This document shows, in pieces, positions 1 to 64,000 of a stretch of DNA of 64,000 bases; positions within the stretch are counted from its first letter, which is position 1, and each line of letters begins with the position of its first letter. The position numbers and the translations under genes are program-made. Location: the IMG/VR virus record IMGVR_UViG_2703718815_000003. The stretch is one strand, 5' to 3'. This stretch comes from a virus. Its lineage: Duplodnaviria > Heunggongvirae > Uroviricota > Caudoviricetes. Under the pieces are notes generated by a model. It ran no database searches. It was not told the origin of the DNA and worked only from the letters and a program-made list of their open reading frames with translations.

Positions 1-896
1 AGCCGCTGTTTTTGAGCCTGCCGCAGCCGAGGCGCTCTGTCCCGCTGCCGTTTCAGAAGACCTGGCGTTCGTCTCGGACGTTTTTGCCGCCTTCGCGGAA
101 TTTCCTGCCGCCGTTGCCGAGGAAGCGGCATTACTGGCGCTCGAGGCTGCGCTCGTTTCTGATGATTTCGCTGCCTCTTTTGAGGCCGCCGCATCCCGGG
201 CTGAGGTGGCAGCTTCTGACGCCTTCGTGGTCGCGGTGGATGCAGAAGTGGCTGCAGATTTTTGTGACGCTGCAGCATTCGTTTCAGATTTTTTCGCAGC
301 AGTTGCACTCGCACTTGCGGCACTTTGTGAGGATGCCGCAGCGGATGCACTTTGAGACGCTTGAGAGGCTTTTTCTCCAGCGGCATTGGCGCTTTTTGCT
401 GCTGCGGCAGCACTGGCCGCCGCCTCACGAGCTTTGTCGCCAGCAGCATCAATCGCGTCAGTGTTATTTTTATACCACTCAACGTTTTCGTTGTGCTCGT
501 TGACGATCTGCATTAGCGGCTTAACGGTCACTTCTGTACCGTCTTCACGCTCGATTGTCACCTCATCCAGCGCAGTCAACCAACTGCGTATGGACTTGGA
601 ATCAGCCGACATACGCGACATTAGCGCAGTAAAGCGCGCGCTAAACTGTGTTAAGTCGCCTTCATAGGTCGTAATGATTCGGCACGGAACTTCAGACTGA
701 GTTTCGCCGGTATAAGGTTCTGAGAGAACAATGTTCGTATCACTGGTTACGCGCTTGATCTCATACAGCTTATTGTCGGGGCCAATGACGATCATCCCCG
801 GCAACACACCATTAGCTGTTACGTTCCAGGCTGTCCCTGCCCCAACCAGAGTATTGCTGCCCTGTGTAAATGTGATAGTACCTTCCTTGTACCACA
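1..896 (-). CDS. tail fibre protein, partial (runs off window start)
   Basis: Hand translation of minus strand from ATG at 894-896 gives MWYKEGTITFTQGSNTLVGAGTAWNV... then Ala/Ser-rich low-complexity repeats; AAGGAG about 8 nt upstream. Absent from ORF track because no stop inside window. Confidence 0.55.
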
Positions 897-990
897 TGTT
901 GAATATGCTCCTTGATTTGGCGGGCTATCCTTGCCCGCCATTAAGTAAATACTTACCTATTTTTACCGATATAAAATTTTTTTTCCACCA

Positions 991-3900
991 TCACAGACGG
1001 CCAATTCTTACTCGTAAGACGTTGTTATCGTCATAAACGTCAATCCGCTGACCATTTATAACCAATCGCCCATTGCCGCCGCTATTACCGTTGATCTCAA
1101 GCGTTCCATTTTTGCCGAACCGCCATCCAGATCTACCGCTAACAAAATTGGTAGATTGCAGATCGCCTACTTTTGCATTGGTGATTGTGCCATCCTTGAT
1201 ATACGCTCCATTCATATAGGCGATACTGTTTTCGATAACAAATGGCGTTGTGATCTTCCCGTTAACAGAGTTGACCAAACCAAACCTGTCCGCCTGAACC
1301 AAAAACTGAGATAGCCCAGTGGTGTCAATACCAAGCGCAATACCGGCAACATACTTCTGCCCTCCGCTCGTTGAAGTCTCCATTTTCAACGTCCACGCGG
1401 TTGACACTTTTTTGTTGGTATCAGCAATAGCTGTTGCCTGCTGTTGAATTGTCGCGGTATTTCCATTCACCTCTGCTTTCAGAGTATCGATTCGCCCACT
1501 CAGAGCATTATCTGCCTGCGTTCTCGCTTTCGTTTCAGTTGTGACCGCCGCGGAAATGTTGGCTGCCGTTTGAGACTCTAAGTTTGTGATTTGAGTCGCC
1601 AATGCAGCATCTTGCTCTGTACGCGTTTTCGTTTCGGTTGCTACAGCAGCTTTAATATCCTCTTTGTATTGAGAGGTCAGCTTGGTGATCTGAGACGACA
1701 ACGCCGAGTCAGCATCAGTTCGAGCCTGCGTTTCAACTGCAACGGCCGCACTAATATCTTTCGCTGTCTGTGCTTTTAAACTTGAAACCTCTTTTGTTAA
1801 AGCGGTATCACCATCTGCACGAGCCGTTGTTTCTCTGGCAAGAGACGCCTTGAGATCATTAGCTTTTGCTGTAAGAGACGTAATCTGGGTAGACAATGCA
1901 CTATCGGCATCAGTCCTTGCTTTTGTCTCTACAGCAACCGCTGCGGCAATATCAGTTCCGGTTTGTGCTCGCAGGCTGTTAATTTCTCGTGAGAGCGCCT
2001 GGTCAGCACTTGCTCTGGCCTCCTGCTCCTGAGTGATGGCAGCGGATATATCACCGTCAACCTTTGACTGAAGCTGGTTTATTTGTTTGGCTAACGCAGA
2101 GTCCCCGCTTGCTCGGGCCTCCTGCTCACTACGTATTGCAGCAGAAATATCATCATCAACCTTTGCCTGAAGTTGGGTGATCTGGCTTGCCAGAGCCGAA
2201 TCTTCCGTTGCTCGGGCTTCTTGCTCTTCCTTAATAGCTGCGACGATATCGTTGCTTACTTTCGACTCAAGCTGAGTGATCTGTGTCGTCAGAGCTTCAT
2301 CGGCAGATGTACGAGCCTCCTGCTCTGTACTAATCGCCGCGCTGATATCTCCTTCAAACTTAGATTGCAGCTGAGTGACACGCTTTGCCAACGCTTCATC
2401 GCCATCGGCACGAGCGGTGGACTCTTCCAGAATACTGGCCTTAATGTCTTCGCCAATTTCTACGCGAATTTCCTCAACCTTCGTGGCCATTGCAGACATA
2501 TCATCAGCAAAGGTTTTCTGTGTTGTTGCGATCTTCGCGTTATTGACCATCTGCTTGTGCTGGTCTTCATCTTGACGAAGAGCCAGGTCAATATTTGTTT
2601 TGGCTAACGCCTCAATGTTCGTAGTCAGTTCTGCACTGGCACGATCGACCTCTGCAACCGTCTTTTTCATTTCTTCAACGGCAGCGGAGCTTTCCTCTAC
2701 CGTTGACTGCAACACTTCCAGTTGTTTAGCGTTTGCAGCATCGCCTTCAACACGAGCCTCGCTTTCCTTAGCAATAAGAGCCGCCGCTTCATCTCTTGCA
2801 GCCTTTATTGCCTCGACTGTATTAGCGAGAGCTTTATCGTGTTCAGATACGGTGTTTTCGATTTCAACAATTGCAGCATCAGTAGCATCAATTTTTTCAA
2901 ACGCTTCATTGACCTTGTCGATCGTTGCCGAAACCTCACCTTTAAGCTCGGTTTGTGCGTTCTCCAAAGCATCGCTACGCTCGTTGAATTTTATTTCAAA
3001 ATCCGCGAGGTTATCGCTGAACTGCTTATCTAATTCAGCTATATCTTCCTTAACGTCGTTTACCGCCCCCTCCAAAGATTCGACGCTCTGGTTGATATGC
3101 TCATTTAACTCGTCAACTGCTTCTTGAGAGGCTTTGCTGTTGATGTCCTCAAGCAGAGCCTGACCAAGCTCGGAAGATGTAATTTTGCCAGTCAGGAACG
3201 ACAGTACATCGCGAGTTGTCGCCTCTGTACCCAAGTTTGAGTTCGGAGGACTTAACATACCTCGCTTGTTCGATGCTCGAACCCAGTAATACCACGTTTC
3301 GCTATCCCCAAGACCAGCATGTGTAAAGGTGGTGCTTGCAGACTCTGCGATCAGTTTCGCCGTATCCAGATTGTTGGTCTGGGATGCGTAAACATTAATG
3401 TGATCAAGGTCTACCGAATCTGGATTAACCCAATTCAGTATCACATTACGATAGTCTCCAACGGCCGTTAATGACGTTGGGGAATCCGGCGGTGTCATTG
3501 TGCCCAACACCTGATAAACGGCACTGATAATCTCTGTTTTTTTACCGTTGAATGAAACCGCATACAGCTGGAAGTCGTAGCGTCCATTCTCCGCGACATT
3601 AACGATTTCGTATTGCTCTTCGGTTACACGCGCCGATTGCCAGTTCGATACATTGTTTTCATCAGAACGTCGCCAACTGATCCAATACTCTGGAGATTTC
3701 CCTTCCCATGTTGCAGTCAGTTTTACTGACAGGTTGCCCGGGCTTGAGAGATAAGTCCCTTCAGTGATTTGCAGATTAGATGGCTTGGAGTAAGTTGGGT
3801 CCAATACCGTCGTATTCTGCGGGATCAGCGTTGCACCATTGTCGATTGCCTCATATTTAGACGGATTGTTCTCAACAGCGGTGATGTCAAAGCTACCCGG

Positions 3901-5718
3901 CGTTTCCCCCTGCGCGATGTTAACGATGCGAACGCGCATAGGTTCGAGGTCTGGTTCTGTAATAGTCCAGACGCCGTTCAAAACAGGCGTTTCAGCCGAA
4001 GACAGGGCTTTTGAAAACGTAACTTTTGTTATATTTTCGCCAGTTTCAAGAACATCGCGTTCAACGATTTTGCCTTCCTGATTCAGTATTCGAATAAAGC
4101 AGCCGCCTTTGGCTAACGACACAGGCGCATCGAGTGTGACGCTGTTTTTGGTAAACGCCACAATTCGACCTGAGTTACGTTTGCCTGCGCGATATTTGTT
4201 CTGAATCAGAACGGTTTCACCAGGCATCAGAAATGACGCGTCTAAGCCGGCAGTAAATGTAATTACATCCGACTCCATTCTGGCGGTATATAAAAGCCAC
4301 AAACCAACTCGGTGAGCCTGCCCTCGGCTTGTACAGCCAAATGCTACGACTTCTGTCTTACGTTCACCATAACGGCGCATTGCGTCCTGATCTTCAACGT
4401 ACTCGATGTTTTGCTTATAACCGTCCTCCTTGTTGTTGTAGGTTACGAGCGCAACGGATGGGCGATCTTTACGCGCAGAACCTTTATAGGTAAACAATCC
4501 ATCTTTGACGTTAGAGTTGGTAAACATCATTACCGGATCTGATGGGCTATCCTGCATGATGTTAACCATGCCACCAGCCCAAAACACCATACCGCGGAAT
4601 GCACCGGCAATATCCTGAATTAATCGGTATGCGTCCTGTCGACTGGTGATCTGCGTATTGATTGCAAAGCGTTTCTCTTTGCCACCAAAGCCATCATCGA
4701 CCTCTTCGTCACAATATCGACCAATCTGGTACAACTGGCCAAGGTCAATCATAGATTCCGACACATACTGACCAAGGCCATATCGAGCATTGGTCAGCAA
4801 ATCAAAGAGAATCCACGCGGGGTTTGAAGAAGACAACAGCTTAAAAGTGCCATCCCATACACCATCATAAGTGTTGCTGGCCTCGTTGTAGTTTGACGGC
4901 ACGCGAATTTTTAATCCACGTACCAAATACGAACGAGATGGCATGGTGCTACCAAACTGCTCAGAATTAACCTTCAGACCCACCAGCACAGAGTTTGGGT
5001 AGTTCATCGGTGTATCTACAATCTCACCTATTGAGTCCACCCATGTATCGTTATAGAGATACTGGCTGCTGTTATCATCGGTAATACGGACTACACGAAC
5101 CTTGTACGCGCGTCCAGGCTTAGGCAGCTTCAGCTCATAGCTACGGTAATAAACACCTGTCTTCTTTGCTGTTAGCTTAATGCCAACGCTTTTTTCACCT
5201 TCTGCGACCACATCTACAAATGTTGAGTCGCCATTTGCTATCTGGAACTTGTACTCAACAGTCGTACCGTTCGTGTCACCAGTTTTTTTATCTATGCTTC
5301 GCAAAGAAGGAAACTTCATGATGACACGAACCCGATCAGCTTCATCGTTATCGATTGAAACCGTTACATAATGTGTTTTTTTTAACTGGATATTGACGGA
5401 TTTAGGCGTTTCAACGAAATCAAAGCCAGACATTGGAGTCTGGTCTTGTGAACCGTCGCGAAAATCCCATGTGATTCCGCTGAAGTTGGAGGAACCGTCT
5501 TCATTTACAATCGGCAGATCGTCGATAAAAATAGATCTTGCGCCATTTACTAAGCCGCCAATTACCCCTTCCCCAAGAAGATCGAGGATAGCGGCCATTG
5601 CACGAGAATTTACGGTATCGTCGGCTTCAACCGGTGTACGGCTGGAGCTTTTGCTGCTTTTTTTACCACCCGCACCGGCAATAAACAGCGGTAGCTTTTT
5701 CTTCTTGAACTGTTCCAT
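991..5718 (-). CDS. central tail fibre / host specificity protein (lambda gpJ-like)
   Basis: About 1575 aa; position after I-like gene; long coiled-coil repeat region and distinct C-terminal domain. ORF-track start at 5724 is TTG; first ATG at 5716-5718 has AAGGA upstream. Confidence 0.8.
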   Translation of the reverse strand: MEQFKKKKLPLFIAGAGGKKSSKSSSRTPVEADDTVNSRAMAAILDLLGEGVIGGLVNGARSIFIDDLPIVNEDGSSNFSGITWDFRDGSQDQTPMSGFDFVETPKSVNIQLKKTHYVTVSIDNDEADRVRVIMKFPSLRSIDKKTGDTNGTTVEYKFQIANGDSTFVDVVAEGEKSVGIKLTAKKTGVYYRSYELKLPKPGRAYKVRVVRITDDNSSQYLYNDTWVDSIGEIVDTPMNYPNSVLVGLKVNSEQFGSTMPSRSYLVRGLKIRVPSNYNEASNTYDGVWDGTFKLLSSSNPAWILFDLLTNARYGLGQYVSESMIDLGQLYQIGRYCDEEVDDGFGGKEKRFAINTQITSRQDAYRLIQDIAGAFRGMVFWAGGMVNIMQDSPSDPVMMFTNSNVKDGLFTYKGSARKDRPSVALVTYNNKEDGYKQNIEYVEDQDAMRRYGERKTEVVAFGCTSRGQAHRVGLWLLYTARMESDVITFTAGLDASFLMPGETVLIQNKYRAGKRNSGRIVAFTKNSVTLDAPVSLAKGGCFIRILNQEGKIVERDVLETGENITKVTFSKALSSAETPVLNGVWTITEPDLEPMRVRIVNIAQGETPGSFDITAVENNPSKYEAIDNGATLIPQNTTVLDPTYSKPSNLQITEGTYLSSPGNLSVKLTATWEGKSPEYWISWRRSDENNVSNWQSARVTEEQYEIVNVAENGRYDFQLYAVSFNGKKTEIISAVYQVLGTMTPPDSPTSLTAVGDYRNVILNWVNPDSVDLDHINVYASQTNNLDTAKLIAESASTTFTHAGLGDSETWYYWVRASNKRGMLSPPNSNLGTEATTRDVLSFLTGKITSSELGQALLEDINSKASQEAVDELNEHINQSVESLEGAVNDVKEDIAELDKQFSDNLADFEIKFNERSDALENAQTELKGEVSATIDKVNEAFEKIDATDAAIVEIENTVSEHDKALANTVEAIKAARDEAAALIAKESEARVEGDAANAKQLEVLQSTVEESSAAVEEMKKTVAEVDRASAELTTNIEALAKTNIDLALRQDEDQHKQMVNNAKIATTQKTFADDMSAMATKVEEIRVEIGEDIKASILEESTARADGDEALAKRVTQLQSKFEGDISAAISTEQEARTSADEALTTQITQLESKVSNDIVAAIKEEQEARATEDSALASQITQLQAKVDDDISAAIRSEQEARASGDSALAKQINQLQSKVDGDISAAITQEQEARASADQALSREINSLRAQTGTDIAAAVAVETKARTDADSALSTQITSLTAKANDLKASLARETTARADGDTALTKEVSSLKAQTAKDISAAVAVETQARTDADSALSSQITKLTSQYKEDIKAAVATETKTRTEQDAALATQITNLESQTAANISAAVTTETKARTQADNALSGRIDTLKAEVNGNTATIQQQATAIADTNKKVSTAWTLKMETSTSGGQKYVAGIALGIDTTGLSQFLVQADRFGLVNSVNGKITTPFVIENSIAYMNGAYIKDGTITNAKVGDLQSTNFVSGRSGWRFGKNGTLEINGNSGGNGRLVINGQRIDVYDDNNVLRVRIGRL
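1480..2450 (-). repeat. intragenic tandem repeats of about 100 bp (about 34-aa coiled-coil units) inside J-like gene
   Basis: Recurring DNA units (e.g. gctcgggcctcctgctc about every 100 bp) and protein units DISAAI..EQEARA..D.AL..QI..L. Confidence 0.6.
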
Positions 5719-5735
5719 GTTCAAAAAATCCTTGT

Positions 5736-6329
5736 TTACATTAGCTGGTCAATCGTGATTGAAGAACTCACAACCTGTGAGCCAACCAGAATTTCCTCGC
5801 CATAGATAAGTTGTACTGGGTTGCCCTGGTTTTCTGTATTTTGAGGGCCGTCGAAATAATAAGAGTTCGAGTTATCTGCCTGTCTCACACTTTCGTTAGT
5901 GGCTTGCGGCGATATGATTTGTGATATGCCGCCCATCATCAGTGACAAACCGAGAGGTGCTAAAGCAGGCATCACTACCGCCGATACAACCAACAAAGCG
6001 GCCCCTACTACCGTCTGAAACCACCCAAAAGCAGATCCACCGCTTCCTCGCGGAACAGGTGTAATGCGGATTTTGGCAATGTTGTCAGACTGCCCCATCA
6101 TCTGATATTCACTTTCGTCAACAGACCACTTGTGGCCCTGTTTATTGGTGATCTGGATGTGGTAACGGTCATAGGTTTTGATATTGCGCTTCATCCATGC
6201 TTTAAACCCAGGCTTGTTGGCCTCAATTAAATCCAGAGCCTGTTTTGTATTGCGCACCTTTAGATGCCAGTGGCGGCCAAAATGTTTGGCCATAGGGCCG
6301 CCAAGCTGCACATGAACTAACTCAGACAC
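5736..6329 (-). CDS. tail assembly protein (lambda gpI-like)
   Basis: 197 aa; hydrophobic central segment, Gly/Pro-rich C-terminus; position between K-like and J-like genes. Confidence 0.55.
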   Translation of the reverse strand: MSELVHVQLGGPMAKHFGRHWHLKVRNTKQALDLIEANKPGFKAWMKRNIKTYDRYHIQITNKQGHKWSVDESEYQMMGQSDNIAKIRITPVPRGSGGSAFGWFQTVVGAALLVVSAVVMPALAPLGLSLMMGGISQIISPQATNESVRQADNSNSYYFDGPQNTENQGNPVQLIYGEEILVGSQVVSSSITIDQLM

Positions 6330-7141
6330 GTCTCATCTCCCTTGAGCAAGTCTCTGTGACGCAAGTGATGCGTCGTATGTTTCTGATACATTCCGCCGTA
6401 ATAAGCACGACAACTAAGACGGTCGATCTGGTGATGAAGAATCATTCCATCGCCGATATAAACCGCGCAGTGATCTGGCATTTTCCCGTATTGAATAAAG
6501 AAGACGTCCCCACGTTGAGGCTCTGTTCCAGGTGCAAGCCGTACCAATCCCTCGTTTCGGTAGTTCTGGTCGAGAATGTCGTTATCGCCGGTGTACCACG
6601 ATGGAATATGCAGGTGTGCGTTCGGGTTAAGCTCGACGTTAAACTCACGCTTCAAATAGTCCCGACACAACATCCAGCAATCGAATACGCCAAATACATA
6701 CGGTCTACCCAGGTATGGCATTTCGAAACCATCAGGTGTGATCACATTCATCTCGCTAAAATGGAAAGGGGCATCTCCCTCAACATTCTTGCGAATAGCC
6801 AGAATCATCCACGGAACTTCCGTCGCTTCACAGCCTGCACGATCGGCATCAGATGCTTCTGCTGATTCATCAGTATGTGAATGCCAGATTGCGATTACGT
6901 CACCTGCATCCTCTGCCGCCATAATGTCGTCAACGTGCATTACAAAAGTGTTCTGCGGGTTCTCCGAAACATTTCGCGCTTCCATAAAGCGATATTTGTC
7001 GCCATTAGTTCTCACCAGAAAGCCACACGCTTCATTAGGGTAGCGATTTATGGCGCAGAGATAGATTTGCTGCATAACATCAGAGCCAAGCTCAGGGATT
7101 GCTTTATTACCCATATCGCGTAGCTCCAATAAACCCGCCAA
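6317..7141 (-). CDS. tail tip assembly protein (lambda gpK-like; MPN/JAMM + NlpC/P60)
   Basis: JAMM-like HSHTD...S..D motif followed by NlpC/P60-like Cys...His region; domain order as in lambda K. Confidence 0.7.
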   Translation of the reverse strand: MAGLLELRDMGNKAIPELGSDVMQQIYLCAINRYPNEACGFLVRTNGDKYRFMEARNVSENPQNTFVMHVDDIMAAEDAGDVIAIWHSHTDESAEASDADRAGCEATEVPWMILAIRKNVEGDAPFHFSEMNVITPDGFEMPYLGRPYVFGVFDCWMLCRDYLKREFNVELNPNAHLHIPSWYTGDNDILDQNYRNEGLVRLAPGTEPQRGDVFFIQYGKMPDHCAVYIGDGMILHHQIDRLSCRAYYGGMYQKHTTHHLRHRDLLKGDETCLS

Positions 7142-7805
7142 AATGGATCACTCCGTTGGCAAAATAATTCCGACGCGCATTACAGGCGTCATAACGTTTT
7201 GTGCAGTAATCAGCACCAGACATAGACGTCTGCTGGTTATTTTTGTCGAAATATGGACCGGTATAGCCGCATTCTGGCCCTCGGTATTTCCACGGGCAGG
7301 TGTTTTTAATGATCTGACGATACGGCAGTTGCACCCCCATCAAATCGAACACACTGGACAATTCAAACTCGACAACCTGATGAGTTTCGAGAGTTTTCTG
7401 TTCGATAAACCACATTTCATCCGGGAAATGTTGGTTTGGATCTGCTGTTGGGTTGCCGTCTTTAAAATTAACGGCATCGAGGAAGCGAGCCAGCGTCATC
7501 TTGCGAATAATGCGGCAGCCAACAAGATCGTCGTTCGCCTGAACTTCCGCAGAGACGGTTCCGGCAAAGTTCGATACCTGAATTTTTGGACGTGGCAACG
7601 TTCCCTGGCCAGTTTTGTCAAAGCCTGATGCTTTGATTGGCCACGGCTCGTATGTCACTCCTTGCCAGACGACAGGTTGCATCAGTTCGTTTGTTCCGGC
7701 GTGGAAGAATAACTTCCCCCCTGAAGTTGTGTTCGACATATCCAGTACGAACAACTCAATGAGTGCAGAGGGAGATAAGCTCTGAATATCAGCTTTAATT
7801 CCCAT
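7107..7805 (-). CDS. minor tail protein (lambda gpL-like)
   Basis: Conserved C-terminal Cys cluster (C..C......C); start moved to ATG at 7803-7805 with AAGGATG upstream (track start is non-ATG). Confidence 0.65.
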   Translation of the reverse strand: MGIKADIQSLSPSALIELFVLDMSNTTSGGKLFFHAGTNELMQPVVWQGVTYEPWPIKASGFDKTGQGTLPRPKIQVSNFAGTVSAEVQANDDLVGCRIIRKMTLARFLDAVNFKDGNPTADPNQHFPDEMWFIEQKTLETHQVVEFELSSVFDLMGVQLPYRQIIKNTCPWKYRGPECGYTGPYFDKNNQQTSMSGADYCTKRYDACNARRNYFANGVIHFGGFIGATRYG

Positions 7806-7887
7806 TGTTTCATCCTTGAAATAAGTAGGCGCTAACATCCTGTCAGCGCCACAATGATAGTAAATTAGTACTTACTTATCTAGATAC

Positions 7888-8223
7888 TTAAGCCTCAAAT
7901 ACTTGTCTGAATGTAGCTGTTAAGACACAGTACCCCTGATATCGCTTGACCGTATGACTGTCACATACAACTACAATCCGTTTTCCTCTTGGATTAACCC
8001 AATAGAACGACTCAACGCCTGCTCGCTCAGTCAGGAAGTCATCGATTGCATTAATTTCGTTGTATGATCTGGTAAGGGTTAACGACCATTCTTCTTTAAT
8101 ACGATTAAGACCTTGAGCCTGTCGCTGCTCGTAGTCATCACCAAAATTAAGTACCGTTACATTCGGTTTTACGCTTTTTTCAGATTCGTAATCTGGATAC
8201 CAATTAAACGTTTGTCTTTCCAT
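7888..8223 (-). CDS. minor tail protein (lambda gpM-like)
   Basis: 111 aa, immediately downstream of tape measure, upstream of L-like gene. Confidence 0.5.
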   Translation of the reverse strand: MERQTFNWYPDYESEKSVKPNVTVLNFGDDYEQRQAQGLNRIKEEWSLTLTRSYNEINAIDDFLTERAGVESFYWVNPRGKRIVVVCDSHTVKRYQGYCVLTATFRQVFEA

Positions 8224-8240
8224 CTCACATCCTTGTGAGA

Positions 8241-8258
8241 CTGCCCCGGTCGGGGCAG
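8241..8258 (-). other. GC-rich hairpin between tape measure and M-like gene
   Basis: ctgccccg gt cggggcag; no T-run, so not a canonical terminator. Confidence 0.3.
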
Positions 8259-8265
8259 TCGATAG

Positions 8266-11200
8266 TTAGTTACGTTGAGTGTTTGGGTTGAGTGATCCGC
8301 CAGGGCGTTTCTCTTGAGCGATAGTCTCAAGCGCGATTGCTTTCATCCGTTGAGCGGCATTGTTCCATATGCTTTCTGTATCGCCGGATTCAGTTGTGCT
8401 ACCGTCACTATGGACGTTGATCTCAATTGATACCGGAGAAAGAACATTTCCTCCTCCACTCATACCATCGGTACTGAGCGTTACAGGGATTGTTCGACCA
8501 TCAGGCAATGGAACATACGCCTCATTCATATCGCCTTCCCCAAACAACGCCAATTGAGGTGAGTTGGCGATACCGCCTTTCTGGTATGCCCGGAGCGGGA
8601 TCACGCCGTCTTTTCCGAATATGCCACCATTTGCAAAATTCGGAATTGCAGGAATACCATTCGTGCCATCGGCAGCAGAACTGGTCAGATTGTTGAACCC
8701 GGAAGTTGAGCCAGAAGAACCGGACATCAATCCATCGAATCCACCACCAGCCCATACTGAAACCAACCCAGATGCAACTGTCGCGCCGAAATTCAACCAC
8801 TTATTACCAGAGCCGGAAGCATTAGCTCCAAGCATTGCAAACGCGGCAGACAGAGCACCGGTAACAGAGCTGAGGTTCTGCATCGAGAAGATGGAATCCT
8901 TCACTGCTTTTGTCTCAGCATCTTTGGCTTCGGTGCTATCAAATAGCCCTGATACCCAGCTACCAATCGCATTTGTTGCTGTGCCAATTGCGCTGGTGGT
9001 CTGCTGTGTCGTTTGCCCCAATCCAGTTACCGAACTGGACGTCTCCTTCGTGGCTTCTCCTACCGACTTGTCGCCGTTAACAGTGTTGCCCATTCGTACC
9101 CCTTGATTGGCAACGGCGGAAGCAACCCCGGTCAGCAAATTACCACTCTGTGAACTACCAGCTGCGGTGGTTCCCATCCCCAACATGTTCATTAGAGGCA
9201 GCGTGATCTGCGACTTCACGACCATATTGGTGATATCTTTCAAAATGGACTGAGATAGGCTGGAGAAGCTCATCTTCCCGTTAATAACGAAATCAGTCAG
9301 GACATCAGTTAAGCCACTAAACAAATCAGTCCAGGTGCTTTCGATCTGCTCTGCCAGGTTTTCGTATTCCAGTGCCAACTTCTGCGTCGCAGTCCCTGTC
9401 TCTTTAATGAGCGCGGTATTGCCAGCAGCAATAAGTTGATTGATTTTCTTTGTATAAAGCGCCACGACTTTAGGATCAGACGCCTTATCACGAAGTTCTA
9501 TCAACGCTTTGAGATTGCGGTTGTAGGTGTCTTCGAAATCAGCAACTTTCTCTTCGCGAGACGGCGTATAGCCAGCACTAATAATGGAATCCGCCTCCGG
9601 TGCCCAAGTGGAGATCATCTGCTCAACATTGCGGCGATTAAACATCTCGCGATATTCAGGTGTCGCATTTTTGAGGTCTTCAAGACGTTTTTTCGCCTTG
9701 TCGATCATCTCTTGAGTGATGAACTCGTTAGGAACCGCATTAGCCAAATCTGTCAGCGATTTCGTTGTATCGCGAAGAGACTGATCAAACGATACCGTAG
9801 CCTTAGAGCTTTCACCCATTTGCCCCATAAGCTGATCGGCTTTGTCCAGAGCCTTCTGGTATCCGGCTGCCAGTTTCTGTTGCGCTGCCTGTTCCTTCTT
9901 GGCCGCACGCTGCGAGGCGTTAGCTGATCGTTGGGCTGCTTTCTCGGCTGCTGCTGCATCCTGTTCACGAGCTTTAGTCAGTGCGGCAATGGCTGCGGCA
10001 CGCTCTTCATCGCTCATTTTCTCCAGAGAGCTGGCGCTGGATGCTTTCTGCAAATTAAGCTGCGTCTTGAGTTGTTTAGGCCCAATAATCGGCTTACCTT
10101 CGAAGTCCATCATCGGAGTGCCGTCAGGCAAAGTACGTTGATAAGTCGCAGAATCCATCTGGTTTCGCATATATTGCGCCAGCGCCTTCTGAGCTGCTTT
10201 ATCAGTTGTACCTAACCCAAGAACAGTCCCCTGGTTTGACATTACGCCCTTACCAGTTTTGGCCGCGTTATCTCTCTCGAACTCTGCCTGAGTCAGTTCC
10301 TGAGCAACGGTTTCCAAATGCTCCTGATAACCACGAATACTGCCTTGAAGTTTCTGGATCTGCTCGGTATTTCCATCTTTTTTGGCTTTTTCAAGCTGAT
10401 CATTAAGAGTCGCTATTTGCTTCTCGGTCGCATTCTTACGAGAAGAAAGTGAATCAACCAGTTTTTGCGCAGGCTCCAGATAGCTTTTGTTTACCGTTTC
10501 ACGTAACGGTGCCAATAGTTTGTTCTTTTCGTCATCAGAAAGTGAATCGTCATCATTGATTTTTTGGATCTTCTCCAGAGCCTCTTGACGAGCTTTAGCG
10601 AATGTTGCCGCAAAGTCTCTATTCTCTTCCCGTATTTTCTCTATCTGTGATTCTGCCGCATCTTTTGCAAGACGTTTGGCTACAGCAATGTCTCCGCGTT
10701 CAATTGCCCCAGTAGTTTTATCGCGTTTCTTACGAAGGTCATTTAGCTCATTTTCTATACGCTTACGTTCATCCTGATTAATCTTTACTGTAGTTCCGGC
10801 CATACCCGGCCCATAAACCACCTTTTCGCCAGATTTTAACTCTTGTTCCTTTTGCGTGATTTGTTGCTCAAGACGCGCTTTATACTCCGCCATCTGTGCA
10901 CGTTTGGCCGCTGTCATCGCTTCTGGTATTTTCCTAATCTCGTCAACGACCTTTGAAGTTTCGCTGCGGAGCATGGTCATGTACGTGATTAGGCCAGCAA
11001 CAGCTACAGTGGCAACTGTAAATGCTGCCCCTATAGGGTTTGCTGCAATGAACGCCGTTAATCCAGCAAAAGCGCCTTTAAGCCCCGTAATCTCCCCACG
11101 GATGGCGAAAATAAGAGAGGGGATCGGAGCCAGCCCCATACGTGCCGCACGATTGAATCGAGTTACTGCTGTAGCGCCGAGGTTAAATGGAGTCTGTATG

Positions 11201-12864
11201 GCGGTCGCCATCGTGGCAAAGGTGCTAACCATCTGGCTCCCAGCGCCAACTACCCCCATGATCCCTGCTCGCATCAGTTTGAACGCAACCATCGCGGCCA
11301 CGACCTTACCGAGATTAATTACCAGCTCTTGGTTCTTTGCTAACCATTGAGCAAGCTGACGCAACCCATCGATTGCCGTTGTTAACCCCGAACCTAAAGA
11401 ATTGGCAAACGAAATCCCTTCGGCGCTATTCATGATTGAAGCCAGTTCTTTCATCCCCTTCGATAGAGAATCCAGATATCCGGCCTGACCAACCCGATCA
11501 GCAAATAACGTGAATGACGTCTGAAGTTGCGCCAGCGCACCTGTGTAGGTTTGCATCATGTCTTTCGCTGCGTTCTCATTCTCCGCACGCAGACCAACAA
11601 ACATCAGAGACAACGCCTGTTTTGCCTCAACCGTACCGCTGGCAACGGCTTTAGTCAGTTCCCCCATAGTGATGCCTGCGGCGTCTGCCATTGCCTGCAT
11701 CGCGTTAGGAACGGCTTCACCTAATTGCTGACGTAGCTCTTCCATTGACACAACGCCCTTACCGGACATCTGCTGAACGGCCACAGCCGCACGTTTCAAC
11801 AGCTCACTATCACCACCAAAACGAGCAACGGAGTCCACCAGCGCCTTCAGAGAACCATCGGTTGGATCTAAGCCAGCAGAACGAAACTTCACGAAGGAGT
11901 CTGTTAACGCCTGCATCGCGAACGGCGCATTTTGAGCCATGTCTACGATGTACTTCATGTCATCGGCGGCAGCCTGGCCAGGGTTGGACTTCTCCTTATT
12001 CAACCCTCGAAGCATCACCCGCATACGTTCCATTTCGGCCGCAGCTTCAACAATAGGCTTCTGCCACCCAAACATGATGTCAGTAACCGTTCTGGCTGCA
12101 TCTCCGATCTCGCCAAGCAGGAAAATGTTGCCACGAAGGCCAGAGAACATACCTCCTTCGTTACTTTTACCGCTATGGCCAGAAGCGCCGCTACGCCGCC
12201 CGCTACCACCATCGCCACTTCCAGATGTACGAACGCGTACCGGCTTGCTAATCAGTTGCTGACGTCCGATAACTTCGTCCATCTGCTCACGAACCTTTTT
12301 CAGTCCCTCGGCAGCCTGACTCGTTGTGACACCCCAATTACTGAGTCGCTTCGTCGTGGTATTAAGGCGCGTATTCATGCCACTCACGGACGCAGAGGCT
12401 TCTTTGACCTCCGTACCAAAGCGGCTTGCGCTTTTGCTTGCATAGGTCGCCCAATCAGAGAAATCATTTAGCTCTGATTGCACTTTACGTAATGACGCGG
12501 TGAGTTTATCTACTGAAGAAGCTGTCGTATCGACGCGCTCAATCAGGGCTTTAAGACCAGAATTGAGGTTGGTGATGTTGCCACGCATTTTACGCGTAGC
12601 ATCTGAAGCAAGCTCAAAACCGGCAGCTACATCCTGTAGTTTATCTGCCGTAGAATCGAGCTTGCTTTCCAGAACGCCAATGATACGGGCGACCGAACCC
12701 AAAGAGCGTTCAAAGGTTTGGATTTTTTGAGCAGGCTTTGTTACCTGCTCACCAAATCGAGTAAGCAGTTTCCCCGCACGATCGATTGACGCTGTAAACT
12801 GTTTGTCTTCCAGCGACAGGATAAACTCTACGTTTTGTGACATTCCCTGGTCATCCTCTGCCAA
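8266..12864 (-). CDS. tail tape measure protein
   Basis: 1532 aa, coiled-coil rich with central hydrophobic segments and Gly-rich C-terminus; sits between G/GT chaperones and distal tail genes. Confidence 0.85.
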   Translation of the reverse strand: MAEDDQGMSQNVEFILSLEDKQFTASIDRAGKLLTRFGEQVTKPAQKIQTFERSLGSVARIIGVLESKLDSTADKLQDVAAGFELASDATRKMRGNITNLNSGLKALIERVDTTASSVDKLTASLRKVQSELNDFSDWATYASKSASRFGTEVKEASASVSGMNTRLNTTTKRLSNWGVTTSQAAEGLKKVREQMDEVIGRQQLISKPVRVRTSGSGDGGSGRRSGASGHSGKSNEGGMFSGLRGNIFLLGEIGDAARTVTDIMFGWQKPIVEAAAEMERMRVMLRGLNKEKSNPGQAAADDMKYIVDMAQNAPFAMQALTDSFVKFRSAGLDPTDGSLKALVDSVARFGGDSELLKRAAVAVQQMSGKGVVSMEELRQQLGEAVPNAMQAMADAAGITMGELTKAVASGTVEAKQALSLMFVGLRAENENAAKDMMQTYTGALAQLQTSFTLFADRVGQAGYLDSLSKGMKELASIMNSAEGISFANSLGSGLTTAIDGLRQLAQWLAKNQELVINLGKVVAAMVAFKLMRAGIMGVVGAGSQMVSTFATMATAIQTPFNLGATAVTRFNRAARMGLAPIPSLIFAIRGEITGLKGAFAGLTAFIAANPIGAAFTVATVAVAGLITYMTMLRSETSKVVDEIRKIPEAMTAAKRAQMAEYKARLEQQITQKEQELKSGEKVVYGPGMAGTTVKINQDERKRIENELNDLRKKRDKTTGAIERGDIAVAKRLAKDAAESQIEKIREENRDFAATFAKARQEALEKIQKINDDDSLSDDEKNKLLAPLRETVNKSYLEPAQKLVDSLSSRKNATEKQIATLNDQLEKAKKDGNTEQIQKLQGSIRGYQEHLETVAQELTQAEFERDNAAKTGKGVMSNQGTVLGLGTTDKAAQKALAQYMRNQMDSATYQRTLPDGTPMMDFEGKPIIGPKQLKTQLNLQKASSASSLEKMSDEERAAAIAALTKAREQDAAAAEKAAQRSANASQRAAKKEQAAQQKLAAGYQKALDKADQLMGQMGESSKATVSFDQSLRDTTKSLTDLANAVPNEFITQEMIDKAKKRLEDLKNATPEYREMFNRRNVEQMISTWAPEADSIISAGYTPSREEKVADFEDTYNRNLKALIELRDKASDPKVVALYTKKINQLIAAGNTALIKETGTATQKLALEYENLAEQIESTWTDLFSGLTDVLTDFVINGKMSFSSLSQSILKDITNMVVKSQITLPLMNMLGMGTTAAGSSQSGNLLTGVASAVANQGVRMGNTVNGDKSVGEATKETSSSVTGLGQTTQQTTSAIGTATNAIGSWVSGLFDSTEAKDAETKAVKDSIFSMQNLSSVTGALSAAFAMLGANASGSGNKWLNFGATVASGLVSVWAGGGFDGLMSGSSGSTSGFNNLTSSAADGTNGIPAIPNFANGGIFGKDGVIPLRAYQKGGIANSPQLALFGEGDMNEAYVPLPDGRTIPVTLSTDGMSGGGNVLSPVSIEINVHSDGSTTESGDTESIWNNAAQRMKAIALETIAQEKRPGGSLNPNTQRN

Positions 12865-13210
12865 ATATTTGCATCAGTTGCTCTTTGGCGTCAGGGTCTG
12901 CCTTATCCTGGCTTGGATCGTAGACTTTATCTGTTACGACAGGTCTTCCAATCCTGAGTTGCAAACCCTCCATGAACGCCTTCACAGCCTCGCCATCCGC
13001 CTGGGACGCACGAGCGACTTGTAAGTTGCGGACATCCTCTTCCGCACGCAGACGGTCTATATTGCGACTGAGCATCCAGAACATCGTGAGAGGAACGTTC
13101 AGTAGCTCTAATGGCGACACGGCGTAGTGAGCAACTACACGACTGAAATAGAATCCAAGATCTATTGAGACGGTCCTTGTCCCGGATTCATCGCGGGAAA
13201 TTACTTTGCC
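12851..13210 (-). CDS. tail assembly chaperone extension (GT-like, predicted -1 frameshift product)
   Basis: ORF 12851-13120 is in the -1 frame relative to G; I translated the -1 frame from 13237 down to 13120 by hand and found no stop. Candidate slip site GCA AAG UAA at the G stop. Confidence 0.4.
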   Translation of the reverse strand, partial: GKVISRDESGTRTVSIDLGFYFSRVVAHYAVSPLELLNVPLTMFWMLSRNIDRLRAEEDVRNLQVARASQADGEAVKAFMEGLQLRIGRPVVTDKVYDPSQDKADPDAKEQLMQIFGRG

Positions 13211-13518
13211 CCTTCGCCAGCCGCTTTTTCGTTTTCTTCATCAATCACTTCCATAGCGAAGGTGAAGATCTGCTGGAGTTGCGGAACAGTCAGTTTTTCA
13301 AGAACTTCGTCAGGTACTGAAGGGATAACCTTACGAACCAGATCTGCATAAGCTGTCACTTGCTCAACAGGAGACATGTTCATGAGATCTTTGCCTTCCA
13401 TCTGCTTGATGGAAACAAAGAGGCCGACGGTCATTTCAACGATGGGATATTCTTTGCCACCAAATTTGATGCTTTTTTTCGGCGGCAGAATGGAGTCGAG
13501 ATCGAGTAATTTGGTCAT
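13201..13518 (-). CDS. tail assembly chaperone (lambda gpG-like)
   Basis: 105 aa acidic protein directly upstream of tape measure; AAGGA upstream of ATG. Confidence 0.6.
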   Translation of the reverse strand: MTKLLDLDSILPPKKSIKFGGKEYPIVEMTVGLFVSIKQMEGKDLMNMSPVEQVTAYADLVRKVIPSVPDEVLEKLTVPQLQQIFTFAMEVIDEENEKAAGEGAK

Positions 13519-13544
13519 GGTTTAAATCCTTTTAAACTCATACA

Positions 13545-13564
13545 GAGGCCCATCCATGGGCCTC
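13545..13564 (-). terminator. hairpin downstream of major tail protein gene (partial terminator)
   Basis: 8-bp stem gaggccca/tgggcctc; weak T tract on minus strand. Confidence 0.4.
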
Positions 13565-13579
13565 TTGGGTTATCACAAT

Positions 13580-14326
13580 TTAGCTTGCGGCAGTTACAGA
13601 GACGGCTTTGGTCGCCTTCTTGGCACCGTCATTAGTTGTGAAGGTGATATTGGCTGAACCGACAGCTTTACCAGTTACCAGTCCGTTCTGATCTACGGTC
13701 GCTTTATCAGTCGCATCAGAGCTCCACACGCCAGTCTTATTGGTTGCATCGGCCGGGGTGAAGGTTGCGCTCAATTGAACTTTAGTGCCCACTTTTACGG
13801 TCGGTGAAGACGGGGTCAGCGTGACGCTCTCAACCGGCTTTGGGAGGCTCATTTTCCCCAACACGCCAGCGTCGTCCGGGTAAGCGGAAAACTCAACTGA
13901 GAACACGCGAACGTCGTCAGACTGGTAGGTCATGGTGAAGTTACCCGCGGTTGCTGCTTTAGGGATGGTCAGAACATAATCCGTCGCATCCTGCGGGGTC
14001 AGCACCAACTCTTTCGCAACGTCGATCAGGTTCACTCCCTGCGCAGACGTGATGGTTACGGTATCTTCGCCAGAACTCAGCGTGGAACCTGGCATCAGAT
14101 CGACCATGTTTTTCAACACGGATTCAGCCAGCGGCGCAGTAATGGTGATGTTGCGGCCCTGGATCAGCTCGGAGATCGTGGTCTGGCCCAGCTGGTCTAC
14201 GGTCACTTTCAGCGTTTCGGTTGCGATTTCAACCTGAACACCACCTTTGGTGTAACCCAAATCCACACCACCAAACGACACCTTACAGGCACCAAGTTTG
14301 ATGTTTTTTACATGGGTATTAGACAT
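13580..14326 (-). CDS. major tail protein with C-terminal Ig-like (Big_2-type) domain
   Basis: C-terminal segment resembles the repeats of the decoration protein (TVKVGTKVQLSATFTPADATNK...WSS....ATVDQNGLVTG); start set to ATG 14324-14326 with AAGGAG upstream. Confidence 0.7.
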   Translation of the reverse strand: MSNTHVKNIKLGACKVSFGGVDLGYTKGGVQVEIATETLKVTVDQLGQTTISELIQGRNITITAPLAESVLKNMVDLMPGSTLSSGEDTVTITSAQGVNLIDVAKELVLTPQDATDYVLTIPKAATAGNFTMTYQSDDVRVFSVEFSAYPDDAGVLGKMSLPKPVESVTLTPSSPTVKVGTKVQLSATFTPADATNKTGVWSSDATDKATVDQNGLVTGKAVGSANITFTTNDGAKKATKAVSVTAAS

Positions 14327-14400
14327 TGATGGAAAACTCCTTTTTCCGTTAATTCTACGCATTCATTGCGCTAATAGTAAGTATATACTTACCAATTGAG

Positions 14401-14784
14401 TTAATTCAATAAATAGCCAGCAAATTCAACAGGAATGCCTGCTTCTATTAATGCCCCATCATTTTTGGGATAAATGATTGGCATCGCCATCGGTCGTACC
14501 AGTCGAAAATAAACACCACCAGATTCCGTTTCCTCTACTGGAAACATCTCAATGATTTTATTGGCTTTCTCAACCGTCGTAGTAATTGACGAACCACGCA
14601 CAATTATTGTGAATGATTCGTGGTAAAAGCCCTGTAGCTCATGATCGATGCTGATACCGGTATTTGGGTTAATAAGCAGGACGCCAGATTTCACATTGGC
14701 AGGCAAGTAGTGACAGAAAATGTCAGTCCCGACCGTGCCAATCTTTGCCTTCTGCATCAAACTTGCAAACGCTTCAATAAACAC
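14401..14784 (-). CDS. tail terminator / tail completion protein (candidate)
   Basis: Position immediately upstream of major tail gene. Start uncertain: GTG at 14782-14784 with GAGGT upstream overlaps the preceding stop; alternative ATG at 14757. Confidence 0.4.
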   Translation of the reverse strand: MFIEAFASLMQKAKIGTVGTDIFCHYLPANVKSGVLLINPNTGISIDHELQGFYHESFTIIVRGSSITTTVEKANKIIEMFPVEETESGGVYFRLVRPMAMPIIYPKNDGALIEAGIPVEFAGYLLN

Positions 14785-14785
14785 A

Positions 14786-15259
14786 TTAACCTCTCGTAAA
14801 ACCGGCTTTTCTGGCAGCCTCAAGAATCGCTTCTGAGAACTGCTTCTCGCTAATTTCCACCGCTCTTTCCAGAAAGTGTGGCCCAACACGAGGTTTAACA
14901 CCGGCAATTGGTGGGTTTGTCACGTTCTTCATTCGAGAAAGATAACCGAGTCGGTATTTACCCAGCTCCATGTACTTAGCATAGTCACCGACTTCTACGC
15001 CCGGATGCCCCTGACGTGGTTTTGCTCCAGACACAGAAAGCTCAATGCGCAGCCCTGAATAACCTTCTTTAATCACCCTGGCAAAGATGGCTGTCTCCAG
15101 AGATCCGGTTTCCAGCGGGGCCATTGCACGGCTGAGACGCTCAACCAAACGCGCCAGCTTTTCCATGTCCCGAATAAGATATCGCTTAAATGCTTTCTGG
15201 CTGTTGTTGAGTCGATTCACCGCACGTTTGAACTGATGCGCATCGTATTTCAGACCCAT
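14786..15259 (-). CDS. head-tail joining / neck protein (candidate)
   Basis: 157 aa, located between head and tail modules. Confidence 0.4.
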   Translation of the reverse strand: MGLKYDAHQFKRAVNRLNNSQKAFKRYLIRDMEKLARLVERLSRAMAPLETGSLETAIFARVIKEGYSGLRIELSVSGAKPRQGHPGVEVGDYAKYMELGKYRLGYLSRMKNVTNPPIAGVKPRVGPHFLERAVEISEKQFSEAILEAARKAGFTRG

Positions 15260-15594
15260 ATATTCGCCCCCACTTCAAGATGCCCTGGTCTTCCTCGTAG
15301 CCCCCAGCGGCGATGAACACTGGACACCTTTAATTTTTGACCTTCAAGGATCAGCACATCATCAAGTTGTACAGCCGCTTCTAAAGGGACAACTAACACA
15401 GCATCAAACAGCTCCAGACTCGCCTTACCACGACTACCAGAGCTATCAGCACGAACTGACGATTTCTCATTACTCTGTTCGAACTTAACCACGCCGACAT
15501 TCGTCTTCCTGACGAATTGTAATTGCGCCTCGCCGTAAACGTTCTTTGCGCCAAAGCGGTAGATCGCAATTTCTGTTTGCCACGAAATATTCAT
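15250..15594 (-). CDS. head-tail adaptor (candidate)
   Basis: Track ORF 15250-15690 overlaps upstream gene; start set to internal ATG 15592-15594. Confidence 0.35.
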   Translation of the reverse strand: MNISWQTEIAIYRFGAKNVYGEAQLQFVRKTNVGVVKFEQSNEKSSVRADSSGSRGKASLELFDAVLVVPLEAAVQLDDVLILEGQKLKVSSVHRRWGLRGRPGHLEVGANIWV

Positions 15595-15673
15595 GCTCTC
15601 TCTCTGTTGTTGTCGGTCGCTCTCATTACTGGCCAAAAACCCTTTCGACCAAAAGTAAATAATGCGACTGGCG

Positions 15674-16507
15674 TTACGCACGGCGAACAATCATACGGTT
15701 GTTGATGTAACTGACCAGCAAGCGCCAGGTACTGCGAGCCACATGAACGTTTGCAGCTTTACCGGTACGGTACATGTTGGTTGTTTCACCGATTGACTCT
15801 GACAAAATGCCATCCTCTCGTGCTGCGGCAACATCATTGCCATTTGCGATCTCACACGCTTCGTTGACAACGGCAAGCATCAACGCTTCTTTGAAGTAGT
15901 CAGGGAACTCTTCAAACTTCTCTTGCGTCATCTTTTCCCAATCGACTAAATCATGCCGGTACGCTCCATCTGCTCCCCACGGAATGTCATACACATTCAG
16001 CATATTTTGAGGGCGATCGTATCGGTCAAAGTCGATACGTAGAATTTTGCGGATTGAGAACGGTAAAGTTTTAATTCGTCTGGTAGCCTCAATGAGACGC
16101 TTGCGCATTAAGCCTTCACCATCCGACAGCAAAGTGTCCCCATTCAGCATATCGATCGCCTGCATTTGAGCATCAGCGACAGTTGCAAACGACTGTTCTG
16201 GTATCGACAGTTCAAAACTATTCAGCAGAACATACATTTGCCGCTCTTCATGCGTCAGACCCGATGCAACAGCCTTCACAATGACGTACCGCAGATCGCG
16301 TTCTTTCTCAGAGAGCTGGTTATATTCAGCCGACACGACAACCGGAATCGACATTTGACCGCTGGTAATTTCTAGCGGCTCGCCATCAACGAGAATAGCC
16401 CCGGTGCTGTCCTTTACTGTGTAGGTAGCAGATTCGATATCCAGCACGTTGAAGGCAAATGAAAGGGAAACAGCTTCACCGCTACGATACGAGTCGATCT
16501 GCGCCAT
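15674..16507 (-). CDS. hypothetical structural protein (head completion region)
   Basis: 277-aa ORF in late operon; no recognisable motif. Confidence 0.4.
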   Translation of the reverse strand: MAQIDSYRSGEAVSLSFAFNVLDIESATYTVKDSTGAILVDGEPLEITSGQMSIPVVVSAEYNQLSEKERDLRYVIVKAVASGLTHEERQMYVLLNSFELSIPEQSFATVADAQMQAIDMLNGDTLLSDGEGLMRKRLIEATRRIKTLPFSIRKILRIDFDRYDRPQNMLNVYDIPWGADGAYRHDLVDWEKMTQEKFEEFPDYFKEALMLAVVNEACEIANGNDVAAAREDGILSESIGETTNMYRTGKAANVHVARSTWRLLVSYINNRMIVRRA

Positions 16508-16941
16508 TACTCACCGCCTTGTGCTTTCAGGATGCCTTCAATCATCTCGACAATTCCTTTCGCTTTGACACCAACCTGATTACCAATCACACGTAGACCG
16601 GCAATGCCTTCATTGTCTGCAATTGACTCCAACTCTTCTCGTGTGAAAGTCTGGATCTGTTTGGCCGGTTCATCTGGTGTCCCACGTTTCATTGGCACAA
16701 TGTCAGGTGCTGCTGGCTCGGTAATCAGGTCTGCGGTCAACTCGCCACGATCACTGTATGCGGCAGACGGAGAAACATTTTTGCCCTCGACTGTTGATGC
16801 TCGCATTGAGGCACAAATCCTTTGCTGATCGATAAAAGGCAACTCCGCTACGGACACCCCGTTCTCGAACTGAACGCCGCACAACATTCCCGAATAACCG
16901 GAAAATTGCGGTTCTAATAAAACAATTTTTGCTGGTTTCAT
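16507..16941 (-). CDS. hypothetical structural protein
   Basis: 144-aa ORF, translationally coupled to downstream gene. Confidence 0.4.
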   Translation of the reverse strand: MKPAKIVLLEPQFSGYSGMLCGVQFENGVSVAELPFIDQQRICASMRASTVEGKNVSPSAAYSDRGELTADLITEPAAPDIVPMKRGTPDEPAKQIQTFTREELESIADNEGIAGLRVIGNQVGVKAKGIVEMIEGILKAQGGE

Positions 16942-16959
16942 AACGCATTCTCTCTACAT

Positions 16960-16977
16960 GGGCGGCTTTCGCCGCCC
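16960..16977 (-). other. GC hairpin between decoration gene and next gene
   Basis: gggcggc tttc gccgccc 7-bp GC stem. Confidence 0.35.
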
Positions 16978-16985
16978 AATATTGA

Positions 16986-17906
16986 TTATTCCTGTGCAGC
17001 AGTGACTTCTACGGTCGCTGTCGCTTTGTGGCTACCATCTTGGGTAGTAACCTCGATTGTGGCAGTACCAGCCGCAACGCCAGTTACAACACCGGTTTCG
17101 CTATCCACCGTTGCAAATTCGGTATTTTTGGATTCCCAAGTAACGGTTTTATTTGTTGCTCCTGCCGGCTCGACATTTGCTGTCAGCTGAACAGTTTTGT
17201 TTGCCTCAACGGTTGTGCTATTTGGGTCGATTTCGACGCCGGTAACAGCCACAACAGGCGCAGTTACTTCCACCGTTGCAGTTGCCTTTTTGCTACCATC
17301 TTGGGAAACGATCTCAATCGTCGCAGTGCCAACTTCTACACCAGTAACGTTCCCGCTCTGGTCTACCGTTGCCTTATCTTCATTTTTGGAAGACCAGGTA
17401 ACAGCCTTATTCGTCGCATTTGACGGCTGAACATTCGCTTTCAGACTGACTGATTTCCCTTTCTCAACAGAGGTTGAGTCTGGCGTTACCGTTACGGATT
17501 GAACGGCTACCGTATTTACGGTGACTTCCACTGAAGCGGAAAGCTGGGTTTCCTGATCAGTTGCAGTAATTTTTACTTTGCCTGGTGCTACGCCAGTTAC
17601 TAATCCAGTGCCGTTAACGGTTGCAATTTGATCATTGGCTGACTTCCAGGTGAATGAACTGGCACTCTTACCCATACTAATACCTGCACTAAGTTGAACA
17701 GTTTTCCCAACCAAAACTGACGGTGAAGCCGGGGTTATGTTTACGGATTGGGAGATGGGAACCGCCTGCAAACAAGCAGATAGCTGACTTTGTTGCCGCT
17801 CGGTTAAAGGTTCATCGGAGATAGAATTGGTAAATCCGGCGCGGCACATATGCCCCGTAAAATCCGAAAATGCCTCTTCCGTAATCTTCATCTTTTGTTC
17901 TGGCAT
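16986..17906 (-). CDS. head decoration protein with three tandem Ig-like (Big_2-type) domains
   Basis: Three repeats of ..V.V.P.S..V..GK.V.L.A.V.P..ATNK.VTW.S.......ATVD..G.VTG...G.A.I. Confidence 0.6.
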   Translation of the reverse strand: MPEQKMKITEEAFSDFTGHMCRAGFTNSISDEPLTERQQSQLSACLQAVPISQSVNITPASPSVLVGKTVQLSAGISMGKSASSFTWKSANDQIATVNGTGLVTGVAPGKVKITATDQETQLSASVEVTVNTVAVQSVTVTPDSTSVEKGKSVSLKANVQPSNATNKAVTWSSKNEDKATVDQSGNVTGVEVGTATIEIVSQDGSKKATATVEVTAPVVAVTGVEIDPNSTTVEANKTVQLTANVEPAGATNKTVTWESKNTEFATVDSETGVVTGVAAGTATIEVTTQDGSHKATATVEVTAAQE

Positions 17907-17921
17907 TTCTCGCTCCTACAA

Positions 17922-17948
17922 AAAGGGTGGGCGTATAGCCCACCCTTT
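17922..17948 (-). terminator. intrinsic terminator after capsid gene
   Basis: aaagggtgggc gtata gcccaccctt hairpin followed by TTTTT on minus strand, then AGGAG and the decoration-gene ATG. Confidence 0.6.
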
Positions 17949-17979
17949 AACATAGATAATTACTTATCTACTTCACTGA

Positions 17980-18855
17980 TTAAATTTTTACATTGGTCAG
18001 TGCAGCGATAGCCTTATCGTGCTTATTCGCCAGAGAGCAGTACCACTTCACACGGGTACGTACTGCGTCTTTGTTCTGTACAGTACCAATGTTTTCAACA
18101 ACGATACCTGCGTTGTCGCCGCCATACAGACCAGTAACGCCGTTCTCTTCTGACAGATGCAGGCAGTAGATGCTTGCTTTGCCAGAATCGGTCGGGATGA
18201 AGTCGTTGATGATGAACGGAACGCCGTTATGACACAGCATCGGACGACCGAAGTTCTCCATCATGATTTCAGACGGACCTACGTTTACTGTACGCAGCAG
18301 CGCACGGTAAGCACGCAGGTGCTCTGAACGCATCATGATGCAGTCAGCACCAAGATCTTTCACCGCATCGACCAGTTCGTCGAACATAGAGAAAGTCATA
18401 GATGCACCGGCGATATCGATCTTCTGATCTGCGTGCATCAGGCGTGGAATGCCGTCAAACGCCTTGTTGTTGGAGCTGGAGTCACCCAAAATCAGGTTGC
18501 GACGGAACGCACGAGCCAGACCTTTAACTTTCTGACGAACCTGAATAGCCAACTGGTTATTGGTGTCGGCCATAGTGGTTGCCAGGAATTTATCAACGTC
18601 TACGTCACCAGCCAGAATACGCAGTTTCGCAACGCATTCTTCGAAGGTTGCTGCACCTTCAGGGATGGTGTCGTTAACGTCGATGAAGGTAGCTTCACTC
18701 AGCGTTTTTTCACGGTTGTACAGATATGCCTTTGAATTAATTTTCATAAAAGGCAGGATGGCAAACAGGTCATCGCGATCGATGATAGTTTCGATCACAC
18801 CCTGTTCAAGTTCGTTGTTAGACAGCTTTTCAGCTTCTTCACGCAGTAATGGCAT
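17980..18855 (-). CDS. major capsid protein (candidate)
   Basis: 291 aa, between scaffold and decoration genes, followed by strong terminator. Confidence 0.6.
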   Translation of the reverse strand: MPLLREEAEKLSNNELEQGVIETIIDRDDLFAILPFMKINSKAYLYNREKTLSEATFIDVNDTIPEGAATFEECVAKLRILAGDVDVDKFLATTMADTNNQLAIQVRQKVKGLARAFRRNLILGDSSSNNKAFDGIPRLMHADQKIDIAGASMTFSMFDELVDAVKDLGADCIMMRSEHLRAYRALLRTVNVGPSEIMMENFGRPMLCHNGVPFIINDFIPTDSGKASIYCLHLSEENGVTGLYGGDNAGIVVENIGTVQNKDAVRTRVKWYCSLANKHDKAIAALTNVKI

Positions 18856-18880
18856 CTATCAATTCCCTTTGATTTAGATG

Positions 18881-19768
18881 TTACTTAAGTCCAATTTTCC
18901 CCAGACCGGAGGCCAACTTATCCATAGTCGACTTGTTCTTCGGTTGGGATATTGTGTAGGTCGATTTGGAATGTGAGCCTACACCCTGCTTGGCTTCGCT
19001 ACGCATCAATGCGTCAGCTTCCGGATCTGCCCGCACAATGCGTTCAATCGCGGATTCAAACGGCAACGGCTTACCTTCACCGTCAACCAGAACAGCTCGT
19101 TCTTTGTGACCTGCCGGTTTGTCATAACCCACTACGCTACCGTCTTCACCCACTTCAAAATGAGAACCGTAGATCACGCGGGCTTTTGCCGGGGTCATCA
19201 GAACTTTGTCACGTAGGAAGAGAGAGTTACTGAAGGAAGCGCCCACGGTCATCTCGACTAATTGAGATTTCAGTGATGCGTTTTCACTTTCCAGTGCTGC
19301 ATAACGTTCGTCACGCTGTGCCAGCTCTGCCTGGTGTGCTTCGATCATCTGTTTTTTAACAGCATCGAACTCACCACGACGCTCCAGTTCAGCTTGCTCC
19401 GCCTCACGACGTGCGTTTTCTGCGGCCTGTTCAGCTTCTAAAAGCTGGCGAGCACGAGCCGGATCGATATCACCGTACTGAGCAAGCTGATCGGCCAATG
19501 TGCGCTCTTTCTCTTTGCGCTTCATGTTCTCTTTCAGCAGTTCAGCACCAGCTTTCTTGGTTTTGCGAAGTTCGACCAGTAACTCTTCATGAGTCATGCC
19601 AGCGTATTCGTCATCACCCTTCGGCTGCTCTTTTTGTTCACCCTGTTTGTCAGGATCTTGTGTACTCTGCTCATTATCAGCAGCTACACCGCCAGCGCCT
19701 CCACGCTCATGCGCTTCAGCAACATCCATCAGACCACGACGGGCCAAAAGCATTTGCCACAGTTGCAT
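18881..19768 (-). CDS. scaffolding protein (candidate)
   Basis: 295 aa, highly charged N-terminal coiled coil (EAEQAAENARREAEQAELERR); between portal and capsid. Confidence 0.5.
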   Translation of the reverse strand: MQLWQMLLARRGLMDVAEAHERGGAGGVAADNEQSTQDPDKQGEQKEQPKGDDEYAGMTHEELLVELRKTKKAGAELLKENMKRKEKERTLADQLAQYGDIDPARARQLLEAEQAAENARREAEQAELERRGEFDAVKKQMIEAHQAELAQRDERYAALESENASLKSQLVEMTVGASFSNSLFLRDKVLMTPAKARVIYGSHFEVGEDGSVVGYDKPAGHKERAVLVDGEGKPLPFESAIERIVRADPEADALMRSEAKQGVGSHSKSTYTISQPKNKSTMDKLASGLGKIGLK

Positions 19769-19789
19769 AAAAATTCCCTTTGTTACTTA

Positions 19790-21364
19790 TCACTCGTTCT
19801 CTTGAGTAGATGAGTCCCCATTCCCTCGGGGTTGATCTTGCCCGCTTTCTTGGGCTGCGCCTTGATCATAAGTAAGTACTGACTTATTTTCAAGGGTATT
19901 TAGATCATTTTTTGGCGGAAAATTCAAGAGATCTTTATCAAATTCCTTCTTCATCGCCTCAGTGATGTTCGGGAAAATCTTCTCAATCAGCATTTCCATC
20001 TGGTGACGACGTACAGAGTCCGGTGCCTGAAGTAACGACAGTTTCTCGGCAACAGAAAATTCATCAGTAAGGCCACGAATATCGAAACTTTCTGGATACG
20101 CAATTAATGAGTGGTCTTCGTCCAGATCTACCCCCCTCCATTTCGCAACCAGTTGCATGATTTGACGTTCTGCCCTTTCCAGACGTTCTGCTTTTGTGAC
20201 AAGCAAGCTATTTACACGCTGGAAGTCATACATTTTTGCGGCACCAGATGAATTATCTATTCCCTGTGCGTTGTCCTGCTTCGTTCGCTCACCAGCTACA
20301 CCAACTGAATGGTAGATTTCGTTAATCACCGTTTTAATCGTAGTGATGATCATCTGAGCTTGTTTCGGGTCTGGTGACAGATAAAACGGCTGGTTTCCAC
20401 CTTCAGAATCGTAGGTGAAGACTCGTTTTGTACCCATTTCAAGCACTTTAGTGTGGTTTTCATCGCCAGGTAAAAGCGATTGTACCGGTATGGCCAACTG
20501 GCTAAATGTCTGATCCTGAATAATGGCATCAAGGTTTGAAAGATAGTTTGCAACCGCACGATCCAGATAAGCGATATCATCGATTAACGATGGGCTGAAA
20601 TACGGTGATTCGCTTTCTCCAATACAATCAACAGGAAACACCGGAACTACGCCGAGATTATGCGCACCGCTATCCTCTAAAATAACTTTTGCCTGACGGC
20701 GACCTGCTCCACCAGCGCCCTTCTTCACTTCCTCACGGAACAGATACCACTCGTTTTGTGTCCACAGACGATAACGTTGGTATTCCTGACCTGTAGAAGT
20801 AAAAGGATCTGCGTCATCACGAGCGACTTCCACAATTAACGCCCACAACATATTCCCGTCGTCGTCCCATGCCACATCCAGCATTTGCTGAGGTGAAATC
20901 CAGTAGGCGTAGGCGCGAGCATCTTTCTTTTTCTCGTCAGCTACTGACTCAACATCACCACTCATCGTGCTATCGACAACAACCCATATGCGACCGTAAA
21001 TAGACGACTGCAAATCAATAGCGGCCATAAATGAGTCAATAGAGGCATTCTGGCGGGTCGCACGTTTCCAGAAATTGCGGATCTGCTCTGGAGCCTCTTC
21101 AATATTTCTATGAATGTCTTCTTTAAAGAGATATTTGTTGATGAGGTTTACCACCTCACGAGTGTGGTTGAAGCGATAAGCACGCTCAACTCGCTCCTTA
21201 AACTCCTGATCTCCCTCTTTAAAGTAACGAAAGATATTGTCAGTAAACCAACCACGCCCGCCAGCGTAGGTGCTGGCGAGGAAGTCCCAATGTTCTTTTT
21301 TCTTTTCGTATTCCGGGTGGCGTCGCGCCACCAGATCCTTAATTTGTTTGTCGTTCAATTCCAT
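19790..21364 (-). CDS. portal protein
   Basis: 524 aa immediately downstream of large terminase; acidic C-terminal tail. Confidence 0.75.
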   Translation of the reverse strand: MELNDKQIKDLVARRHPEYEKKKEHWDFLASTYAGGRGWFTDNIFRYFKEGDQEFKERVERAYRFNHTREVVNLINKYLFKEDIHRNIEEAPEQIRNFWKRATRQNASIDSFMAAIDLQSSIYGRIWVVVDSTMSGDVESVADEKKKDARAYAYWISPQQMLDVAWDDDGNMLWALIVEVARDDADPFTSTGQEYQRYRLWTQNEWYLFREEVKKGAGGAGRRQAKVILEDSGAHNLGVVPVFPVDCIGESESPYFSPSLIDDIAYLDRAVANYLSNLDAIIQDQTFSQLAIPVQSLLPGDENHTKVLEMGTKRVFTYDSEGGNQPFYLSPDPKQAQMIITTIKTVINEIYHSVGVAGERTKQDNAQGIDNSSGAAKMYDFQRVNSLLVTKAERLERAERQIMQLVAKWRGVDLDEDHSLIAYPESFDIRGLTDEFSVAEKLSLLQAPDSVRRHQMEMLIEKIFPNITEAMKKEFDKDLLNFPPKNDLNTLENKSVLTYDQGAAQESGQDQPRGNGDSSTQENE

Positions 21365-21390
21365 TTGAATAACCTTAGATAATTACTTAC

Positions 21391-22647
21391 CTACCTAGAG
21401 CCACCAAGAATAACACGGTTTTTGACTGGATACCTACGATGTACTGGATAGCCCAATGCGTCTGCACTATGCTCAATGCCACCTGTCTTATCCATATCTC
21501 GTGTTCCAGGCTTGTAGATGACTTTTTCCAGTGAATCAATCAAATGCTTGCACTTCGGATCGATATACAGCCGGATATCTCCAGATGCGGTCATCAGCAT
21601 TCGGTTAACAGCATTAACACGATCCGCAATTGGCGGGTGCTTTTTCGAATAATCGACACGTAAGAATCCCTTCTCTTTGAATATGTCGACGTCAGACTCC
21701 CCGCGAGCATGTTGGCGATAAGCACCTGCCGGATCTGGAAATACCGTTATCTGTGATTTCCAGCGCCAGAAGCGTCTCTCAAGCTCATCACAAACCTCTG
21801 CCGTGTTAGAGGAAAAGAGCACCAATTCATCAATTGCCCATAGCTCACCATTTGGCTGAGGTTGCAAAATTACTGAAGACATCGGGTCAATGTTGAAGTC
21901 CTGCCCTACCCATATAGGCAACCGAGGGTTGAACTGAAGCGGTTTTACATGCACGTTACGATCGAACGGGTAGTAAACGCGCCCGGACATGTTCTCAAAG
22001 CTCGCCAGGTACTCCTGAGCGAACGATTTGGGGTCCATATCGTTCTTAGCAGCTTCAATTTCCGCCGTAGGTACAAACGGAGAATCGGCAGTTACAAACT
22101 GCCAGCTCTTCCACTGTCCCTTTCTTTGCAGCTCTACGTTCTGGCCTATAGTCCACAGTTTGTGAAATTCCGAGAAGCCTTTTGGCGTACCAATGATCAG
22201 CGCACCGCCGCGTGTCGATGAAAGAGTAGGTCGTAACACCTTGTACCAGGTGTCAGCCTTCATATCCTGAAATTCATCAAGCACTACAAAATGCAACGCT
22301 ACGCCGCGCAGAGTGTCAGGCTTATCAGCACCTTTGAGGGCGATCTCCGAACCGTTCTTCAACACGATTGTCATCGTGGTGTCGTTCTTTTTCCTAACCC
22401 ACTTACGAGGCAGAACTTCCTGTAGATCGTCCCACAAAATCTGGCGAGCCATCTGGTAAGTAGGAGCGACATACCAGACTCTTTGCTTTTTTTCCTTTGC
22501 CGCCGCACGAATAATAGTGGAGATCGACAACCGGGATTTTCCCCAGCGTCGACCAGCACAAACAACTTTAAATCGATGCGGAGACTGGAAGACTTTCATC
22601 TGTCCAGAATGCAGTTGCACAAGACTGAGCGAGGACGGGATTGCCAT
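21391..22647 (-). CDS. terminase large subunit
   Basis: Walker A CAGRRWGKS near N-terminus, Walker B VVLDEFQ, C-terminal nuclease-like region with conserved Asp residues. Confidence 0.85.
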   Translation of the reverse strand: MAIPSSLSLVQLHSGQMKVFQSPHRFKVVCAGRRWGKSRLSISTIIRAAAKEKKQRVWYVAPTYQMARQILWDDLQEVLPRKWVRKKNDTTMTIVLKNGSEIALKGADKPDTLRGVALHFVVLDEFQDMKADTWYKVLRPTLSSTRGGALIIGTPKGFSEFHKLWTIGQNVELQRKGQWKSWQFVTADSPFVPTAEIEAAKNDMDPKSFAQEYLASFENMSGRVYYPFDRNVHVKPLQFNPRLPIWVGQDFNIDPMSSVILQPQPNGELWAIDELVLFSSNTAEVCDELERRFWRWKSQITVFPDPAGAYRQHARGESDVDIFKEKGFLRVDYSKKHPPIADRVNAVNRMLMTASGDIRLYIDPKCKHLIDSLEKVIYKPGTRDMDKTGGIEHSADALGYPVHRRYPVKNRVILGGSR

Positions 22648-23279
22648 TATTCGTCCTCCCCTTCACTTCCATCATCTGTCGCATCAAATTCGCTTAGAGC
22701 TTCTTCTTCCAACGTCTCAAGCAATTCGTCATCGATGATTTCAGGCTCGTCGTCTTCCTGACGTAATTTCGCCACCTGGGAAGGCGTAAGCTCACCAAAT
22801 ACCAGGTTCGGAATTTCTTCCTCGTCATTTTCCGCATGATCCATGCCCAATGCTTTGGACGAAACTTCAAAGCATTTTGCAAGGGTATTACTGGCTCTCT
22901 GTAAGCTCTTGAGAGAATCCTCAATCGCCCCTAAAGGCTTACCCTCACGTTTGGCCGTAGTGACTTCGACCATCACCATCTGCCCCAACGCATACGCCCA
23001 GCCGTCATAACGTGTACGACGTTCTTCTATCTTTTCCGCACGGGCTTTAGCGCGAAGCTCTGCGTCAGATTTAAGAGACTCACGAACCATCTTCCCAACA
23101 GAGTCCGCGCCTTTCTCTAATCCTCGCTTTTTGAAATGTCTGGAGAGTGTTTCACGACGAATGCCGTACTCTTCCTCCAGCTTTGAGAGTGTATATTCGC
23201 CTGACGTCCATTTGGCTTCAGCTTCGGCCCACTCCGCTGGTGTCAGGCGAGTTTTTACCTCGTCTTTTTCGACCGTCAT
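22647..23279 (-). CDS. terminase small subunit (candidate)
   Basis: N-terminal HTH-like LSKLEEEYGIRRETLSRHFKKRG, acidic C-terminus; stop overlaps large-terminase start. Confidence 0.6.
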   Translation of the reverse strand: MTVEKDEVKTRLTPAEWAEAEAKWTSGEYTLSKLEEEYGIRRETLSRHFKKRGLEKGADSVGKMVRESLKSDAELRAKARAEKIEERRTRYDGWAYALGQMVMVEVTTAKREGKPLGAIEDSLKSLQRASNTLAKCFEVSSKALGMDHAENDEEEIPNLVFGELTPSQVAKLRQEDDEPEIIDDELLETLEEEALSEFDATDDGSEGEDE

Positions 23280-23374
23280 AGATCCCTCTAAAACACACAG
23301 AGCGCGTCCATGCGCTCTAAAACAACTTGTTTACTGCATCTGCTAACCAACTTGTTTTCTGGGGTGTTTAATTA

Positions 23375-23473
23375 GGTCTGGGCATGTCTTACTAAGCCTG
23401 CTTCCGTATATATTTAATAAGTTACTTATTATTTATATATACAGAAGCAGGTCTTTAAATAAGCTCCCAGACC
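23375..23473. repeat. about 100-bp imperfect inverted repeat; second copy at 54684-54775
   Basis: Arms ggtctggg...cctgcttccgtatatat around an AT-rich centre. Confidence 0.5.
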
Positions 23474-23475
23474 GA

Positions 23476-23742
23476 TTACATCACCAGTAACTTCGCTTTG
23501 GCTCGACCTAAAGTGGTTAACCCAAGAGTCCGGCGGTGATAGCGATTGTCACTGCGTTGGCGCGTATGCCCTTTCTCCACCAGCCCCTTTTTTATCAGAG
23601 CGCGAATTGAGAACTGGATACTTTGCTTGGTTGTCTTGTACGGCAAAACTTCAAGCAATTCGTCCAGATCAAGTAGATGACCTCGCTCATAACCGAGATT
23701 GAGCGTTTTGATGATGTCCTTTTGTTTGTCGGTTAACGTCAT
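23476..23742 (-). CDS. small basic DNA-binding protein (wHTH/RHH-like, candidate regulator or antitoxin)
   Basis: 88 aa, basic C-terminus; last gene of accessory operon, 10 nt after GNAT stop. Confidence 0.4.
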   Translation of the reverse strand: MTLTDKQKDIIKTLNLGYERGHLLDLDELLEVLPYKTTKQSIQFSIRALIKKGLVEKGHTRQRSDNRYHRRTLGLTTLGRAKAKLLVM

Positions 23743-23751
23743 GGCAAATCC

Positions 23752-24642
23752 TTATGCCGGTAAAGCAATTTCTAACGGTTTATCCAAAGGTTGTTTGTCG
23801 AATGCCAGCAGTGGCAACGTGTCAGGCAGTCGACGGCCAAAGTCAGGGTTTCGGTACACACCATACAACGGAGACGTAAAGCTCAGGTTGTGAATGTCCT
23901 TGAGCAGCTTCACAATGCTGGCCTCGTCCACCAGACTGTCGGCAATGTCCTGAATCGTCGTGCCACGATTCCGCCCAGCTTTTGCCAGGGAACTGTTCTT
24001 GTGGTAGTCCGCCACCAGATCACGCAGTGCACGGCGACGACGAGACTCGCTCATTGCGAACAACTCTTTGACGATCGCCTCGTTATCACCCGGGTCGGAA
24101 CGGAAATGGCGCTGGAATACACGCAGTGCACTTTCATAGCTCTTCGGTCGCTCAGGGCGGATGAACTTAAACCCTGCTTTCATGGCGAAGGGATTGTATT
24201 TGCTCATCGAGGACTGGATCTCAATGATTGGCCGGTCATGCATCCTGCTAACCAGGTTAATCATTCGATAAGAGACGCCTACGCCACGATACTGAGTATC
24301 CACAACTGAGCGACTGATCACCGCAAAGTTGTTATTCACGTACCGACCCCAGTACTGGTTAGCCACGGTGGTATTAGTGGTTGGTTTCAACTTAGGAAAC
24401 ATGCGGTGGCGAGGTGCCAGCAGTAGTTTCGGGTAAGCCATAACCACGACGCCCACCAGACGGTCATCAAGTTCGCAGCGATAGTAAGTTGGCGCGAAAG
24501 GTTTGCCGTCTGTTTTGTAGTGAAGCGACTTAAGAGCGTACCAGTCCTCTACAGTTCCCTTTGTGACAGTCATTCGCTCCAGAAAGTCCAGATGACGCGG
24601 AAACTCTTCAGGGCGGTAGCGTTTAATGATGATGTCCGTCAT
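23752..24642 (-). CDS. GNAT-family acetyltransferase-like protein with N- and C-terminal extensions
   Basis: Motif VVDTQYRGVGVSYRMINLV resembles the GNAT acetyl-CoA motif (Q/R-x-x-G-x-G/A); start overlaps ATPase stop. Confidence 0.5.
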   Translation of the reverse strand: MTDIIIKRYRPEEFPRHLDFLERMTVTKGTVEDWYALKSLHYKTDGKPFAPTYYRCELDDRLVGVVVMAYPKLLLAPRHRMFPKLKPTTNTTVANQYWGRYVNNNFAVISRSVVDTQYRGVGVSYRMINLVSRMHDRPIIEIQSSMSKYNPFAMKAGFKFIRPERPKSYESALRVFQRHFRSDPGDNEAIVKELFAMSESRRRRALRDLVADYHKNSSLAKAGRNRGTTIQDIADSLVDEASIVKLLKDIHNLSFTSPLYGVYRNPDFGRRLPDTLPLLAFDKQPLDKPLEIALPA

Positions 24643-25304
24643 GAATGGACCTCATCATGACTACCATTGTGATATTCCACCTTCACGCGTTCTTTGTAGT
24701 GCTTGGTGATCTGCATATCCGGGCGCAGCGCGTTCTTCAGGTCTTCGTGAGTCGTCGCCACCATTACCGTCGCACCAACCTTTCGAGCGGCACGCTGGAG
24801 GTTAGATGCCACAACCTGAGCGGTTACACGGTCGAGAACAGCGCCGAACTCGTCAGCAGCCCACACTTTAGCGCCTGACTCAATCAGTTTGGCAATCTTG
24901 AGACGATATTTCTGACCGTCTGACATTTCAGAAGGCTTGCGAACAAACAGATATGCATCGTTCAGACCAGCCATAGATAACAACCCAAGCGCATCACTGG
25001 TAGTTTTGCCCAGTTGGTCAATGACGTTAACCTCATTATCGAAGGTAAAATCATCGATGGAGGCCACAGATAGCCCTTCATCCTTCATCTGGTGTTGCAG
25101 CTCGCGCAGCACAACGGATTTGCCGGAACCGGATTGGCCGGTAATGTACACCACATCGCCCTGCTTCACTTCCAGCTCCAGATTGTCGTAAAGCGTCCAC
25201 TCTTTTTCGTCCAGGCCAAGCCCGAACGACTCAGCGATTTCCAACGTGCGCGTGGTTTTATTTACGCGTGTCTGAAACGATACGTTGATGATGTATTTGC
25301 TCAT
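24639..25304 (-). CDS. ABC-type P-loop ATPase (stand-alone nucleotide-binding domain)
   Basis: Walker A GQSGSGKS, signature-like SDGQKYRL, Walker B VWAADEFGAVLD; 221 aa with no transmembrane partner nearby. Confidence 0.6.
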   Translation of the reverse strand: MSKYIINVSFQTRVNKTTRTLEIAESFGLGLDEKEWTLYDNLELEVKQGDVVYITGQSGSGKSVVLRELQHQMKDEGLSVASIDDFTFDNEVNVIDQLGKTTSDALGLLSMAGLNDAYLFVRKPSEMSDGQKYRLKIAKLIESGAKVWAADEFGAVLDRVTAQVVASNLQRAARKVGATVMVATTHEDLKNALRPDMQITKHYKERVKVEYHNGSHDEVHS

Positions 25305-25969
25305 GCAGCCATCTCCCCGGAAGAGATCTTCTCCGCATATGCCACAAATGCGTCTACCCCGCTTTCTCCCGTCATTTCTTCCATGTGGGCAAGCAAATCA
25401 CCAACAACAATGGCAGAGCCAGCAGGGAGCGTTTTAAAGCCCAATACGTCGACAACACGTACTTCTTCCGCTGCAACTTCACGACTGATCTCGGTGTGTT
25501 CATCCTTCTGTCGTTTAGTTTCTTCGCCAAGATCGATAACTAGCGAGTCGGTGTCCATTTCTTCTGTCATGCTGCCAACGAGAACATTCAACTCACGCTC
25601 TTCAAAGCCGAAAACCTCGATATCGTCCAGAACAAGCGACTCAAGCTCTTTCTGTAGCTTAATTGCATCGTAATCAATGCTGGCAAGTCGGTTATCTTCA
25701 AGGCGCTTCGCACGAATCTCGTCATCACTGAGATCATCGCGAACAATAACCGGTACGCGCTCAAGTCCAGCAAAAATTGCAGCCTCACGGCGGCCGTGGC
25801 CAGTAATAATTACGTCGTTCTTATCGACCGTAATTGGCTGGTCAAATCCGCGCTTTTTAATGGCTGCGGCTAGATCTCGGATCTGCTGTTCATCATGCTT
25901 TTTGGCATTCATCTCATAGGGAATAAGATCTGCCGGGTCGCGATATACGATTTCAAACTTTTTGGTCAT
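25301..25969 (-). CDS. ParB/Srx-fold (ParB N-terminal domain) protein 1
   Basis: GHGRREAA matches ParB box II (GERRxRA); start ATG 25967-25969 overlaps upstream stop (TAATG). Confidence 0.7.
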   Translation of the reverse strand: MTKKFEIVYRDPADLIPYEMNAKKHDEQQIRDLAAAIKKRGFDQPITVDKNDVIITGHGRREAAIFAGLERVPVIVRDDLSDDEIRAKRLEDNRLASIDYDAIKLQKELESLVLDDIEVFGFEERELNVLVGSMTEEMDTDSLVIDLGEETKRQKDEHTEISREVAAEEVRVVDVLGFKTLPAGSAIVVGDLLAHMEEMTGESGVDAFVAYAEKISSGEMAA

Positions 25970-26649
25970 TACATACGCTCCTTGTAGTAGTCGACCAGCC
26001 ACACCAGAGCCTCACCAGCGTTCTCCATTTCATTACCGGTGTTAATAGCCTGCTCTTTGATGATGTTTTTTATGGTTTCTGCAACGCGATCTGACGCATC
26101 GAAAGTTACTTTGAAGCGCATGGTCTGATGTTCCGCCCCCACACGTTCGGTTTTCTCTCGTTTGTCGGTATCGACAGGCTCATCACTACCACGAGACAAC
26201 GCCTCCAGTGCTTCAAGGTCGATTGCCGCCTCTTTTGCTATAACCATCGAGATTTCGTCGTCATACGGGGCGATTTCAGACAGTTGATAGTCAAGTTCTG
26301 ACTGAATTTCTTCAATGAAGCGTTGCAATGCGATTTGGTCGTCTTCACCGTATCGCTCGTTGTCCACCAGTGACATCTGTTTAGCTACGACATCGCTAAT
26401 TTTGCCCACAGAAAGCACTGGAACCGTTGAAATTCCTTGCTCAATAGCGGCACGCCAGCGATGTTCGCCGCCGAGGATTTCAAAAAATCCATCTTCAAGT
26501 TCACGAGCCAAAATTGGCTTAAAAAAGCCCAATTTTTCGATAGAACCTTTCAGTTTTTCAAAATTCTGCGCACCAACCGAATTGGTGTTCCAGGTATTCG
26601 GGCGAAGGTTGGCAACATCAACCTGCAAAATCGTGATTTTTACATCCAT
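25969..26649 (-). CDS. ParB/Srx-fold (ParB N-terminal domain) protein 2
   Basis: LGGEHRWRAA matches ParB box II; first ATG at 26647-26649 (track start is GTG). Confidence 0.7.
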   Translation of the reverse strand: MDVKITILQVDVANLRPNTWNTNSVGAQNFEKLKGSIEKLGFFKPILARELEDGFFEILGGEHRWRAAIEQGISTVPVLSVGKISDVVAKQMSLVDNERYGEDDQIALQRFIEEIQSELDYQLSEIAPYDDEISMVIAKEAAIDLEALEALSRGSDEPVDTDKREKTERVGAEHQTMRFKVTFDASDRVAETIKNIIKEQAINTGNEMENAGEALVWLVDYYKERM

Positions 26650-26666
26650 TTTATTGCTACAATCCA

Positions 26667-26694
26667 CTAAGTAATCACTTACTTACTATAATAG
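26667..26694. promoter_or_regulatory. palindromic TAAGTA...TACTTA motif in divergent promoter region
   Basis: ctaagtaatcacttacttactataatag between the divergent ParB operon and helicase gene. Confidence 0.4.
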
Positions 26695-26731
26695 CCAAAT
26701 AACATACAAAAGGCACTAAGGAAAGAGGTTT

Positions 26732-28291
26732 ATGACTGTTCGGATTGTATCTAACGCAGTTAATGCGCTTATTTCTGGCGCAGATGACAAGGTAAAGCAA
26801 CTGGTGCAACAGATGTTGAGCTACGAAGTCGAGACTGGCGACTGGAAGGGCACAAGCACAATGTTCAACTGGAGTAAAAACTCGTTCCCTGCAGGCTTTG
26901 CCAAGCCTGTAGCGGCGAACTTGAACAAGGCGGGCATCAAATGTGTTCATATCCGCAAAGACAAAGCCCCGGCGCTTGGAAAACCAAATCCGGCGGTTAA
27001 CCCATTCCCATACAATCCTGATTATGCGTATCAGGATCAGACTGTGGAAACACTGGTTCGAGAGGGAATGATGATTGCGCAGATCGCTACTGGTGGCGGG
27101 AAATCTAATGTTGCCTGCAAAGCAGCTGCACGTATCGGTCGAATGACATTATTTTTAACAACCCGCTCTGTTCTGATGTTTCAAATGGCCGAAAACTTCC
27201 AGAGATCCATCGACTACCGCGCCAAAAATGGCGAACCGTGGTTAAAAGACCAAAAGGTTGGAGTCATTGGCTCGGGTGAGTTCCAGGTATCACGACATAT
27301 CAACGTCGCTACAGTTCAAACTCTTGCAAGTTTCCTTGAAGAACCACCACGCGATGCAACACCAGATAAAAAGAGCTACCACCTCAAACGTCGGGAGCTA
27401 GTGAAACGCTTCCTTTCAAGTGTGTCTCTGCTTATTCTGGAAGAAGCGCATGAGTCTTCAGGCTCTAATTTCTATGACATTGCCAGATTATGTGTGAACG
27501 CAGACTATCGTCTGGCGCTTACGGCCACGCCGTTCATGAAGGATTCTACAGAAGCCAACATGCGTCTGATGGCTGTGGCCGGTCGAATTGAAATTAAAGT
27601 CACAGAAAAGTACCTGATTGATCGAGGCATTCTGGCAAAACCGTACTTCCTTTATCATAAAGTTGCTTACAAGCCAGACGAGGTCAGAATCAAGGCGGAA
27701 CTTGCCAACAAACACCTTAATTTTAGAGTAGGTATGAGCACAGCCTACCAAAAGGCTTATCAGTTGGGGATCGTGTATAATTTGGGACGTAATGAGGCCA
27801 TTGTTCGCGAAGCATTGCTCTATAAGCAACATTCTCTCAATTGTATGACTCTGGTTCGTCTTAAACGCCACGGGCAAATCCTGATGGAAATGATGAAAGA
27901 GTCCGGCCTTAGAGTTGACTTCATTTATGGGGAATCGAACCAGTCGACAAGGCAAGCAAAGCTGAACAGTTTAGCGTCTGGTGAAATAGATGTTTTAATA
28001 GGCTCGACTATTCTGGATGTTGGTGTTGATGTGCCAAGCGTTGGTGCGGTCATTCTTGCTGGTGGTGGGAAAGCAGAAGTTGAAATGAGACAGCGTGTCG
28101 GTCGTGGCTTACGAGCCAAGAAGAATCAGGCAAACGTGTGTTTTATCACTGATTTCATTGACATTAGCAACAAATACCTGTTGTCTCACTCTTATGAGCG
28201 AAAACACATCATCGACACCACACCTGGCTTTGCAGAAGGTGTATTGCCTATTGATGGCGCATTCGATTTTGGAGTTCTGAAACGAGATTAG
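26732..28291 (+). CDS. SF2 DEAD/DEAH-box helicase
   Basis: Walker A ATGGGKS, DEAH-like LILEEAHE, motif III TATP, motif VI-like QRVGRGLR; AGGAAAGAGG upstream. Confidence 0.8.
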   Translation: MTVRIVSNAVNALISGADDKVKQLVQQMLSYEVETGDWKGTSTMFNWSKNSFPAGFAKPVAANLNKAGIKCVHIRKDKAPALGKPNPAVNPFPYNPDYAYQDQTVETLVREGMMIAQIATGGGKSNVACKAAARIGRMTLFLTTRSVLMFQMAENFQRSIDYRAKNGEPWLKDQKVGVIGSGEFQVSRHINVATVQTLASFLEEPPRDATPDKKSYHLKRRELVKRFLSSVSLLILEEAHESSGSNFYDIARLCVNADYRLALTATPFMKDSTEANMRLMAVAGRIEIKVTEKYLIDRGILAKPYFLYHKVAYKPDEVRIKAELANKHLNFRVGMSTAYQKAYQLGIVYNLGRNEAIVREALLYKQHSLNCMTLVRLKRHGQILMEMMKESGLRVDFIYGESNQSTRQAKLNSLASGEIDVLIGSTILDVGVDVPSVGAVILAGGGKAEVEMRQRVGRGLRAKKNQANVCFITDFIDISNKYLLSHSYERKHIIDTTPGFAEGVLPIDGAFDFGVLKRD

Positions 28292-28293
28292 TT

Positions 28294-28572
28294 ATGAGCG
28301 AAAAGAAAACAACTTATTGCCAAGTGGCATTGTCTGATAAGGCCAATGAAAAACTTGGAAAATTTCAAATAAAACTCAAAGAGAAAAAAATCAAGATGTC
28401 TAAAGCTGAAGTTATCAATGCCATTCTGGAGACGATGACTATGGCTGAATTTGACAAAGTCACATCTGCTGTTGGGGTTTCCGCTAAGACGCGTGAGAAA
28501 ATCATGCGCATCTATGAAAACTCCAATATGACAAAAAAAGATTTAGAGGAAATACTGAGCAGGTTGCCGTAA
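28294..28572 (+). CDS. hypothetical small protein
   Basis: 92-aa Lys-rich ORF directly after helicase. Confidence 0.4.
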   Translation: MSEKKTTYCQVALSDKANEKLGKFQIKLKEKKIKMSKAEVINAILETMTMAEFDKVTSAVGVSAKTREKIMRIYENSNMTKKDLEEILSRLP

Positions 28573-28637
28573 CATTTCATATTTACCCCCTATCTACTAA
28601 TTCTATGATGTGCTCACTTGTTAGAAAGGAGCACATC

Positions 28638-29204
28638 ATGAGTTGGTTAAAAGAATTATCATTTGTTGACACCACTGGCGCTAAGAAAAATCATTCTTTC
28701 TGGAAAGTCAGCGATCCTTCTGATTTTCTTGTTGGCGCTAATGCTGCTTTTGAATTGCTTAACTTTTATCAACGTTATCCTGAAATGAAACACAGTCCAC
28801 TCCTGTACAGAATAACAAACGATATGAATAGGTCTGGTTTATTATCAAGTGAGTCAGCGAAAGGCTTTTTTAGCAAAATAACGCCACACATATCATTCGA
28901 TGCTGCAAACGAAATTGATTATCTATCCACGAAACCTCAAGAACAATTGTCTGTACCACCTGAGAAAAAAGAAAGACGAATTGCCAGCATTGAAAATATA
29001 TCGAAAGAGCTTCGCACAACAACGTTGAGGCTGCTGAACTTTCTTACGCTACTAAATTGGATAGATGATCAAACATTGATTCCATCAACCGATGCGTTGG
29101 ATAACAGAGTCCTTAGGCTGAACAAAAAATCGCAATTTGGTTTTGTGTTCACCAAAAAAGGTGAAGATTTAATCAAAAGAAAATATAGATTATTGAATGA
29201 TTAA
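28638..29204 (+). CDS. hypothetical protein (AT-rich cargo)
   Basis: Start set to ATG 28638 with AAAGGAG upstream; low-GC region. Confidence 0.5.
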   Translation: MSWLKELSFVDTTGAKKNHSFWKVSDPSDFLVGANAAFELLNFYQRYPEMKHSPLLYRITNDMNRSGLLSSESAKGFFSKITPHISFDAANEIDYLSTKPQEQLSVPPEKKERRIASIENISKELRTTTLRLLNFLTLLNWIDDQTLIPSTDALDNRVLRLNKKSQFGFVFTKKGEDLIKRKYRLLND

Positions 29205-29210
29205 TAGTCT

Positions 29211-29256
29211 ACATGCAGGTGTATGAGAGCACCTGCATGTGACATTCATCACATTT
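29211..29256 (+). terminator. intrinsic terminator
   Basis: 10-bp stem acatgcaggt/acctgcatgt followed by TTTTTT. Confidence 0.5.
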
Positions 29257-29349
29257 TTTGAAGCACACACCTCCGGCTGAAAAAATTTCTTGATTGGCTG
29301 AACGATATTTGTAGGCTTTTCAATTGATAACTAAGGTCGGATACTGCAG

Positions 29350-29838
29350 ATGAGTATTTCTATAAACAAAATAATTAACTCTTTACGACATAAAATATCA
29401 CATGGAAAAGATGTTCTTTTTAAAGAAAAATATTATCTATTCAACTTAGAGCCGTACAAATGTACAAAATTTTATATCACTCGGAACCGTAAATATTCAG
29501 TTTCAATCACAAAAGACATGAAGAAAATCTCTTCAGAAGAGTACTTCATATCACATATTTATATCTACCCATTTAAATTAGAACCATTAAATATAATTCT
29601 TCCTACAATAAAAGGGGTTGAACTTGAAGGTTATACTTTAAGCTCTAACTTTAATGATATGGGTGTACAAAAACCAGGGACAAGGTCATACTACGCCTAC
29701 AAAGTAAAATGCAATAACTACAACGCACTTAACATGCTAATCAGCAAACTTGAAACGGAGATAGTCGAAGGAAATCTAAATGATGATCATGAAAAATTAG
29801 AACAAATAGAAAAACTTAGAAAGTGTGATGTTAAATAA
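29350..29838 (+). CDS. hypothetical protein (AT-rich cargo)
   Basis: 162-aa ORF in low-GC island. Confidence 0.45.
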   Translation: MSISINKIINSLRHKISHGKDVLFKEKYYLFNLEPYKCTKFYITRNRKYSVSITKDMKKISSEEYFISHIYIYPFKLEPLNIILPTIKGVELEGYTLSSNFNDMGVQKPGTRSYYAYKVKCNNYNALNMLISKLETEIVEGNLNDDHEKLEQIEKLRKCDVK

Positions 29839-30453
29839 TTGGATTATCATGATATGAAAATGAAACTTTCGTTACTCCTTGCTTGTATATACCTCCCGGC
29901 GTTTTCCGCCAACGCATTATCAGATTTCGTCTATGACATGCAAAAAACGTACAGCATGTTTACCTCCGAAGACGTAGTAGAATACAAATCACGAGGTCTG
30001 AATCAGCCAGTTTGGTTCAGATTCTCAGACAACGCAGAAGAAACAATACTTAATGGAGGAAAAGAAAGATTACGGTTGCAAATTAACGGGACCGCTGTAC
30101 CAGAAAACGTTAATGTAAGCTCTGACGAAGCCATGAAGCCATCTGGAATTGTTTTAGAAGTTCAAGACGGCACACTTTACTGTGATGAAATGGCTACAAC
30201 AGGTTGCCAAGTAAACATTAGGGTTGGCAATGAAGAGCCTATCGTTACTTACGCCAAGGCTGAAGGGAATACAAGTGGAAAGGTATTGTTTATCGATGAA
30301 AATATCTCAAAACGTATCGTTCGTGACATACAGAAAACAGCTAACTCTAAATCCGTCGATAAAAAAATCTATGTTGAGGTTCCCTTCTTTGTCGTTGGTA
30401 ACAAAGAATTTAAATTTGGGTTGCTGAAAACACCTCTAAGAGTATCAGAATGA
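29839..30453 (+). CDS. predicted secreted protein
   Basis: N-terminal signal-peptide-like MKMKLSLLLACIYLPAFSANA; exact start uncertain (ATGs at 29839, 29854, 29860). Confidence 0.5.
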   Translation: MDYHDMKMKLSLLLACIYLPAFSANALSDFVYDMQKTYSMFTSEDVVEYKSRGLNQPVWFRFSDNAEETILNGGKERLRLQINGTAVPENVNVSSDEAMKPSGIVLEVQDGTLYCDEMATTGCQVNIRVGNEEPIVTYAKAEGNTSGKVLFIDENISKRIVRDIQKTANSKSVDKKIYVEVPFFVVGNKEFKFGLLKTPLRVSE

Positions 30454-30974
30454 GAACATTGGACATCACCTACGGCATACCGGCTGAAGTCTGGCCGCGA
30501 GACTACGAACATGCTGAGAACATACTTATGTTCTGGCGGAAGAACAACATTCCTGTAAGAGTCACGCTTGAAGACGGTCAGGTGTTTTGCATGTACGTTC
30601 AGGGGACAATGCCTTCACGCAATAAGCTAGATTTATGCCCGATTCCATATGATAAAGAAAATCGTATAAGACTCCCACTTGAGCGCATTAGCACAATTGA
30701 ATCAGGTGTAATCGATGGCATTGCTCGCGAGTTCAAAGGTAGGCTAACAATACATCCAGACTATGTTGACAATCAGCCATCACGCCGTGACTTTTTTGCG
30801 ATATGTCGCAAGGCTTATCAAAACGACCAATCTATAAGGGTCTACATGACAGACGGTCGTGAAATAGAAGGGGTGTCAAGAGGCGTTGATGCTTGCCAGG
30901 TCACTCTTAAGTTAGAAGACGGCAGAAAAATACTTGTTTTCTTCGATTGGGTTGAACGAATCCTTCCATTTTAA
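30450..30974 (+). CDS. hypothetical protein
   Basis: 174-aa ORF overlapping previous stop. Confidence 0.5.
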   Translation: MRTLDITYGIPAEVWPRDYEHAENILMFWRKNNIPVRVTLEDGQVFCMYVQGTMPSRNKLDLCPIPYDKENRIRLPLERISTIESGVIDGIAREFKGRLTIHPDYVDNQPSRRDFFAICRKAYQNDQSIRVYMTDGREIEGVSRGVDACQVTLKLEDGRKILVFFDWVERILPF

Positions 30975-31165
30975 ATCTATAAGGGTAATAACCGGCTAAG
31001 TCCGGTTATTATTTTACATGCCATTCATTTAAAACTCTTTCAATGCCACCCCGTATAAATATATAAGGTTAAAGGCCCGAATTGATTATTTATTTAGGGA
31101 ACACCTTCGACGATCTCGCTTTTATTTCTAGGACTTTCATCCCTGCAGAAAATTTAAAAAAACAC

Positions 31166-31194
31166 TTGCAATCTTTTTTCACGTATTGATAATT
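31166..31194 (+). promoter_or_regulatory. sigma70-like promoter
   Basis: TTGCAA - 17 nt - ATAATT upstream of the 31269 gene. Confidence 0.4.
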
Positions 31195-31268
31195 GAACTC
31201 GTCGAAAGCGAGCTGGCTAACGACAGTAAAAAATAAATTCATTTTAATTTTTCGTAAGGATGTCCATC

Positions 31269-31919
31269 ATGGCTAACATTATCATTTCTAAAAAGTCCAT
31301 CATTGAAGCTGCTGCCATTGTATCCGACGAGCTGCGCGAAAAAGCAGATCTGGCAACTCAAACATATAACGAACATTATAAAAATGGTACGCACACAAAA
31401 GCAGACAAAGCAAATATGCAAGCTGCAACCACCAAACTTGCTTACTTCATCAACAACGTCGTAAACGCAGTAGAAGACGAAAAATTATGCTCTGTTTTCT
31501 ACTATGCGATCAAAGCAAGTAAACAAGCGCCAGAAGTATTTTTCCGTGATGCAATGACTAATAGTTATTCACTGGAAAAACTGGTTTATCTGGTTAAATC
31601 CATTAAAGCTGGTAAATGTGTTTATTCCGTCGCTGATATGTCAGGATCTCGTGTGTTCGCTTTAATCGATATGATTAACGACGAGATCGACACGTTCACC
31701 AATGGCGCTGTTTTCGATTTAATGAATGAAGCTAAAAAAGCGTGCGAAATTAAATTGGACGCTGGCTATACTCAAGCCAACCAGCTTATCAATCTTTGCG
31801 AACGTCTTGGACTTGTTGAGAAAGTCAAAGGAATGGGAAGCGCAAAAGCTGGTACGCAGCAATATCGCTTTATTAAAAATGATTTCTATAACTATCTGGC
31901 TGATGCTTTCAAAGCGTAA
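31269..31919 (+). CDS. hypothetical protein
   Basis: AAGGA 8 nt upstream of ATG 31269; 216 aa. Confidence 0.55.
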   Translation: MANIIISKKSIIEAAAIVSDELREKADLATQTYNEHYKNGTHTKADKANMQAATTKLAYFINNVVNAVEDEKLCSVFYYAIKASKQAPEVFFRDAMTNSYSLEKLVYLVKSIKAGKCVYSVADMSGSRVFALIDMINDEIDTFTNGAVFDLMNEAKKACEIKLDAGYTQANQLINLCERLGLVEKVKGMGSAKAGTQQYRFIKNDFYNYLADAFKA

Positions 31920-31932
31920 TTAATGGAATCTG

Positions 31933-31953
31933 GCGCCCACTATGGGCGCTTTT
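31933..31953 (+). terminator. intrinsic terminator (GCGCCCA cta TGGGCGC + TTTT)
   Basis: Perfect 7-bp GC stem followed by T-run. Confidence 0.6.
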
Positions 31954-31966
31954 AAGGAGCTTAATC

Positions 31967-32197
31967 ATGTTTATTCTTATCGCTGGCGTTAACGTGCGCA
32001 ATGAATATTTTGTTAATCGCATCGCTGGGATCGCTGGTTACGCTGGGCGCGCAGTCGAGCTTATAGATGAAACGACGCGCAAAATTGACTTATTGAGCGA
32101 CCAGGAGCGAAAAAAAGCAGACGTGAATGACGCTGATATATTTTTAATGTTAAAAGCGTTTGTAGAAATGGGATTTGAAATCAGTTTACATAAATAA
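31967..32197 (+). CDS. hypothetical small protein
   Basis: AAGGAG 7 nt upstream; 76 aa; bracketed by two identical terminator hairpins. Confidence 0.5.
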   Translation: MFILIAGVNVRNEYFVNRIAGIAGYAGRAVELIDETTRKIDLLSDQERKKADVNDADIFLMLKAFVEMGFEISLHK

Positions 32198-32203
32198 AAT
32201 CGA

Positions 32204-32226
32204 GCGCCCACTATGGGCGCTTTTTT
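32204..32226 (+). terminator. intrinsic terminator, same hairpin as 31933
   Basis: GCGCCCA cta TGGGCGC + TTTTTT. Confidence 0.6.
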
Positions 32227-32229
32227 CGT

Positions 32230-32680
32230 TTCCAATACTCCCACCATAACGCGCCATCATTAGCGCGTTTTTTATTGTCTTTGACTCACACCAACAACAT
32301 AAAAATAAGCGCCAAAATAACGCCATAGACGCGCTTTTATATCCTTACCAGTACATACCCATTACTTAGCGCATTAACGCGCTTAAATCGCGTTATATTG
32401 CGTTATGGTGTATGGTTAATCATTGGTTTTTATTCTTGCTATGTGATCCGCGTTTAATTGTCGGCGCGGATCGGCATTTTGTTTTGTTCCGTATCCGCTC
32501 GCGTATTATGTGCGCGTGATTTTTCACATAATCACACCACTTAATCACATATGTGATTACGCTACGAAAGAAATCTGGATGTCTCAGGCGACGAAAGTCA
32601 TCATAATTTTCCCCGCTCACCTGTCCGACAACCGCTGGTTGGATTCCACCAGCTTCCCGATGTTTTTTCTATATAAAGGC
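32230..32680. other. structured non-coding region with multiple GCGC-based hairpins and palindrome atcacatatgtgat
   Basis: No convincing ORF; several short inverted repeats (aacgcgcc..gcgcgtt, gatccgcg..cgcggatc). Confidence 0.4.
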
Positions 32681-32810
32681 GAATGCAGCCGTTTCCCGAA
32701 AAAATCCTGGCCGTTTCCCGTCGGCTCATGAATGCGTTCCTCGCCGTTTCTGAAAATTTCCCTGCGGCAGCTGGTGGCTATAGAGAAAGGGCCGTTTCTG
32801 GCCCTCTTCT
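32680..32810. repeat. iteron-like direct repeats, cluster 1 (core GCCGTTTCC/GCCGTTTCT)
   Basis: At least 4 copies: cagccgtttcccgaaaaa, ggccgtttcccgtcgg, cgccgtttctgaaaat, ggccgtttctggcc. Confidence 0.5.
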
Positions 32811-32813
32811 CAG

Positions 32814-33296
32814 TTACACGCCATCAAGGATGTGGATGCGGTTGCTTGCGTATACATTCAGCATAAAGTTAGCGCAAAACAGTTTCCATGTGTCAACGCC
32901 AGCGGTATACGTAATGTTTTTGCATTTAATCGCATTGTTGGCGATCCGCATCCCCTGCGATACTGCTTCATCGTCGGAAAATTTGAACGACGATTGAGTT
33001 TTAATCCAGACAGAAATCTGCGTAGCGAACTCAATCAGCTTGGACTGGCAGAATCGCCCGGAGCGCACCGGAAAGACGAACGTTCCGAACCCAGAATTTA
33101 CCACATACGCTTTCTCAAATACCCGCGAGTAACGACGATTGCCAATGATGTCGCGTGCAATAATGCATTTTTCTTGTGCTGACAGTTCTACCGTCTCATT
33201 GTCGCGCCATGCACCAAGTACTCGTTTTTCAATGTCAGAGAACGTTACAGCGATATTGCCATGTGCGGGTGCGTTTACAGTAGCGATAAAATTCAT
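32814..33296 (-). CDS. hypothetical protein
   Basis: 160 aa; ATG preceded by early promoter/operator motif and AGGA. Confidence 0.5.
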   Translation of the reverse strand: MNFIATVNAPAHGNIAVTFSDIEKRVLGAWRDNETVELSAQEKCIIARDIIGNRRYSRVFEKAYVVNSGFGTFVFPVRSGRFCQSKLIEFATQISVWIKTQSSFKFSDDEAVSQGMRIANNAIKCKNITYTAGVDTWKLFCANFMLNVYASNRIHILDGV

Positions 33297-33302
33297 GATT
33301 AA

Positions 33303-33345
33303 TTCCTTATCGTAAATAACAAATTGTTTTCTTGTTGGTGTTAAT
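33303..33345 (-). promoter_or_regulatory. early promoter/operator motif (GATAAT..CACCAAC.AGAAAACAA.TTGTT)
   Basis: Minus-sense cgataattaacaccaacaagaaaacaatttgttatt about 20 nt upstream of ATG. Confidence 0.45.
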
Positions 33346-33500
33346 TATCGTTGTACGAATAAGGCGTCAAAGTGGAAAGTTGCGGTAGCCGGACGGGAAC
33401 AGGTGGGTTTGTCGGTTGCCTGGAGGTAAGAGGTTGGTGTTTTTAGCCTGCGGGAAACAGGATGGTCATTTAAGGCCACCAGCATTGGTGGCCTTAATCT

Positions 33501-33782
33501 TTAGTGGAGCAGACCGATGTCGATGGTATCCCCTGAATCATCCACACGGATCATCAGCATGGCAAAGGCGTTTAGTGGATAGCTTGCGTGCCATTCAGGG
33601 AAGCGGTCATCTCGCATGAAGTCGGCAATGTCGTAAACGCATCCCTCAAAGTGGAAGAATCGCGTGCTTACCTGCTCGTCATAATCCACATGATCCATTT
33701 CTTGCTGTTCTGTTTCCGGCAAGTCCAGCCATGATTCAAGGAATACATTTTGTGCTTTAGGGGTAATGGTGAAATCAGTCAT
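33501..33782 (-). CDS. hypothetical acidic protein
   Basis: Start set to ATG 33780-33782 with GAGGA upstream; motif copy upstream at about 33795-33835. Confidence 0.5.
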   Translation of the reverse strand: MTDFTITPKAQNVFLESWLDLPETEQQEMDHVDYDEQVSTRFFHFEGCVYDIADFMRDDRFPEWHASYPLNAFAMLMIRVDDSGDTIDIGLLH

Positions 33783-34117
33783 GAGCATATCCTCACTGCG
33801 TAAACATATTGTTTTCTTGTTGGTGTAATTATCGCAGTGTAGATAAGGCATAAAAGAAGTTAATACAGGCTGAATACACAAGAAAGGTTCTGGAAGTTGA
33901 TAGCCAGGTTTCAAACTAACCTTCGGTTATTAAAAGTCATTTAAGACCACCAATGCTGGTGGCCTTAATAATTATCGCCCGATTACGCTAAGGATCTTTT
34001 CCTCAACTGATTTGTTGTTGCGACTAAACTGCCTTGCGTATCTGATGACAGAAGAGGCGTTTCGCTTTCTGACCATCTCGGCTCTCTCCTTCAGGCGTTT
34101 CTTGAAATCGCCCATAT

Positions 34118-34492
34118 TTACCACCAGGCGCAGAAGGTCAGTCTGTTATTGTGAAAGTCGTGGTTCTTAATCAGATCTTCCACAAGCTCTTTCAACTCCC
34201 CCACATCATGCCAGTAACCTTCATCGTACTCCTGACTGCCGAAGAAAAAACCTTCCCGGGTAGGCAAGTACTCTTCGCAATTACTTTCGTTTATGTGCAT
34301 CAAATGAGCCTTCAGAAAACAAATGTCATTCATCGTTAATTCTAAAAGCTCACAATTTTCGACTTCACCTACGTTGCGCTCCATCCACCCAACGAGCGCA
34401 TTGAACTTACGGAAGTAAGCAACCTGCTTTCTGGATGCCTCGTTATTCAGATCGTTTTTAGGCTGTGTCTCGATATAGATATCAAGTCCCAT
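34118..34492 (-). CDS. hypothetical protein
   Basis: Start ATG 34490-34492 with AAGGA upstream. Confidence 0.5.
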   Translation of the reverse strand: MGLDIYIETQPKNDLNNEASRKQVAYFRKFNALVGWMERNVGEVENCELLELTMNDICFLKAHLMHINESNCEEYLPTREGFFFGSQEYDEGYWHDVGELKELVEDLIKNHDFHNNRLTFCAWW

Positions 34493-34609
34493 GATGGTTT
34501 CCTTATTAAGTTGCTTCAGTGAAATCATTTTCACAAATCAGATAAGGCAGAAAACAAATTGTTATCGGGCATAAGAAAATGGCGCGGTTTACGCGCCATT
34601 CAAAGAGGA

Positions 34610-35005
34610 TTAAGCGAATACGCTTTCAGGGATTAAGGTGTCAGCAGGAATGCCAGAGGTAATGCGCAGGCCGTACTGACCAATCCAGGTAGTGTTGGTA
34701 TTCAGGTTGGAGGCGAATACGGTGTTAACCATATTCATCATGGTTTCAAACACCTCTTCATCAACCTGGCGGAAGTAGTTCTCGATTTTCAGCAGCAGCG
34801 GGTCAGTTGCATCGAGAATGGACTGGTATTGAGTCGCGTACTCGCCGCCGGAGGCATCACCTTTACGCACGATCGTACTGGCCTGGACTTCGGCACCAGT
34901 TTCGGTGTTGTGCGTAACAACGGTGATTTTTGCCACATTCTTACCTTCGGCGGTTTCAGAGGCATAGTAAACATCAACTGTCAGTTTTTCGCGTTTAACG
35001 GTCAT
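34610..35005 (-). CDS. hypothetical protein
   Basis: Start ATG 35003-35005 with GGAGAG upstream; 131 aa. Confidence 0.5.
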   Translation of the reverse strand: MTVKREKLTVDVYYASETAEGKNVAKITVVTHNTETGAEVQASTIVRKGDASGGEYATQYQSILDATDPLLLKIENYFRQVDEEVFETMMNMVNTVFASNLNTNTTWIGQYGLRITSGIPADTLIPESVFA

Positions 35006-35131
35006 TTCACTCTCCGTAGTGTTTTGGTTATTTTTATATTCTATGATAGTAAGTATGTACTTACAATACAAAAAAGCCCCGTAAGGATGGCGGGGCTGTC
35101 GTACTGTCGACTAATTGCCACTTGCACATTA

Positions 35132-35443
35132 TCAGGCTATTGCCATCACTGATGCTCTCTGAATCTCTTGCTGGGCCACGCGGTTAACTTCCATCAAAGC
35201 CAGTTCGAGCTGATGTTCCGGCCACATTCTTTGAAATGCCACCCAGCCTTTTCCACGCTGGCGACGAACATTCATTACATAACGAGTAAAGGTGTTTTTA
35301 TCGAAAGATACCGCTGTTTCACGGAACAGACGAATAGAGGTTCCATTGGCAACGATGTCCAGCAAAGTTAATTGAGCAACCAGCGCAGGCTTCTCTTTTC
35401 TCTTCTGGTCTTTGTCCAGACCAAGAACCAATGATTTTTTCAT
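35132..35443 (-). CDS. hypothetical basic protein
   Basis: Start ATG at 35443 downstream of motif gagaaaacaagttgtttacggag. Confidence 0.5.
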   Translation of the reverse strand: MKKSLVLGLDKDQKRKEKPALVAQLTLLDIVANGTSIRLFRETAVSFDKNTFTRYVMNVRRQRGKGWVAFQRMWPEHQLELALMEVNRVAQQEIQRASVMAIA

Positions 35444-35596
35444 TACAACTCCGTAAACAACTTGTTTTCTCAATGGCGTAAATAATACCAGTAAGAAAAC
35501 GGCTACAAAGCATATTGATCAGGCGCATGAGCGATATGCAGGTTCTTCCCTGCGGCTATAGAGAAATTAAGCCAGCAATGCTGGCTTTGGTTGGGG

Positions 35597-35926
35597 TTAC
35601 TCGAATACTTCAAGAAACTCCTGAACGTCCCAATGCTGGACGAGGTGAAGATAGACCTTAGAAATCACGTCATTTTCGCTATCGCATGTGAAGTAGTACT
35701 TCTGGCTGCGGTTGTATGTGTCCACACAAAATTCGCTCATATCCATAAAGTCAGCATCTTCACCCATGTCGCAAATCATCAAAGCAGGTGCGTCATCACG
35801 AGTCATCAGCTCAAGCACCCACCGCGAATTGATCAGAGTGGAAGACCAACCTTCTAACTCATAAAACTGATCAAACTCTTTTTGAGTTAATTTCTTGATT
35901 TGGTTGATGTCGATATTTGCAAACAT
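35597..35926 (-). CDS. hypothetical acidic protein
   Basis: ATG 35924-35926 with AAGGA; motif aacaagttgttt immediately upstream (track start is TTG). Confidence 0.5.
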   Translation of the reverse strand: MFANIDINQIKKLTQKEFDQFYELEGWSSTLINSRWVLELMTRDDAPALMICDMGEDADFMDMSEFCVDTYNRSQKYYFTCDSENDVISKVYLHLVQHWDVQEFLEVFE

Positions 35927-36279
35927 AAAGCAATCCTTAAACAACTTGTTTTCTCGTTGGTGTTATTATCGCAATAACGCACAGGCGAAAAAGGATTTTA
36001 TTCCGGTGAATGTTGTTTTGGCAGTGAGTTTTCAGGTTCAGTATCGAGTACACTTTTTACATTATTCTGATTTAGTGGCCGAAGGTGGCTGGTGGCAGAG
36101 TAATCCTCTCCCCAAAAACCTACTGAAATCGATTGTGCCCCGTTGGCTGTCTGGCACAATTACGCTGTAGCTGGGCATTCAGAGGGAATCCAGCGGTAAG
36201 CAAGTCCGCCTACGTGAGCGCCTCTCTTCTTCCCGCACATTACAGGTGGGTAGCCGCAACTCTCCCTCTCGCTATACCG

Positions 36280-36430
36280 GTACGCCGCCGTTCCTGAACC
36301 GGCATCGAGCCTTCTCCCGAAATCCACACAGGCAACTCGACCGTTTCCCTGAAAACCTCCAGCCGTTCCCCGAAGGCAACCCAGCCGTTTCTGTAGCGGG
36401 ATGCAACCTTTTCCCTGTATGGACCGAAGG
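36280..36430. repeat. iteron-like direct repeats, cluster 2
   Basis: gccgttcctgaacc, gaccgtttccctgaaaa, agccgttccccgaagg, agccgtttctgtagc, aaccttttccctg. Confidence 0.5.
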
Positions 36431-36599
36431 CTGACCGTAGGGGTTTTACGGGGGATAAAATCAGGAGTTGAATAAATACGAAAAAGGAGGCGACACCCCT
36501 CCTTCCCTCCCCACTTATACATACCTGGCTTCTTCGCTATACATGTTGTGTTTTATCTGTCTCAACCTCTCTATAGGCGTTAATGCTCACTCCTTCCAG

Positions 36600-37330
36600 A
36601 ATGTTCTATACGGCGACTATTTCTGTTGGTGAATTGGGTGTGTTGTTCTCTCTGTCGGTGTATGTGGTTTCGTTCGTTTTGCGGTGGTTCTTCTATGGGG
36701 TGTTCTCGTCGTTTTGGTGATTGTTCTTCTCCGTGTATGGAGTAATGGCAGGTGGGCGATTCCTTTCGTTGTTGTGTTTGAGTTGTTTGTCTGGAGTGTG
36801 TGAAAGGCTTTTGTAGTTATTCGTGTATTGGGTAATGGCATTTCCCGTGATTGTTATGTTTCGTGTCTTTTGGGATTGAGAGAATCCTTGCGGTTACAGG
36901 CTTCGTTGGGGTTTCAGTGATTCTGGTGTTTCTTCGCTGTTTGGGGAATGGCGTGTCGTGGGTATCGCGCGTATGAATGTTTTCGGATTGCCTGTGAAAG
37001 TTAGGTTGGTTGTCCGGTAGCCTGGGGAGAAGAGGTGGGTTGTTTTTGGAAATGGCATGTGTGTTATTTAGTTGTTTTGTTATGCCTGAAAATAAGTTGT
37101 TTATATGGTTGTGTAACGCAACGGGAGCGATTTTGAGCGTGTGTTTTTGTTGGTAGTGTGTTGGGTCGTCTGTGGTGAAAATTGGACGCTGTGGCGCTGT
37201 CTGCTGCGTAGAGTTGCGGGTATAAGAAGTGATGTGTGAAAACGTCAATTTTTTAGACCAAATCGGGTGAAAGCGTTGACGTTTCGTTGATCTGTTATTT
37301 AGTTGTTTTCTTATTTGTATAAACAACCAT
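36600..37330. repeat. GT-skewed (plus strand) degenerate tandem repeat tract, unit about 90-100 bp
   Basis: Plus strand almost entirely G+T; units end in g(a/g)gtaATGGCA / ggaaATGGCA at about 36743, 36833, 36943, 37043. Confidence 0.5.
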
Positions 37331-37436
37331 AACCTATTGATATTTAAGGGTATGATTGCAGGTATGGAAGGGGAGTAGTGGCGATCAACGGATTCTTATA
37401 GAAAAGAATCAAATTGTGACCGCCATTATCAATGTT

Positions 37437-38171
37437 TTACATAGTTTTGTTTAGCAGAGAGAGAATTTCATCACTAATTTCACTCGCCTGTTTGATAGCC
37501 AATGCAGTTACCTCTTCTATGGTTGGTGACTGTTGATGCTCATGTTTGGTTTCAGTTATGACAATGTGTTCTTCACCTGAATTTGCGCATAGTGCCGCAT
37601 TGACGATAAGGTTTGAGTAAGAATTTAGCAGAGCACTGTTGATGAACGCTTTCACGGTATTACTGTCTGCACCAAATACATCTTTTCTGACCGCTTCAGC
37701 CTCACAGCGAACCCCTGCAGCAACATCGTGAAGAACATGTATGGCCTTGGAGCTTGTTTGTTCACAGTACTCAATCATTATTGTCGAATTGTTCTGTTCA
37801 ACAAACGATCTGATGCCTGACGATTCACCCATAGCATCGAAGGCAGCATGACCCGCACTGGTAGAGATATCTTCATAGAGTTCTTCATCGCTATCTTTTT
37901 CTTCAGGTGTCGAGGTGTCTTCATCGTCGTAATAGATATTGCCTTTAATCAGTGTCTTGGACACTTGATATAAACAATAAGAAACGAGATTTAAGCATTG
38001 GATTTTAGCTGTATTGTCCTTTGTCGCCTCGCTCTTCAGTTCTTTCGCTTCTTCAGTAAGGCTGTTGATAAGACTTTGTATTTTTTCCAACGCGTTAGGC
38101 GCACACTCCGCGTTGTCCATAAAGAATTTATAACCAGTCCCAGGGATTTCTAAACTTTTCAACTTTTTCAT
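37437..38171 (-). CDS. hypothetical protein
   Basis: 244-aa ORF. Confidence 0.5.
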   Translation of the reverse strand: MKKLKSLEIPGTGYKFFMDNAECAPNALEKIQSLINSLTEEAKELKSEATKDNTAKIQCLNLVSYCLYQVSKTLIKGNIYYDDEDTSTPEEKDSDEELYEDISTSAGHAAFDAMGESSGIRSFVEQNNSTIMIEYCEQTSSKAIHVLHDVAAGVRCEAEAVRKDVFGADSNTVKAFINSALLNSYSNLIVNAALCANSGEEHIVITETKHEHQQSPTIEEVTALAIKQASEISDEILSLLNKTM

Positions 38172-38216
38172 TTCTTTGATAATCCTAAAAACAAACTACC
38201 AATGCTTTAATATCTG

Positions 38217-38516
38217 TTACCAGTTCCAGCACTCAAGCCCTTCAACGACCGGCGCACCACAATCAAAATGTACAGAGTCAAAGCCTACATCAAGTACTTT
38301 CTGAATGTTAGCAATCGCGCCTTCGGATATACCATATCGACGCAAGTCGTCTTTCCAGACATCATTCTGTAACCCGGCGTGAACAATACAACCGCCATCA
38401 ATTTGTGAAACCCAATCCAGCTCATTGCTTGCGATCATGAATCGGCGAGCATCTTCCTCTGATGTATGAGATGAACTGATCAATGCCACCTGGTAGGCTT
38501 GGGTAATGTTCAACAT
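38217..38516 (-). CDS. hypothetical protein
   Basis: 99-aa ORF; two copies of early motif upstream/downstream (38520-38600). Confidence 0.5.
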   Translation of the reverse strand: MLNITQAYQVALISSSHTSEEDARRFMIASNELDWVSQIDGGCIVHAGLQNDVWKDDLRRYGISEGAIANIQKVLDVGFDSVHFDCGAPVVEGLECWNW

Positions 38517-38677
38517 TTCAACTACTCCAAAACAAGTTGTTTTCTTATGTGGCTTATTATCTCAATCAACAAAAGGTAGAAAACAAATTGTTTTAGGGCT
38601 TGTGTAAATCAGGAGGGATTGTGTCTATATGAAAATGCCCAGCGTGTTGCCGGGCATTGTGAAAAATGGTTGTTTAG

Positions 38678-40711
38678 TTACTTAACTTGGTGGCCTGGTT
38701 TAGCACCAGCATCCGGGCTTAACAGGAAGATATCTTTTCCGCCAGGGCCAGCAGCCATCACCATGCCTTCGGAGATACCGAAGCGCATTTTACGCGGTGC
38801 CAGGTTAGCCACCATAATGGTGTGACGACCAATCAGTGCCTGTGGGTCTGGATAAGCAGAACGGATGCCTGAGAAGACATTGCGTTTTTCACCGCCGAGA
38901 TCCAGCGTCAGGCGCAGCAGTTTGTCAGAACCTTCAACAAACTCTGCGTTTTCGATCAGTGCCACGCGCAGGTCAACTTTGGCAAAGTCGTCAAAGGTGA
39001 TGGTTTCCTGAATCGGGTCGTCTGCCAGCGGGCCAGTAACTGGCGCGGCAGCTGCTTTCACTTCTTCTTTGGATGCTTCCACCAGTGCTTCAACCTGCTT
39101 CATATCGATGCGGTTATACAGTGCCTTGAACGGATTCACTTTATGGCCCAGCAGCGGTTGCTGGATACCATCCCAGGTCAGTTCTGTATTCAGGAATGCT
39201 TCTGCACGTTCAGTCAGTTTCGGCAGTACCGGCTTCAGGTACGTCATCAGCACGCGGAACAGGTTAATGCCCATAGAGCAAATCGCCTGCAGATCGGCAT
39301 CGCGTCCTTCCTGCTTCGCCACCACCCACGGAGCCTGTTCATCGACATAGCGGTTAGCCAGGTCAGCCAATGCCATGATTTCACGGATAGCTTTACCAAA
39401 TTCACGGCTTTCCCATGCTTCGCCAATCACTTCAGCGGCATCAGTAAAGGTTTTGTACAGTTGCGGGTCAGCCAGTTCGCTTGCCAGCACGCCGTCAAAA
39501 CGCTTGTTGATAAAGCCTGCATTACGGGAGGCCAGGTTAACCACTTTGTTCACGATATCGGCATTCACGCGCTGAACGAAATCCTCCAGGTTGAGATCGA
39601 TATCATCAATGCGCGAAGAGAGTTTCGCAGTGTAGTAGTAACGCAGGCTGTCAGCGTCAAAATGATTCAGCCAGGTGCTGGCTTTAATAAAGGTGCCGCG
39701 AGACTTGGACATCTTCGCGCCGTTCACCGTCACATAGCCGTGAACAAACAGGTTGGTCGGCTTGCGGAAGTTGCTGCCTTCCAGCATGGCAGGCCAGAAC
39801 AGGCTGTGGAAGTAAACAATATCTTTACCGATGAAGTGGTACAGCTCGGCGGTGGAGTCTTTCTTCCAGTATTCATCGAAGCTGGTGGTATCGCCGCGCT
39901 TGTCGCACAGATTCTTGAAGGAACCCATGTAGCCAATCGGCGCGTCCAGCCAGACGTAGAAATATTTGCCCGGCGCGTTCGGAATTTCAAAACCGAAGTA
40001 GGGCGCATCTCGGGAGATATCCCACTGTTGCAGGCCGGATTCAAACCATTCCTGCATTTTGTTCGCCACCTGCTCCTGCAACGCGCCGCTGCGGGTCCAT
40101 GCCTGCAACATTTCGCTGAAAGAAGGCAGATCAAAGAAGAAGTGTTCGGAATCACGCATTACCGGGGTAGCGCCAGAAACCACCGATTTCGGCTCGATCA
40201 ATTCAGTCGGGCTATATGTTGCGCCGCAGACTTCACAGTTATCGCCGTATTGATCTGGCGCTTTACATTTCGGGCAGGTGCCTTTTACAAAACGATCCGG
40301 CAGGAACATGCCTTTTTCCGGGTCGTACAACTGAGAGATAGTGCGGTTTTTAATAAAACCGTTCTCTTTCAGGCGAGTATAGATAAGCTCAGACAACTGA
40401 CGGTTCTCTTCGCTGTGCGTCGAGTGATAGTTGTCATAGCTGATGTTAAAGCCTGCGAAATCAGTCTGGTGTTCCTGACTCATTTCGCCAATCATCTGCT
40501 CCGGTGTGATACCAAGCTGCTGTGCTTTCAGCATGATCGGCGTACCGTGGGCATCGTCGGCACAGATGAAATTAACCTCGTGGCCGCGCATTCGCTGGTA
40601 ACGAACCCAGACATCAGCCTGGATGTGCTCCAGCATATGGCCGAGGTGGATTGAGCCGTTAGCGTACGGCAGCGCGCACGTCACCAGAATTTTCTTCGCG
40701 ACTTGGGTCAT
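38678..40711 (-). CDS. metG: methionyl-tRNA synthetase (host-type MetG)
   Basis: 677 aa from [26 protein letters not shown]; class I motifs SIHLGH and KMSKS, CPKC/CEVC zinc knuckle, C-terminal tRNA-binding domain. Matches enterobacterial MetG as I recall it, not verified by search. Confidence 0.95.
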
Positions 40712-40868
40712 AGTAGGCATTACTTCTTTGTAGTGAAAAGGGGCTTGATAGTAACAAAATGGCCTTATGTCTGCCATGTGATAACAGCATTTCTCATAAA
40801 TGATTAAATGTCGTAGCTGGAGTACACTACAAGGCGACAATTGCGCAAATTAAAATAAAGGAGACGGG

Positions 40869-41969
40869 ATGAGCGAGTCCAAATCGCCGGATGCCCTGAG
40901 AGCAATGGTAGCCGGTACGCTGGCTAATTTTCAGCACCCAACCCTGAAACACAACCTGACTACGCTTAAAGCGTTACACCATGTTGCGTTGATGGATGAC
41001 ACACTGCATGTCGAACTAATCATGCCTTTCGTGTGGAATAAGCCTTTTGAAGACCTGAAAGAGCAATGTAGTGGTGATCTGCTCCGTATCACTGGCGCAA
41101 AGGCTATTGACTGGAAGCTGTCGTACAACATTGCCACGCTTAAGCGCGTCAAAAACCAACCAGGCATTAATGGCGTTAAGAACATTATCGCCGTCAGCTC
41201 AGGCAAGGGCGGCGTGGGTAAATCCTCCACGGCGGTAAACCTGGCACTGGCGTTGGCTGCTGAAGGTGCGAAAGTTGGTATTTTGGATGCCGATATCTAT
41301 GGTCCATCAATTCCAACCATGCTGGGCGCGGAAAACCAACGTCCAACCTCACCTGACGGTACTCACATGGCACCTATCATGTCTCATGGCCTGGCAACCA
41401 ACTCTATTGGTTATCTGGTCACCGACGACAATGCAATGGTGTGGCGTGGACCGATGGCGAGCAAGGCGTTAATGCAGATGTTGCAGGAAACATTGTGGCC
41501 TGATCTGGACTATCTTGTTCTCGATATGCCGCCGGGCACTGGTGATATTCAGTTGACGCTGGCGCAGAACATTCCTGTAACTGGTGCTGTTGTGGTAACT
41601 ACGCCGCAAGACATCGCGCTGATCGATGCGAAGAAAGGCATTGTGATGTTCGAAAAAGTCGAAGTGCCGGTACTTGGTATCGTCGAAAACATGAGTGTGC
41701 ATATTTGCAGTAACTGCGGTCATCACGAGCCAATTTTTGGCACCGGTGGCGCAGAGAAACTGGCCGAGAAATACAACACGCAGTTGTTAGGCCAAATGCC
41801 ACTTCATATCTCTCTTCGTGAAGATCTGGATAACGGAACACCAACCGTTATTAGTCGTCCAGATAGTGAATTTACGGCTATTTATCGTGACCTCGCAGAT
41901 CGCGTTGCTGCCCAAATGTATTGGCAAGGTGAAGTAATACCTGGCGAAATCGCATTCCGCGCAGTGTGA
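40869..41969 (+). CDS. apbC: Fe-S cluster carrier ATPase ApbC/Mrp
   Basis: Mrp/NBP35 P-loop SSGKGGVGKS and CSNCGH motif; divergent from metG as in enterobacterial chromosomes. Confidence 0.95.
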   Translation: MSESKSPDALRAMVAGTLANFQHPTLKHNLTTLKALHHVALMDDTLHVELIMPFVWNKPFEDLKEQCSGDLLRITGAKAIDWKLSYNIATLKRVKNQPGINGVKNIIAVSSGKGGVGKSSTAVNLALALAAEGAKVGILDADIYGPSIPTMLGAENQRPTSPDGTHMAPIMSHGLATNSIGYLVTDDNAMVWRGPMASKALMQMLQETLWPDLDYLVLDMPPGTGDIQLTLAQNIPVTGAVVVTTPQDIALIDAKKGIVMFEKVEVPVLGIVENMSVHICSNCGHHEPIFGTGGAEKLAEKYNTQLLGQMPLHISLREDLDNGTPTVISRPDSEFTAIYRDLADRVAAQMYWQGEVIPGEIAFRAV

Positions 41970-41970
41970 T

Positions 41971-41994
41971 AAAAAGGCGGTGCATTGCACCGCC
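41971..41994. terminator. hairpin terminator between apbC and UmuD'-like gene
   Basis: ggcggtgca t tgcaccgcc with A-run on plus strand (T-run on minus). Confidence 0.5.
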
Positions 41995-42006
41995 TAATCA
42001 GTTCTC

Positions 42007-42396
42007 CTACATCACGGGACAATCATCAAACTCGCCACTTCTTGCGTCGTTGATAATGTGAGTGATCACACCAAACACGGCATTGCTGCCCGTGCATCCA
42101 TCGTCATCCTTTGGCAATGCTTCCTTCTTACCGGTTCTTAAATCCTCCAGATGCTGACGTGGGTACTTCCGGTATCTTTTTACGCGATATTCCCCATCCA
42201 GAGCGCATACAAGCAGAGAACCATCAACCGGGGTAAGTGAGGAATCGACCACCAGCAATGCACCCTGTAATATTCCCTCACGATGATGACTATCAGCTGC
42301 CCTCATGAAGTAGGTCGCTGAAGGATGTCTAATTATCTGCTGATCAAGAGAAATACGGCTCTCAGCATAATCCGCCGCAGGAGAAGGGAAGCCCAT
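42007..42396 (-). CDS. UmuD'-like S24 peptidase-fold protein (pre-truncated UmuD homologue)
   Basis: Starts MGFPSPAADYAE...HPSATYF, i.e. at the UmuD segment after the RecA-cleavage site; Ser (AADSH) and Lys (VKRYRK) positions retained; no umuC partner; AGAGG RBS. Confidence 0.75.
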   Translation of the reverse strand: MGFPSPAADYAESRISLDQQIIRHPSATYFMRAADSHHREGILQGALLVVDSSLTPVDGSLLVCALDGEYRVKRYRKYPRQHLEDLRTGKKEALPKDDDGCTGSNAVFGVITHIINDARSGEFDDCPVM

Positions 42397-42412
42397 AATA
42401 CTCGCCTCTTAA

Positions 42413-42432
42413 TACTGTATACACATACAGTA
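42413..42432. promoter_or_regulatory. LexA (SOS) box
   Basis: TACTGTATACACATACAGTA, perfect CTGT-N8-ACAG, about 17 bp upstream of UmuD'-like start. Confidence 0.75.
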
Positions 42433-42728
42433 TATATTGAAGCTATATATTTTTGAACTCTATCTCTTAAAAAAGATGTTAATAAGATGCTAACTATTGA
42501 AAGGCATAAATATATACAATTCAAACAAACGTTATTTTTAACAAATTTTTTCTTCCCATTGACTTTTTCGAACGCCTTGTCCGGTCTAAAGTGCGCAGAA
42601 GTCACTTTTTCCTTCCTGAGTTATCCACAGGCTTATGCACTTGCATGAAAAATCTATTCACACTATCTTAATTCGCAAGACACTGATGTTGCAGTATTGA
42701 GGGTATGTTGGGTTAAAAATAGACATTA

Positions 42729-42758
42729 AAAAGCCCAGTTGACTAGGCTGGGCTTTTT
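42729..42758. terminator. bidirectional intrinsic terminator
   Basis: aaaagcccag ttgactagg ctgggcttttt. Confidence 0.55.
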
Positions 42759-43058
42759 AAAAGGAAACAGAGTTTGCGGCTCTGTTCCTGAGCCATAAGT
42801 ATCTGGCGACTGAATTAAGATTAACCGAATGTACTGGATTCATCAAGAAAGGTTGAGTGGTCATACCAGGTAATAATGACCATTTACTAAACATCGTTGT
42901 TCTCAAAGAAGATTTAAGTCCAGGTTTTTGGTGACTCTAAAACCTTACCTTAACTCGAAATCGTGCCGTAAGTATCTGGCGACTACAGATATTGCAACTG
43001 CAAAGGCAAGCCCAAAGGTATTTGCAGCTAGGCGCGATAAAACTAAGTGAGGCCTGTT

Positions 43059-43142
43059 ATGGTTAACTTACTGTTCAAAATCGTGCCGCCGATGTTCGCG
43101 ATTATCAAAGCGATCATTGAGTACGTAAACCAGCGTCCATAA
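43059..43142 (+). CDS. small hydrophobic peptide (27 aa)
   Basis: MVNLLFKIVPPMFAIIKAIIEYVNQRP; GTGAGG 6 nt upstream of ATG; hairpin terminator follows; below ORF-track threshold. Confidence 0.35.
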   Translation: MVNLLFKIVPPMFAIIKAIIEYVNQRP

Positions 43143-43155
43143 CGCTAGTTGCTAC

Positions 43156-43180
43156 AGGCCCCATCAAGAGCATGGGGCCT
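43156..43180. terminator. hairpin terminator
   Basis: aggccccat caagagc atggggcct 9-bp stem. Confidence 0.5.
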
Positions 43181-43197
43181 CTTTATCGTACTATTGC

Positions 43198-43824
43198 TTA
43201 TTTTTTACGGACTGAGTTGTTCACTGCTCTGGCAATCTTCTCCCGCAATTGCTGCGTTCCGTGGTACTGAACCGCAATATCTCTCAACTCGTTCACCAGT
43301 TCTCGAATCTGGTGATCTTTAAGCTCATTATTTGGGTGATTGGTAACAACTCTGGTTAATTCACCCTTGTCTTTTGCTCTTACGTATGCAGCTCTTGTGC
43401 ATTCGACCCATGTATTACCGCCTACATTAACTTCGTAGATTAGGCTGGACTTATCTGTCAATTCGGAACAAATACGGGCCGTGGTCTGGCAACTAGAGCA
43501 TTCGCAGTTATCGCGGAAACCGTGATCTACCGGTCGAGAAAGAGGTTTAACTTTTTCATCCAACTTCATCACAGCATCGTGATAAGCGTTCCAGCCGTCA
43601 TCTTTACCAAGTTGATAAATCTCTGAAGGCTCCATGTAGTCTATATCGCAACCTTCTTCATCCGATCTATCTGGTCGCTTCCCTGGTAATCGCTCATAAA
43701 AACGATTTCTGTCTCGACGTTCGGCTCTCAGTGCTAACGCAAGAAGTTGCTCAAGCGAGGTATTTGCACCAGCAATAATTTTATTGAGAATATCTTCTGT
43801 GAGATCTTTCGCTACCGTGCTCAT
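43198..43824 (-). CDS. hypothetical protein
   Basis: 208-aa ORF with Cys cluster CECSSC. Confidence 0.5.
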   Translation of the reverse strand: MSTVAKDLTEDILNKIIAGANTSLEQLLALALRAERRDRNRFYERLPGKRPDRSDEEGCDIDYMEPSEIYQLGKDDGWNAYHDAVMKLDEKVKPLSRPVDHGFRDNCECSSCQTTARICSELTDKSSLIYEVNVGGNTWVECTRAAYVRAKDKGELTRVVTNHPNNELKDHQIRELVNELRDIAVQYHGTQQLREKIARAVNNSVRKK

Positions 43825-44204
43825 TTATCTCTCTCAGTATGTTGCGATGGCGTAAATTTGACGACATCAAATATTTTGGATGGCATCAACTTTATCCGCG
43901 AGCTTAGTTCGGCTCTTCTCTGTAATGCGGTTAATAATGTTTTCGTTCTGACGCCTTCGTGTATCCTCATCCCTGGCACAAGAACTACATCGCAGGGGAG
44001 ATGCTCAGGTGACAAATCATTTTGGGCATCGCTAATCAGTCGTGTAATCTCTCTTTCAAGCCGACCGCCTAGCTCTGTTTTAGTGCAATGTTCTGACCAA
44101 TCGCCAGCCTCAAGCAGCGCGAGAATGCTTAAAATATCGTCCAATAGATCAGTGGTATTATCGACTTCCTTCTGAAACTCACCGGCTACTGATTTATGCA
44201 TCAT
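43821..44204 (-). CDS. hypothetical protein
   Basis: 127-aa ORF, overlapping stop/start with neighbours. Confidence 0.5.
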   Translation of the reverse strand: MMHKSVAGEFQKEVDNTTDLLDDILSILALLEAGDWSEHCTKTELGGRLEREITRLISDAQNDLSPEHLPCDVVLVPGMRIHEGVRTKTLLTALQRRAELSSRIKLMPSKIFDVVKFTPSQHTERDK

Positions 44205-44854
44205 TCGTCATCCTCATCCGAGTCATCCTCATCACAGGATGAGAGTAGTGGGTTAGTCATTCGCCCTACTTGAGTGGCGTAGCCACGCCGACAGAGATTG
44301 CGCAGCACACTGTATATTTCGAACATCTCGGTTCGTTCATCGCCAACATCAAGCTCAGATGCTATAGCGTGGCATTCAGTCGCGAGAGCCGATATTTTCT
44401 GAAATAACTCTGCATTATTCACTGTTCGACTCCTGCGGCGTTCTGGTAGTGGCATCCAGTGTGTGACATTGCTAATCAGACCATATTCATTAGTTTGAGG
44501 ATGGTTGCCGTTAGCGTCTCCGTATTTAAGACTCTCCATAAAGCCATAATGCCTATCACCATTAACGCTCACAAAGCCGTAATAAGCAGGTATAACGCCG
44601 ATCTCACACGTAACCAGTAAAGGAAAACTAGTTCTCCAATTTAGCTCGCCAATTACAGGCATTCGCTCACTACAGCTTATCCAACCATCCTTAGATGCGG
44701 CTGTATTGGCATAGGCCTTACGGTGCTTCTGTAGCTCTGCTGCAATCGCTCTCACGACTTCAACTGGTGCTCTTGCAGCAAACTCAATGTTGGTGATCAG
44801 CTCATTAAGATATTTCTCGCTTGGGTAGCATTTCTTATTGTTAACGGTGGTCAT
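44201..44854 (-). CDS. hypothetical phage protein (DUF551-like C-terminus?)
   Basis: C-terminal THWMPLP motif reminiscent of DUF551 prophage proteins; acidic tail. Confidence 0.45.
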   Translation of the reverse strand: MTTVNNKKCYPSEKYLNELITNIEFAARAPVEVVRAIAAELQKHRKAYANTAASKDGWISCSERMPVIGELNWRTSFPLLVTCEIGVIPAYYGFVSVNGDRHYGFMESLKYGDANGNHPQTNEYGLISNVTHWMPLPERRRSRTVNNAELFQKISALATECHAIASELDVGDERTEMFEIYSVLRNLCRRGYATQVGRMTNPLLSSCDEDDSDEDDE

Positions 44855-45039
44855 TAGGCAGCTCTCTCAACAACAAGCAATTCGTCGTAGTCATAATCAG
44901 TTTCGGAACCATCCGTACCGAACAGAGTCACTTTGTCATTTTCCATCCAAAAAGATTTAACCGCACATTGTTGACCTTTAGATGTTATGAGCACATCACC
45001 AGGGATTACGTCTTCAGCGCGAACCTCTAGTGTTCTCAT
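44854..45039 (-). CDS. hypothetical small protein
   Basis: 61-aa ORF coupled to neighbours. Confidence 0.35.
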   Translation of the reverse strand: MRTLEVRAEDVIPGDVLITSKGQQCAVKSFWMENDKVTLFGTDGSETDYDYDELLVVERAA

Positions 45040-45566
45040 CGTGCTGCCCCCTCTTTGGTGAAAATGCCTGCTGCAATGCTGTTTATGATGCTGTCAGTGC
45101 ATGGAGTAGAAAGCTGGGCATCTCCAGCAATTTTCATGACCTCAACATCCGCATATCGAATACCGAGGTGTATCAGACCGGCTATACCTGACTTAAGTCG
45201 AACATTTTCCATAAACAGATCTTTTTCCCGCTGTTTAGCGCCTTCCAACTCCATCGACAATTTTTCCAACTGCTCTTTATGCTTCTTGTATTCCTGATAC
45301 GCGTGCCAAGACTGACCTTTGCGCACACTATCAGTGATATCAGCAACCTGCTCTGGTGTTAGCGTGGTCAGTGGCTGTGCTGGAAAAATCATCACTTGCC
45401 CGGCATCCCAATCAAAACCCGCCTGAATTGACTGAACCTCAACTGATGGTGTTGAACCGATGCGACCAGGCGAATGAACAACGATCGTTACATCCATATC
45501 GCGACGATGGCTGTGGTTGTTGGACAAAATACGATTCACCAACTCAGAAAATTTGGAAAATTTCAT
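45036..45566 (-). CDS. hypothetical protein
   Basis: Start set to MKFSKF ATG at 45566 overlapping upstream stop. Confidence 0.45.
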
Positions 45567-45886
45567 GCTGATCCCTCTTTCTCTCCCCGGATAATTCTGT
45601 TGCACACATCCACACACTCGTCGCAGATGAAAACGGCGTCCCCAGCAATTAACTTTTTGACGGCGTACTGGGATTTGTTGCAGAAGCTGCAACAAAGTGT
45701 TCGCCTGACTGATAAGGATGGAGCGCCAGATGTCAGCCGCTCCATATCGTTCTTGCGACGCAATATCACACGGCTGAACTCAACCAGTTTCTCCGGGGAT
45801 ATATCCTCCTCCGTAGCAAGCGCCTCTAATCGTTCGAGTATGTGGAAGGCTTTTTCCTGGGTAATTGCAGAATGCGATGTGGTCAT
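45563..45886 (-). CDS. protein with ClpX-type N-terminal zinc-binding domain (ZBD)
   Basis: C-terminal [36 protein letters not shown] closely resembles the ClpX N-terminal C4 zinc finger; no AAA+ module. Confidence 0.6.
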
Positions 45887-45887
45887 C

Positions 45888-46490
45888 TCACTCTCCTTTG
45901 ATGCGAATGCCAGCGGCGCGGGAATCATTCCATCGCTTTACTTCTTCACGAATTACGTCAATGCATTCTTTCGAATCCATTAGGTAATCTTCATCAAAAA
46001 GACGTTCCTGTTCGTTTTCTATCGCAACAATGATTGCTTCAACTAACTTTTGTGCCTGAGAATCACTTTCTAACTCTGCTATGCGCTTACTCCCATCCGA
46101 GATAACACCTTCGTAATATTCACGCTGTTCGTTGAGTTTTGATTTTGTCTCCTCAAGCTCAACACGCAGCTTCTCAAGCGTTAGGACCATCTCTACGTTC
46201 TCCTGCTCAAGACGTCGGATGTGTTGCTGTCTTTTATCCAGTTCGTCCAGCAGTGCAATCACATCGGGATCACTAGCATCAACTACTGTTACGCGTGATT
46301 TTTCATAATGTTCGTCTGCAAAAGTACGCCCTATCTTAAAATATCCGTCATCACCCTCACCGGAACAGGCATAAACAACATGTGCTCCAGATATGCGCTG
46401 TATTGACATTTCCTCGCCACAAACAGAGCATTTAGGCGCTGGTTTTGGTGAATAACGTTCACGTAACGTCAGGTAGTAAATCTCATTCAC
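45888..46490 (-). CDS. zinc-ribbon + coiled-coil protein
   Basis: CSVCGEE...C motif then long coiled coil. Confidence 0.5.
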
Positions 46491-46942
46491 TGTTTATTTC
46501 CTTTGCGAAGCTCAGCGGCGAAGGCTACTGCGTGATCATGATGTTCAAGTGTGTATGCGCACTCAGCAAACATCTCCACGCCCTGCGCACGTACTTCAGC
46601 CAGAAAAGCATCGGTGGCTGGAGTCTCCGTTAATTCGCTAACCCAATTATCTCCGTGTTCCTCGGCACACATCGCATCGAATGCTCGCTCAGATTCTTTC
46701 AGGGCTGCATTCTCCGCCGCTAATGCGTCTCTTTGCGCCCGCAACTTCTCAATTTCGGCAGCCATGTAGTAACCAACCATAGCGAAGACGGCAAAAGAGT
46801 TGTCTGCCTCATCAGGCGACACTGAGGCCATTAGCAGGCCATCGTAAAAATCGTGACTCCCATTGGTGATCGCCACCGCATAGGAGTCGTGGTTCTCGCG
46901 CTTGTGAATGAGAACTACGGGATTTTCGATTTTGTTACTCAT
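46487..46942 (-). CDS. hypothetical protein
   Basis: 151-aa ORF. Confidence 0.5.
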   Translation of the reverse strand: MSNKIENPVVLIHKRENHDSYAVAITNGSHDFYDGLLMASVSPDEADNSFAVFAMVGYYMAAEIEKLRAQRDALAAENAALKESERAFDAMCAEEHGDNWVSELTETPATDAFLAEVRAQGVEMFAECAYTLEHHDHAVAFAAELRKGNKQ

Positions 46943-47080
46943 GTGTTTTTCTCTTCTTTGCTGTTACATAAGCACTACCAAGTGCTGGTTTATTTTCACA
47001 AATAAGAAAAGGTAGAAAACAATTTATTTAAGGCCATAAGTTATGGCCTTTATTTATTCATGCAGAAGGATTTGTAGCGC

Positions 47081-47461
47081 CTAATTGCCGGATAAAATGG
47101 GTTGAGGTGCTTGCCAGTAAGCTCCACCGTCCCATGTGAACCCCATGCGAATAAGAGTGTTTATTGCGGCTTTGGTAGACTCTGATTCGACACTGACTTT
47201 TCGAAACTCTTGAACCTCTTTCGCCAACCTGTATGTAATTGTGCAGGGGACGATTGCAGCCCAGCCTTTCTCATGACTGTTAATGACCATCTGGATGTGA
47301 CCATCCAGAATAGGTTGATTAGGCATGTTATTGAAAATGTCTGCCTGTTTTTGAATGTGAAGAAAAAGCCTTGCCAGTGCCATTTGCTCACTACGAGACA
47401 AGGGATTATCAAGAGGACTTTTTGCAAAAGCGGCTATACGCTGTGCATCAATGCCAAACAT
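47081..47461 (-). CDS. hypothetical protein
   Basis: 126-aa ORF. Confidence 0.45.
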   Translation of the reverse strand: MFGIDAQRIAAFAKSPLDNPLSRSEQMALARLFLHIQKQADIFNNMPNQPILDGHIQMVINSHEKGWAAIVPCTITYRLAKEVQEFRKVSVESESTKAAINTLIRMGFTWDGGAYWQAPQPILSGN

Positions 47462-48165
47462 CAGCGCACCTCACCATCTTTATGGCTGGAGTTAACTTCC
47501 GCCATTAAATGTCTGACGTAATCGACAAGAGAGCCACCTGGTGGAATCTGGCATTCCTCAACTAACTGGAAGTAGATATCCGCTGCATTACGTGTATTAC
47601 TACCCTCGCATATTCTTTCTTCCCGAAGTGCATGAAGCTCGCTGATCAAACGGTCACACTCTCCGTTACGCTGATCCACAACGGCCTCAAGCTCTGCGAC
47701 GCGTTCACCTGGCGTCTTACCTTCTTTGCGTTGGATGGTAACGACGAAATCGCCAATTGCAGGGACGTTGTAATCCAGCTCAAGGTAGTTTTTGGCACCG
47801 CTGCGGACGAACTCACCCGCGAACATGGTGGCGAACATCGCAGAGGCCACTTCGCCGTTGAAAAGTGACTCCAGATCTAACGGAGTCCCGGCAGCAAGAG
47901 CCTCTTTTGCTGTATCCATTGCATCCATGAACCGATCAAACTCACTAGCGCGCTTTTCCAGGTCTTTCCATTGCTCGCTCCAACGTTTGGCAACGAAGTC
48001 TATGAATGTTTTCGCGGATTCATCAAAATTCCCCTCAAACTTAACGATGCCTTTATCAATAATGATCTGGCCTACCGCATCCTCTGCATAACCTTTCAAT
48101 GTAAACTTGAAAGGAAAATCAGAATGGCCTGTGACGTTAAAATGCTCTAACTGGAGGTTGTTCAT
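47461..48165 (-). CDS. hypothetical protein
   Basis: 234-aa ORF. Confidence 0.5.
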   Translation of the reverse strand: MNNLQLEHFNVTGHSDFPFKFTLKGYAEDAVGQIIIDKGIVKFEGNFDESAKTFIDFVAKRWSEQWKDLEKRASEFDRFMDAMDTAKEALAAGTPLDLESLFNGEVASAMFATMFAGEFVRSGAKNYLELDYNVPAIGDFVVTIQRKEGKTPGERVAELEAVVDQRNGECDRLISELHALREERICEGSNTRNAADIYFQLVEECQIPPGGSLVDYVRHLMAEVNSSHKDGEVR

Positions 48166-48226
48166 GTGTTTTTCTCTTATCGTTTAGTTACTACATTCTT
48201 ACACAAATTAAGTAAGTATTTACCTA

Positions 48227-49912
48227 TCATTTAACGCATTTGAAAACGTATACGCTGACTGTGATCCCTGTGTCTTCAAACTCGTTGGTAAACGACTTCC
48301 CTCTGGCATAAACGTAATTATCCATCGTCATCCAGTCCAGTATTGGCGCAGTGCCCGGCAATACTGCTACAAGACGCCCGCCGACTTTCAGATGCCCCAG
48401 CGCAGCCAGCGTGTGCTCTCTATGACGACCAAGCGAGTACGGCGGGTTCATAACGATTTTGTCGAACTGATAACCTGCGTTGTCCTCAGACCACTTTATG
48501 AAGTCGCAGCAAATCGTGTTCGTATACCCTTTTCCAAGCAGGATATCAGCGAAGAGAGGTGCGATTTCTATGCAGGTAACATCTTCCAGATCGGCGTTAA
48601 TATAGGCCAGAAGATCCCCACGTCCGGCTTGAGGCTCCAGCAGCTTCTCACCAGGCTTCAATTCAGTGGCTCTGGCAACGTACTCAGCAATCAAGCGTGG
48701 GGTAGGGTAGAACTGGTGTGATTTTGTATCCGGTATTAAACCGGTAGCCACAATCGTATTTAGCGTATGGCCGATGTCATACGGGAACTGCCAGTGCTTT
48801 TTCTCCTGCACGCCGCCAATGAAGCTCAGTGTGCGCTCAAGCTCTTCCACCTGCGACTTCTGGAGAGCTGAATCAGAGAAGTACCATACGCCTTTGTCTT
48901 TGCTCAATCGCCCGTCACGAAGCGCAGTGCGAACCGGCACGGAGATCGTCTTCTGGATTAACCCGAACTGCTTTGGTGCCCGTGTTTTTGGCGCAGTTCG
49001 GCATGGCGCGGGGATTGCAGCAGGCATACTGTAAGCCAGCACCTCATTCAACTTCCAGGCCACGTCAGGATGTATTTCAAAGTGAACGTTGCCGTTCTTG
49101 AACATCTTCACGCGCATCAGATTTCCATCGACGTTCATCCAGTCACCGGTCTGGCAGTCGTTTGCTCGATACGCAGCTGATAGCACCTCAGCAGTGCGGT
49201 TGATGGTAATAAATTCTTTGTGCGCGAAGAAATGAAGCAAGACACGCAGATCGTCGATGTAGTCCTCTTTGCGATAGTTCACGCTAACGCTGTCCCGCCA
49301 GAAATCAGAAATGCAGTCAGCGATTATCAGACGCTCGCTGAAACCGTTTGTCTTATTTGTCTTGTGCGCAGGACTCAGCGCCTTAAACAAGCCATACACG
49401 CGCTCAGAGAGATATTTGTGCCTGTCATTCAGCAAATTAAGCATCGTGGGTATGACCGTTTCTGCTTTGAACTCCGGTACACCAACGAACTCTTTAACCT
49501 TCATCTGGTAGCCGGTTCTGTCAGTTTTGATGACTTCCTGTTTGCCCTCTATAAACTGCTCGCGCCACTCATCTCGACGGGAAGCTGGCATGATCAGCAA
49601 AACGTTAGTCATGTCCGTGACCTTCCTCCAGTACTCGGCCCAAATATTCTGTTTCACCCATTCCAGATCGACTTTATCCAACCAACCTCGATTTAAACGC
49701 GAGCGATCTTCATCTGGTCGATGGTTTAGTCTCAGCAGGCGATTAATCATGTTGTGGCGTTCGTCGCCATAAACGAAGTCGTGAACCTGATACATGAAGG
49801 CGATCTCTTTCTCGCACTCGGCCACAATTTCGTGGATGACGTTCATTTCCTGCCGATAGTCGATAGCAGTGTTTGAGTTGGCATCGTCGATGATGGAAAG
49901 GGCTGTATTCAT
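48227..49912 (-). CDS. DNA methyltransferase (N6A/N4C type) with large N-terminal domain
   Basis: C-terminal AdoMet motif LEPQAGRGDL followed by catalytic MNPPYS. Confidence 0.65.
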   Translation of the reverse strand: MNTALSIIDDANSNTAIDYRQEMNVIHEIVAECEKEIAFMYQVHDFVYGDERHNMINRLLRLNHRPDEDRSRLNRGWLDKVDLEWVKQNIWAEYWRKVTDMTNVLLIMPASRRDEWREQFIEGKQEVIKTDRTGYQMKVKEFVGVPEFKAETVIPTMLNLLNDRHKYLSERVYGLFKALSPAHKTNKTNGFSERLIIADCISDFWRDSVSVNYRKEDYIDDLRVLLHFFAHKEFITINRTAEVLSAAYRANDCQTGDWMNVDGNLMRVKMFKNGNVHFEIHPDVAWKLNEVLAYSMPAAIPAPCRTAPKTRAPKQFGLIQKTISVPVRTALRDGRLSKDKGVWYFSDSALQKSQVEELERTLSFIGGVQEKKHWQFPYDIGHTLNTIVATGLIPDTKSHQFYPTPRLIAEYVARATELKPGEKLLEPQAGRGDLLAYINADLEDVTCIEIAPLFADILLGKGYTNTICCDFIKWSEDNAGYQFDKIVMNPPYSLGRHREHTLAALGHLKVGGRLVAVLPGTAPILDWMTMDNYVYARGKSFTNEFEDTGITVSVYVFKCVK

Positions 49913-50015
49913 AATTGCACCATTAAGAAGTGATTTGTTTAATGGTGCAATTATTTCAAAAATGAAAAGGTACTAAATAGAAATAAACAGGCAATCCTTC
50001 AAATAAAGGCATTGG

Positions 50016-50687
50016 CTAATCATACTTGGAGGTATTTATCACCAGAATTTTGTTTGTATAAATCTTCTTAATATCCCATGTGACATTACCGGAATACCAT
50101 TGACCGTTATATACTTGGTTTCCAGTTGCACCTGTCATTGTTACATAGACAGGTCTGTCGTAATCGGTTCGTCTATAGTTATATACTCCAACCATAGCAG
50201 GCATTACCGCACATGGATACCCCATATCTATTGTAAATTGAGGGTCAGAAATAGTGATAAGTTTCGCATCAAGGGGCATCATCTCACCGTGATACACCAT
50301 TGCGCCTGCGCTGTTATACATGGCAATGCCATAGCCAGAATGTGGTAACACCATATCAGAAAAAGCATAAACTGTTATTGTTCCGGGGCTACCATTTACC
50401 TGATGCAATCTGAGAGCATTGTATCCGTTACTATGCTCATGAATAAACATCATGTTCGCCTTATTACTGCTTTTTATGAAAAAAAAACATGATTTGTTTG
50501 ATGGGATTGATGTTTGAAAAACAGAACCTTTAGATGTAGACATTGTCCCTTTATTAATCAGATTTTGCGGAGTAAATTCTGGACTCATCCACAAACTTCC
50601 ATCTGATTGAGTAATTGACATCCCGAACATAATTATCCCCAGTATGTGTATATGTAAGAACCAAGCCCCGTATATAAATTTGACCAA
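50016..50687 (-). CDS. hypothetical protein (low-GC cargo); possibly one disrupted gene with 50633-50914
   Basis: Two ORFs overlap by about 55 nt in different frames. Confidence 0.35.
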   Translation of the reverse strand: MVKFIYGAWFLHIHILGIIMFGMSITQSDGSLWMSPEFTPQNLINKGTMSTSKGSVFQTSIPSNKSCFFFIKSSNKANMMFIHEHSNGYNALRLHQVNGSPGTITVYAFSDMVLPHSGYGIAMYNSAGAMVYHGEMMPLDAKLITISDPQFTIDMGYPCAVMPAMVGVYNYRRTDYDRPVYVTMTGATGNQVYNGQWYSGNVTWDIKKIYTNKILVINTSKYD

Positions 50688-50914
50688 CTAACCGTATTTC
50701 CATTAATAGTAACATTTGGAACAGGTAAATTGATGTAGTTGTCGTTGTTAAGAGGCATTAATGACCACACGGCATGTAGTGATTTACCCGGTGGCGGATT
50801 AGAGTACGTCTTAGAGCCTGATGACGCCGTAAATCGATCAAGAAAAAAAATAGGTGTAAGGAAGCCAGTAACGTTAATTCCTTTATTGTTGTAAATCCCT
50901 GTACCGTATGACAT
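50633..50914 (-). CDS. hypothetical protein / N-terminal fragment
   Basis: 93-aa ORF overlapping 50016-50687. Confidence 0.3.
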   Translation of the reverse strand: MSYGTGIYNNKGINVTGFLTPIFFLDRFTASSGSKTYSNPPPGKSLHAVWSLMPLNNDNYINLPVPNVTINGNTVSWSNLYTGLGSYIYTYWG

Positions 50915-50968
50915 TTTTCACCCTTGTTTTTATCAACACAATATGGCCGATCATGCGGCCATATCAGA

Positions 50969-51538
50969 TCAATTAGAGCTTTGAAAGACTTTGTGTGGTT
51001 GTGTTGCGAGGTTATGTCGATGGCTTAACTCACGCATCATGTCTTCAAGCCGACTCTTTGTGTCGTCGAGTTGGTCGGCCATTGCTCCCAAAAGCTGACG
51101 AACGGCCATCGGATCATCGCTGTTTAGTGATGGCATTTTATAACCCGCCTGAGAAGACATAAGATTGAACGCAGACATCAACATCGTTAGAGAGGATTTA
51201 AGCCCAGCAATTTCACGATCTTTGCTGGCAATAATCGCCTCACTCTTGTTAGTGTCATCAGTTCGTTGAGTCTCGCTCACCATATCCAAAGTCGCCTGCA
51301 ACTTATCAGCGCGCTCTTTTTCAGCAAGATAATGAACACCGAAATGATGTGCTAAAGCTACAACCTGAGTTGGCTCTTCAAAGGTGGACTCAAAATTAAG
51401 TGCTGTAACCACTCTCTCAAATATGGAAACGTCTTCTATTCCTCGAAGAATGGCTAACATTTTGACCAGTTCATTAGCATCCATTTCTTCGAATAAGGCG
51501 TTTTGTTCATCAGCTATCGCTTTGCATTTCTTGCACAT
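50969..51538 (-). CDS. hypothetical protein
   Basis: 189 aa; early motif gccaataagaaaacaacttgtttaagc upstream. Confidence 0.5.
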   Translation of the reverse strand: MCKKCKAIADEQNALFEEMDANELVKMLAILRGIEDVSIFERVVTALNFESTFEEPTQVVALAHHFGVHYLAEKERADKLQATLDMVSETQRTDDTNKSEAIIASKDREIAGLKSSLTMLMSAFNLMSSQAGYKMPSLNSDDPMAVRQLLGAMADQLDDTKSRLEDMMRELSHRHNLATQPHKVFQSSN

Positions 51539-51677
51539 GTGTTTTTCCTAATGCTTAAACAAGTTGTTTTCTTATTGGCTTTATTGTGATGTGGCATAAA
51601 AGGGGAGCAAGCTAAACGTAAAGGTGCAAACTCTCTATTTCGGTCAACGAAACACAAGGGCCATTTGGCCCTTGTCA

Positions 51678-51836
51678 TTAACACGTTGCTTTACGGACTA
51701 GCGGATAAGCGAAGTAGATCGCCAGACCAATGAGGACGCCATCAGAAATGACAGACATCATCTTTCCCGTAAAATCCACCAACACCGCCATCACCAGAAG
51801 AGCAATGACGATCACAAGCCGGAATCTCTCAAGCAT
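51678..51836 (-). CDS. small membrane protein (52 aa)
   Basis: Hand translation MLERFRLVIVIALLVMAVLVDFTGKMMSVISDGVLIGLAIYFAYPLVRKATC; below ORF-track threshold. Confidence 0.3.
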   Translation of the reverse strand: MLERFRLVIVIALLVMAVLVDFTGKMMSVISDGVLIGLAIYFAYPLVRKATC

Positions 51837-52261
51837 TAGAGATAAGCATCCAGTGACAACTGAAGCGCCTGGGCGATCTTTTTCAGTGCCTGCTCTTCTT
51901 GTTCACCAATGCCGTCCTGATCGGCAATATCAAGGCACAGACACAGAACATCGACCGCCTCTGGAGTACCCGCAATATCAGACAGCTCACGAATAGCCTG
52001 TGCATTAGCAGAACGAGGGGACGCTTCGTAACGAGCACGGATATTGGCGCTCATTTGGGCAATTTCACCAGCAAACGGAGAAAACGCAGGCAGAGCTGCA
52101 ATTGTCTTCTCAAGAATGGCAATTTCTTTTGCGTCACATGTGCCGTCGGCATAGGAGATCATGTACGCGCCCCACACGGTGGCCTCAACCGCATCACGGT
52201 TCTCCATTTTTTTGACTTCGATAACAGCTTTACGAGTTTTCTTTTTGAAGAAACCTAACAT
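51836..52261 (-). CDS. hypothetical protein
   Basis: 141 aa; early motif upstream. Confidence 0.5.
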   Translation of the reverse strand: MLGFFKKKTRKAVIEVKKMENRDAVEATVWGAYMISYADGTCDAKEIAILEKTIAALPAFSPFAGEIAQMSANIRARYEASPRSANAQAIRELSDIAGTPEAVDVLCLCLDIADQDGIGEQEEQALKKIAQALQLSLDAYL

Positions 52262-52354
52262 GTGCTTTCCTTTTATTATTTGTCAAAACAAGTTGTTTTC
52301 TAATTACATAAATTGCTTACGCAGAGATGGTCAATGCATATGCACTAACAGCCG

Positions 52355-52543
52355 TCAGAAATAACCAAGTACCGAACCAACTGGAAAAACAAAAATCCCA
52401 ACTACACGAGCCAAGGTCATGCCAGCCTGAAACTGGAGATCGCCAGAGCAAACAAGTTTTATAATGTTCGATACCCAACCGGCGGCCATAAGGGCAAGAA
52501 TTGCCAGCCAAATTTTTCCAAAGTGATTTGAAAACCAGTTCAT
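52355..52543 (-). CDS. small membrane protein
   Basis: 62 aa with two hydrophobic segments. Confidence 0.4.
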   Translation of the reverse strand: MNWFSNHFGKIWLAILALMAAGWVSNIIKLVCSGDLQFQAGMTLARVVGIFVFPVGSVLGYF

Positions 52544-52552
52544 ACAACCGCC

Positions 52553-53047
52553 TTAGTCACAGCATGATCCTGAGTAACTGGATGAACTTGAGGTATCGCA
52601 TCCACCGCCATCCCATCCAGAGTGACAGGACGCTCCACTGGAGTGGTGGTAATTGTCGTCGACGAAGGTGTGGTGATGGATGAATCCGGCATCAAAAGGC
52701 TCTGACCGGCTGGAACGGCTACCGTCGCCAGTGAAACTATAATGAGAACGTAGGCCATTGGTTTCAGCCTCTTTCTTTGAAAATTTTCCATTCGAACTGT
52801 CCTTGTTGTTTTTCTCCTTCACTAAAGGCCGTGCATTTTTCGCTTCGCGTGAAGAGCCAGAGGCAACAATCGCCCCCACGTTCGCAACAACTGACGCTTG
52901 ATTATCTAAACGTTCATTCAGCAACCGAACGGTAGTCTCTAGTTCTTCAAGGCGTGACATAACACGACCGCTAAATAATTCGGCCAAAATTTGACGTAAA
53001 GAACGAGGGCGTTTAGTTACAGAAGTGAAATAGGTTTGACGTGCCAT
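52553..53047 (-). CDS. hypothetical protein; C-terminal half low-complexity, alternative embedded ORF 52540-52791
   Basis: N-terminal coiled coil; second half Ser/Gly/His-rich; embedded out-of-frame ORF has a hydrophobic N-terminus. Confidence 0.35.
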   Translation of the reverse strand: MARQTYFTSVTKRPRSLRQILAELFSGRVMSRLEELETTVRLLNERLDNQASVVANVGAIVASGSSREAKNARPLVKEKNNKDSSNGKFSKKEAETNGLRSHYSFTGDGSRSSRSEPFDAGFIHHHTFVDDNYHHSSGASCHSGWDGGGCDTSSSSSYSGSCCD

Positions 53048-53195
53048 GTGGACTCCATCCAGTGTCAGAAAGAGTTGCGGCTGGCGATTGCCAGCCGCCT
53101 TTCTCGTTCCATCCTGGAACTGTGTCTTACCGACACATTGTCATCCTGACGCCGATAAGATACATGATTTAAAATGATAGGTAAACACTTACTTA

Positions 53196-53786
53196 CTATT
53201 TATTATAAACAAAACCAATATCTTTCTTGTGAGGCATATCTGCTGCTGAAAAAGCTGCGATCTTCGCGAGTCGATCACATATTTCATTTTCACGATGCCC
53301 GGCGTGACCTTTAACCCACTTCCAGCGAACATTATGTCGACTTGCGGCCTCATCCAGACGCTTCCACAGATCAACATTCTTTACCGGTTTTTTGTCAGAA
53401 GTCATCCATCCATTGCGTTTCCACCATTTCATCCACTGTGTCATGCCGTTTTTCAGATACTGGCTATCAGAGTGCAAAATAACGTTGCATGGATATTTCA
53501 AACGCTCCAGCCCGATAAGTGCCCCCATCATCTCCATGCGGTTATTGGTGGTGCTATGAAAACCATCTGAGAACTCGCGTTCCTCACCACGATACTGGAG
53601 AACTATACCGTAACCGCCCGGGCCACCCGGATTTTTAAGGCAAGAGCCATCACTGAAGATTTTCACGGTTTTAAGCTGGGGATTGAACTCTACGACAGGC
53701 GTTGTGGAATTGGTGCGGGGAGAATTTTTGTTTTTGGCTTTTTTGCGAGTTTTTTCTTGCGATCGGGCTGGTGTCTTCGTCGTCAT
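53196..53786 (-). CDS. rnhA: ribonuclease H (RnhA-like)
   Basis: RNase H1-like motifs [37 protein letters not shown]; start ATG 53786 with AGGAG. Confidence 0.8.
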
Positions 53787-53879
53787 ATAAACTCCTGAAT
53801 CAAGCGCCGCGCCGATTTTTTTTCCTCGCGCGTGCGCACACGCGTGCGTGTTAATAATTATTAAAATAAACAAATTACT

Positions 53880-54370
53880 TCCCAGAACAGGTTTTTATAA
53901 ACCTGAACTGAACGAACGAAGTGAGTGAAGTTCACCTCGAACGAAGTGAGAGGTTGTCTTTTCAGGTAATACTCTCCCAGGGAGGTGAGTATAAAAATCC
54001 CTCACCAACCTGGTCGTTTCATAACCTGAAAAGTTATGGTCTAAGTCTACTGCCAGCTTAGACTTGGGAAGTTATGGATGACAGCACCCCAGAACCGAGA
54101 TCTTCCCACACTTTATGAAGGGGAGTACTGGATTCAACCTCTCGAAACACCCCAGACTCGACAATCATAAAGTGACCCTTGTCTCCGCTCACTTTGGTTC
54201 CCCCTTCCCCGACACCTAAACGGCACCAGTTCTACGCTGGTAGTGAGCTTTTTTAAACCTGACGCCAGTGACGCTTACCCCCACCCATCAGGTCGAGTCT
54301 CCAGTCTACGACTGGAAACTATCAGATCTTAGCACTTACAATTCACTTTATGAATAGTTTGTACTTATCT
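53880..54370. other. about 500-bp non-coding region with direct repeats and hairpins
   Basis: cgaacgaagtgag x2, aagttatgg x2, hairpin ctaagtctactgccagcttagacttgg; no convincing ORF. Confidence 0.4.
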
Positions 54371-54371
54371 A

Positions 54372-54602
54372 TCATTGTGATTGATTATTTTCTCTACCAT
54401 GTAGTTGAACATTCAAGGCAAACACCTCATTGATCAACTCACCTAAAAGCTGTTCAACAAGTTCGCGATGCTCGCCAAGATGCAAGCACTTAATTGCCCA
54501 TTCGTACAAGTTGAAAGCCTGCTCACGATCTTTCATCATTTCACGAGCCTGGGCCAGAAAATCGCTCTCTACGAGCGCAACGACATTAGTCGGGTATGAC
54601 AT
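54372..54602 (-). CDS. hypothetical small protein
   Basis: Start ATG 54602 with AAGGA upstream. Confidence 0.45.
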   Translation of the reverse strand: MSYPTNVVALVESDFLAQAREMMKDREQAFNLYEWAIKCLHLGEHRELVEQLLGELINEVFALNVQLHGRENNQSQ

Positions 54603-54683
54603 GTTGGTTTCCTTAAAGTGGTTCATAAAATCGATTTTAAAGCGTCTGGGAAGGGGTTCTAGTGGATTCTGTAGTGATGTTCA

Positions 54684-54775
54684 GGTCTGGAGTCTCTGAT
54701 ACAAAACAGCCTGCTTCCGTATATTAATAATTAATATGTAGTTATTTATATATACAGAAGCAGGCTAATTACAGA
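54684..54775. repeat. second copy of the imperfect inverted repeat seen at 23375-23473
   Basis: Shares ggtctgg...agcctgcttccgtatat...atatatacagaagcagg. Confidence 0.5.
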
Positions 54776-54787
54776 CGCCAGAACAAA

Positions 54788-55381
54788 CTAAGCAGCCTTC
54801 TTTGATGGTCTTTTTTTCCTGATCACATTCGCAGGATCATACCCTCCCAGACTTTTCATGACGTCCAAAGGGATCTTGCTTATAGAGTGCCCAGCGTCCT
54901 GACAGAATCCTCGAAAAACAACGAGCATACTGCCACCTGGGTTGATGTTTACTTCTACCTGACCCAGATTGACGTCAGGCTCGACAAACGCTACGCGGCC
55001 ACCAGACAGAATAATCGTCTCATTCGCACACTCTGTTGCACGCTCATACCACTTTGTATCTAGGGATTGAGGAATTAGCATCACTGTTGTAACTCCGCGA
55101 GCCTGCTCACGTATAGCCGCATCAATCCAGGGGGAGATTTTGGAGTAGGGTGGATTGAGGAAGGCAATTGTACCTGGCTGTCCCCATTCAGATTTCAAAG
55201 CATCACGCTCAACGCCTATGAAATTAGGCAGCTTTGCATTGTCCTTGTTGCAGGCAACGTCAACATCAAATGTCACTCCAAGATAACGTTGAATGGCAGA
55301 AAACAGCCAGTCAGGTGTTCTCCAGAGGTCACGAAGAGAGTTGTCGCGCTTTCGCTGTTTGATTTTTTCGGCTGCAATCAT
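54788..55381 (-). CDS. phage-type N6-adenine DNA methyltransferase (Dam-like)
   Basis: WRTPDWLF N-terminus and FLNPPYS catalytic motif. Confidence 0.8.
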   Translation of the reverse strand: MIAAEKIKQRKRDNSLRDLWRTPDWLFSAIQRYLGVTFDVDVACNKDNAKLPNFIGVERDALKSEWGQPGTIAFLNPPYSKISPWIDAAIREQARGVTTVMLIPQSLDTKWYERATECANETIILSGGRVAFVEPDVNLGQVEVNINPGGSMLVVFRGFCQDAGHSISKIPLDVMKSLGGYDPANVIRKKRPSKKAA

Positions 55382-55564
55382 CTTCTTTCTCGATAGGTAA
55401 GTAAATACCTATTTTTGCATTTGATTTTATGTCTGGCAATCAAATAAAACGCGCCAGAAATGCAAACGAGAAGCTCTCTGGCGCGTTTTTGTGGTGCTGG
55501 GTATGTGATTGGCTTACCCAGCACTATAAAGCTCTCTATGGGCTTTATTTTCAGTAGGGGAACG

Positions 55565-56374
55565 TCATCCAATAGTGTACTCCGCGACAAACTTCTTAAC
55601 GATCGGTGATTCTTCGTTCAATGTTAGATTTCCACCGTCTCTAACGGCAATTCCTGTCGCTGGAAATACAGCCATCATTTGCCCAGCCTGAGTTGACGCA
55701 GTGTTAAGCGGATACGGTTTTTCTGGATTGCTCATTAAAGCAATCTTAATACTATTACTTGTAGCCTTCTTTTCTGTGAGAAGGTGTCTCATGGAAATTA
55801 CCGTGTAAACACTAATATCTGGACCTCCGCTAAACCAATTAAGAAGGTTTAATATCTTATCCTTTGCTTTGACAGGCGCGTTATCGTAAGCGTCTAAAAA
55901 AATATCTTTCTCTAAACCCGCTTTATTGAAAAACGCATCATCTTTATCACTTAGAGCAAAACGAGGACCTCTTGCAGTACGCGCTTTTTTATTTGTGTTG
56001 CTATCATTTGACTGTTGAACTTTTAATTCATCATTAATCTCAACACACCCTTCAACCTCGATGATCCCCAACTGTTCTGGTTCGTTTTCGGCAGCTTCAC
56101 CACTTTCAGCGTTAATTACGTTTATAGGCTCATGCGCTAACTCCAACTCATTTAAAGCTGAGCTGAAATCACCTGCTTTTTCTTCATTGAACAGTTCTTC
56201 GGCAACATCATCAGAACTCATGGCTACGCCAGCATCTAGGCCGAGCAGCAGATCGTCAATATCATCAGTATTTTCAACCTGTGCAGCTTTTTTTACTGGT
56301 TCATCAAGTGATTGCAACATGGCTGCCAGCTCGTCCAGATCATCATTTGTCATTACATTTTCAACCGAACTCAT
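55565..56374 (-). CDS. hypothetical acidic protein
   Basis: 269 aa, very acidic N-terminal half; AGGAG RBS. Confidence 0.5.
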   Translation of the reverse strand: MSSVENVMTNDDLDELAAMLQSLDEPVKKAAQVENTDDIDDLLLGLDAGVAMSSDDVAEELFNEEKAGDFSSALNELELAHEPINVINAESGEAAENEPEQLGIIEVEGCVEINDELKVQQSNDSNTNKKARTARGPRFALSDKDDAFFNKAGLEKDIFLDAYDNAPVKAKDKILNLLNWFSGGPDISVYTVISMRHLLTEKKATSNSIKIALMSNPEKPYPLNTASTQAGQMMAVFPATGIAVRDGGNLTLNEESPIVKKFVAEYTIG

Positions 56375-56532
56375 GTAAGTCTCCTTCTGTTTGGTTACAT
56401 TTGCGTTTCGATGGCTACATTTTGACTAAACCTATCAGGCGGAAAAGTATTAAATACAGGCAGGAAATGATTGAAAGGCGACTGTTCTTTAAAAGAAAGC
56501 CTACTTTAAACTTTTTAAAGTAGGCTTTTGTT

Positions 56533-57090
56533 TTACACAATTTCAGAGGGTAATTTAAAAAATCCGTACTTATTACGTGCCTTAAAGAAGCATTGCATCA
56601 TTAAGTTTGTGTCATATAAGGCACTATGTGCTTTGGCATGATCGTATATAAAGCCAAGAGAGAAGGCCAACTCTTCAAGGCGGGGACGTTTACCGTCTTC
56701 TGTGGCCCACAATCCCGATAACATAGTATCTATAACAGGAACTTCTGGCAGTCTTACTCCATACCCTGAAAACTCGTGTCGAATAAATGGTATATCAAAT
56801 GCTTCGCCGTTATGAGCAACCCACACACTACATGCCCCCATATAAGCGCCAATTTCGCTGGCATGATTTGACAACAAAGGTTCAGCTGCGAGCTGTTCCA
56901 ATGAAATGCCATGAACGGCTTGAGCTTTCGGATCTATGTTTCTGCGAGGGTTAAAACGCATCTCCAGACTATCAATATGTCTCTGTGTCTCCAGTTCATA
57001 GCGGGTAATTGCGATTTCAATAATTTTATGACCAGCAAGGAAATCCAGTCCCGTAGACTCGATATCGATGCCTGCAACAATCGTTGTCAT
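56533..57090 (-). CDS. DnaQ-like 3'-5' exonuclease (DEDDh)
   Basis: Exo I DIESTG, Exo II HNGEAFD, Exo III H....YD. Confidence 0.75.
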   Translation of the reverse strand: MTTIVAGIDIESTGLDFLAGHKIIEIAITRYELETQRHIDSLEMRFNPRRNIDPKAQAVHGISLEQLAAEPLLSNHASEIGAYMGACSVWVAHNGEAFDIPFIRHEFSGYGVRLPEVPVIDTMLSGLWATEDGKRPRLEELAFSLGFIYDHAKAHSALYDTNLMMQCFFKARNKYGFFKLPSEIV

Positions 57091-57099
57091 CAGAACTCC

Positions 57100-57519
57100 T
57101 TACAACTTCTTAGCGCCCTTAAGTAGTGCGCTACGTACAAATTGAGCCGCTTTTTTCAAAGTTTCTTCACTGGTTTCACAGACAATCGGATCTTTCCACT
57201 TACCTGACACAGTGTTGAGAATATTGATTTGGTTGCTATCCAGACAAACAGAGATATAAAGCACCGTGCCACCAGCCAGCATCAAATGCATAGGAAACAG
57301 AGGCTTTTTACTGCCTTCACTGAACTGAGACATGGCGATGTTAATGGCTTCACCCACTTGTGTACCAACAAGCCCCTGCGCAGTTTCGAATATGGCACGA
57401 ATAGCCAGACGAGCCTCTCGATCGCTCATAAGCGACCGGGAATGTTCGTCCGCTACACGAATCAAAGCCTCTGTTGTTTTCCGATCCAGTTCATCTTCAA
57501 GCAACATTTCACTAAACAT
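57100..57519 (-). CDS. hypothetical protein
   Basis: 139-aa ORF. Confidence 0.5.
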   Translation of the reverse strand: MFSEMLLEDELDRKTTEALIRVADEHSRSLMSDREARLAIRAIFETAQGLVGTQVGEAINIAMSQFSEGSKKPLFPMHLMLAGGTVLYISVCLDSNQINILNTVSGKWKDPIVCETSEETLKKAAQFVRSALLKGAKKL

Positions 57520-57580
57520 TTTTTATCCTTAACCCATTTTGAGAGTTTTATTGTCGCAATGTCGAAGAGGCGAACAATTT

Positions 57581-58225
57581 CTAATGAACGGTCACTCGGC
57601 CACAGAACCGGTTTTCTATCTTTTCTACAGCGTTATCTAGCATTCTCATCACTGATCTGGCTCTTGCTTCAACCGTGCGATATCGGTTGGAAACGACGAA
57701 GGTTTGCAGATCTCCCCTTTGCGGATGCAGGTGAATTTTTGTCAGTTCCCCGCACATCAACGCATCAATACGAGCGACATACAGACGGTCTAATGATGCT
57801 CGTTGTGATCGCAAGTAATCTCGCTCTGAGAGAGCGACTCCCGGGCGTAAGCCAGCAATGGCGTTAAAGTTTGAAATAGCAGTTTTGTGGCAAAACTTTT
57901 CGATATCGAGGGCTAACTCAATACACCGATCTTCATTTGTATGGCCGACCAAATCCAACGTGTAGGCCATAACATCAGCAGGTGTGCGATCGATAACAAA
58001 GCCTTCAACACCACGCGTAAGTAGCTCTATATGCTTTGCTATTTCCATTTGAATCTGAAGCCGCTCATATAGAGGCATAGAATCACCTACTCGAACACCG
58101 AGGCGGCTCATCAAACTTCCGACACCAGCATCCACGTAAGGGATTCCGTAATGTTTGTCGATATATTTAGCCAGGGTTGTTTTCCCACTGCCCTGAGCAC
58201 CAGTGATCCCAATCCGGTAATCCAT
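57581..58225 (-). CDS. P-loop kinase (candidate dNMP/nucleoside kinase)
   Basis: Walker A GAQGSGKTT near N-terminus; location in nucleotide-metabolism module. Confidence 0.55.
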   Translation of the reverse strand: MDYRIGITGAQGSGKTTLAKYIDKHYGIPYVDAGVGSLMSRLGVRVGDSMPLYERLQIQMEIAKHIELLTRGVEGFVIDRTPADVMAYTLDLVGHTNEDRCIELALDIEKFCHKTAISNFNAIAGLRPGVALSERDYLRSQRASLDRLYVARIDALMCGELTKIHLHPQRGDLQTFVVSNRYRTVEARARSVMRMLDNAVEKIENRFCGRVTVH

Positions 58226-58701
58226 TACGACCTTCTGTATACGATCTGCGAAAAGCCAGGCTCTTCCTCGCTGGCTCGTTGGGTATAAGCTGTTTCAACA
58301 GGCACAAAGCCTAAATTACGCATCATGCTTGCCGGGAAGAATGCATCGGCGTTTGGCACATCAACGCCGATGTGGGAGAGCCAAATCTCTTCAACATGCG
58401 GCATGAATAGCGAGTAAATTTGTTCCCCGCCAATCACCCACACAGGCTCTGGTAATCGCAACACATCATCCACACCAGCAGGGTAGAATCCATTTGGTAC
58501 AAAGCCATGAGAGCGCGTCAAAACGAGGTTATGACGCTCTGGAAGAGGGCGTTTGAGACTTTCCATCGTTTTACGCCCCATAACGACAGTGGCGTTTTTG
58601 GTGAGTCTCTTAAATAGCTTCAGATCGGTAGAACAACGCCAGGGGAGTTCATTCGCTATGCCGATCTCATAGTTACGGCCAACAGCAGCGATCATCTTCA
58701 T
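58225..58701 (-). CDS. frd: dihydrofolate reductase
   Basis: MKMIAAVGRNYEIGIANELPW N-terminus and VVMGRKT, VIGG motifs; 158 aa. Confidence 0.85.
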   Translation of the reverse strand: MKMIAAVGRNYEIGIANELPWRCSTDLKLFKRLTKNATVVMGRKTMESLKRPLPERHNLVLTRSHGFVPNGFYPAGVDDVLRLPEPVWVIGGEQIYSLFMPHVEEIWLSHIGVDVPNADAFFPASMMRNLGFVPVETAYTQRASEEEPGFSQIVYRRS

Positions 58702-59111
58702 TTGCTCACCTCATAGATGACCGGTCGATGGTGAGAGTCGGCTAAAGCGGCACGGAGTCGAGGATCGTGCACCAGCGCAGCGATAAGCAGATCGCCTTTA
58801 TGCTCCGCTAATGTGCGCTTAATATGCTTCTCATAACTGGTGCCATTCGGTACGAGATGAAGCCAGTCATAATCAACGCCAAAATCTTTCAGCCATCGTT
58901 TAGTTGGCGCTTCAAGAGTTTCAGAGCGGCTACTGATAAGCACCACTTCAGCCCCTGAGCGAGCAAAACCACGCAACATACGGCTGGTGGGGAAAATGAG
59001 TTCATCACCGGCAATGAGCTGGCCTGCATCCGCGTCAGATACTGATTTACGATGGCTGGCATTTGCCAGCACACCTTCAATTTCGCATAAGACATACATA
59101 CCTCTTGCCAT
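58698..59111 (-). CDS. hypothetical protein (possible nucleotidase/phosphatase)
   Basis: Function guessed only from position between thymidylate synthase and DHFR; start uncertain. Confidence 0.35.
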   Translation of the reverse strand: MARGMYVLCEIEGVLANASHRKSVSDADAGQLIAGDELIFPTSRMLRGFARSGAEVVLISSRSETLEAPTKRWLKDFGVDYDWLHLVPNGTSYEKHIKRTLAEHKGDLLIAALVHDPRLRAALADSHHRPVIYEVSK

Positions 59112-59112
59112 A

Positions 59113-60243
59113 TCACACCGCCACTGGAACCTTGATCCACGATAGAGGGTCATAGCCAAGAATTAAAACCTCGTCCCATTTGAAATCATCCAACTCTGAC
59201 CATTCATGAGGGAAAATAACGACCGGATCTGAATGCTCTGGAGCCTGTCGTTTCATTAGCTCACACACACCTTCCATGTGGTTGTTGTACAAATGCACGT
59301 CAAAGCCAAAATGCACAAATGCACCGGCCATGTGACCCGTAATCTTCGCGAGAAAATGAGTGAGAATGCCATAGCCAGCAATATTGAATGGCATACCAAC
59401 AAAAGTGTCTACGCTACGCTGTACGAGGCAGGAGTTGAGGATGCGTTTGGGGATTCCAAGTTCATCCAGTTCAGCTTCAGTAACACTGCCGTCCATCTCC
59501 AGATCGTATAGCATCTTGGTGTAGATAGACTCGTAACCGAGGCGACTGTGTTGAAGACCAATGTCAGTTGCCATCGTTAAACGGGTTTCAAAATCCAGCT
59601 CACGACTCCACAAAGAGAAGACAAAGTGGCAAGGTGGCAGTTTCATATCCTCAAGCTCGCCTACGTTCCATGCGTTAAGCATGATGCGACGATCGGTAGG
59701 GTTCGTGCGCAGTGTATCGACAATACGCTGTAGCTGATCGATTTCACGGGACAGCACTACGCGATCTTCACTGATACCCAGGTATCCCTCGACTTTGTAC
59801 CCGCGTTCACGGAAAGTAGCGATCTTGCTCAGATATTCACTATGGCTCACGATGCGGGTATCTTCCCATCGACGCCACTGCTTACCGTAAACCGGCCCCA
59901 AATCGCCATTCTCATCGGCCCATGCATCCCAAATCTTAACGCCGTTATCCTTGAGAAATTGGATGTTGCCCGTGCCTTTCAGATACCACTCAAGTTCGAC
60001 AAGCAGTGGCTTAAGATTTACCGCCTTTCCAGAAATAAGCGGCACAGTCCCACCAGTAAGCATGTAGTAAGAGGGAACGTAGCAGGTGCTTAAAGTACCA
60101 GTGCCTGTGCGATCATCAGCCTGCACGCCGCTTTTAAGCACCGTCTCAATAACTTTTGCATACGATGCGTTTGTTACCTGACCGTTCGTATGCTCACGAT
60201 TCAAAAGGAGTGACACAAAAACCTCACAAAGATAAGTAACCAC
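59113..60243 (-). CDS. thyA: thymidylate synthase (ThyA family, with insertions)
   Basis: DRTGTGT, GDLGPVYGKQWR, LPPCH active-site motif; track start is GTG, true start may be GTG at 60216 (GAGG upstream). Confidence 0.9.
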   Translation of the reverse strand: MVTYLCEVFVSLLLNREHTNGQVTNASYAKVIETVLKSGVQADDRTGTGTLSTCYVPSYYMLTGGTVPLISGKAVNLKPLLVELEWYLKGTGNIQFLKDNGVKIWDAWADENGDLGPVYGKQWRRWEDTRIVSHSEYLSKIATFRERGYKVEGYLGISEDRVVLSREIDQLQRIVDTLRTNPTDRRIMLNAWNVGELEDMKLPPCHFVFSLWSRELDFETRLTMATDIGLQHSRLGYESIYTKMLYDLEMDGSVTEAELDELGIPKRILNSCLVQRSVDTFVGMPFNIAGYGILTHFLAKITGHMAGAFVHFGFDVHLYNNHMEGVCELMKRQAPEHSDPVVIFPHEWSELDDFKWDEVLILGYDPLSWIKVPVAV

Positions 60244-60386
60244 TTATTAATTACGTGAGTTTACATTTATTGAGAGAACAAGACCAGACAGATAAAAAAA
60301 TGGTGGCCATAGGCCACCAAAACGAATAGTCATTCCAGAGTTTTATTACGCATGTTAAATATACACAGATAGATAACTACCTACAA

Positions 60387-61259
60387 TTATTTTTTGATCA
60401 TTCCGTACATTGCTGAGGCTTTAGCTTGCTCAACAAAGGAGGATAAATCGACATCACTATAGGTTGGAGACTTCAGAATCTTTCCATCGGAAATTCGAAA
60501 ACCGATCATCTTATCGGTGCCATCAGCATGGCGGAATCCCAGATCTGAAGAGTCGTATTTGCAGTTGGCCACAGCCTGGCGACGTTCCTCAACATCAGCA
60601 GGCCATAATTTTGTCATGTTAGACCGATGAATTTCGCCAACCAGCTCGACGACATTGATACCGAGGAAATCAGCCAGTCGATAAGTCATCATGCACGCCA
60701 CATAGATTTTGTTCATTACACGGCGCAGTTCCTGAATCAGCTCAGAATCCTTAACAGTCTTCTTCTCAAGTTTATCTGCCAGCTCTTCGAGCATACATGA
60801 CGCCTCACGAGCTTCCTGAAATGGCATTGCCATATCATCGAAAACAGTGTTACCGGGCACAAAAATTGTCTGCATAAAGCGATCAATGCTCTGTTCCTGC
60901 GTGTAATAGGTCATGCCGGTAGAAATACCACCTTTGATGGAGACCATCGTACCAACACCAACGTATAAAAAGTCGGCCATTGCATCCAGCAGTTGCTCAA
61001 TATCCCCATTCATTGCGGCTGGAATACCTTCCACTACAGCTTCTTCATGAATCAGGCTTGCACGGAGACGAAGCAGCTCTGGTGTCGGCATAACGCGTCT
61101 CGGATGCTGGAAGAGTTCATGAAACTGATCGACCATCTTGTAAATACTTTCAGTGGCTACACCATGGCCTTCATGCAACTCATATGGTTCTGGCTTAAAT
61201 CCAATGAGTCGATCGGTGGCAAGTTTCAGGTGGTCAGTCAGTTTGGTAAAGTTCATGCT
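60387..61259 (-). CDS. all-alpha NTP pyrophosphohydrolase-like protein (MazG/dimeric dUTPase-like, candidate)
   Basis: Two helical segments with E..EE...D/E patterns (LIHEEAVVEG..IEQLLDAMAD; VELVGEIHRSN); start set to MNFTK ATG at 61259. Confidence 0.4.
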   Translation of the reverse strand, partial: SMNFTKLTDHLKLATDRLIGFKPEPYELHEGHGVATESIYKMVDQFHELFQHPRRVMPTPELLRLRASLIHEEAVVEGIPAAMNGDIEQLLDAMADFLYVGVGTMVSIKGGISTGMTYYTQEQSIDRFMQTIFVPGNTVFDDMAMPFQEAREASCMLEELADKLEKKTVKDSELIQELRRVMNKIYVACMMTYRLADFLGINVVELVGEIHRSNMTKLWPADVEERRQAVANCKYDSSDLGFRHADGTDKMIGFRISDGKILKSPTYSDVDLSSFVEQAKASAMYGMIKK

Positions 61260-61333
61260 AGTTTTGTTCCTTCTTAATTCTTGTGATCCATTGTGGCCCA
61301 GCGTTGCCAGGCCACATAATGCTTTGTATCGGT

Positions 61334-62476
61334 TTACAGGTCTGCAAACTGGCTTAGAGAAGCCTTGTCCACGGTAGAATCGATCTGACCTACCAGATAT
61401 GTGCTTTGCTCTGCCTCTTGTGGTGCAATTTGCAGTGTGTCGGTTAACAACCACTTGTTCATCCAGACCAGCGGATCTGTGGTAACTTCTGGAAATAAAG
61501 CCTTCAGGCCAAGACGATTCATAGCCAGATTGGTGCGGTATTTTACATAGGTCTTCAGAATATCCGCGTTTAAACCAATCATCGAACCGTCTTTGAAGAG
61601 ATAGTCTGCCCAGTTCATTTCTTGTTCGGCGACTGATTTCATGGTGTCGTAAATGACGTTTTCTTCATCAGCAGCAATCTCTTTCCACAATAAACCTTCG
61701 CGACCGGTACGCATGAAGCGGATCATGCGTTCAGTTCCTTCGCAATGCAGAGCTTCATCACGGGCAATAAAGCGCATAATTTTGGTGTTACCCTCAAGCA
61801 ACTTCCGTTCGCCAAAGGCAAACGTACATGCAAAACTTACATAGAAACGGATCGCCTCAAGCGCATTAATGGACACCAACGTGCGGAAAAGCTGACGGTG
61901 CAAAGGGTATGGCTCCCAGCCATATTCATTTACGTACAGACGTTCAAACTCTTTCTCACCTAACGACTGGCGCTCGCAGGTCATCCCATAAAGCCTGTCA
62001 TATTCAGCAGAGATACTGATCGCTCGGTTGATGATTTCTTCATCCGTAACAATACCGTCAAAAACAATGCTCGGATCGTCCACCATGCCACGAATAATGT
62101 GGGTGTAGCTGCGGCTATGGATAGTCTCAGAGAAAGACCATGTTTCAACCCACGTTTCCAGTTCAGGAATAGAGATAAGCGGCAGCAGCGTTGCATTTGG
62201 GCTACGTCCCTGAACTGAATCGAGTAACGTTTGATAACGGAGATTGCTCAGAAAAATGTGACGTTCGTGGTCCCGCAGCTTCGTGTTGAAGTCGATACGA
62301 TCGCTCGAAATATCAACTTCTTCCGGCCGCCAGAAGAAAGACAATTGACGTTCAATCAACTTTTCAAAATCACGGTATTTTTGCTGATCGTAACGTGCCA
62401 CGTTGACAGATTGTCCGAGGAACATAGGCTCTTTGGTTGCATCATTAGCACCCAAACGGAACGTTGAATATGACAT
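61334..62476 (-). CDS. nrdB: ribonucleotide reductase small subunit
   Basis: Class Ia R2 features (FFWRPEEVD, iron-ligand E/H pairs); diverged from host type. Confidence 0.9.
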
Positions 62477-62489
62477 GTGTTTTTCCTTT

Positions 62490-62540
62490 TTCTTTTTTGG
62501 TGCGTTTAAACAAGTTGTTATCTTATGTGTTTAAACAAGG
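62490..62540 (-). promoter_or_regulatory. early promoter/operator motif upstream of nrdB
   Basis: Minus-sense taagataacaacttgtttaaacgcacc about 25 nt upstream of nrdB ATG. Confidence 0.45.
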
Positions 62541-62557
62541 CTTACAAATCAAAGAGA

Positions 62558-62576
62558 AGGTGGGGATATCCCCCAC
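62558..62576 (-). terminator. intrinsic terminator after nrdA
   Basis: ggtgggg atatc ccccacc followed by T-rich ttctctttgattt on minus strand. Confidence 0.55.
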
Positions 62577-62582
62577 CATATG

Positions 62583-64000
62583 TCAGATTTTGCAGGCTCC
62601 GTCGCACTCATCTTCTGGCTCGACGGCTACAGCTTGCGTCAGTGGATTATGCGGTTCGTCGTCATCACGCTTTCCTGCCCCATCTCTGGTGTTGTGGTAG
62701 TAAAGCGTTTTAACTCCCATCTTGTAGGCGAGAAGCAAATCTGACAGTAGCGTCATCATTGGGACTTTATCGCCTTCAAAGCGAGAAGGGTCATAGTTGG
62801 TATTGGCTGAAATAGCCTGGTCAAAGAACTTCTGGATGATCGCCACCTTTGTCAGATAGCCGCGGTTGTCCGGCATATCCCACAGGTATTCATACTGTTC
62901 CTTCAGTTTTTCAAACTCAGGCACGACCATCTTAACGATGCCGTCCTTAGAAGATTTCACCGACACCAGGCCACGAGGCGGTTCGATGCCGTTGGTGGAA
63001 TTAGTGATCTGGCTGGAAGTCTCGCATGGCATTTGTGCCGTCAGTGTGGAGTTGCGAAGGCCGTATTTTGCAATACGTTCACGCAGTTCTTCCCACGGCA
63101 TCTTTAACTCAAAGTTGGTTTCGCCACTTTCGTCTAATGAAGAACGGTAATGGTCGATCGGCAACTGACCAATTGCGTACTTGGTCTGCTCAAACCAGTC
63201 ACACTCACCTTTTGCTTCAGCAAGTCGGCAGCTGGCATCAAGAAGGTAATACTGGATAGCTTCGAACGTTTCATGCACCAGTTTATTGCCAGCGGTATCA
63301 GAATAACGAACGCCATTCTTTGCCAGGTAATAAGCAAAGTTGGTTACACCAATTCCCAAGCTACGACGAGCTTTGGCAGGCACTTCGGCTGCCTCCATCG
63401 GATAGTCTTGATAATCCAGTAACGAATCCAGTGCAGCAACGGCATAGAACGCCACCTCTTTAAGAGACTCCAGTGAACGGATGGCTCCGAGGTTAAAAGC
63501 GGATAAAGTGCATAGCGCGATCTCACCGTTCGGGTCGTCGGTAAATGCCAGTGGACGAGTGGGTAGAGTGATCTCCATGCACAGGTTTGACTGGCGAACA
63601 GGTGCAAGAGCAGGAATGAAAGCGCCATGCTCGTTAATATGATCTACGTTCGCAATATAAATTCGGCCCGTGGACGCTCGTTCCTGCATCAGAGATGAGA
63701 ACAGCTCAATGGCAGGTACTGACTTCTTGCGAATTGAATCATCGGCTTCGTATTTATGGTACAGCTTTTCAAACAGCTCCTGGTCTGTGAAGAAGGCTTC
63801 GTACATATCAGGCACATCATGCGGGCTGAACAGAGTGATGTTCTCGCTTCTGACGAGTCGACGGTACATTAGACGGTTACTCATGACGCCGTAATCAAGA
63901 TGGCGAACGCGGTTTTCATCAATACCACGGTTATTTTTCACCACCAGCAGACTTTCAACTTCAAGATGCCAGATCGGGTAAAACGCTGTTGCTGCGCCAC
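62583..64000 (-). CDS. nrdA: ribonucleotide reductase large subunit, C-terminal part (gene continues beyond window end)
   Basis: Class Ia R1 motifs (NLCMEI, CTLSAFNLG, PCETSSQ, C-terminal CDGACKI); frame stays open to the window edge. Confidence 0.9.
   Translation of the reverse strand, partial: GAATAFYPIWHLEVESLLVVKNNRGIDENRVRHLDYGVMSNRLMYRRLVRSENITLFSPHDVPDMYEAFFTDQELFEKLYHKYEADDSIRKKSVPAIELFSSLMQERASTGRIYIANVDHINEHGAFIPALAPVRQSNLCMEITLPTRPLAFTDDPNGEIALCTLSAFNLGAIRSLESLKEVAFYAVAALDSLLDYQDYPMEAAEVPAKARRSLGIGVTNFAYYLAKNGVRYSDTAGNKLVHETFEAIQYYLLDASCRLAEAKGECDWFEQTKYAIGQLPIDHYRSSLDESGETNFELKMPWEELRERIAKYGLRNSTLTAQMPCETSSQITNSTNGIEPPRGLVSVKSSKDGIVKMVVPEFEKLKEQYEYLWDMPDNRGYLTKVAIIQKFFDQAISANTNYDPSRFEGDKVPMMTLLSDLLLAYKMGVKTLYYHNTRDGAGKRDDDEPHNPLTQAVAVEPEDECDGACKI

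Follow-up and report, generated by a model that had tools for sequence, protein, structure and literature searches.

Predicted dispersed operators: a conserved palindrome heads early and late lytic operons of an SSU5-like phage-plasmid

The stretch of DNA analyzed here (the window; 64,000 nucleotides) belongs to an E. coli phage-plasmid of the SSU5-like type. A near-palindrome with the consensus TGATAGGTAAGT/ACTTACCTATCA, the slash marking the center, occurs in it 13 times (Table 1). A sequence-only reading of this DNA had listed 11 positions of such a motif family, all of which carry it to within a few bases, and the half-site family it had described was borne out; its consensus of 20–26 bp was too short, since the actual palindrome comprises 24–26 bp. 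Two good copies had been absent from that list, one in the 3′ end of the portal ORF and one upstream of the thymidylate synthase gene. Further copies that it had placed in the loops of two long inverted repeats (23375–23473 and 54684–54775) did not hold up, as their resemblance to the motif is weak (7–13 bits); these repeats are a family separate from the palindromes. When the motif was enumerated, the pattern TARRTRNNYAYYTA matched 13 times, at 11 loci, versus 0.10 matches expected from dinucleotide-preserving shuffles, and the core pattern was enriched more than 100-fold over chance in the window. Convergent half-site pairs numbered 16, versus 0.12 in Markov simulations, and only 2 everted pairs were found. 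With a symmetric weight matrix, most sites in the window score between 16 and 33 bits.

Rather than being equally frequent inside genes, 12 of the 13 copies are located in non-coding DNA (binomial p ~1e-12, based on a non-coding share of ~8% of the window as estimated from crude gene calls), and for these the earlier description of the motif as lying after a stop codon and before the next start was correct. The copies precede genes for structural proteins, replication, and nucleotide metabolism, i.e., early as well as late genes. The modules for lysogeny and plasmid maintenance are without copies, except for the weak one in the divergent region between the ParB-like operon and the operon encoding a helicase, a 92-aa protein, and a FljA-like protein.

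Table 1. Palindrome copies in the window and genes for the two candidate binding proteins (first matrix, score with the first weight matrix; orthologues are given as positions in SSU5 and Cyrano).
Feature	Position	Strand	Score	Gene context	Adjoining elements	Orthologues
Palindrome	938..963	.	28.5 bits	Between tail J-like gene stop (991) and tail-fibre gene start (897, − strand); center 950/951	GC hairpin after the copy	SSU5 21936; Cyrano 22458
Degenerate palindrome	7857..7884	.	20.4 bits	Upstream of minor tail L-like gene (7107–7838, − strand)		SSU5 15584; Cyrano 15539
Palindrome, +4 class, ATTGGTAAGTAT/ATACTTACTATT	14372..14397	.	21.6 bits	Upstream of tail protein gene	Predicted promoter TTGAAT-18-TATACT (14409–14380, − strand; promoter tool and own scan), −10 on palindrome center	
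Palindrome	17949..17974	.	21.2 bits	Directly past major capsid gene stop	Intrinsic-terminator-like hairpin (17945–17929), then Ig-domain protein gene	
Palindrome	19865..19890	.	29.3 bits	Within portal ORF 3′ end; next gene ~109 nt downstream	Occupies spacer and −10 of near-consensus predicted promoter TTGAAA-17-TATGAT	
Palindrome	21372..21397	.	21.2 bits	Fills large terminase-portal junction	Terminase stop codon inside left arm; portal Shine-Dalgarno adjoins right arm	
Weaker palindrome	26664..26689	.	16.7 bits	82-bp divergent region between ParB-like operon (− strand) and helicase/92-aa protein/FljA-like operon (+ strand)	Adjoins perfect TATAAT (26687–26692, + strand)	SSU5 99797; Cyrano 105117
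Palindrome, +4 class	35044..35069	.	12.0 bits (symmetric matrix); 22.4 (first matrix)		Intrinsic terminator directly before; overlaps predicted promoter TTGTAA-17-TAGAAT, score 11.5	
Palindrome	48205..48230	.	32.8 bits	Between 561-aa gene stop and Ead/Ea22-like gene (47461–48165, − strand)		
Palindrome	53174..53199	.	31.2 bits	Upstream of gene 52553–53047 (− strand)	Predicted promoter TTTACC-17-TATCTT, −35 within right arm	
Palindrome	55390..55415	.	30.9 bits	21–22 nt upstream of adenine methyltransferase start	Predicted promoter TTGCCA-17-TGnAAAAAT (tool: 55439–55411, − strand, with TG); implied transcript start near palindrome center	
Palindrome	60227..60252	.	18.6 bits; 29.2 (first matrix)	~20 nt upstream of thymidylate synthase gene GTG start		
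Degenerate palindrome	60364..60389	.	6.5 bits (symmetric matrix); 22.1 (first matrix)	Directly past MazG-like gene stop	7-codon mini-ORF and GC hairpin follow	Better copy at this junction in SSU5, 72356
Candidate 92-aa protein (Cyrano CYRAN_117, phrog_1466)	28294..28572	+		Putative binder, prime candidate		
Candidate FljA-like protein (PF03614)	30450..30974	+	Pfam E 9e-81	Putative binder, second candidate		

In the relatives SSU5 (~25 copies) and Cyrano (~21 copies), the palindromes occupy the same gene junctions as in the window. Among 120 loci in IMG/VR retrieved with one exact form of the motif, which is the sample on which its restriction to the family rests, those with at least two copies were homologous to SSU5-like phages, with a single exception (L119). 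A full-text literature search, which included the motif as literal strings, yielded no description of it, nor does the searchable literature describe the regulation of SSU5 or the silencing of its ~100 kb of lytic genes. Both 8-bp arms of the palindrome are strongly conserved and the central 4 bp drift: when orthologous junctions were compared, differences were seen in 4.3% of cases for the two core blocks, as opposed to 19.6% for the central 4 bp and 15–25% for the flanks. For the copy in the portal ORF, both core blocks are identical in all sequence variants of the orthologous group (12–14, depending on clustering). The logo is mirror-symmetric (e.g., R at −7 matches Y at +7, with similar frequencies), and weight-matrix scores are similar on both strands.

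The palindrome might act in the transcript instead, as an AU-rich hairpin that affects processing or stability, terminates weakly, or serves as a translational operator ahead of the ribosome-binding site. Many copies are followed at once by a Shine-Dalgarno sequence, which begins directly after the palindrome in at least three orthologous groups, and the reader of such a hairpin might be the FljA-like protein, which is invariant in the phage family and modeled as two Hfq-like domains, in analogy to FljA on fliC mRNA. FljA proteins regulate fliC mRNA post-transcriptionally (PMC2652032). The leader of E. coli fliC contains ATAGGATAA just before the start codon, which loosely resembles a half-site, but only one arm is involved and a gap is needed. 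Speaking against a hairpin, the arms pair as expected if they were independent of each other (656 Watson-Crick pairs observed vs 644 expected, 71 vs 76 for G-U, and 57 vs 60 for A-C). A-C is as frequent as G-U; at position 7, 28% of the pairs are non-canonical; the pair counts revealed neither compensatory changes nor a preference for G-U between the arms; and changes of the central bases across orthologues are uncompensated. Furthermore, mirror-symmetric conservation is not required of a hairpin read by a protein, and an Rfam search of the window gave no family match. Because the arms are independent, with neither compensation nor G-U preference, the target is better described as a duplex DNA site than as an RNA hairpin, and the sequence data suggest that a symmetric protein recognizes this duplex. 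A function in the transcript is, therefore, very improbable. Structured RNA elements (terminator, RNase III site, REP-like hairpin) were discarded because pairing is not maintained, and the proposal of a site for a nuclease or an RNA-processing factor found no support on the same grounds, the absent covariation and the freely drifting center.

Over the palindromes, read in gene direction, the mean score for sigma-70-like promoters was 8.6, compared with 4.0 for random windows, 5.8 for flank-shuffled controls, and 6.6 for the opposite strand. The share scoring at least 10 was 31% for the sites, versus 1.2% for random windows and 4.9% for shuffled controls. In the window, predicted promoters scoring at least 8.6 overlap 7 of the 13 copies and the remaining 6 have weak predictions only, numbers to be read with the caveat that AT-rich DNA gives false promoter matches. 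Two of the four predictions that the promoter tool made in the late region fall on palindromes, including the best one; the near-consensus promoter at the copy in the portal ORF is the top match (10/12) in the 8.5 kb of this region. The predicted promoter upstream of the adenine methyltransferase gene is conserved in 15/15 orthologues. The register between promoter and palindrome differs by junction, with the −10 at +8, at the center, at −14, or downstream, the −35 then lying in an arm.

Most copies contain a −10-like hexamer, TATCAT, at +8 to +13 (T.96, A.95, T.80, N, A.62, T.56), and a −35 match is absent from most. The palindrome could thus be the site of a phage activator within a phage-specific promoter, replacing the −35 and with TATCAT as the −10, and a hexamer at a fixed position inside the palindrome is what is expected of an activator-dependent promoter. 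However, the other strand carries a mirror image of the hexamer that matches a −10 no less well (T at the sixth position.76 vs.56), so that the hexamer looks like part of a symmetric site and not like a directional element. The best promoter predictions differ in register between junctions, early genes are headed as well as late ones, and near-consensus promoters such as TTGAAA-17-TATGAT over some copies should need no activator. In addition, a transcript starting ~20 nt from the center would exclude the adjoining Shine-Dalgarno in the at least three orthologous groups mentioned above. Site-specific activation is, hence, a possible but doubtful explanation. Of the late promoters proposed by the sequence-only reading, what stands is that predicted sigma-70-like promoters overlap many copies; a dedicated late class does not agree with the early genes and the varying register. 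The variable register between palindrome and promoter hexamers is more in keeping with an operator than with an element dedicated to a promoter.

According to the published RNA-seq data for the Cyrano lysogen, 19 of the 20 genes directly downstream of palindromes are at background, among them CYRAN_4 and CYRAN_56, which lie behind near-consensus promoters. Conversely, one of the 20 genes expressed in the lysogen is preceded by a palindrome; the contrast in palindrome-preceded genes (1/20 vs 19/103) is not statistically significant. The silence of the downstream genes is explained equally well by a missing activator, as is expected if genes behind the palindromes are off in the lysogen for lack of one. 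The Cyrano genes rising most strongly in the 6-h macrophage condition (CYRAN_12/13, 56/57, and 60–62) directly follow palindromes, which likewise speaks for an activator.

Instead of occluding promoters, the bound protein could mainly obstruct RNA polymerase during elongation, as at the stoperators of L5, or be a DNA-organizing or sliding-clamp regulator in the manner of KorB/ParB on IncP plasmids. Several junctions are too compact for a separate promoter (the terminase-portal junction of SSU5 measures 32 nt, with the stop codon within the palindrome), copies are found, like stoperators, in both early and late operons, and expression in Cyrano drops across the palindrome junctions 30 to 31, 64 to 65, 78 to 79, and 16 to 17. 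Yet expression steps at palindrome junctions were not significantly larger than those at other junctions (Cyrano; p 0.064), there is a clear excess of promoter-like sequences at the palindromes, and the site is palindromic, whereas stoperators are asymmetric and oriented. For the ParB-type variant of this explanation, the weak copy in the divergent region is followed directly by two genes with a ParB_N domain; against it, both genes are at background in the lysogen (log2 2.3–3.5), and ParB_N was the only domain detected in them. For these reasons, sites of the ParB/KorB-parS type were rejected, and we consider a roadblock or clamp unlikely. No link between the ParB_N-domain genes and the motif was found.

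Most likely, the palindrome is the docking site for one phage regulator, and this regulator is probably a repressor. The palindromes would then be dispersed operators of a global repressor that governs early and late lytic operons, a reading to which we assign a probability of roughly 0.55. The notion of a site for a phage regulator, also put forward by the sequence-only reading, is favored by the mirror symmetry, the independent arms, and the occurrence in one phage family; that the regulator is a repressor is inferred. One phage-encoded symmetric protein, dimeric or tetrameric, would bind the duplex palindromes, 21–25 per genome, each of which would head a lytic unit (structural, DNA replication/recombination, or nucleotide metabolism) and overlap the −35, the spacer, the −10, or the start site of a promoter of the host sigma-70 type. 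While the element persists as a plasmid prophage, the bound protein would block RNA polymerase and keep the entire lytic program silent; where a junction is too short for a promoter, it may block read-through instead. The weak copy near the lysogen-expressed operon may serve autoregulation. Awkward for this model is the subclass with four extra central bases (+4 class in Table 1), which is a poor fit to a rigid dimer. The near absence of copies from the lysogeny and plasmid-maintenance modules likewise speaks against it.

As to the identity of the presumed repressor, we infer that the 92-aa protein comes first and the FljA-like protein second. The former is 58% identical in SSU5, and among the conserved genes of the + strand operon, its own has the highest expression in the lysogen (114 vs a background of 9.8). 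Its N-terminus resembles a ribbon-helix-helix domain, with helices at the expected positions, and hhalign aligned it with CopG in register, if weakly (E 0.016). There was no hhalign match to Mnt; searches of Pfam, PDB sequences, and Foldseek, also with a wider alignment, gave nothing meaningful, and the AF2 model is poor (pLDDT 69). The FljA-like protein was found in every SSU5-like phage examined (12 records, Klebsiella phages included), its gene is expressed in the Cyrano lysogen, and its predicted fold consists of two tandem Hfq-like Sm domains (AF2 pLDDT 83; Foldseek matches Hfq). That it reads the palindromes, alone or together with the 92-aa protein of the same operon, appears rather improbable. 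The “putative repressor” of Cyrano, CYRAN_45, was dismissed as the binder because it has no counterpart in SSU5, and the ParB-like proteins were put aside because of their background expression and because no HTH was detected. Host factors (Fur, TyrR, LacI/GalR-type, LexA, ArgR, CRP) were also dropped as candidates, as none of their familiar sites matches and the motif is, judging by the IMG/VR loci, confined to the SSU5-like family.

Several known systems share features with the one predicted here. In phage P1, one immunity protein, C1, acts on operators that are scattered over the ~100-kb plasmid prophage and overlap lytic promoters; late genes are under indirect C1 control through Lpa. The palindromes resemble C1 operators as a functional class, with many copies of one sequence heading lytic operons, but the C1 operator is asymmetric (17-bp consensus ATTGCTCTAATAAATTT), whereas the 24-bp site described here is palindromic, unrelated in sequence, and found at early and late genes. 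The Lpa-dependent late promoters of P1, with an inverted repeat near −22, are similar in that a repeat lies upstream of the −10 and a −35 is missing (the center of the palindrome would be at ~−19.5 if TATCAT is the −10). An Lpa-type, late-only class with fixed spacing was nevertheless rejected, since several registers occur, the other strand has the mirrored hexamer too, and early genes are preceded as well. The stoperators of mycobacteriophages L5 and Bxb1, bound by the repressor gp71, block elongation; they are 13 bp long, asymmetric, and all oriented the same way, and some 20–30 copies per genome reside in the short gaps between genes of early and late operons. The palindromes likewise occupy short intergenic gaps beside stop and start codons in early and late operons, but they are symmetric and enriched for overlapping promoter-like sequences. 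As in the KorA/KorB regulon of IncP plasmids, where palindromic operators at about a dozen promoters coordinate many operons, one type of palindrome would connect many transcription units, although sequences and length differ and the ParB_N genes of the phage are silent in the lysogen. The operators of the ribbon-helix-helix proteins Arc and Mnt of P22 are short palindromes with half boxes of the TAGA/TAGG type, bound by dimers of dimers. The P22 sequences ATGATAGAAGCACTCTACTAT and TAGGTCCACGGTGGACCTA resemble the outer ends of ATGATAGGTAAGT/ACTTACCTATCAT; however, P22 has a single site for each protein, whereas the palindromes are distributed genome-wide, and the ribbon-helix-helix fold of the candidate is putative.

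pHCM2 of Salmonella Typhi is one of the SSU5-like phage-plasmids, as are many elements of E. coli, Klebsiella, and Enterobacter. Such elements occur commonly in clinical Enterobacteriaceae, and phage-plasmids in general are able to carry resistance genes. Should the FljA-like protein be the reader after all, a protein with an Hfq fold would be the master switch of this group of phage-plasmids, acting at ~25 sites on DNA or nascent RNA, and FljA, the chromosomal repressor in flagellar phase variation, would descend from this phage regulator as a domesticated copy. A single operator heading nearly every lytic unit would amount to a concrete regulon map, in which the set of palindromes predicts the promoters that fire on induction. 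The palindrome could serve as the bait sequence to find the master regulator, and as a simple sequence signature by which members of the SSU5-like family may be recognized.

The palindrome, a dispersed near-palindrome of 24-26 bp at gene junctions, was present at all 11 positions listed by a sequence-only reading of the window. Enumerated over the whole window, as had been proposed there, the motif was far above chance: the pattern TARRTRNNYAYYTA occurred 13 times at 11 loci (0.10 expected), and half-site pairs were convergent in 16 cases (0.12 in simulations) and everted in 2. A weight-matrix scan added two unlisted copies and showed two of the listed ones to be degenerate (see the table below). 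Placement between genes was borne out as well, with 12 of the 13 copies falling into the non-coding ~8% of the window. In contrast, the copies claimed in the loops of two long inverted repeats scored only 7-13 bits; these repeats are a separate family, the loops of which resemble the palindrome weakly. The first is situated upstream of the small terminase gene and the second downstream of that for the methyltransferase; folded as single-stranded DNA they gave z-scores of -8.2 and -4.8. The palindrome itself is a real, strongly non-random and family-specific regulatory site.

Coordinates of palindrome copies, predicted promoters overlapping them and other features in the window
Feature	Position (strand)	Details
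Palindrome, degenerate	7857-7884	weight-matrix scan
Palindrome, four extra central bases	14372-14397	promoter TTGAAT-18-TATACT, -10 at palindrome centre
Palindrome, previously unlisted	19865-19890	weight-matrix scan; within 3' end of portal ORF; promoter TTGAAA-17-TATGAT, palindrome in spacer and -10, kept in 12/12 variants scored
Palindrome, weaker	26664-26689	16.7 bits; abuts perfect TATAAT of + strand operon
Palindrome, four extra central bases	35044-35069	promoter TTGTAA-17-TAGAAT
Palindrome	53174-53199	promoter TTTACC-17-TATCTT, -35 in right arm
Palindrome	55390-55415	promoter TTGCCA-17-TGnAAAAAT, start site at centre, 15/15 orthologues
Palindrome, previously unlisted	60227-60252	weight-matrix scan
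Palindrome, degenerate	60364-60389	weight-matrix scan
Long inverted repeats	23375-23473, 54684-54775	common arm CCTGCTTC(C/T)GTATATA
GC-rich hairpins directly after late-region palindromes	17929-17945, about 905-925, about 7825-7848 (-)	17929-17945 with T-run, right after major capsid gene
MazG-like/thymidylate synthase gap, between two palindrome copies	60252-60364 (-)	7-codon mini-ORF (ATGCGTAATAAAACTCTGGAATGA); GC-rich hairpin (GGTGGCCTATGGCCACC), then T-run
92-aa protein gene	28294-28572 (+)	
FljA-like protein gene	30450-30974 (+)	PF03614
S24 peptidase gene (UmuD/LexA-like)	42007-42396 (-)	equivalent of CYRAN_98
Equivalent of CYRAN_81	about 54050-54200 (-)	beside second long inverted repeat

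A 12-kb slice of the window matched Escherichia phage CMS-2020a (97%), PhiR41_1 (96%), Cyrano (98%), Salmonella phage SSU5 (82%) and several Klebsiella phages (79%), which makes the window an E. coli phage-plasmid of the SSU5-like type. Most genes lie on the - strand, where the 1-26.6 kb part holds those for tail, head and packaging, and the 32-64 kb part holds accessory genes and those for replication and nucleotide metabolism; the sole + strand cluster occupies 26.7-32.2 kb. SSU5 carries ~25 palindrome copies and Cyrano ~21, nearly all at the gene junctions used in the window. They precede structural and lysis genes (portal, the gene after portal, Ig-domain head protein, tail protein, minor tail L, tail fibre and, in Cyrano, holin), replication and recombination genes (the gene before the DnaB-like helicase, SSB, SbcD-like nuclease) and genes of nucleotide metabolism or modification (NrdA, thymidylate synthase, adenine methyltransferase, a ParB-like gene); the motif therefore stands before early and late units alike. 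No copy is present in the toxin-antitoxin, ParA and RepA units, and the immunity-side + strand cluster has a single, weak one, in the divergent region that controls it. One exact version of the motif, scanned against IMG/VR, returned 120 loci. Those with at least two copies were all homologous to SSU5-like phages except one, which has two copies and no detectable homology; unrelated loci had 0 or 1 copy. Where the major capsid gene ends, its stop codon is followed by the palindrome, then by the terminator and the next gene. The mini-ORF and hairpin in the MazG-like/thymidylate synthase gap look like a leader-peptide or attenuator arrangement.

For the anatomy of the site, 212 sites were gathered from the window, SSU5, PhiR41_1 and the IMG/VR loci, and those with unambiguous gene orientation were aligned on the symmetry centre (marked by a dot). 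The consensus, (A/T)(G/A)ATAGGTAAGT·ACTTACCTAT(C/T)A, is mirror-symmetric, with the information in two 8-bp blocks (positions 3-10 on each side) and four variable central bases; in a minority of sites four bases are added at the centre, as in ATAAGTAAGTAT·ATACTTACTTAT. Gene orientation introduced only a mild asymmetry, with an upstream stretch rich in A and, at the beginning of the ribosome-binding sites downstream, purines. Among 71 distinct sites, the arms varied independently (Watson-Crick pairs, 656 observed vs 644 expected under independence; G-U, 71 vs 76; A-C, 57 vs 60), and within orthologous junctions pairwise differences amounted to 4.3% in the core blocks, 19.6% in the central four bases and 15-25% in the flanks. 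Thus, the arms are conserved separately, their pairing is not kept and the centre is free, a pattern unlike that of a hairpin. A function at the RNA level is very improbable. The window matched no Rfam family, and in tests for membership of an RNA element the palindrome did not qualify. Conservation of this kind is what would be left by a symmetric protein that contacts duplex DNA in two grooves ~12 bp apart. That the bound protein serves as a roadblock or organiser is unlikely.

Promoters that would overlap the palindrome were scored with a simple sigma-70 model. The mean score in gene direction was 8.6, compared with 4.0 for random windows, 5.8 for shuffled-flank controls and 6.6 for the opposite strand, and 31% of sites scored at least 10 (1.2% of random windows, 4.9% of shuffled controls). 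An independent scan of 13.5-22 kb found only four promoter-like sites, two of which, including the best, lie on palindromes; it also gave a promoter at 55439-55411. In three orthologous groups the Shine-Dalgarno sequence starts directly after the palindrome, so transcripts must start within or upstream of it. The main rival explanation, an activator-dependent promoter element, would need a fixed geometry; since the register between palindrome and promoter varies by junction and near-consensus promoters are present, we regard it as rather doubtful, and the arrangement has the look of a repressor operator. The -10-like TATCAT in the right arm is mirrored on the other strand at least as well and hence seems to belong to the symmetric site. 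Nor does the palindrome qualify as a P1-type late promoter: it is not late-specific, the hexamer is mirrored and the register varies. Among the roles offered by the sequence-only reading, a regulator site is the most likely, whereas the late promoter holds only in part, as sigma-70-like promoters overlap many copies but early units are headed too; the nuclease and RNA-processing roles find no support, the arms being independent. Most likely (probability roughly 0.55), the palindrome serves as operator for a repressor that controls the lytic programme globally.

A study of strain LF82 gives lysogen RNA-seq values for all Cyrano genes (supplementary table; PMC9928086). In LB, of the 20 genes with a palindrome directly upstream, 19 were at background, among them CYRAN_4 and CYRAN_56 despite near-consensus promoters upstream; one of the 20 lysogen-expressed genes (CYRAN_34) follows a palindrome, a contrast that is not statistically significant. 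This silence agrees with active repression, short of proof. In macrophage samples at 6 h the largest rises occurred just after palindromes (CYRAN_12/13, 56/57, 60-62), but the expression steps at palindrome junctions of Cyrano did not significantly exceed those at the remaining junctions (p 0.064). Apart from these genes, CYRAN_81 (Cyrano 78657-78791), a 44-codon "gene" without Rfam match, reached 117 in the lysogen (background 9.8) and could be a small regulatory RNA. CYRAN_98 was strongly on (148 vs 9.8); because Cyrano is reported to be ciprofloxacin-inducible, this S24 peptidase may tie induction to the SOS response.

The reader of the palindrome can be sought among lysogen-expressed proteins. 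The "putative repressor" of Cyrano, CYRAN_45, is absent from SSU5 and cannot explain a family-wide motif, and two proteins with a ParB_N domain stay silent in the Cyrano lysogen. The + strand operon divergent from the copy at 26664-26689 is on (helicase 46, 92-aa protein 114, FljA-like protein 18; background 9.8), and the position of this copy beside TATAAT is the layout that autoregulation would call for. Among the conserved genes of this operon, that for the 92-aa protein is the most expressed in the lysogen; the protein is kept in SSU5 and belongs to phrog_1466, a small family of unassigned function with about 25 cluster representatives in 1.8 billion proteins. By eye, its N-terminus is strand-helix-helix and ribbon-helix-helix-looking, and it aligned in register with CopG (E 0.016); its AF2 model was poor, and Pfam, PDB-sequence and Foldseek searches, also with a wider alignment, returned nothing. 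The FljA-like protein, annotated as "repressor of phase-1 flagellin", occurs in 12/12 records of SSU5-like phages, among them phages of non-motile, non-flagellated Klebsiella, and on contigs of 100-115 kb from many genera of enterobacteria. Its AF2 model (pLDDT 83) has two tandem Sm domains, each helix-plus-five-strand, and the top structural matches were all Hfq (TM 0.7-0.83 of target, rmsd 1.2-1.4 Å). FljA acts post-transcriptionally on fliC mRNA (PMC2652032), which the modelled Hfq-type fold would fit, rather than obviously a symmetric duplex site; the model suggests that the FljA family is made up of fused Hfq-like RNA binders of phage-plasmid origin. We infer the reader from among these two candidates.

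In function, the palindrome comes closest to the C1 operators dispersed over P1, the L5 mycobacteriophage stoperators and the KorA/KorB regulon of IncP plasmids, but by sequence it is a member of none of these. P1 C1 operators and L5 stoperators are asymmetric, whereas the palindrome is symmetric and unrelated to them in sequence; its outer ends presumably resemble the P22 Arc and Mnt operators. The motif description, literal motif strings included, was not found in the openly searchable literature. With its reader a candidate only, the palindrome set is a new case of a known kind of system.

Follow-up and report, generated by a model that had tools for sequence, protein, structure and literature searches.

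Fold-switching shafts in the central fibres of F-type pyocins

A central fibre shaft that switches from helix to sheet has recently been described in F-type pyocins (He et al., 2026; PMC12874032). Central fibres of related siphophages were analyzed in the same work. In the pyocin fibres, a segment of 163 residues was shown to switch, the switch was shown to be essential within the F-type pyocin fibre family, the motif SxSxxMxxLxS has an acidic residue at M and a partner Arg at ±4, and "seed" strands are described. SSU5-like phages are not listed in the paper, and the words repeat, heptad and hendecad do not occur in it. According to a preprint on the F2 pyocin, its shaft is mostly heptad-based with a local stutter (10.64898/2026.02.24.707460), and the F-pyocin shaft is known to be a docking place for side fibres (PMC13455828; 10.64898/2026.02.24.707460). 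Our literature search for hendecad or tandem-repeat accounts of such fibres found nothing specific.

Identity and surroundings of the J gene

The window analyzed here is a 64,000-nt stretch of a Caudoviricetes virus record (IMGVR_UViG_2703718815_000003). On its minus strand, at 991–5724 with the stop codon at 991–993, we identified, by the ORF list, translation, Pfam and PHROG, a homologue of the central tail fibre or tail tip protein J, of 1577 aa counting from TTG at 5724; annotated homologues start with MEQF at ATG 5718, and their numbering is lower by 2. The gene resides in an E. coli SSU5-like phage-plasmid and is 98.5–98.9% identical at the nucleotide level to its counterparts in Escherichia phages Cyrano and CMS-2020a. 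Pfam domains are FNIII-A_GpJ at aa 104–238 (1.5e-29), Phage-tail_3 at aa 360–523 (1e-35), fn3 at aa 647–730, and Phage_Tail_Tip (PF09327, "central straight fibre") at aa 1425–1559 (E 1.3e-41). Both PHROG matches, PHROG 31 ("central tail fiber J") and PHROG 2589, have E = 0, and the NCBIfam model lambda_TipJ (NF049904) scores 523 bits vs. a cut-off of 1950, covering aa 25–943 only. By these matches, the gene is assigned as a lambda-J-like central tail fibre gene and its product, as a homologue of lambda TipJ, not an equivalog.

In the annotations of close relatives, J directly follows the tail assembly gene (I) and precedes the side fibre gene. Its neighbours in the window are an ORF at 5736–6329 upstream and, downstream, at 1–897 on the minus strand, the first 299 aa of a predicted side tail fibre, recognized by translation and by PHROG 22609 and 3299 (tail fibre) and running off the window start. 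A tail fibre is also annotated downstream of J in SSU5, PhiR41_1 and pHCM2. Scanning the region 700–6000 for promoters and terminators yielded nothing above chance, and plus-strand ORFs within the array (1591–1779, 1850–2032, 2173–2607 and 2600–3127) have no PHROG match and were treated as antisense noise.

The beta-rich C-terminal tip domain (aa 1436–1577, 994–1419 on the minus strand, Pfam Phage_Tail_Tip) has sequence matches in PDB to T1 gp33 (9l9p_S), the F2-pyocin fibre (25vf_A) and residues 840–971 of lambda gpJ. In the Foldseek search of the model against PDB, only the tip domain was matched, to SU10 (7z4b_EA) and lambda gpJ (8xcj and 8xci), F-pyocin entries being absent among the matches listed.

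Lambda gpJ (PDB 8iyk, 8xcj) has the N-terminal hub, FNIII and Phage_Tail_Tip domain in common with J, and the lambda gene occupies the same position, after the tail assembly gene. However, lambda J lacks the repeat unit found here, the best profile match being 0.4 bits: about 45 residues lead from GKITESHLGKELL to WAVKIEQT..YVAGIGL, whereas J has about 575 helical residues there. Moreover, lambda J runs on into the LamB-binding domain, while J stops at the tip domain. Among solved structures, the best sequence match is the central fibre protein gp33 (FibA) of T1 (9l9p; PMC11945409), aligned with J at E 1e-30, its own 33-residue units included; the C-terminal part of gp33, 821–1172, is unresolved in the structure (PMC11945409). 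Units of the same family are followed in gp33 by the same tip domain, but there are only about three of them, and two constitute an almost perfect tandem duplication of 99 nt, in which an exact run extends over 103 nt. In SSU5, pHCM2 (S. Typhi) and pMT-1 (Y. pestis), J is the same gene with the same domain order, unit family and A, B and Z unit types, but with 4–6 units vs. 10 here, and its shaft is only 56–63% identical, compared to 88–97% for the hub. Some SSU5-like J homologues have an extra C-terminal domain of 110–140 aa.

Repeat array

The array consists of ten tandem units of 99 nt each (one of 96 nt) at 1420–2406 on the minus strand, and all features of the shaft given below lie on this strand. 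A profile built from the units matches ten consecutive full units at aa 1107–1435, with E from 1e-13 to 1e-19 each, the unit length being 33 aa (32 aa in one unit). Self-identity of the protein is 0.36 at the lag of 33 aa vs. at most 0.19 at lags other than multiples of 33. By profile and alignment, units 1–4 (2308–2406, 2209–2307, 2110–2208 and 2011–2109) are A-type, ending with ..EQEARA/T, and units 5–9 (1519–2010 in total; 1912–2010, 1816–1911 of 32 aa, 1717–1815, 1618–1716 and 1519–1617) are B-type, ending with ..ETKART. Unit 10 (1420–1518, QADNALSGRIDTLKAEVNGNTATIQQQATAIAD) is the terminal Z-type unit, by the unit alignment and AlphaFold2 models. The array is preceded by a degenerate unit 0 (aa 1077–1106, 2407–2496, SAMATKVEEIRVEIGEDIKASILEESTARA; profile match of 14 bits, E 2e-5) with one forward and one reverse motif copy, and further by a proximal non-array helical shaft (aa 860–1076, 2497–3147), delineated by the absence of proline and by periodicity, in which the profile finds weak relics of units at aa 962–1017. 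A Pfam search of the shaft alone hit only coiled-coil families that are unrelated (SF-assemblin among others), all below the threshold, and no curated Pfam family in this search covers the 33-aa unit.

These are genuine repeats, but old ones that have diverged. Pairwise identity between units is on average 50% at the nucleotide level (range 32–71%) and 45% at the amino acid level, and the longest exact in-register run in any pair is 12 nt. The closest pair, units 3 and 4 (71% nt, 76% aa), is the stretch detected by Tandem Repeats Finder, which reports only 2.2 copies at 2009–2226 with 76% matches; an ungapped repeat finder reports four copies at 62–72%. The array is properly visible only in protein space, with DNA repeat tools finding two to four units, and the units are too dissimilar for efficient homologous recombination.

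The preliminary description of this DNA placed about ten near-identical repeats of roughly 100 bp, encoding coiled-coil units of 34 aa, at 1480–2450 in a central tail fibre gene. The gene assignment agrees with Pfam and PHROG 31, the array is present about where it was placed, the number of repeats is confirmed by the profile, and the coiled-coil character is borne out by the AlphaFold2 monomer models and the periodicity of 3.65 considered below. The stated span is roughly right: it misses about 60 nt of the array at the low end and overshoots it by about 45 nt at the high end. The unit length has to be corrected to 33 aa (99 nt). The repeats are far from near-identical, as the above values demonstrate, and Tandem Repeats Finder, suggested there as a check, recovers a section of the array only.

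Unit number among relatives

In the SSU5 family the number of units ranges from 4 to 10, with 10 in the window, 5 in SSU5, 4 in pHCM2, 6 in pMT-1, and 9 in some near-identical E. coli plasmids; 21 units are found in one protein of the same architecture. These family-wide counts are based on individual loci and a representative-cluster search. A search for homologous proteins gave only proteins shorter than 880 aa, many of them partial.

Three independent indels of exactly 99 nt have been mapped among relatives, with junction microhomology of 3–12 nt overall. One deletion of one unit (2056–2165, minus strand) joins 2155–2165 in unit 3 to 2056–2066 in unit 4 at about 11 nt of common sequence; it is carried by NZ_CP027358 and NZ_JBWDPM010000001 and produces a hybrid unit in which EDSALASQITQLQAKVD is joined to GDISAAITQEQEARA. 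Another deletion of one unit (2001–2103, minus strand), which joins 2100–2103 to 2001–2004 with 3–4 nt in common, is present in plasmid NZ_CP081707; apart from it, this plasmid and the window differ at 1 nt in 1202.

We examined a spread sample of 60 out of 168 E. coli records, about 58 of which span the whole 1301-nt query. Nine units (1202 nt vs. 1301 nt) were observed in three of these approximately 58 records, all three being plasmids; among the close relatives sampled (identity of 95% or more), the array length is the same in about 95%. The same picture, with mostly constant array length, is seen in the plasmid collection; plasmid homologues number about 422. Within the family, no part of J has diverged more than the shaft (56–70% identity vs. 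88–97% in the hub). The side-fibre N-terminus, compared among relatives, is 60–74% identical everywhere and gave no clear signal of co-variation with the shaft.

We conclude that the copy number is largely stable at short time scales and changes in one-unit steps over longer times. The array had been described as hypervariable-looking, which is at odds with the mostly constant length in the sample. The accompanying suggestion, that recombination between units would change the fibre length, finds support in the three exact 99-nt indels, but their 3–12 nt junctions and the divergence of units do not fit efficient homologous recombination. Identical copy number and sequence in all relatives, proposed as a refutation, is not what the comparison yields, as the counts differ (4–10).

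Helical shaft and its terminal unit

There is no proline at aa 860–1435. The hydrophobic power spectrum of the array peaks at 3.65 residues (122 vs. 32 ± 13 in shuffles, with the maximum of 100), while the power at the heptad period of 3.50 is only 1.4, and hence a canonical heptad coiled coil was rejected for the array. The hydrophobic period of the proximal shaft is 3.56. The array has one more peak, at 2.05, which as a harmonic reflects the 33-residue repeat; at least one of 500 shuffles reaches it.

Two AlphaFold2 models, both monomers and both leaving out the proximal shaft (aa 860–1076), yield a single unbroken helix over aa 1092–1408, with pLDDT of 93–95 for units 6–9 with the 121-sequence alignment, and the units remain helical in the run with the deeper alignment. 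Neither model contains a beta-prism; being monomer runs, they neither support nor exclude switching.

The units are helical and of the coiled-coil type, each 33-residue unit comprising nine helical turns and three hendecad-like core layers (L6/I10/L13, V17/I21/A24 and E28/R32/A2). The standard helix rise is about 0.15 nm per residue, and from this geometry each unit in the helical form would add about 4.9 nm to the shaft, which we infer to be trimeric.

The helix ends at aa 1408, inside unit 10, and the modelled beta structure begins at aa 1410. Unit 10 is related in sequence to the helical units, yet its remainder is modelled as a beta-hairpin comprised of RIDTLKAEV, the turn NGN at positions 18–20, and TATIQQQATAIAD, with strands at aa 1410–1419 and 1422–1434 followed by more strands.

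Similarity to F-type pyocin fibres

F-type pyocin fibres (F7 PyoF10, F2 PA0641) have in common with J the architecture of a hub, FNIII, a long helical shaft and a beta-rich tip. The sequence similarity spans the last five units of J and the tip domain, with J aa 1277–1549 aligned to 927–1193 of the F2-pyocin tail fibre chain 25vf_A (E 1.5e-23). Moreover, the alternating SxSxxMxxLxS motifs with Glu/Arg pairs are also present in the J shaft, and beta strands right after the helix are modelled in J as well.

The motif has 28 matches in aa 1077–1435 vs. 6.2 ± 2.4 in shuffles. Each unit contains one forward copy (positions 5–15) and one reverse copy (positions 23–33), separated by Asp/Asn/Gly-rich positions 18–20 and 1–4, with Glu28 paired with Arg32. 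In 251 distinct units, Glu28 is observed in 90% and Arg32 in 92%, and the composition is Ala 74 / Ser 12 / Thr 10 / Val 2% at S positions, Ile 40 / Leu 40 / Val 19% at L positions, and Glu 45 / Ile 40% at M positions; as these units were collected by a profile from this window, their conservation is partly circular, and the only non-circular support for the motif is its match to the independently published one (S: Ala 68 / Ser 11 / Thr 7 / Val 8; L: Leu 33 / Ile 32 / Val 25; PMC12874032). The modelled hairpin of unit 10 matches the "seed" strands of He et al. (PMC12874032), and these presumably non-switching strands directly after the helix are a candidate seed. By the alignments and the motif, the shaft is homologous to the F-type pyocin central fibre shaft and carries its fold-switch signature. 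The fold-switching motif of F-type pyocin central fibres did not feature in the preliminary description.

There are also differences. The J array, of about 330 residues in ten units, is twice the 163 residues shown to switch in the F-type pyocin. It is built of hendecad-like 33-residue units with the period of 3.65, while the F2-pyocin shaft is mainly heptad-based, and hence the packing is not identical. Finally, the F-type pyocin is a tailocin, whereas the switch that we infer for J would operate in a complete phage-plasmid.

Proposed mechanism and alternative explanations

We consider it reasonably probable that the shaft is modular, trimeric and metastable, with a fold switch like that of F-type pyocins. 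Before triggering, each unit would be a part of a metastable trimeric coiled coil; upon receptor engagement at the tip, the coiled coil would convert to a beta-prism, as in the F7 pyocin. Unit 10, which is modelled as beta from the outset, and the tip domain would seed this conversion, making the shaft shorter and opening the tail tip. Side fibres may, by analogy with pyocins, dock on the shaft as well. The array would evolve in rare events, each adding or removing exactly one unit (99 nt) at a short microhomology, with selection retaining in-register products only.

As the motif copies occur in both orientations, with Asp/Asn/Gly between them and the Glu28–Arg32 pair, one unit may form one beta-hairpin of the post-triggering beta-prism. 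We tentatively suggest as a possibility that the 33-residue unit is a structural quantum, nine helical turns before the trigger and one beta-hairpin after it. If so, how far the fibre reaches and how long its contraction stroke is would both be set by the number of units: by a geometric estimate, a unit would measure about 4.9 nm as helix vs. about 1 nm as hairpin, or, for ten units, roughly from 49 nm to 10 nm.

The same observations may be read without any fold change, the shaft being a rigid trimeric coiled-coil rod that sets the reach of the tip, with the unit number tuning it through surface layers, and maybe holds side fibres. The confident helix in both AlphaFold2 monomer models and the stepwise length variation among relatives are consistent with such a spacer, as is the role of the F-pyocin shaft as a side-fibre platform (PMC13455828; 10.64898/2026.02.24.707460), and lambda and T5 work without a switch according to He et al. 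(PMC12874032). On the other hand, a spacer needs neither small residues (Ala/Ser/Thr) at the six exposed positions of each unit (5, 7, 15, 23, 31 and 33) nor alternating motifs with Asp/Asn/Gly between them, yet both are strongly conserved over the 251 units; the region is homologous to a fibre family where the switch proved essential, and a member of this unit family, unit 10, takes the beta form in the model. We hold the static spacer to be unlikely, though a good deal less so than a hypervariable, recombination-prone repeat, whose frequent copy-number changes would let host range or adsorption switch over short times. The latter is very improbable: unit counts do differ among relatives, one deletion variant is recent (1 nt in 1202 from the window) and J has diverged most in the shaft, but the units, 50% identical at the nucleotide level on average, have at most 12 consecutive bases in common, all but three of the approximately 58 close E. 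coli records retain the same 1301-nt span, and junction microhomologies of 3–12 nt are typical of rare illegitimate events. Virtually no chance is left for a compositional artefact, with the periodicity arising from a low-complexity region rich in Ala, Ser, Thr and Gln and no true repeat behind it. The array is indeed rich in Ala (67 of 329 residues), Thr and Ser, and Tandem Repeats Finder finds just 2.2 copies; however, this reading is refuted by five invariant and three nearly invariant columns in the alignment of ten in-register units, the E-values of individual units, the match of the unit profile to 672 database cluster representatives, and natural indels exactly one unit long.

Biological implications

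How non-contractile tails power the opening of the tip and the crossing of the envelope is an old question. With the fold-switching shaft as the preferred reading, the J shaft joins a recently described kind of fibre, and its unit-wise organization is a modest addition to that description. The signature extends to common phage-plasmids of E. coli, Salmonella and Yersinia (SSU5, pHCM2, pMT-1). For annotation, the ~1-kb "repeat" in such J genes is neither an assembly artefact nor a contingency locus, and this is useful for interpreting tail-fibre length variation in genome surveys. A clean array with a naturally varying number of units offers a simple handle on the switch model in a real phage, by removal or addition of whole units. 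If the unit is indeed the structural quantum, the natural series from 3 to 21 units, in architectures that are otherwise identical, would be a ready experiment on how stored energy and stroke depend on length, and the stroke might be matched to the thickness of host surface layers.

The J Gene and Its Genomic Context

The repeats lie within the gene of J, a lambda-J-like central tail fiber protein (991–5724, minus strand; 1577 aa from the TTG at 5724), whose frame is the only long ORF over region 1480–2450; plus-strand ORFs within the array are without protein-family support. In J homologues the start codon is two codons downstream of this TTG, at MEQF. The Pfam domains of J, FNIII-A_GpJ (aa 104–238), Phage-tail_3 (aa 360–523), fn3 (aa 647–730) and Phage_Tail_Tip (aa 1425–1559), as well as its PHROGs match (“central tail fiber J”), show that the gene had been correctly labeled as that of the central tail fiber. 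The NCBIfam model lambda_TipJ matches only aa 25–943, with a score far under the cut-off.

DNA identity is 98.5–98.9% with Escherichia phages Cyrano and CMS-2020a and 78% with Salmonella phage SSU5, and the J gene is present on hundreds of ~110-kb non-mobilizable enterobacterial plasmids. Given these nearest phages and plasmid carriers, the window is part of an SSU5-like phage-plasmid.

The next gene after J encodes a side tail fiber, of which the N-terminal 299 aa (MWYKEGTITFTQGS...) are present (1–897, minus strand), the gene running off the window start. Its N-terminus is 60–74% identical to those of SSU5, pHCM2, pMT-1 and PhiR41_1; from ~aa 150 the protein is low-complexity and Ala/Ser-rich (..AAASAAAAAKSANAAGEKASQASQSASAAASS..), and Tandem Repeats Finder reports small 12-nt and 9-nt repeats in the gene at 236–258 and 352–371. 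Between the J stop and the side-fiber start codon, a GC-rich inverted repeat, GGCGGGC-aaggata-GCCCGCC (921–941), is immediately followed by an AAGGAG ribosome-binding site; no T-run follows it on the coding strand, and it is not called by the terminator scan.

Ten Diverged Units Form the Array

The unit-profile search identified ten consecutive full units at 1420–2406 (minus strand, J aa 1107–1435; E 1e-13 to 1e-19 each), a degenerate unit at aa 1077–1106 (minus strand), and weak unit relics farther upstream of it. Self-identity of J at the protein level is 0.36 at a lag of 33 residues, 0.30 at 66 and 0.24 at 99, and does not exceed 0.19 at any other lag. The tandem repeat is thus real, but its units are not near-identical as initially described: mean pairwise identity is 50% for nucleotides (range 32–71%) and 45% for residues, and the longest in-register exact run between any two units is 12 bases. 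Nine units are of 33 aa and one of 32 aa, rather than the proposed 34 aa. As the units are so diverged at the DNA level, Tandem Repeats Finder does report the repeat, but with 2.2 copies (units 3–4) rather than about ten. Five unit columns are invariant (D3, A5, L6, L13, A23), and three nearly so (E28, A31, R32).

No Pfam family covers the unit. The ten-unit profile matches 672 cluster representatives among 1.84 billion at E ≤1e-3, and 260 at E ≤1e-10. In the best 136 matches not retrieved by the earlier homologous-protein search, unit counts vary from 2 to 21, mainly 4–7, and the commonest spacing is 32 residues (528 spacings, vs 72 of 33), although the window has just one 32-aa unit; some of these arrays have spacing of 36 or 39 residues. 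A 2138-aa J-like protein with the Pfam architecture of the window J has 21 units at aa 1063–1831, twice the window array, 20 of them in one unbroken run with spacing of 32–33 residues and the remaining one ~114 residues upstream.

Copy Number Changes by Whole Units

Full units, counted with the unit profile on J homologues of relatives, range from 4 to 10, that is, copy number is not the same in all relatives, as it would have to be for the preliminary description to be refuted: ten in the window and CMS-2020a (SCU-175), nine in the E. coli 2013C-4991 plasmid and phage PhiR41_1, six in pMT-1 of Y. pestis and an Enterobacter plasmid, five in SSU5 and the E. coli S56 plasmid, and four in pHCM2 of S. 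Typhi. Two unit types (A and B) and a terminal type (Z) are distinguishable, and as their numbers differ (AAAABBBBBZ in the window, AABBZ in SSU5, ABBZ in pHCM2, AABBBZ in pMT-1), both A and B blocks have changed.

Three independent indel events were mapped at the nucleotide level, each of exactly 99 nt. The first, present in two plasmids, fuses unit 3 to unit 4 across ~11 common bases; in the second, the start of unit 4 is joined to that of unit 5 (3–4 common bases), in a plasmid whose only other difference from the window is 1 nt in 1202; the third distinguishes PhiR41_1 and CMS-2020a, with a common stretch of 11–12 nt. Moreover, in the central fiber gene of phage T1, the J homologue ST33 (NC_005833; aa 930–995), one unit is nearly perfectly duplicated in tandem (96/99 bases; exact run of 103 nt), and it appears that this unit was gained very recently, so one-unit gains occur too.

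The array had also been suggested to be hypervariable. Length does vary between relatives, but this suggestion is contradicted by the divergence of units from one another and by the stability of the array among close relatives: among 60 records, spread over the 168 E. coli matches (all plasmids), three have a span of 1202 nt, and the others covering the whole query, one of 1301 nt (an IS1 insertion splits one record, and the query is partially covered in two rows). The array-length picture in the plasmid collection agrees with this sample. Overall, the preliminary description is partly confirmed as an observation and partly supported as an interpretation. Of two close relatives, NZ_CP020118 and NZ_CP024271, one has an IS1 element inside the queried region of the J gene, and the other spans 1303 nt vs 1301 nt in a stretch lacking any annotated gene, suggestive of a frameshifted J copy.

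A Helical Shaft With a Candidate Fold-Switch Motif

There is no proline in J residues 860–1435, constituting the shaft. The hydrophobic moment of the array has its maximum at 3.65 residues (33/9 = 3.67), with practically no power at 3.50, and that of the proximal shaft (aa 860–1076), at 3.56. Core positions of the unit (L6, I10, L13 / V17, I21, A24 / E28, R32, A2) form three layers in hendecad-like 4-3-4 spacing. Both AlphaFold2 monomer models predict a single unbroken helix at aa 1092–1408 and beta structure from aa 1410 on; in the model with 121 aligned sequences, pLDDT is 93–95 across units 6–9. This beta-rich end corresponds to the Phage_Tail_Tip domain and resembles lambda gpJ 840–971 and the SU10 tip fiber. 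Unit 10 is related in sequence to the helical units, yet is modeled as a hairpin, with the turn exactly at positions 18–20.

Searching J against sequences of solved structures yielded T1 gp33 (9l9p; E 1e-30), whose C-terminal third is not resolved (PMC11945409), and the F2-pyocin tail fiber (25vf; E 1.5e-23), the latter match covering units 6–10 and the tip domain. Lambda J lacks the unit, with ~45 residues standing in place of the whole ~575-residue shaft. The pyocin fiber is a long trimeric alpha-helical shaft bearing side fibers, according to three 2026 reports (PMC13455828 and 10.64898/2026.02.24.707460 among them). When its fold changes, the tip is opened and the tape measure protein ejected; replacing small residues that pack in the corners of the prism with Gln abolishes killing, leaving assembly unaffected; and both folds are predicted for 21 of 24 related siphophage fibers (He et al., 2026; PMC12874032). 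The same study describes SxSxxMxxLxS as the pattern common to strands, with alternating orientation, acidic M residues often being paired with Arg four positions off, and a non-switching region starting with a few prism strands, maybe a seed.

Each window unit has a forward copy of this motif at positions 5–15 (ALxxQITxLxS) and a reverse copy at 23–33 (AAIxxExxARA); 28 matches are observed, vs 6.2 ± 2.4 in shuffled sequence. Across 251 distinct units, drawn from about 130 proteins, S positions are occupied by Ala 74, Ser 12, Thr 10 and Val 2% (68, 11, 7 and 8% in PMC12874032), L positions by Ile 40, Leu 40 and Val 19% (32, 33 and 25%, respectively), and M positions by Glu 45 and Ile 40%; these motif statistics are partly circular. 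Arg32 (92%) follows Glu28 (90%) by four residues. Positions between the motifs are rich in Asp, Asn and Gly (D3 99%, N/D20 92%), positions 18–19 being chiefly Asn, Gly or Asp.

There is good support for the array being the helical, modular shaft of a central fiber of the J type, evolving by whole-unit indels. From homology and the motif we infer that it may switch fold; one unit would then form nine helical turns before the switch and one beta-hairpin in the switched state. The main rival explanation, a static spacer and docking rod with no fold switch, accounts for the length variation but leaves the conservation of small residues and of turn positions unexplained. Against a fold switch, the window array is hendecad-like where the F2 shaft is described as mostly heptad-based (10.64898/2026.02.24.707460), and it is twice the length of the pyocin segment demonstrated to switch.

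Divergence Along J and Implications

The shaft is the most diverged part of J across the family (56–70% identity), compared to 88–97% in the N-terminal hub and 94–96% in the tip domain (in SSU5 and two E. coli phages). Such a shaft, more diverged than the tip domain, is unusual if the tip is the main specificity determinant. The window J ends at the tip domain, unlike its homologues from pHCM2, pMT-1, E. coli S56 plasmid B and pEh27_1, with 110–140 extra residues past it, and hence the distal end of J is modular as well; PF12421 is found in this extension in some database relatives. SSU5-like plasmids NZ_AP024176 (Klebsiella pneumoniae) and NZ_CP062854 (E. coli O9:H10) carry “phage tail protein” genes annotated as 12.7 and 11.0 kb, respectively. 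These are giant J homologues, with the same C-terminal tip domain as the window J and no canonical 33-aa unit in their last ~1750 residues.

The words repeat, heptad and hendecad are absent from He et al. (PMC12874032), as is any mention of SSU5; the view of the shaft as tandem units, like the copy-number series, appears to add to that study, not to contradict it. The chief value of the array lies in providing a natural unit-number series for tests of the fold-switch model in real phages.

Follow-up and report, generated by a model that had tools for sequence, protein, structure and literature searches.

In phage lambda the tail proteins G and GT are made at about 30:1, with GT as the minor product, and both are needed for tail assembly. 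The lambda G/GT system and the conserved G/T arrangement of long-tailed phages are known from Levin 1993 and Xu 2004/2013/2014 (as summarised in PMC5009743). The locus described here resembles lambda in having two small ORFs between the tube and tape measure genes, the second of them in the -1 frame and without a start of its own (summarised for lambda in PMC5009743). In both, the slip is placed at an AAG (Lys) codon towards the 3' end of the G gene and gives a small acidic G plus a longer GT, the fusion being predicted in our case. The two differ at the slip site itself: in lambda a complete heptamer, G_GGA_AAG, precedes the stop by several codons, whereas here only A_AAG can re-pair (GCA/GUA_AAG), and it lies at the very last sense codon. 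We detected no sequence similarity between our two proteins and lambda G or T.

Slippage at A_AAG has been studied in its own right. It is the most shift-prone -1 tetramer in E. coli, and in reporters that lack a stimulator it gives only about 0.15% frameshifting (PMC4066793). NNA_AAG hexamers are known -1 sites that work in IS1222 and Bacillus subtilis cdd, and in E. coli both AAA and AAG are decoded by a single tRNA-Lys (mnm5s2UUU) (PMC5009743). Ig-like domains are also added to structural proteins of phages through frameshifting (Fraser et al., as cited in PMC5009743).

The window (the whole 64,000-nucleotide stretch of viral DNA analysed here) is an SSU5-like E. coli phage-plasmid; such phage-plasmids are common in Enterobacterales. 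The G-T region is found on plasmids in 232 of 5426 complete E. coli genomes, and relatives occur in Salmonella, Klebsiella, Yersinia pestis, Kluyvera, Raoultella, and Photorhabdus. The tail module is encoded on the minus strand in the following order:

14401..14907, minus strand: tail terminator gene (PF12691)
13580..14362, minus strand: tail tube gene with a C-terminal Big_2 Ig-like domain, the upstream neighbour of the pair
13201..13518, minus strand: G-like tail assembly chaperone gene (105 aa, 11.7 kDa, pI 4.7)
12851..13120, minus strand: T-like ORF as called mechanically and in databases, from GTG 13120 (89 aa)
8266..12843, minus strand: tape measure protein gene (PF20155/PF09718)

The G/T pair thus lies directly between the tube and tape measure genes, as the G/GT paradigm requires. 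The tube protein matches Big_2 over aa 176-254 (4.9e-23), and in relatives its gene is annotated as a tail protein with an Ig-like domain. The tape measure protein matches TMP_3 (4.4e-27) and Tape_meas_lam_C (6.1e-13); its gene starts at ATG 12843, 7 nt past the T stop, with an AGGGA Shine-Dalgarno sequence in front.

G and T match phrog_893 and phrog_1131, respectively, both families of unknown function, and a Pfam search with the two proteins returned no match to a tail-assembly-chaperone or T family. The best BFVD match of the AlphaFold model of G (pLDDT 71) is named 'Tail assembly chaperone' (E 2.9e-4), and many more of the top 30 are named as tail assembly chaperones. The label 'G-like' is based on position and a moderate structural match rather than on a sequence family. 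The label 'T-like' is based on position alone; the T model (pLDDT 67) matched a single uncharacterised homologue in BFVD and gives no functional clue. A profile search yielded 428 remote G-family clusters. Lys is the C-terminal residue of 49 among 134 full-length representatives, and the endings ..GK, ..GKE, or ..GNA are frequent in the others. Three single-protein scans of IMG/VR for the DNA of these remote homologues returned nothing.

G begins at ATG 13518, preceded by an AAAGGA Shine-Dalgarno sequence. Its sense codons span 13518..13204, and it closes with GAA GGG GCA AAG TAA, the stop lying at 13203..13201. In the -1 frame, TGA TGA at 13243..13238 closes the reading upstream; from 13237 there is no stop until 12853..12851, so that the open frame crosses both the G stop and GTG 13120 and extends for 117 codons beyond the shift point. 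The elements of the proposed frameshift are:

13204..13209, minus strand: proposed slip site GCA_AAG, with the A_AAG tetramer at 13207..13204
13201..13203, minus strand: zero-frame stop UAA, adjacent to the slip codon on its 3' side and possibly part of a 'shifty stop'
13204..13237, minus strand: overlap in which the -1 frame is open 5' of the G stop, bounded by TGA TGA
12851..13204, minus strand: T-frame extension (117 codons plus the stop TGA 12853..12851)
13121..13204, minus strand: start-less linker, the first 28 T-frame codons (VISRDESGTRTVSIDLGFYFSRVVAHYA)
join(13518..13204, 13204..12854), minus strand: predicted GT fusion (222 aa, 24.8 kDa)

An earlier note on this DNA had claimed that the -1 frame is open from the end of G into ORF 12851-13120, and that tRNA-Lys can re-pair on AAA where G ends GCA AAG UAA. 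Both statements are borne out by the coordinates above, and the junction it gave, AAGEGAK-VISRDESG, matches the predicted -1 translation exactly. Reading after the slip would continue as K-VISRDESGTRTVSIDLGFYFSRVVAHYAVSPLELL... Trypsin would cleave the predicted GT after K105, at the junction, and the Glu-C junction peptide would be GAKVISRDE.

We consider it highly probable, on sequence evidence, that G and T are joined by a programmed -1 frameshift at the last G codon and are expressed like lambda G/GT. Under this mechanism most ribosomes would stop at UAA and release G (105 aa). A minority would move back one base with the single tRNA-Lys (anticodon UUU) on AAG, in either the A site or the P site, re-pair on AAA, and read GUA AUU UCC... 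in the -1 frame to 12853..12851, yielding the 222-aa GT. Production of the fusion, and its ratio to G, are inferred. If both proteins act as chaperones in the way of their lambda counterparts, G on its own and the G part within GT may coat the tape measure protein, the T part of GT may recruit the tube protein, and both G and GT would be absent from the finished virion.

An open -1 frame is not by itself above chance. About 10% of all window positions are open for at least 117 codons, and in 21 of the 132 long ORFs of the window the -1 frame stays open for at least 100 codons past the stop, because the next gene overlaps. Given how common openness is, the case for G/T rests on comparison with relatives. 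The pair stands out in that the first T-frame start comes 28 codons downstream and has no Shine-Dalgarno sequence, and in that the intervening stretch is conserved as coding.

We compared 131 related loci (a first set of 100 and 31 metagenome loci). In 129 of them G ends in GCA or GTA followed by AAG and then TAA or TAG, and the next base is T (100/100 of the first loci, 29/31 of the metagenome loci). Among the first 100, the endings are GCA-TAA (91), GTA-TAA (5), and GCA-TAG (4); in this SSU5-type family the TAA or TAG always follows AAG immediately. The two exceptions are metagenome contigs with a broken frame. In 42 loci of the first set of 100, SSU5 itself included, a GGC to GGT change creates a -1 TGA 10 nt upstream of the G stop, shrinking the overlap to 10 nt and so confining the shift to the last few G codons. 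The linker has 12/3/23 variable sites at T-frame codon positions one to three, similar to the 39/24/74 in the rest of T, a pattern by which it evolves as coding sequence. The encoded peptide, KVIS/TR.ES/AG..VSIDLGFYFSRVVAHYA, is kept down to relatives with only 61% identical G, and also in nickie.

Nickie, found by a tblastn search of cultured phages, and Nican01 are Pseudomonas phages (Nickievirus) that share with the window a homologous G (about 35% identity), a homologous T, and the same gene order. They also share the position of the shift, at a Pro/Ala-Lys end of G, and the frameshift is unannotated there too. Their G ends GCC CCA AAG GCT TAA, so that, unlike the window, they have the canonical heptamer C_CCA_AAG and one extra codon (GCT) before the stop. 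The 111-aa -1 extension shows homology to T that begins at its second residue (BLASTP 1e-13). Overall, the two-frame arrangement is kept in 129/131 SSU5-type loci plus nickie and Nican01. The proposal that this is the conserved G-T strategy of tailed phages, also made in the earlier note, draws support from synteny, the shared G endings, the coding linker, and the nickie heptamer.

The foremost alternative, that T is an independent gene with its own start (GTG 13120 or ATG 13084) and that the open frame upstream of this start is incidental, is in our judgement very unlikely. A GTG does exist at 13120, gene callers and depositors call an ORF of 69-151 aa, and open -1 frames past stops are, as noted above, common in the window. 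We searched for a Shine-Dalgarno sequence before GTG 13120, where the preceding sequence is GCTCACTACGCC, and before ATG 13084, and neither has one; by contrast, the G and tape measure starts both have good ones. Nor is an initiation site shared among relatives: the Klebsiella clade has GTA in place of GTG 13120, and the first start in the T frame falls at codon 10, 29, 36, 39, 40, or 45, depending on the clade. No conserved start codon or Shine-Dalgarno sequence was found in the T frame among the relatives compared, a result that bears directly on the separate T initiation site that the earlier note had named as the finding to set against its reading. ATG, GTG, and TTG are all absent from the T frame of the 28-codon linker (13121..13204), which, to judge from its sequence, would be reachable by a shift from G only. 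These 28 codons are nevertheless conserved as protein, with substitutions biased to third positions, and align with the nickie extension. The ORF at 12851..13120 is thus probably no independent gene.

Still less probable is a main shift further upstream, at a second slippery sequence:

13224..13228, minus strand: A_AAA_G, within codons GAA AAA GCG

This site falls inside the open -1 frame of the present sequence, and tRNA-Lys re-pairs perfectly on it. A ribosome terminating 8 codons further downstream might promote slippage there through collision; in reporters, trailing ribosomes shift frame most often 8-10 codons 5' of a stalled stop (PMC6815119). A shift here would give the junction ...ENEK-SGWRRGKVIS... 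(ENEKSGWRRGKVIS). We rejected A_AAA_G as a conserved site: the -1 TGA of the 42 relatives, SSU5 included, lies between it and the G stop, and its Lys is replaced by Ala (GAA GCC) in relatives with 61-72% identical G. At most, it may provide a minor extra route in this clade.

Least probable of all are transcriptional slippage, for which the A run of 3 nt is far too short, reinitiation at the non-canonical AUU that lies in the T frame immediately 3' of the stop (UAAUU) and is replaced by AUA, AUC, or GUU in relatives, and a sequencing or assembly indel, an error that does occur in low-coverage contigs (L119, L130) but is opposed by identical frames in the 129 intact SSU5-type loci and the two nickie-type loci and by matches to the G-T region in the 232 complete E. 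coli genomes.

At the last G codon, where we place the frameshift, AAG is in the required zero-frame register (..A_AAG), and a tRNA-Lys could re-pair one base back, on AAA. The window encodes no tRNA genes and thus no tRNA-Lys of its own; decoding of both Lys codons by a single tRNA presumably extends to all host genera. GCA and GUA are read in E. coli by cmo5U34 tRNAs. A full X_XXY_YYZ heptamer is not present, as its first half is missing (G_GCA, A/C_GUA) and only the A_AAG half remains; a P-site tRNA on GCA or GUA would re-pair poorly in the -1 frame. Synonymous variation falls to 0.33-0.56 near the slip codon, compared with about 0.9-1.0 across most of G and T, which hints at some nucleotide-level constraint. 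The adjacent stop may play a functional part, as a pause. In E. coli, a U after UAA makes for strong termination, which argues against a long pause at the stop.

We looked at the site for a pseudoknot or stem-loop 5-9 nt downstream, or a Shine-Dalgarno-like sequence upstream, and found no convincing stimulator. The 3' region of the single sequence folds no better than shuffles (z -0.28 and +0.21), and an Rfam scan of 12700..13700 gave no match. Two candidates were discarded. A hairpin UCCCG/CGGGA 5 nt past the stop shrinks to 3 bp in diverged relatives, and its fold is no better than shuffles; an upstream Shine-Dalgarno-like AAGGGG is not conserved, the relatives having GAAGAAG, GAAGACG, or GACGACG. 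One further structure is kept as a weak candidate only:

13151..13189, minus strand: candidate helix, GAAUCCGG (13189..13182) paired with UUGGAUUC (13158..13151)

The helix begins 14 nt 3' of AAG and is paired in 13/13 diverse sequences, with one double change; 46 of 500 shuffles equal its score.

In all records examined, both ORFs are annotated as 'hypothetical protein', with arbitrary start sites for T, whose homologues are called at the inconsistent lengths given above; one record gives T a false functional name. A literature search combining SSU5 with frameshift or tail assembly chaperone found no paper describing the G/T site. The site itself has been missed in the public annotations of this widespread family. 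A corrected annotation would comprise one G gene plus a join() GT product, and two families of unknown function (phrog_893 and phrog_1131) would gain names. The locus also offers a natural test case for -1 frameshifting on a bare A_AAG beside a stop, with the canonical-heptamer homologue in nickie as a built-in comparison.

Among described frameshift sites, the NNA_AAG class (IS1222 G_CGA_AAG, B. subtilis cdd A_CGA_AAG, and synthetic A_AAG constructs) is like the window in that a single tRNA-Lys slips from AAG to AAA and in that the preceding codon, which ends in A, is decoded by a broad-wobble tRNA (PMC5009743). Those sites depend on a stimulator, either a pseudoknot or stem-loop downstream or a Shine-Dalgarno-like sequence upstream, whereas none is evident here, and only in the window is the next codon a stop. 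Sites of the dnaX type differ further: A_AAA_AAG is flanked there by a Shine-Dalgarno sequence 10 nt to its 5' side and by a stem-loop on its 3' side; the window has GGG GCA AAG UAA with neither stimulator. The prfB 'shifty stop' (CUU_UGA) shares with the window a stop directly after the slip codon, such that termination competes with frameshifting. It differs in being an autoregulatory +1 shift at a weak UGA C stop with a Shine-Dalgarno sequence 3 nt upstream, whereas the window would combine a -1 shift with UAA U or UAG U and has no conserved Shine-Dalgarno sequence.

A parallel may also exist within the family. In a Raoultella-type sister clade (L095-L098, L100-L105), a predicted -1 shift at C_CCA_AAG plus stop would join Big_2 to the tube protein. 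This junction is built like the G/T site and belongs to the same tail module, but lies in another gene; in the window, tube and Big_2 are fused in frame, and an in-frame C_CCA_AAG is present at 13844..13838. We raise, as a speculative and rather doubtful generalisation, that the SSU5-type module uses a minimal, structure-independent -1 signal (NNA_AAG plus stop), for G/GT in all clades and for tube-Ig (as C_CCA_AAG plus stop) in one. If so, release factors and tRNA-Lys slippage would compete directly, and the outcome would determine GT:G, which would be sensitive to host termination capacity and growth state rather than fixed by RNA structure; the signal would amount to a -1 version of the prfB 'shifty stop'. 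As a concept, joining G to T by frameshifting is already known; the site adds to the G/GT frameshift class typified by lambda, and confirms that strategy rather than revealing a new one.

Sequence matches place the window among the SSU5-type phage-plasmids, because Salmonella phage SSU5, Escherichia phages Cyrano, CMS-2020a, and PhiR41_1, and several Klebsiella phage-plasmids are 86-97% identical to the region, and plasmids in 232 of 5426 complete E. coli genomes match the G-T region at up to 99.7% identity, always plasmid-borne. All 12 listed records for E. coli RefSeq plasmids (e.g., NZ_CP061757.1 56392-57082) have "hypothetical protein (x2)" beside "tape measure protein". The tail module has the following order:

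Tail terminator (PF12691), minus strand, first in the module
13580..14362, minus strand, tube protein with a C-terminal Big_2 domain, after the terminator
13518..13201, minus strand, G-like 105-aa ORF (G), between tube and T
13120..12851 as called, minus strand, T-like ORF (T), in another frame than G, between G and the tape measure gene
ATG at 12843, minus strand, tape measure gene (PF20155 and PF09718)

G ends with the codons GAA GGG GCA AAG TAA, its stop lying at 13203..13201. In the -1 frame, TGA TGA occurs at 13243..13238, and the frame is open from 13237 across the G stop and the GTG at 13120 to a TGA at 12853..12851. A -1 shift on AAG is predicted to yield a 222-aa, 24.8-kDa fusion (GT) that reads ...AAGEGAK-VISRDESGTRTVSIDLGFYFSRVVAHYAVSPLELL.... 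The earlier note had proposed a programmed frameshift joining the two frames, and its description of the open frame, the G ending, and the fusion peptide is exact when compared with the window sequence and its translation. The openness by itself is not remarkable: ~10% of all window positions have an open frame of 117 codons or more, and in 21 of 132 long window ORFs the -1 frame stays open 100 codons or more beyond the stop, because the next gene overlaps. What sets the G-T case apart is that the first possible start in the T frame lies 28 codons past the G stop and lacks a Shine-Dalgarno sequence, whereas good ones precede both G and the tape measure gene.

The comparison covered 131 SSU5-type loci and two of nickie type, taken from phage records, GTDB genomes, IMG/VR, metagenomes, and assemblies; their G proteins are 35-100% identical to that of the window. 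The first 100 loci all close G with [GCA|GTA] AAG TA[A|G] T (GCA-TAA in 91, GTA-TAA in 5, and GCA-TAG in 4). The same ending occurs in 29 of the 31 metagenome loci; both exceptions are frame-broken contigs, one at 1.25x coverage. The C-terminal Lys is invariant, including in relatives with 61-72% identical G. Of the first 100 loci, 42, SSU5 itself included, have GGT in place of GGC, which creates a -1-frame TGA ending 10 nt before the G stop. This confines a productive shift to the last few G codons, where cognate re-pairing is available on AAG only. A possible upstream shift site, A_AAA_G at 13228..13224, lies before the TGA carried by those 42 loci and reads GAA GCC in the relatives with 61-72% identical G (EENEAA versus EENEKA), and could be at most a minor extra route in the window's clade.

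The T-frame peptide is conserved from its first post-shift residue (KVI[ST]R.E[SA]G..[VI]SID[LF]GFYFSRV[VI]A[HY]Y). This contradicts independent initiation of T at its own start codon, as does the position of the first ATG, GTG, or TTG, which differs between clades, falling at T-frame codon 10, 29, 36, 39, 40, or 45; the Klebsiella clade has GTA at the position of the window GTG 13120. In the start-less 28-codon linker ahead of that GTG, variable sites number 12/3/23 at T-frame codon positions 1/2/3 (chi-square ~16 with 2 degrees of freedom, by our own calculation against a uniform distribution), a pattern like that in the rest of T (39/24/74), which likewise speaks against a separate start. 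Gene callers give T lengths of 69 to 151 aa, also at odds with a single start, and label it "hypothetical" every time. Reinitiation at the AUU beside the G stop is not conserved, as relatives have AUA, AUC, or GUU there. Transcriptional slippage is implausible on general grounds for a run of only three A, and an assembly indel is excluded by an arrangement common to many independent sequences. We conclude that the finding is real and that the -1 frameshift interpretation of the earlier note is well supported by comparative genomics. No frameshift is annotated in the deposited phage and RefSeq records examined.

Across 83 unique fusion coding sequences, synonymous variation is 0.33-0.56 at codons ~95-110, centred on the slip codon, versus ~0.9-1.0 over the greater part of G and T. 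The dip spans 13190-13236 (minus), including ~10 codons upstream of the slip codon in which the -1 frame is untranslated. Dual coding cannot account for this upstream half, which means that the nucleotide sequence is itself under some constraint; neither a structure nor a Shine-Dalgarno-like element explaining it was found around the slip codon.

The predicted slip site is unusually minimal and stop-adjacent, and no convincing RNA stimulator is evident near it. When folded, the 51 and 106 nt downstream do not outperform shuffled sequences (z +0.21 and -0.28), and Rfam has no match at the G-T region. A 5-bp hairpin just past the G stop shrinks to 3 bp in diverged relatives, and an upstream AAGGGG is unconserved. 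The helix GAAUCCGG/UUGGAUUC (13189..13182 with 13158..13151) stays paired in all 13 diverse sequences and shows a single compensatory change; it begins 14 nt from the slip site, and its score is equalled by 46 of 500 shuffles. A stop directly follows AAG throughout the SSU5 family, compatible with a "shifty stop", in which the P site would slip while a release factor is awaited in the A site. Because UAA-U is a strong termination context and a sense codon intervenes in Pseudomonas phage nickie, we only infer a part for the adjacent stop. The codon before AAG is GCA or GUA only in this family, and both are decoded by cmo5U34 tRNAs in E. coli. Functional NNA_AAG hexamers occur in IS1222 and B. 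subtilis cdd, with efficiency set by the wobble capacity of the 5'-codon tRNA (PMC5009743), a rule that the GCA/GUA choice would fit. A single E. coli tRNA-Lys reads AAA and AAG and pairs weakly with AAG (PMC5009743). Among -1 tetramers, A_AAG shifts most readily in E. coli, at 5.6% with the IS3 pseudoknot versus only ~0.15% without a stimulator (PMC4066793). At the G-T site the efficiency is probably low, somewhere between less than one and a few per cent.

Neither G nor T matches a Pfam family, and their PHROG families (phrog_893 for G, phrog_1131 for T) have no assigned function. The AlphaFold model of G (pLDDT 71) has as its best BFVD match a "Tail assembly chaperone" (E 2.9e-4, TM 0.62), with similarly named proteins frequent among the top 30 matches, and 2 of 60 remote G homologues touch Phage_TAC_7 (E 0.002). 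For the T model (pLDDT 67), the BFVD search returned a single uncharacterised homologue. Position and a moderate structural signal support a putative G-like identity; position and architecture support the T-like one.

A related arrangement was identified at the tube gene. In a Raoultella-type sister clade (L095-L098 and L100-L105; e.g., L095:2672-2950), the tube gene closes with GCC CCA AAG TAA/TAG and an Ig-like Big_2 domain of 84-87 aa is start-less in the -1 frame, which predicts a second -1 frameshift on a canonical C_CCA_AAG directly before the stop, the same "AAG + stop" design as at G/T. Frameshift-added Ig-like domains are a known class (PMC5009743), to which this case belongs. In the window, tube and Big_2 are fused in frame, and C_CCA_AAG persists at the junction (13844..13838, minus) with a -1-frame TGA three codons downstream (13832..13830); slippage there would yield a tube protein lacking the Ig domain. 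The SSU5, Klebsiella, and L012/L099 clades retain this heptamer, but the Cyrano/CMS-2020a clade has CCT AAA instead. The heptamer may be a relic and no longer work as a signal. The G-T region shares 97% identity with Escherichia phages Cyrano and CMS-2020a, whereas the tube/Big_2 3' end (13565-13700, minus) has no megablast-level match to them and matches Klebsiella phage-plasmids. This difference in closest matches points to a mosaic joint close to where tube and G meet, apparently through a swap of Ig domains.

The G family extends far beyond the SSU5 group: a profile search recovered 428 cluster representatives (50% identity clusters, E <= 1e-3), nearly all of 100-130 aa, including remote homologues P0154-P0298. 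A C-terminal Lys occurs in 49 of 134 full-length remote representatives, and many others close with ..GK, ..GKE, ..GKA, or ..GNA, endings suggesting that members throughout the family have a canonical slip site, G_GGA_AAG or G_GGA_AAC, at the very C-terminus. Slip-site DNA was checked for nickie and Nican01, where G ends GAA GCC CCA AAG GCT TAA, with a canonical C_CCA_AAG one codon ahead of the stop, unannotated as a frameshift in both records. Their -1 frame continues for 111 codons, and its product aligns with window T from extension residue 2 on (27% identity, BLASTP E 1e-13), including the part upstream of annotated starts. The T-homologous ORF of Nican01 (L134:2977-3207) is annotated "apolipoprotein N-acyltransferase (lnt)", which is almost certainly a misnomer for the 3' portion of a predicted GT product. 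Given this heptamer and homologous extension, the SSU5 clade appears to use a degenerate form of the canonical slip site at the homologous position. The G-T pair can be placed in the well-known G/GT frameshift class as a new member, one that has so far gone unannotated. In lambda the G:GT ratio is ~30:1 (PMC5009743), making GT a minor species, and a low efficiency here would likewise suit a predicted minor GT.

Follow-up and report, generated by a model that had tools for sequence, protein, structure and literature searches.

The 64,000-nt stretch of DNA analyzed here (the window) was identified as an SSU5-like phage-plasmid with 97.5% identity to Escherichia phage Cyrano/pLF82. A conservative ORF call leaves 13.4% of it non-coding. 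SSU5/pHCM2-like phage-plasmids are frequent in clinical Escherichia coli, Salmonella (including Typhi), Klebsiella and Enterobacter. Antibiotic resistance genes are present on some phage-plasmids (PMC9600943). In the literature that we searched, we found neither an account of the regulation of SSU5-like elements nor a description of the motif presented below.

Our analysis uncovered a repeated 17-nt near-palindrome, AG-AAAACAA-N-TTGTTT-A, in front of many genes of the window (Table 1). Searching for GAAAACAANTTGTTT with up to two mismatches gave 27 strand matches at about 15 loci, where 1.44 matches were expected from 100 dinucleotide shuffles (largest shuffle count, 5), so that the predicted signal clearly stands above background; AGAAAACAA alone occurred 15 times against 1.5 expected. 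At least 12 of the 15 loci fall in the non-coding fraction (P ~1e-8). Two of the three seemingly coding loci were artefacts of over-long ORFs, and the third, at 30926 inside the fljA-like gene, is probably a chance match. The motif is intrinsically asymmetric: the 5' AG is present in 47-51 of the 57 sites and has no matching CT at the 3' end, and position 15 is A rather than the T expected by symmetry in 40 of the 57 copies, while positions 1-14 are symmetric.

The original prediction had described a 35-40-bp element upstream of many early genes, in which a GATAAT..CACCAAC sequence is joined to a palindrome. All eleven places that it listed hold the element, as do both places that it took for partial copies, and the signal is gene-proximal and non-random on both sides of metG as proposed. 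A repeated unit exists, but only the 17-nt core is common to most sites: the long version was complete at just three places (33316, 33801, 35938) and partial at two more (35454, 38529), with the core alone elsewhere. The GATAAT/CACCAAC part characterizes one subfamily of small-gene cassettes and lies outside the element proper. The “partial copies” (34549-34565 and 47014-47030) turned out to be complete, but inverted with respect to the gene and located upstream of the -10, as is the copy at 38578-38594. One additional copy (37087-37103) lies in a non-coding stretch.

Table 1. Motif copies, associated features and candidate trans-acting factors in the window.
Feature	Coordinates	Strand	Remarks
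Motif copy 1, terS leader (AGAAAACAAGTTGGTTA)	23344..23360	-	Orthologous copy in Cyrano, SSU5, pJN2-26, L170
Motif copy 2, terS leader (AGTAAACAAGTTGTTTT)	23319..23335	-	25 nt from copy 1; 39 nt before terS ATG
Intrinsic-terminator-like hairpin and T tract	23298..23319	-	Between motif copies and terS ribosome-binding site
Class B copy	33316..33332	-	ATG of gene 32814-33296 19 nt on; -10 GATAAT 33344-33349
Class B copy	33801..33817	-	ATG 33782, 18 nt on; extended -10 TGcGATAAT 33828-33836
Class A copy	34549..34565	+ (strong half)	After terminator hairpin; 18 nt upstream of TGTGAAAAT, predicted -10 of gene 34118-34510 (-)
Class B copy	35454..35470	-	10 nt before ATG of gene 35132-35443; extended -10 TGgTATTAT, end 35482
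Class B copy	35938..35954	-	11 nt before ATG of gene 35597-35926; extended -10 TGcGATAAT, hexamer 35965-35970
Orphan copy	37087..37103	+	Within 1.1-kb A/C-rich region without convincing ORF
Class B copy, perfect palindrome	38529..38545	-	12 nt before ATG of gene 38217-38516; extended -10 TGaGATAAT, hexamer 38556-38561
Class A copy, perfect palindrome	38578..38594	+	Upstream of -10 belonging to 38529 copy; centres 51 bp apart
Class A copy	47014..47030	+	After terminator hairpin; 18 nt upstream of TGTGAAAAT, predicted -10 of gene 46487-46942 (-)
Class B copy	51556..51572	-	17 nt before ATG of gene 50969-51538
Class B copy, perfect palindrome	52285..52301	-	23 nt before ATG of tciA/terB-like gene 51836-52261
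nrdA-nrdB spacer copy	62507..62523	-	30 nt before nrdB ATG (61334-62476)
Candidate factor 1: FljA homologue (PF03614)	30450..30974	+	Predicted two tandem Sm/Hfq-like modules
Candidate factor 2: 88-aa LexA-DBD-like winged-helix protein	23476..23742	-	Immediately upstream of terS control region
Candidate factor 3 (weak): 92-aa protein	28294..28572	+	~12-fold above background in LF82 lysogen

The copies occur in two arrangements. Class B copies are in forward orientation and end 10-41 nt before the ATG, and class A copies are inverted, 18 nt upstream of a -10, and retain the same intrinsic asymmetry in that orientation. Among the 57 sites, 32 were scored as class B and 15 were left unclassified, several of the latter being forward-like, which puts the forward share at about three quarters; class A makes up about 20% of all copies. 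The pairing of the palindrome with a -10-like hexamer was confirmed in 22 of the 32 forward copies, where these -10 assignments are consensus matches (A at position 2, T at position 6, last base 12-14 nt ahead of motif position 1). The TG of an extended -10 (TGnGATAAT type) precedes the hexamer in 17 of these 22 copies (chance, 1 in 16), and the sequence logo upstream of the motif reads ttG.gaTAAT. No TTGACA-like hexamer was apparent 16-18 nt upstream of the -10, the logo having no information upstream of the TG. A scan for consensus sigma-70 promoters found none of them at the motif sites, as such a simple scan misses promoters that have no -35. On this geometry, the class B near-palindrome would lie at about +5 to +21 of the predicted promoters, a region where repressors commonly bind. 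Other copies have no promoter in register, namely those in the nrdA-nrdB spacer, where neither a -10 in register nor an upstream terminator was found, and in the spacer before dnaB in relatives.

The genomes of Cyrano, SSU5 and Klebsiella pJN2-26 carry 15-21 copies of the motif each (in Cyrano, 11 sites at no more than one mismatch against 0.1 expected), and its density across 80 related IMG/VR viral contigs is 0.45 sites/kb. Several copies keep their place. The one at 34549-34565 is retained at the orthologous position in SSU5, pJN2-26, L094, L096, L170, L174, L176 and L177, the one at 47014 in SSU5 (85601) and pJN2-26 (21772), and the orphan at 37087 in Cyrano, SSU5, pJN2-26 and L096. The terS-leader hairpin also follows the motif in SSU5 and pJN2-26, and the paired class A/B layout of 38529/38578 is seen again in SSU5 at 88318/88369 and 93661/93712. 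At orthologous and non-orthologous genes alike, the core was unchanged and the flanks differed (Cyrano, SSU5, pJN2-26, L094, L096 and 80 IMG/VR loci), and the 17-mer was invariant even where the proteins had diverged to 54% identity. The core genes terS, parA, dnaB, cobT, nrdB and tciA share only the 17-mer, their flanks being otherwise unrelated. Such invariance amid unrelated flanks points to selection on the 17-mer itself, and the motif very probably marks one regulon, with at least 11 genes preceded by a copy.

This is not simply an early regulon as originally thought, as the targets include terS at the head of the late operon, nrdB behind the nrdA-nrdB spacer and the tciA-like gene, along with parA, the dnaB helicase gene and cobT in relatives. 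In mRNA from the LF82 lysogen, motif-bearing genes were at background (9.8), with values of 7.1 for terS, 7.8 for cobT, 5.7 for CYRAN_58, 12.9 for nrdB, 7.0 for tciA, 7.5 for CYRAN_101 and 6.7 for CYRAN_110; only parA was clearly expressed (49.8). Lysogen expression is however not discriminating, since nearly all lytic genes are silent whether they carry the motif or not.

Three candidate trans-acting factors are encoded in the window (Table 1). The FljA homologue scored 270 bits against PF03614 (cut-off 24), with residues 5-171 aligned to profile positions 1-170. The 88-aa winged-helix protein is 75-89% identical across the family, and its gene is at background in the LF82 lysogen (7.8), which is hard to square with a lysogenic silencer. 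Both proteins and the motif were present in every family member examined, so linkage does not discriminate between them. The two ParB_N proteins of the phage-plasmid are silent in the lysogen. No motif was found upstream of the fljA-like, 92-aa, uvsW or winged-helix genes, and this lack of the motif in the candidates' own control regions speaks against a repressor, since dimeric repressors of palindromic operators are usually autoregulated. The CI-like repressor of Cyrano has no motif in its control region either, and this repressor is absent from SSU5. Of the candidate binders encoded in the window, we consider the invariant 88-aa winged-helix protein the most likely.

As an overall explanation, we give about an even chance to the motif being an operator on DNA, or a roadblock site, for a repressor that the element itself encodes, in the manner of the P1 C1 operators or the L5 stoperators. 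In this model, one trans-acting factor encoded by the phage-plasmid would recognize the 17-nt element on double-stranded DNA and keep dispersed transcription units silent (at least 11 in the window, 15-21 per genome). The class B promoters would be extended -10 sigma-70 promoters lacking a -35, and a protein occupying about +5 to +21 would prevent either formation of the open complex or promoter escape. A class A site would cover roughly -45 to -31 of a further promoter of the extended -10 type, and some promoters would have their -10 bracketed by a class A and a class B copy 51 bp apart. Where core operons lack a promoter in register, as in nrdA-nrdB, in the spacer preceding dnaB in relatives and in the terS leader, the site would act as a roadblock to read-through. 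We infer all four elements of this model, that is, protein binding, DNA as the target, the negative effect and the identity of the binder. From the copies without a promoter in register, it is just 18-30 nt to the start codon, which is that of nrdB in the window and, in relatives, that of dnaB with its spacer of only 43 nt. This position counts against a DNA operator and fits translational control at least as well.

Control at the RNA level is the main alternative, and both this reading and the intrinsic asymmetry of the motif make the earlier idea of a single dimeric regulator less certain. Here single-stranded AGAAAACAANUUGUUUA in the 5' leader, just 5' of the Shine-Dalgarno sequence, would be read by the FljA homologue, which would block ribosome binding and make the mRNA less stable, in the way that Salmonella FljA acts on fliC mRNA. 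We regard this as possible but clearly short of an even chance. The conserved class A copies (~20%) are inverted and, being upstream of the -10 and past the T tract of the upstream terminator, lie outside either predicted mRNA, which points to DNA. Near-perfect dyad symmetry would also be unneeded in a single-stranded RNA site. The Salmonella and Citrobacter fliC leaders do share CAAGTTGT with the motif, a match at 10 of 14 positions; the Salmonella leader, ACATCAAGTTGTAAT, is not significant by weight matrix (score -6.2, where true sites reach at least 15.6; background 1.7e-3 per position, P ~0.09 per leader), and E. coli-type fliC leaders have no match. As for RNA structure, eight leaders folded no better than their shuffles (z -1.1 to +1.1), the two terS-leader copies are able to pair with each other (z = -2.0), changes between the halves in the Cyrano and SSU5 comparison were one-sided only, with no compensatory ones, and no Rfam family matched in the window. 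It is doubtful that the FljA-family protein, a predicted tandem Sm/Hfq-like RNA binder, is a global post-transcriptional regulator of 15-20 mRNAs per genome, of which the Salmonella FljA-fliC switch would be a domesticated single-target offshoot. If the FljA homologue were the reader, the presence of a “flagellin repressor” among the core genes of elements whose hosts lack flagella would be explained, and the FljA family would gain a fold and an ancestral role.

The motif could instead serve positive control by a lytic-cycle activator or antiterminator, for instance the winged-helix protein whose gene lies directly upstream of terS, in parallel with RinA of staphylococcal phages. Such a factor would turn on the promoters without a -35 and carry RNA polymerase through the terS-leader terminator. 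The class A copies, centred near -38, are at a classical activator position, the terS leader consists of two copies followed by an intrinsic terminator, and the adjacent winged-helix gene is silent in the lysogen as its putative targets are. This is nevertheless unlikely, as some 75% of the copies are downstream of the -10, which is not a normal place for an activator, extended -10 promoters need none, and the copies with no promoter in register would go unexplained. A cassette boundary without any dedicated regulator, where one promoter-leader module was repeatedly duplicated and recombined and so shuffled small accessory genes like the PeSL cassettes of T4-type phages, appears very unlikely. 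It would agree with the confinement of the 35-40 bp CACCAAC version to the variable small-gene region (33-38.6 kb), whose gene content differs among Cyrano, SSU5 and pJN2-26, with one cassette being flanked by identical terminators and with the reverse-oriented inserted gene of SSU5 that is flanked by two copies. The core genes, however, have only the 17-mer in common, invariant despite the protein divergence noted above, and recombination may be an added consequence rather than the cause.

One invariant 17-nt signal ahead of genes for replication, nucleotide metabolism, partition and packaging, and of many accessory genes, offers a handle on the circuit of these elements. The motif delimits a regulon, can serve as bait for its regulator and predicts which genes would switch together on induction.

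Several known systems resemble the one described here. In the FljA-fliC system, the FljA-responsive part of the fliC leader corresponds in position to the motif just 5' of the ribosome-binding site, and a PF03614 protein is encoded in the window, but here there would be at least 15 targets instead of one and the inverted copies are unexplained at the RNA level. The T4-type PeSL (promoter-early stem-loop) cassettes and the start-associated sequences of Cluster K mycobacteriophages are likewise conserved short modules immediately 5' of many small genes in variable regions, whereas the present motif has no stable stem-loop and also occurs inverted, as well as in front of core genes that are conserved. 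The KorA/KorB operators of IncP plasmid RK2 are palindromic, lie at many plasmid-backbone promoters, adjoining the core or distant, and link replication, partition and further modules within a single regulon; KorB, however, is a ParB-family protein and its OB sequence differs from our motif. In P1, also a phage-plasmid, many dispersed 17-bp asymmetric C1 operators, sometimes paired, lie over or after promoters of unrelated operons. The present motif differs in being nearly palindromic, and no C1 homologue was seen. The C1 operator consensus, ATTGCTCTAATAAATTT, is by eye unrelated to it. The stoperators of mycobacteriophage L5, at which the immunity repressor gp71 binds and blocks elongation, belong to unrelated hosts and have an unrelated sequence, and the present motif comes without a recognized gp71-like protein, with ~20% of its copies inverted and many at a fixed distance from an extended -10. 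They too are short asymmetric sites in tens of copies within short intergenic spacers, mostly in one orientation relative to transcription and also at promoterless places, and the motif shares this stoperator character in being asymmetric, many-copy and intergenic, with its orientation tied to transcription.

A 6-kb probe matched Escherichia phage Cyrano (OV696614.1), the SSU5-like phage-plasmid pLF82 of E. coli LF82, at 97.5% identity over its full length, with weaker matches to Salmonella phage SSU5 and Klebsiella phage-plasmids. The positions of the features discussed here are compiled in the table. Nearly all window genes lie on the minus strand, the exception being a low-GC block at 26.7-32.2 kb (GC 0.37-0.40), the sole plus-strand block.

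Positions of features in the window
Feature	Position	Strand
Structural and lysis genes	1-23413	
Region equivalent to Cyrano 108379 down to ~67800	23414-64000	
Intrinsic terminator, terS leader	23298-23319	-
Two motif copies, terS leader	23319-23360	
AT-rich perfect hairpin	23395-23455	
88-aa winged-helix protein	23476-23742	-
Low-GC block	26732-32197	+
92-aa protein	28294-28572	
Two ORFs in place of Cyrano's divergently oriented lipoprotein gene	29350-30453	
FljA homologue	30450-30974	+
Terminator hairpin, first copy	33470-33497	
Terminator hairpin, second copy	33941-33968	
Inverted motif copy	34549-34565	
A/C-rich region	36160-37330	
Inverted motif copy	38578-38594	
S24 peptidase	42007-42396	-
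Inverted motif copy	47014-47030	

The original prediction had proposed a conserved promoter/operator element, to be checked by a whole-genome motif scan, and the element was found at every coordinate it named. With up to 2 mismatches, GAAAACAANTTGTTT gave 27 strand matches at ~15 loci in the window, against 1.44 expected and a maximum of 5 in shuffles. The half-site AGAAAACAA occurred 15 times versus 1.5 expected, with the second half attached almost always. At least 12 of the 15 loci fell in non-coding sequence, which makes up only 13% of the window (P ~1e-8). The scan of the whole Cyrano genome bore the enrichment out, with 11 sites at ≤1 mismatch (0.1 expected) and 19 at ≤2 mismatches (1.2 expected).

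Alignment of 57 sites from five genomes defined the conserved unit as 17 nt. It consists of a 5' flank (A at -1 in 47/57, G at 0 in 51/57), the left half AAAACAA (54-57/57 per position, counts somewhat inflated because site orientation was partly set by the AG flank), any base, the right half TTGTTT (50-57/57 per position) and a following A (40/57). The dyad spans positions 1-14; since the flanks and position 15 lie outside it, the motif is intrinsically asymmetric, and the orientation bias accounts for neither the A at position 15 nor the absent 3' CT. The 35-40-bp element originally described, with GATAAT and CACCAAC, does exist, but as a subfamily feature of the small-gene cassettes at 33.3-38.6 kb rather than as the repeated unit.

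The copies fell into two classes. Forward copies (class B, n=32), with the AG half 5' in gene sense, stop 10-41 nt short of an ATG that has a Shine-Dalgarno sequence, the distance being at most 23 nt in 25 of the 32. In 22 of these copies the motif is preceded by a -10-like hexamer whose end lies 12-14 nt away, and 17 of the 22 hexamers have the extended -10 TG. No -35 was found at motif sites; in sequence tests on the forward copies the extended -10 passed and the -35 failed. A start 6-8 nt past the hexamer would place the class B motif at about +5 to +21. The ten class A copies, which come from four of the five genomes, have the same asymmetric motif in inverted orientation; they lie directly 3' of the upstream gene's terminator, with TGTGAAAAT or GATAAT 18 nt downstream and the ATG 53-69 nt away. 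Two SSU5 promoters and the 38529/38578 site have the -10 between a class A and a class B copy, the centres of which are separated by 51 bp. Core-gene copies, which in the window belong to terS and nrdB and in relatives to parA, dnaB and cobT, have no promoter cassette, and some of them sit in short spacers without an upstream terminator.

We found 21 motif sites in SSU5 and 15 in Klebsiella pJN2-26; two distant relatives, each covered by a partial locus, had 2 and 6. In 80 IMG/VR loci that surround the fljA homologue and total 1.42 Mb we counted 641 sites, or 0.45 per kb, where the Cyrano simulation would give ~0.011 per kb. The motif sequence was constant where FljA identity was only 54-58%; the 17-mer was kept at orthologous genes despite diverged flanks, and was also borne by unrelated accessory genes.

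An RNA hairpin or known RNA family was ruled out: eight putative leaders folded no better than shuffles (z -1.1 to +1.1), substitutions in one half were never compensated in the other, and an Rfam scan of the window found no family. In the LF82 transcriptome (PMC9928086), where the Cyrano median is 9.8, motif-preceded genes were near that median (terS 7.1, cobT 7.8, nrdB 12.9, tciA-like 7.0, CYRAN_101 7.5, CYRAN_110 6.7) and parA (49.8) was the only one clearly expressed. Such low expression is compatible with negative control; the data do not discriminate, as most lytic genes are silent regardless. Ciprofloxacin induces Cyrano.

Three proteins were considered as readers of the motif. The homologue of the 'flagellin repressor' FljA, a full-length match to PF03614 (E = 9e-81), is encoded by a core gene in all SSU5-like elements found, among them elements of Klebsiella, Enterobacter and Cronobacter; Klebsiella is classically non-flagellated. 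Its predicted structure comprises two tandem Sm/Hfq-like modules and no helix-turn-helix. FljA reportedly binds the fliC 5' UTR and blocks translation, work attributed to Yamamoto and Kutsukake and to Aldridge et al., both of 2006. The account in PMC2652032 is consistent with this action. The fliC leader of Salmonella and Citrobacter has ACATCAAGTTGTAAT 23 nt before the ATG. When 83 enterobacterial fliC leaders were scored with the motif weight matrix, the Salmonella-type leader was the best biological match, yet not significant (~0.09 per leader), and the fliC link was therefore kept as a lead only.

The gene of the stand-alone 88-aa protein adjoins the terS control region on its upstream side, and all four orthologues tested weakly matched the LexA DNA-binding winged helix over their full length. 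Within the family the protein retains 75-89% identity and its recognition helix is invariant, in keeping with the constancy of the motif; its gene is silent in the lysogen. Identity of the 92-aa protein falls to 36%, and its gene was 12-fold above background in the LF82 lysogen, where a uvsW-like helicase gene stood 4.7-fold above it. The FljA relatives in viral contigs and the winged-helix relatives all lie inside the SSU5-like family, and every such element examined has the motif, so that phylogenetic profiling cannot separate these candidates. The sole apparently chromosomal FljA match, P0074, looks frameshift-damaged and lies on a 5.2-Mb E. coli contig together with the winged-helix orthologue P0212; it is thus probably not a chromosomal fljA but an SSU5-like element that has integrated or was mis-assembled.

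Other candidates were rejected. The CI-like repressor CYRAN_45 has a divergent control region without the motif, and its gene is absent from SSU5 despite the 21 copies there. The S24 peptidase, whose gene ranks with the most strongly expressed ones of Cyrano in the lysogen (148 versus the median), is UmuD/HumD-like and lacks the DNA-binding domain of a LexA-type repressor. Motif-like stretches at 30926, inside the fljA-like gene, and at 28305, early in the 92-aa gene, were unconserved in orthologues and were attributed to chance rather than autoregulation. Sites for the host factors KdgR, IHF, PhoP and OmpR and LexA boxes seem to differ from the motif in spacing or orientation.

The window had further features. 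At 33-38.6 kb each small gene is a self-contained promoter-motif-ORF-terminator unit, and one cassette is flanked by near-identical terminator hairpins, TTAAGGCCACCAGCATTGGTGGCCTTAA, with a 12-bp stem and one base different in the second. The strongly A/C-rich region, ~1.1 kb without a convincing ORF (GC skew +0.13, AT skew -0.22 in gene sense), contains direct repeats of 20-30 nt, and the motif occurs in it once in full and twice as a half copy (ATAAGAAAACAACTAAATAACA). Its position is conserved in SSU5, pJN2-26 and L096, and Rfam gave no match for it; it may serve as an origin or encode a long non-coding RNA. Between the 88-aa gene and the terS promoter, a long hairpin with ~24 bases paired (z = -5.5) falls at the point where the Cyrano record starts and ends, and could be a bidirectional terminator or a genome-end-related site.

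In the terS leader two motif copies 25 nt apart, able to pair with each other, precede an intrinsic terminator that lies 12 nt ahead of the ribosome-binding site. This layout, the same in SSU5 and pJN2-26, suggests antitermination-type control of the late operon; that the motif in general is read by an activator or antiterminator seems improbable to us. A purely recombination-cassette origin of the motif would be more surprising still. The tight spacing of the motif to ribosome-binding sites, the copies in spacers without an in-register promoter, the unstructured leaders, the asymmetry, and a conserved, predicted Sm-like protein whose family is known to act on an mRNA leader all point to a regulon controlled by FljA on RNA. 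We ranked this second and consider it rather unlikely, and regulation by the predicted Sm-like FljA protein is the more interesting alternative possibility. Recognition as DNA is favoured by the dyad, by the paired copies around a -10, and by the conserved copies of class A, which no predicted transcript covers and which keep the same asymmetric sequence though inverted. A putative DNA-bound repressor using the motif as both operator and roadblock covers all copy classes and was for this reason ranked first, with about an even chance of being correct.

The 88-aa winged-helix gene, directly upstream of terS, occupies the position of the late activator RinA in staphylococcal phages. Our literature search found no account of the motif or of gene regulation in the SSU5 family. 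The layout of the copies resembles the P1 C1 operators, the L5 stoperators and the RK2 KorA/KorB operators, although by sequence the motif belongs to none of them, and we therefore class the set as a dispersed operator regulon of a temperate element.
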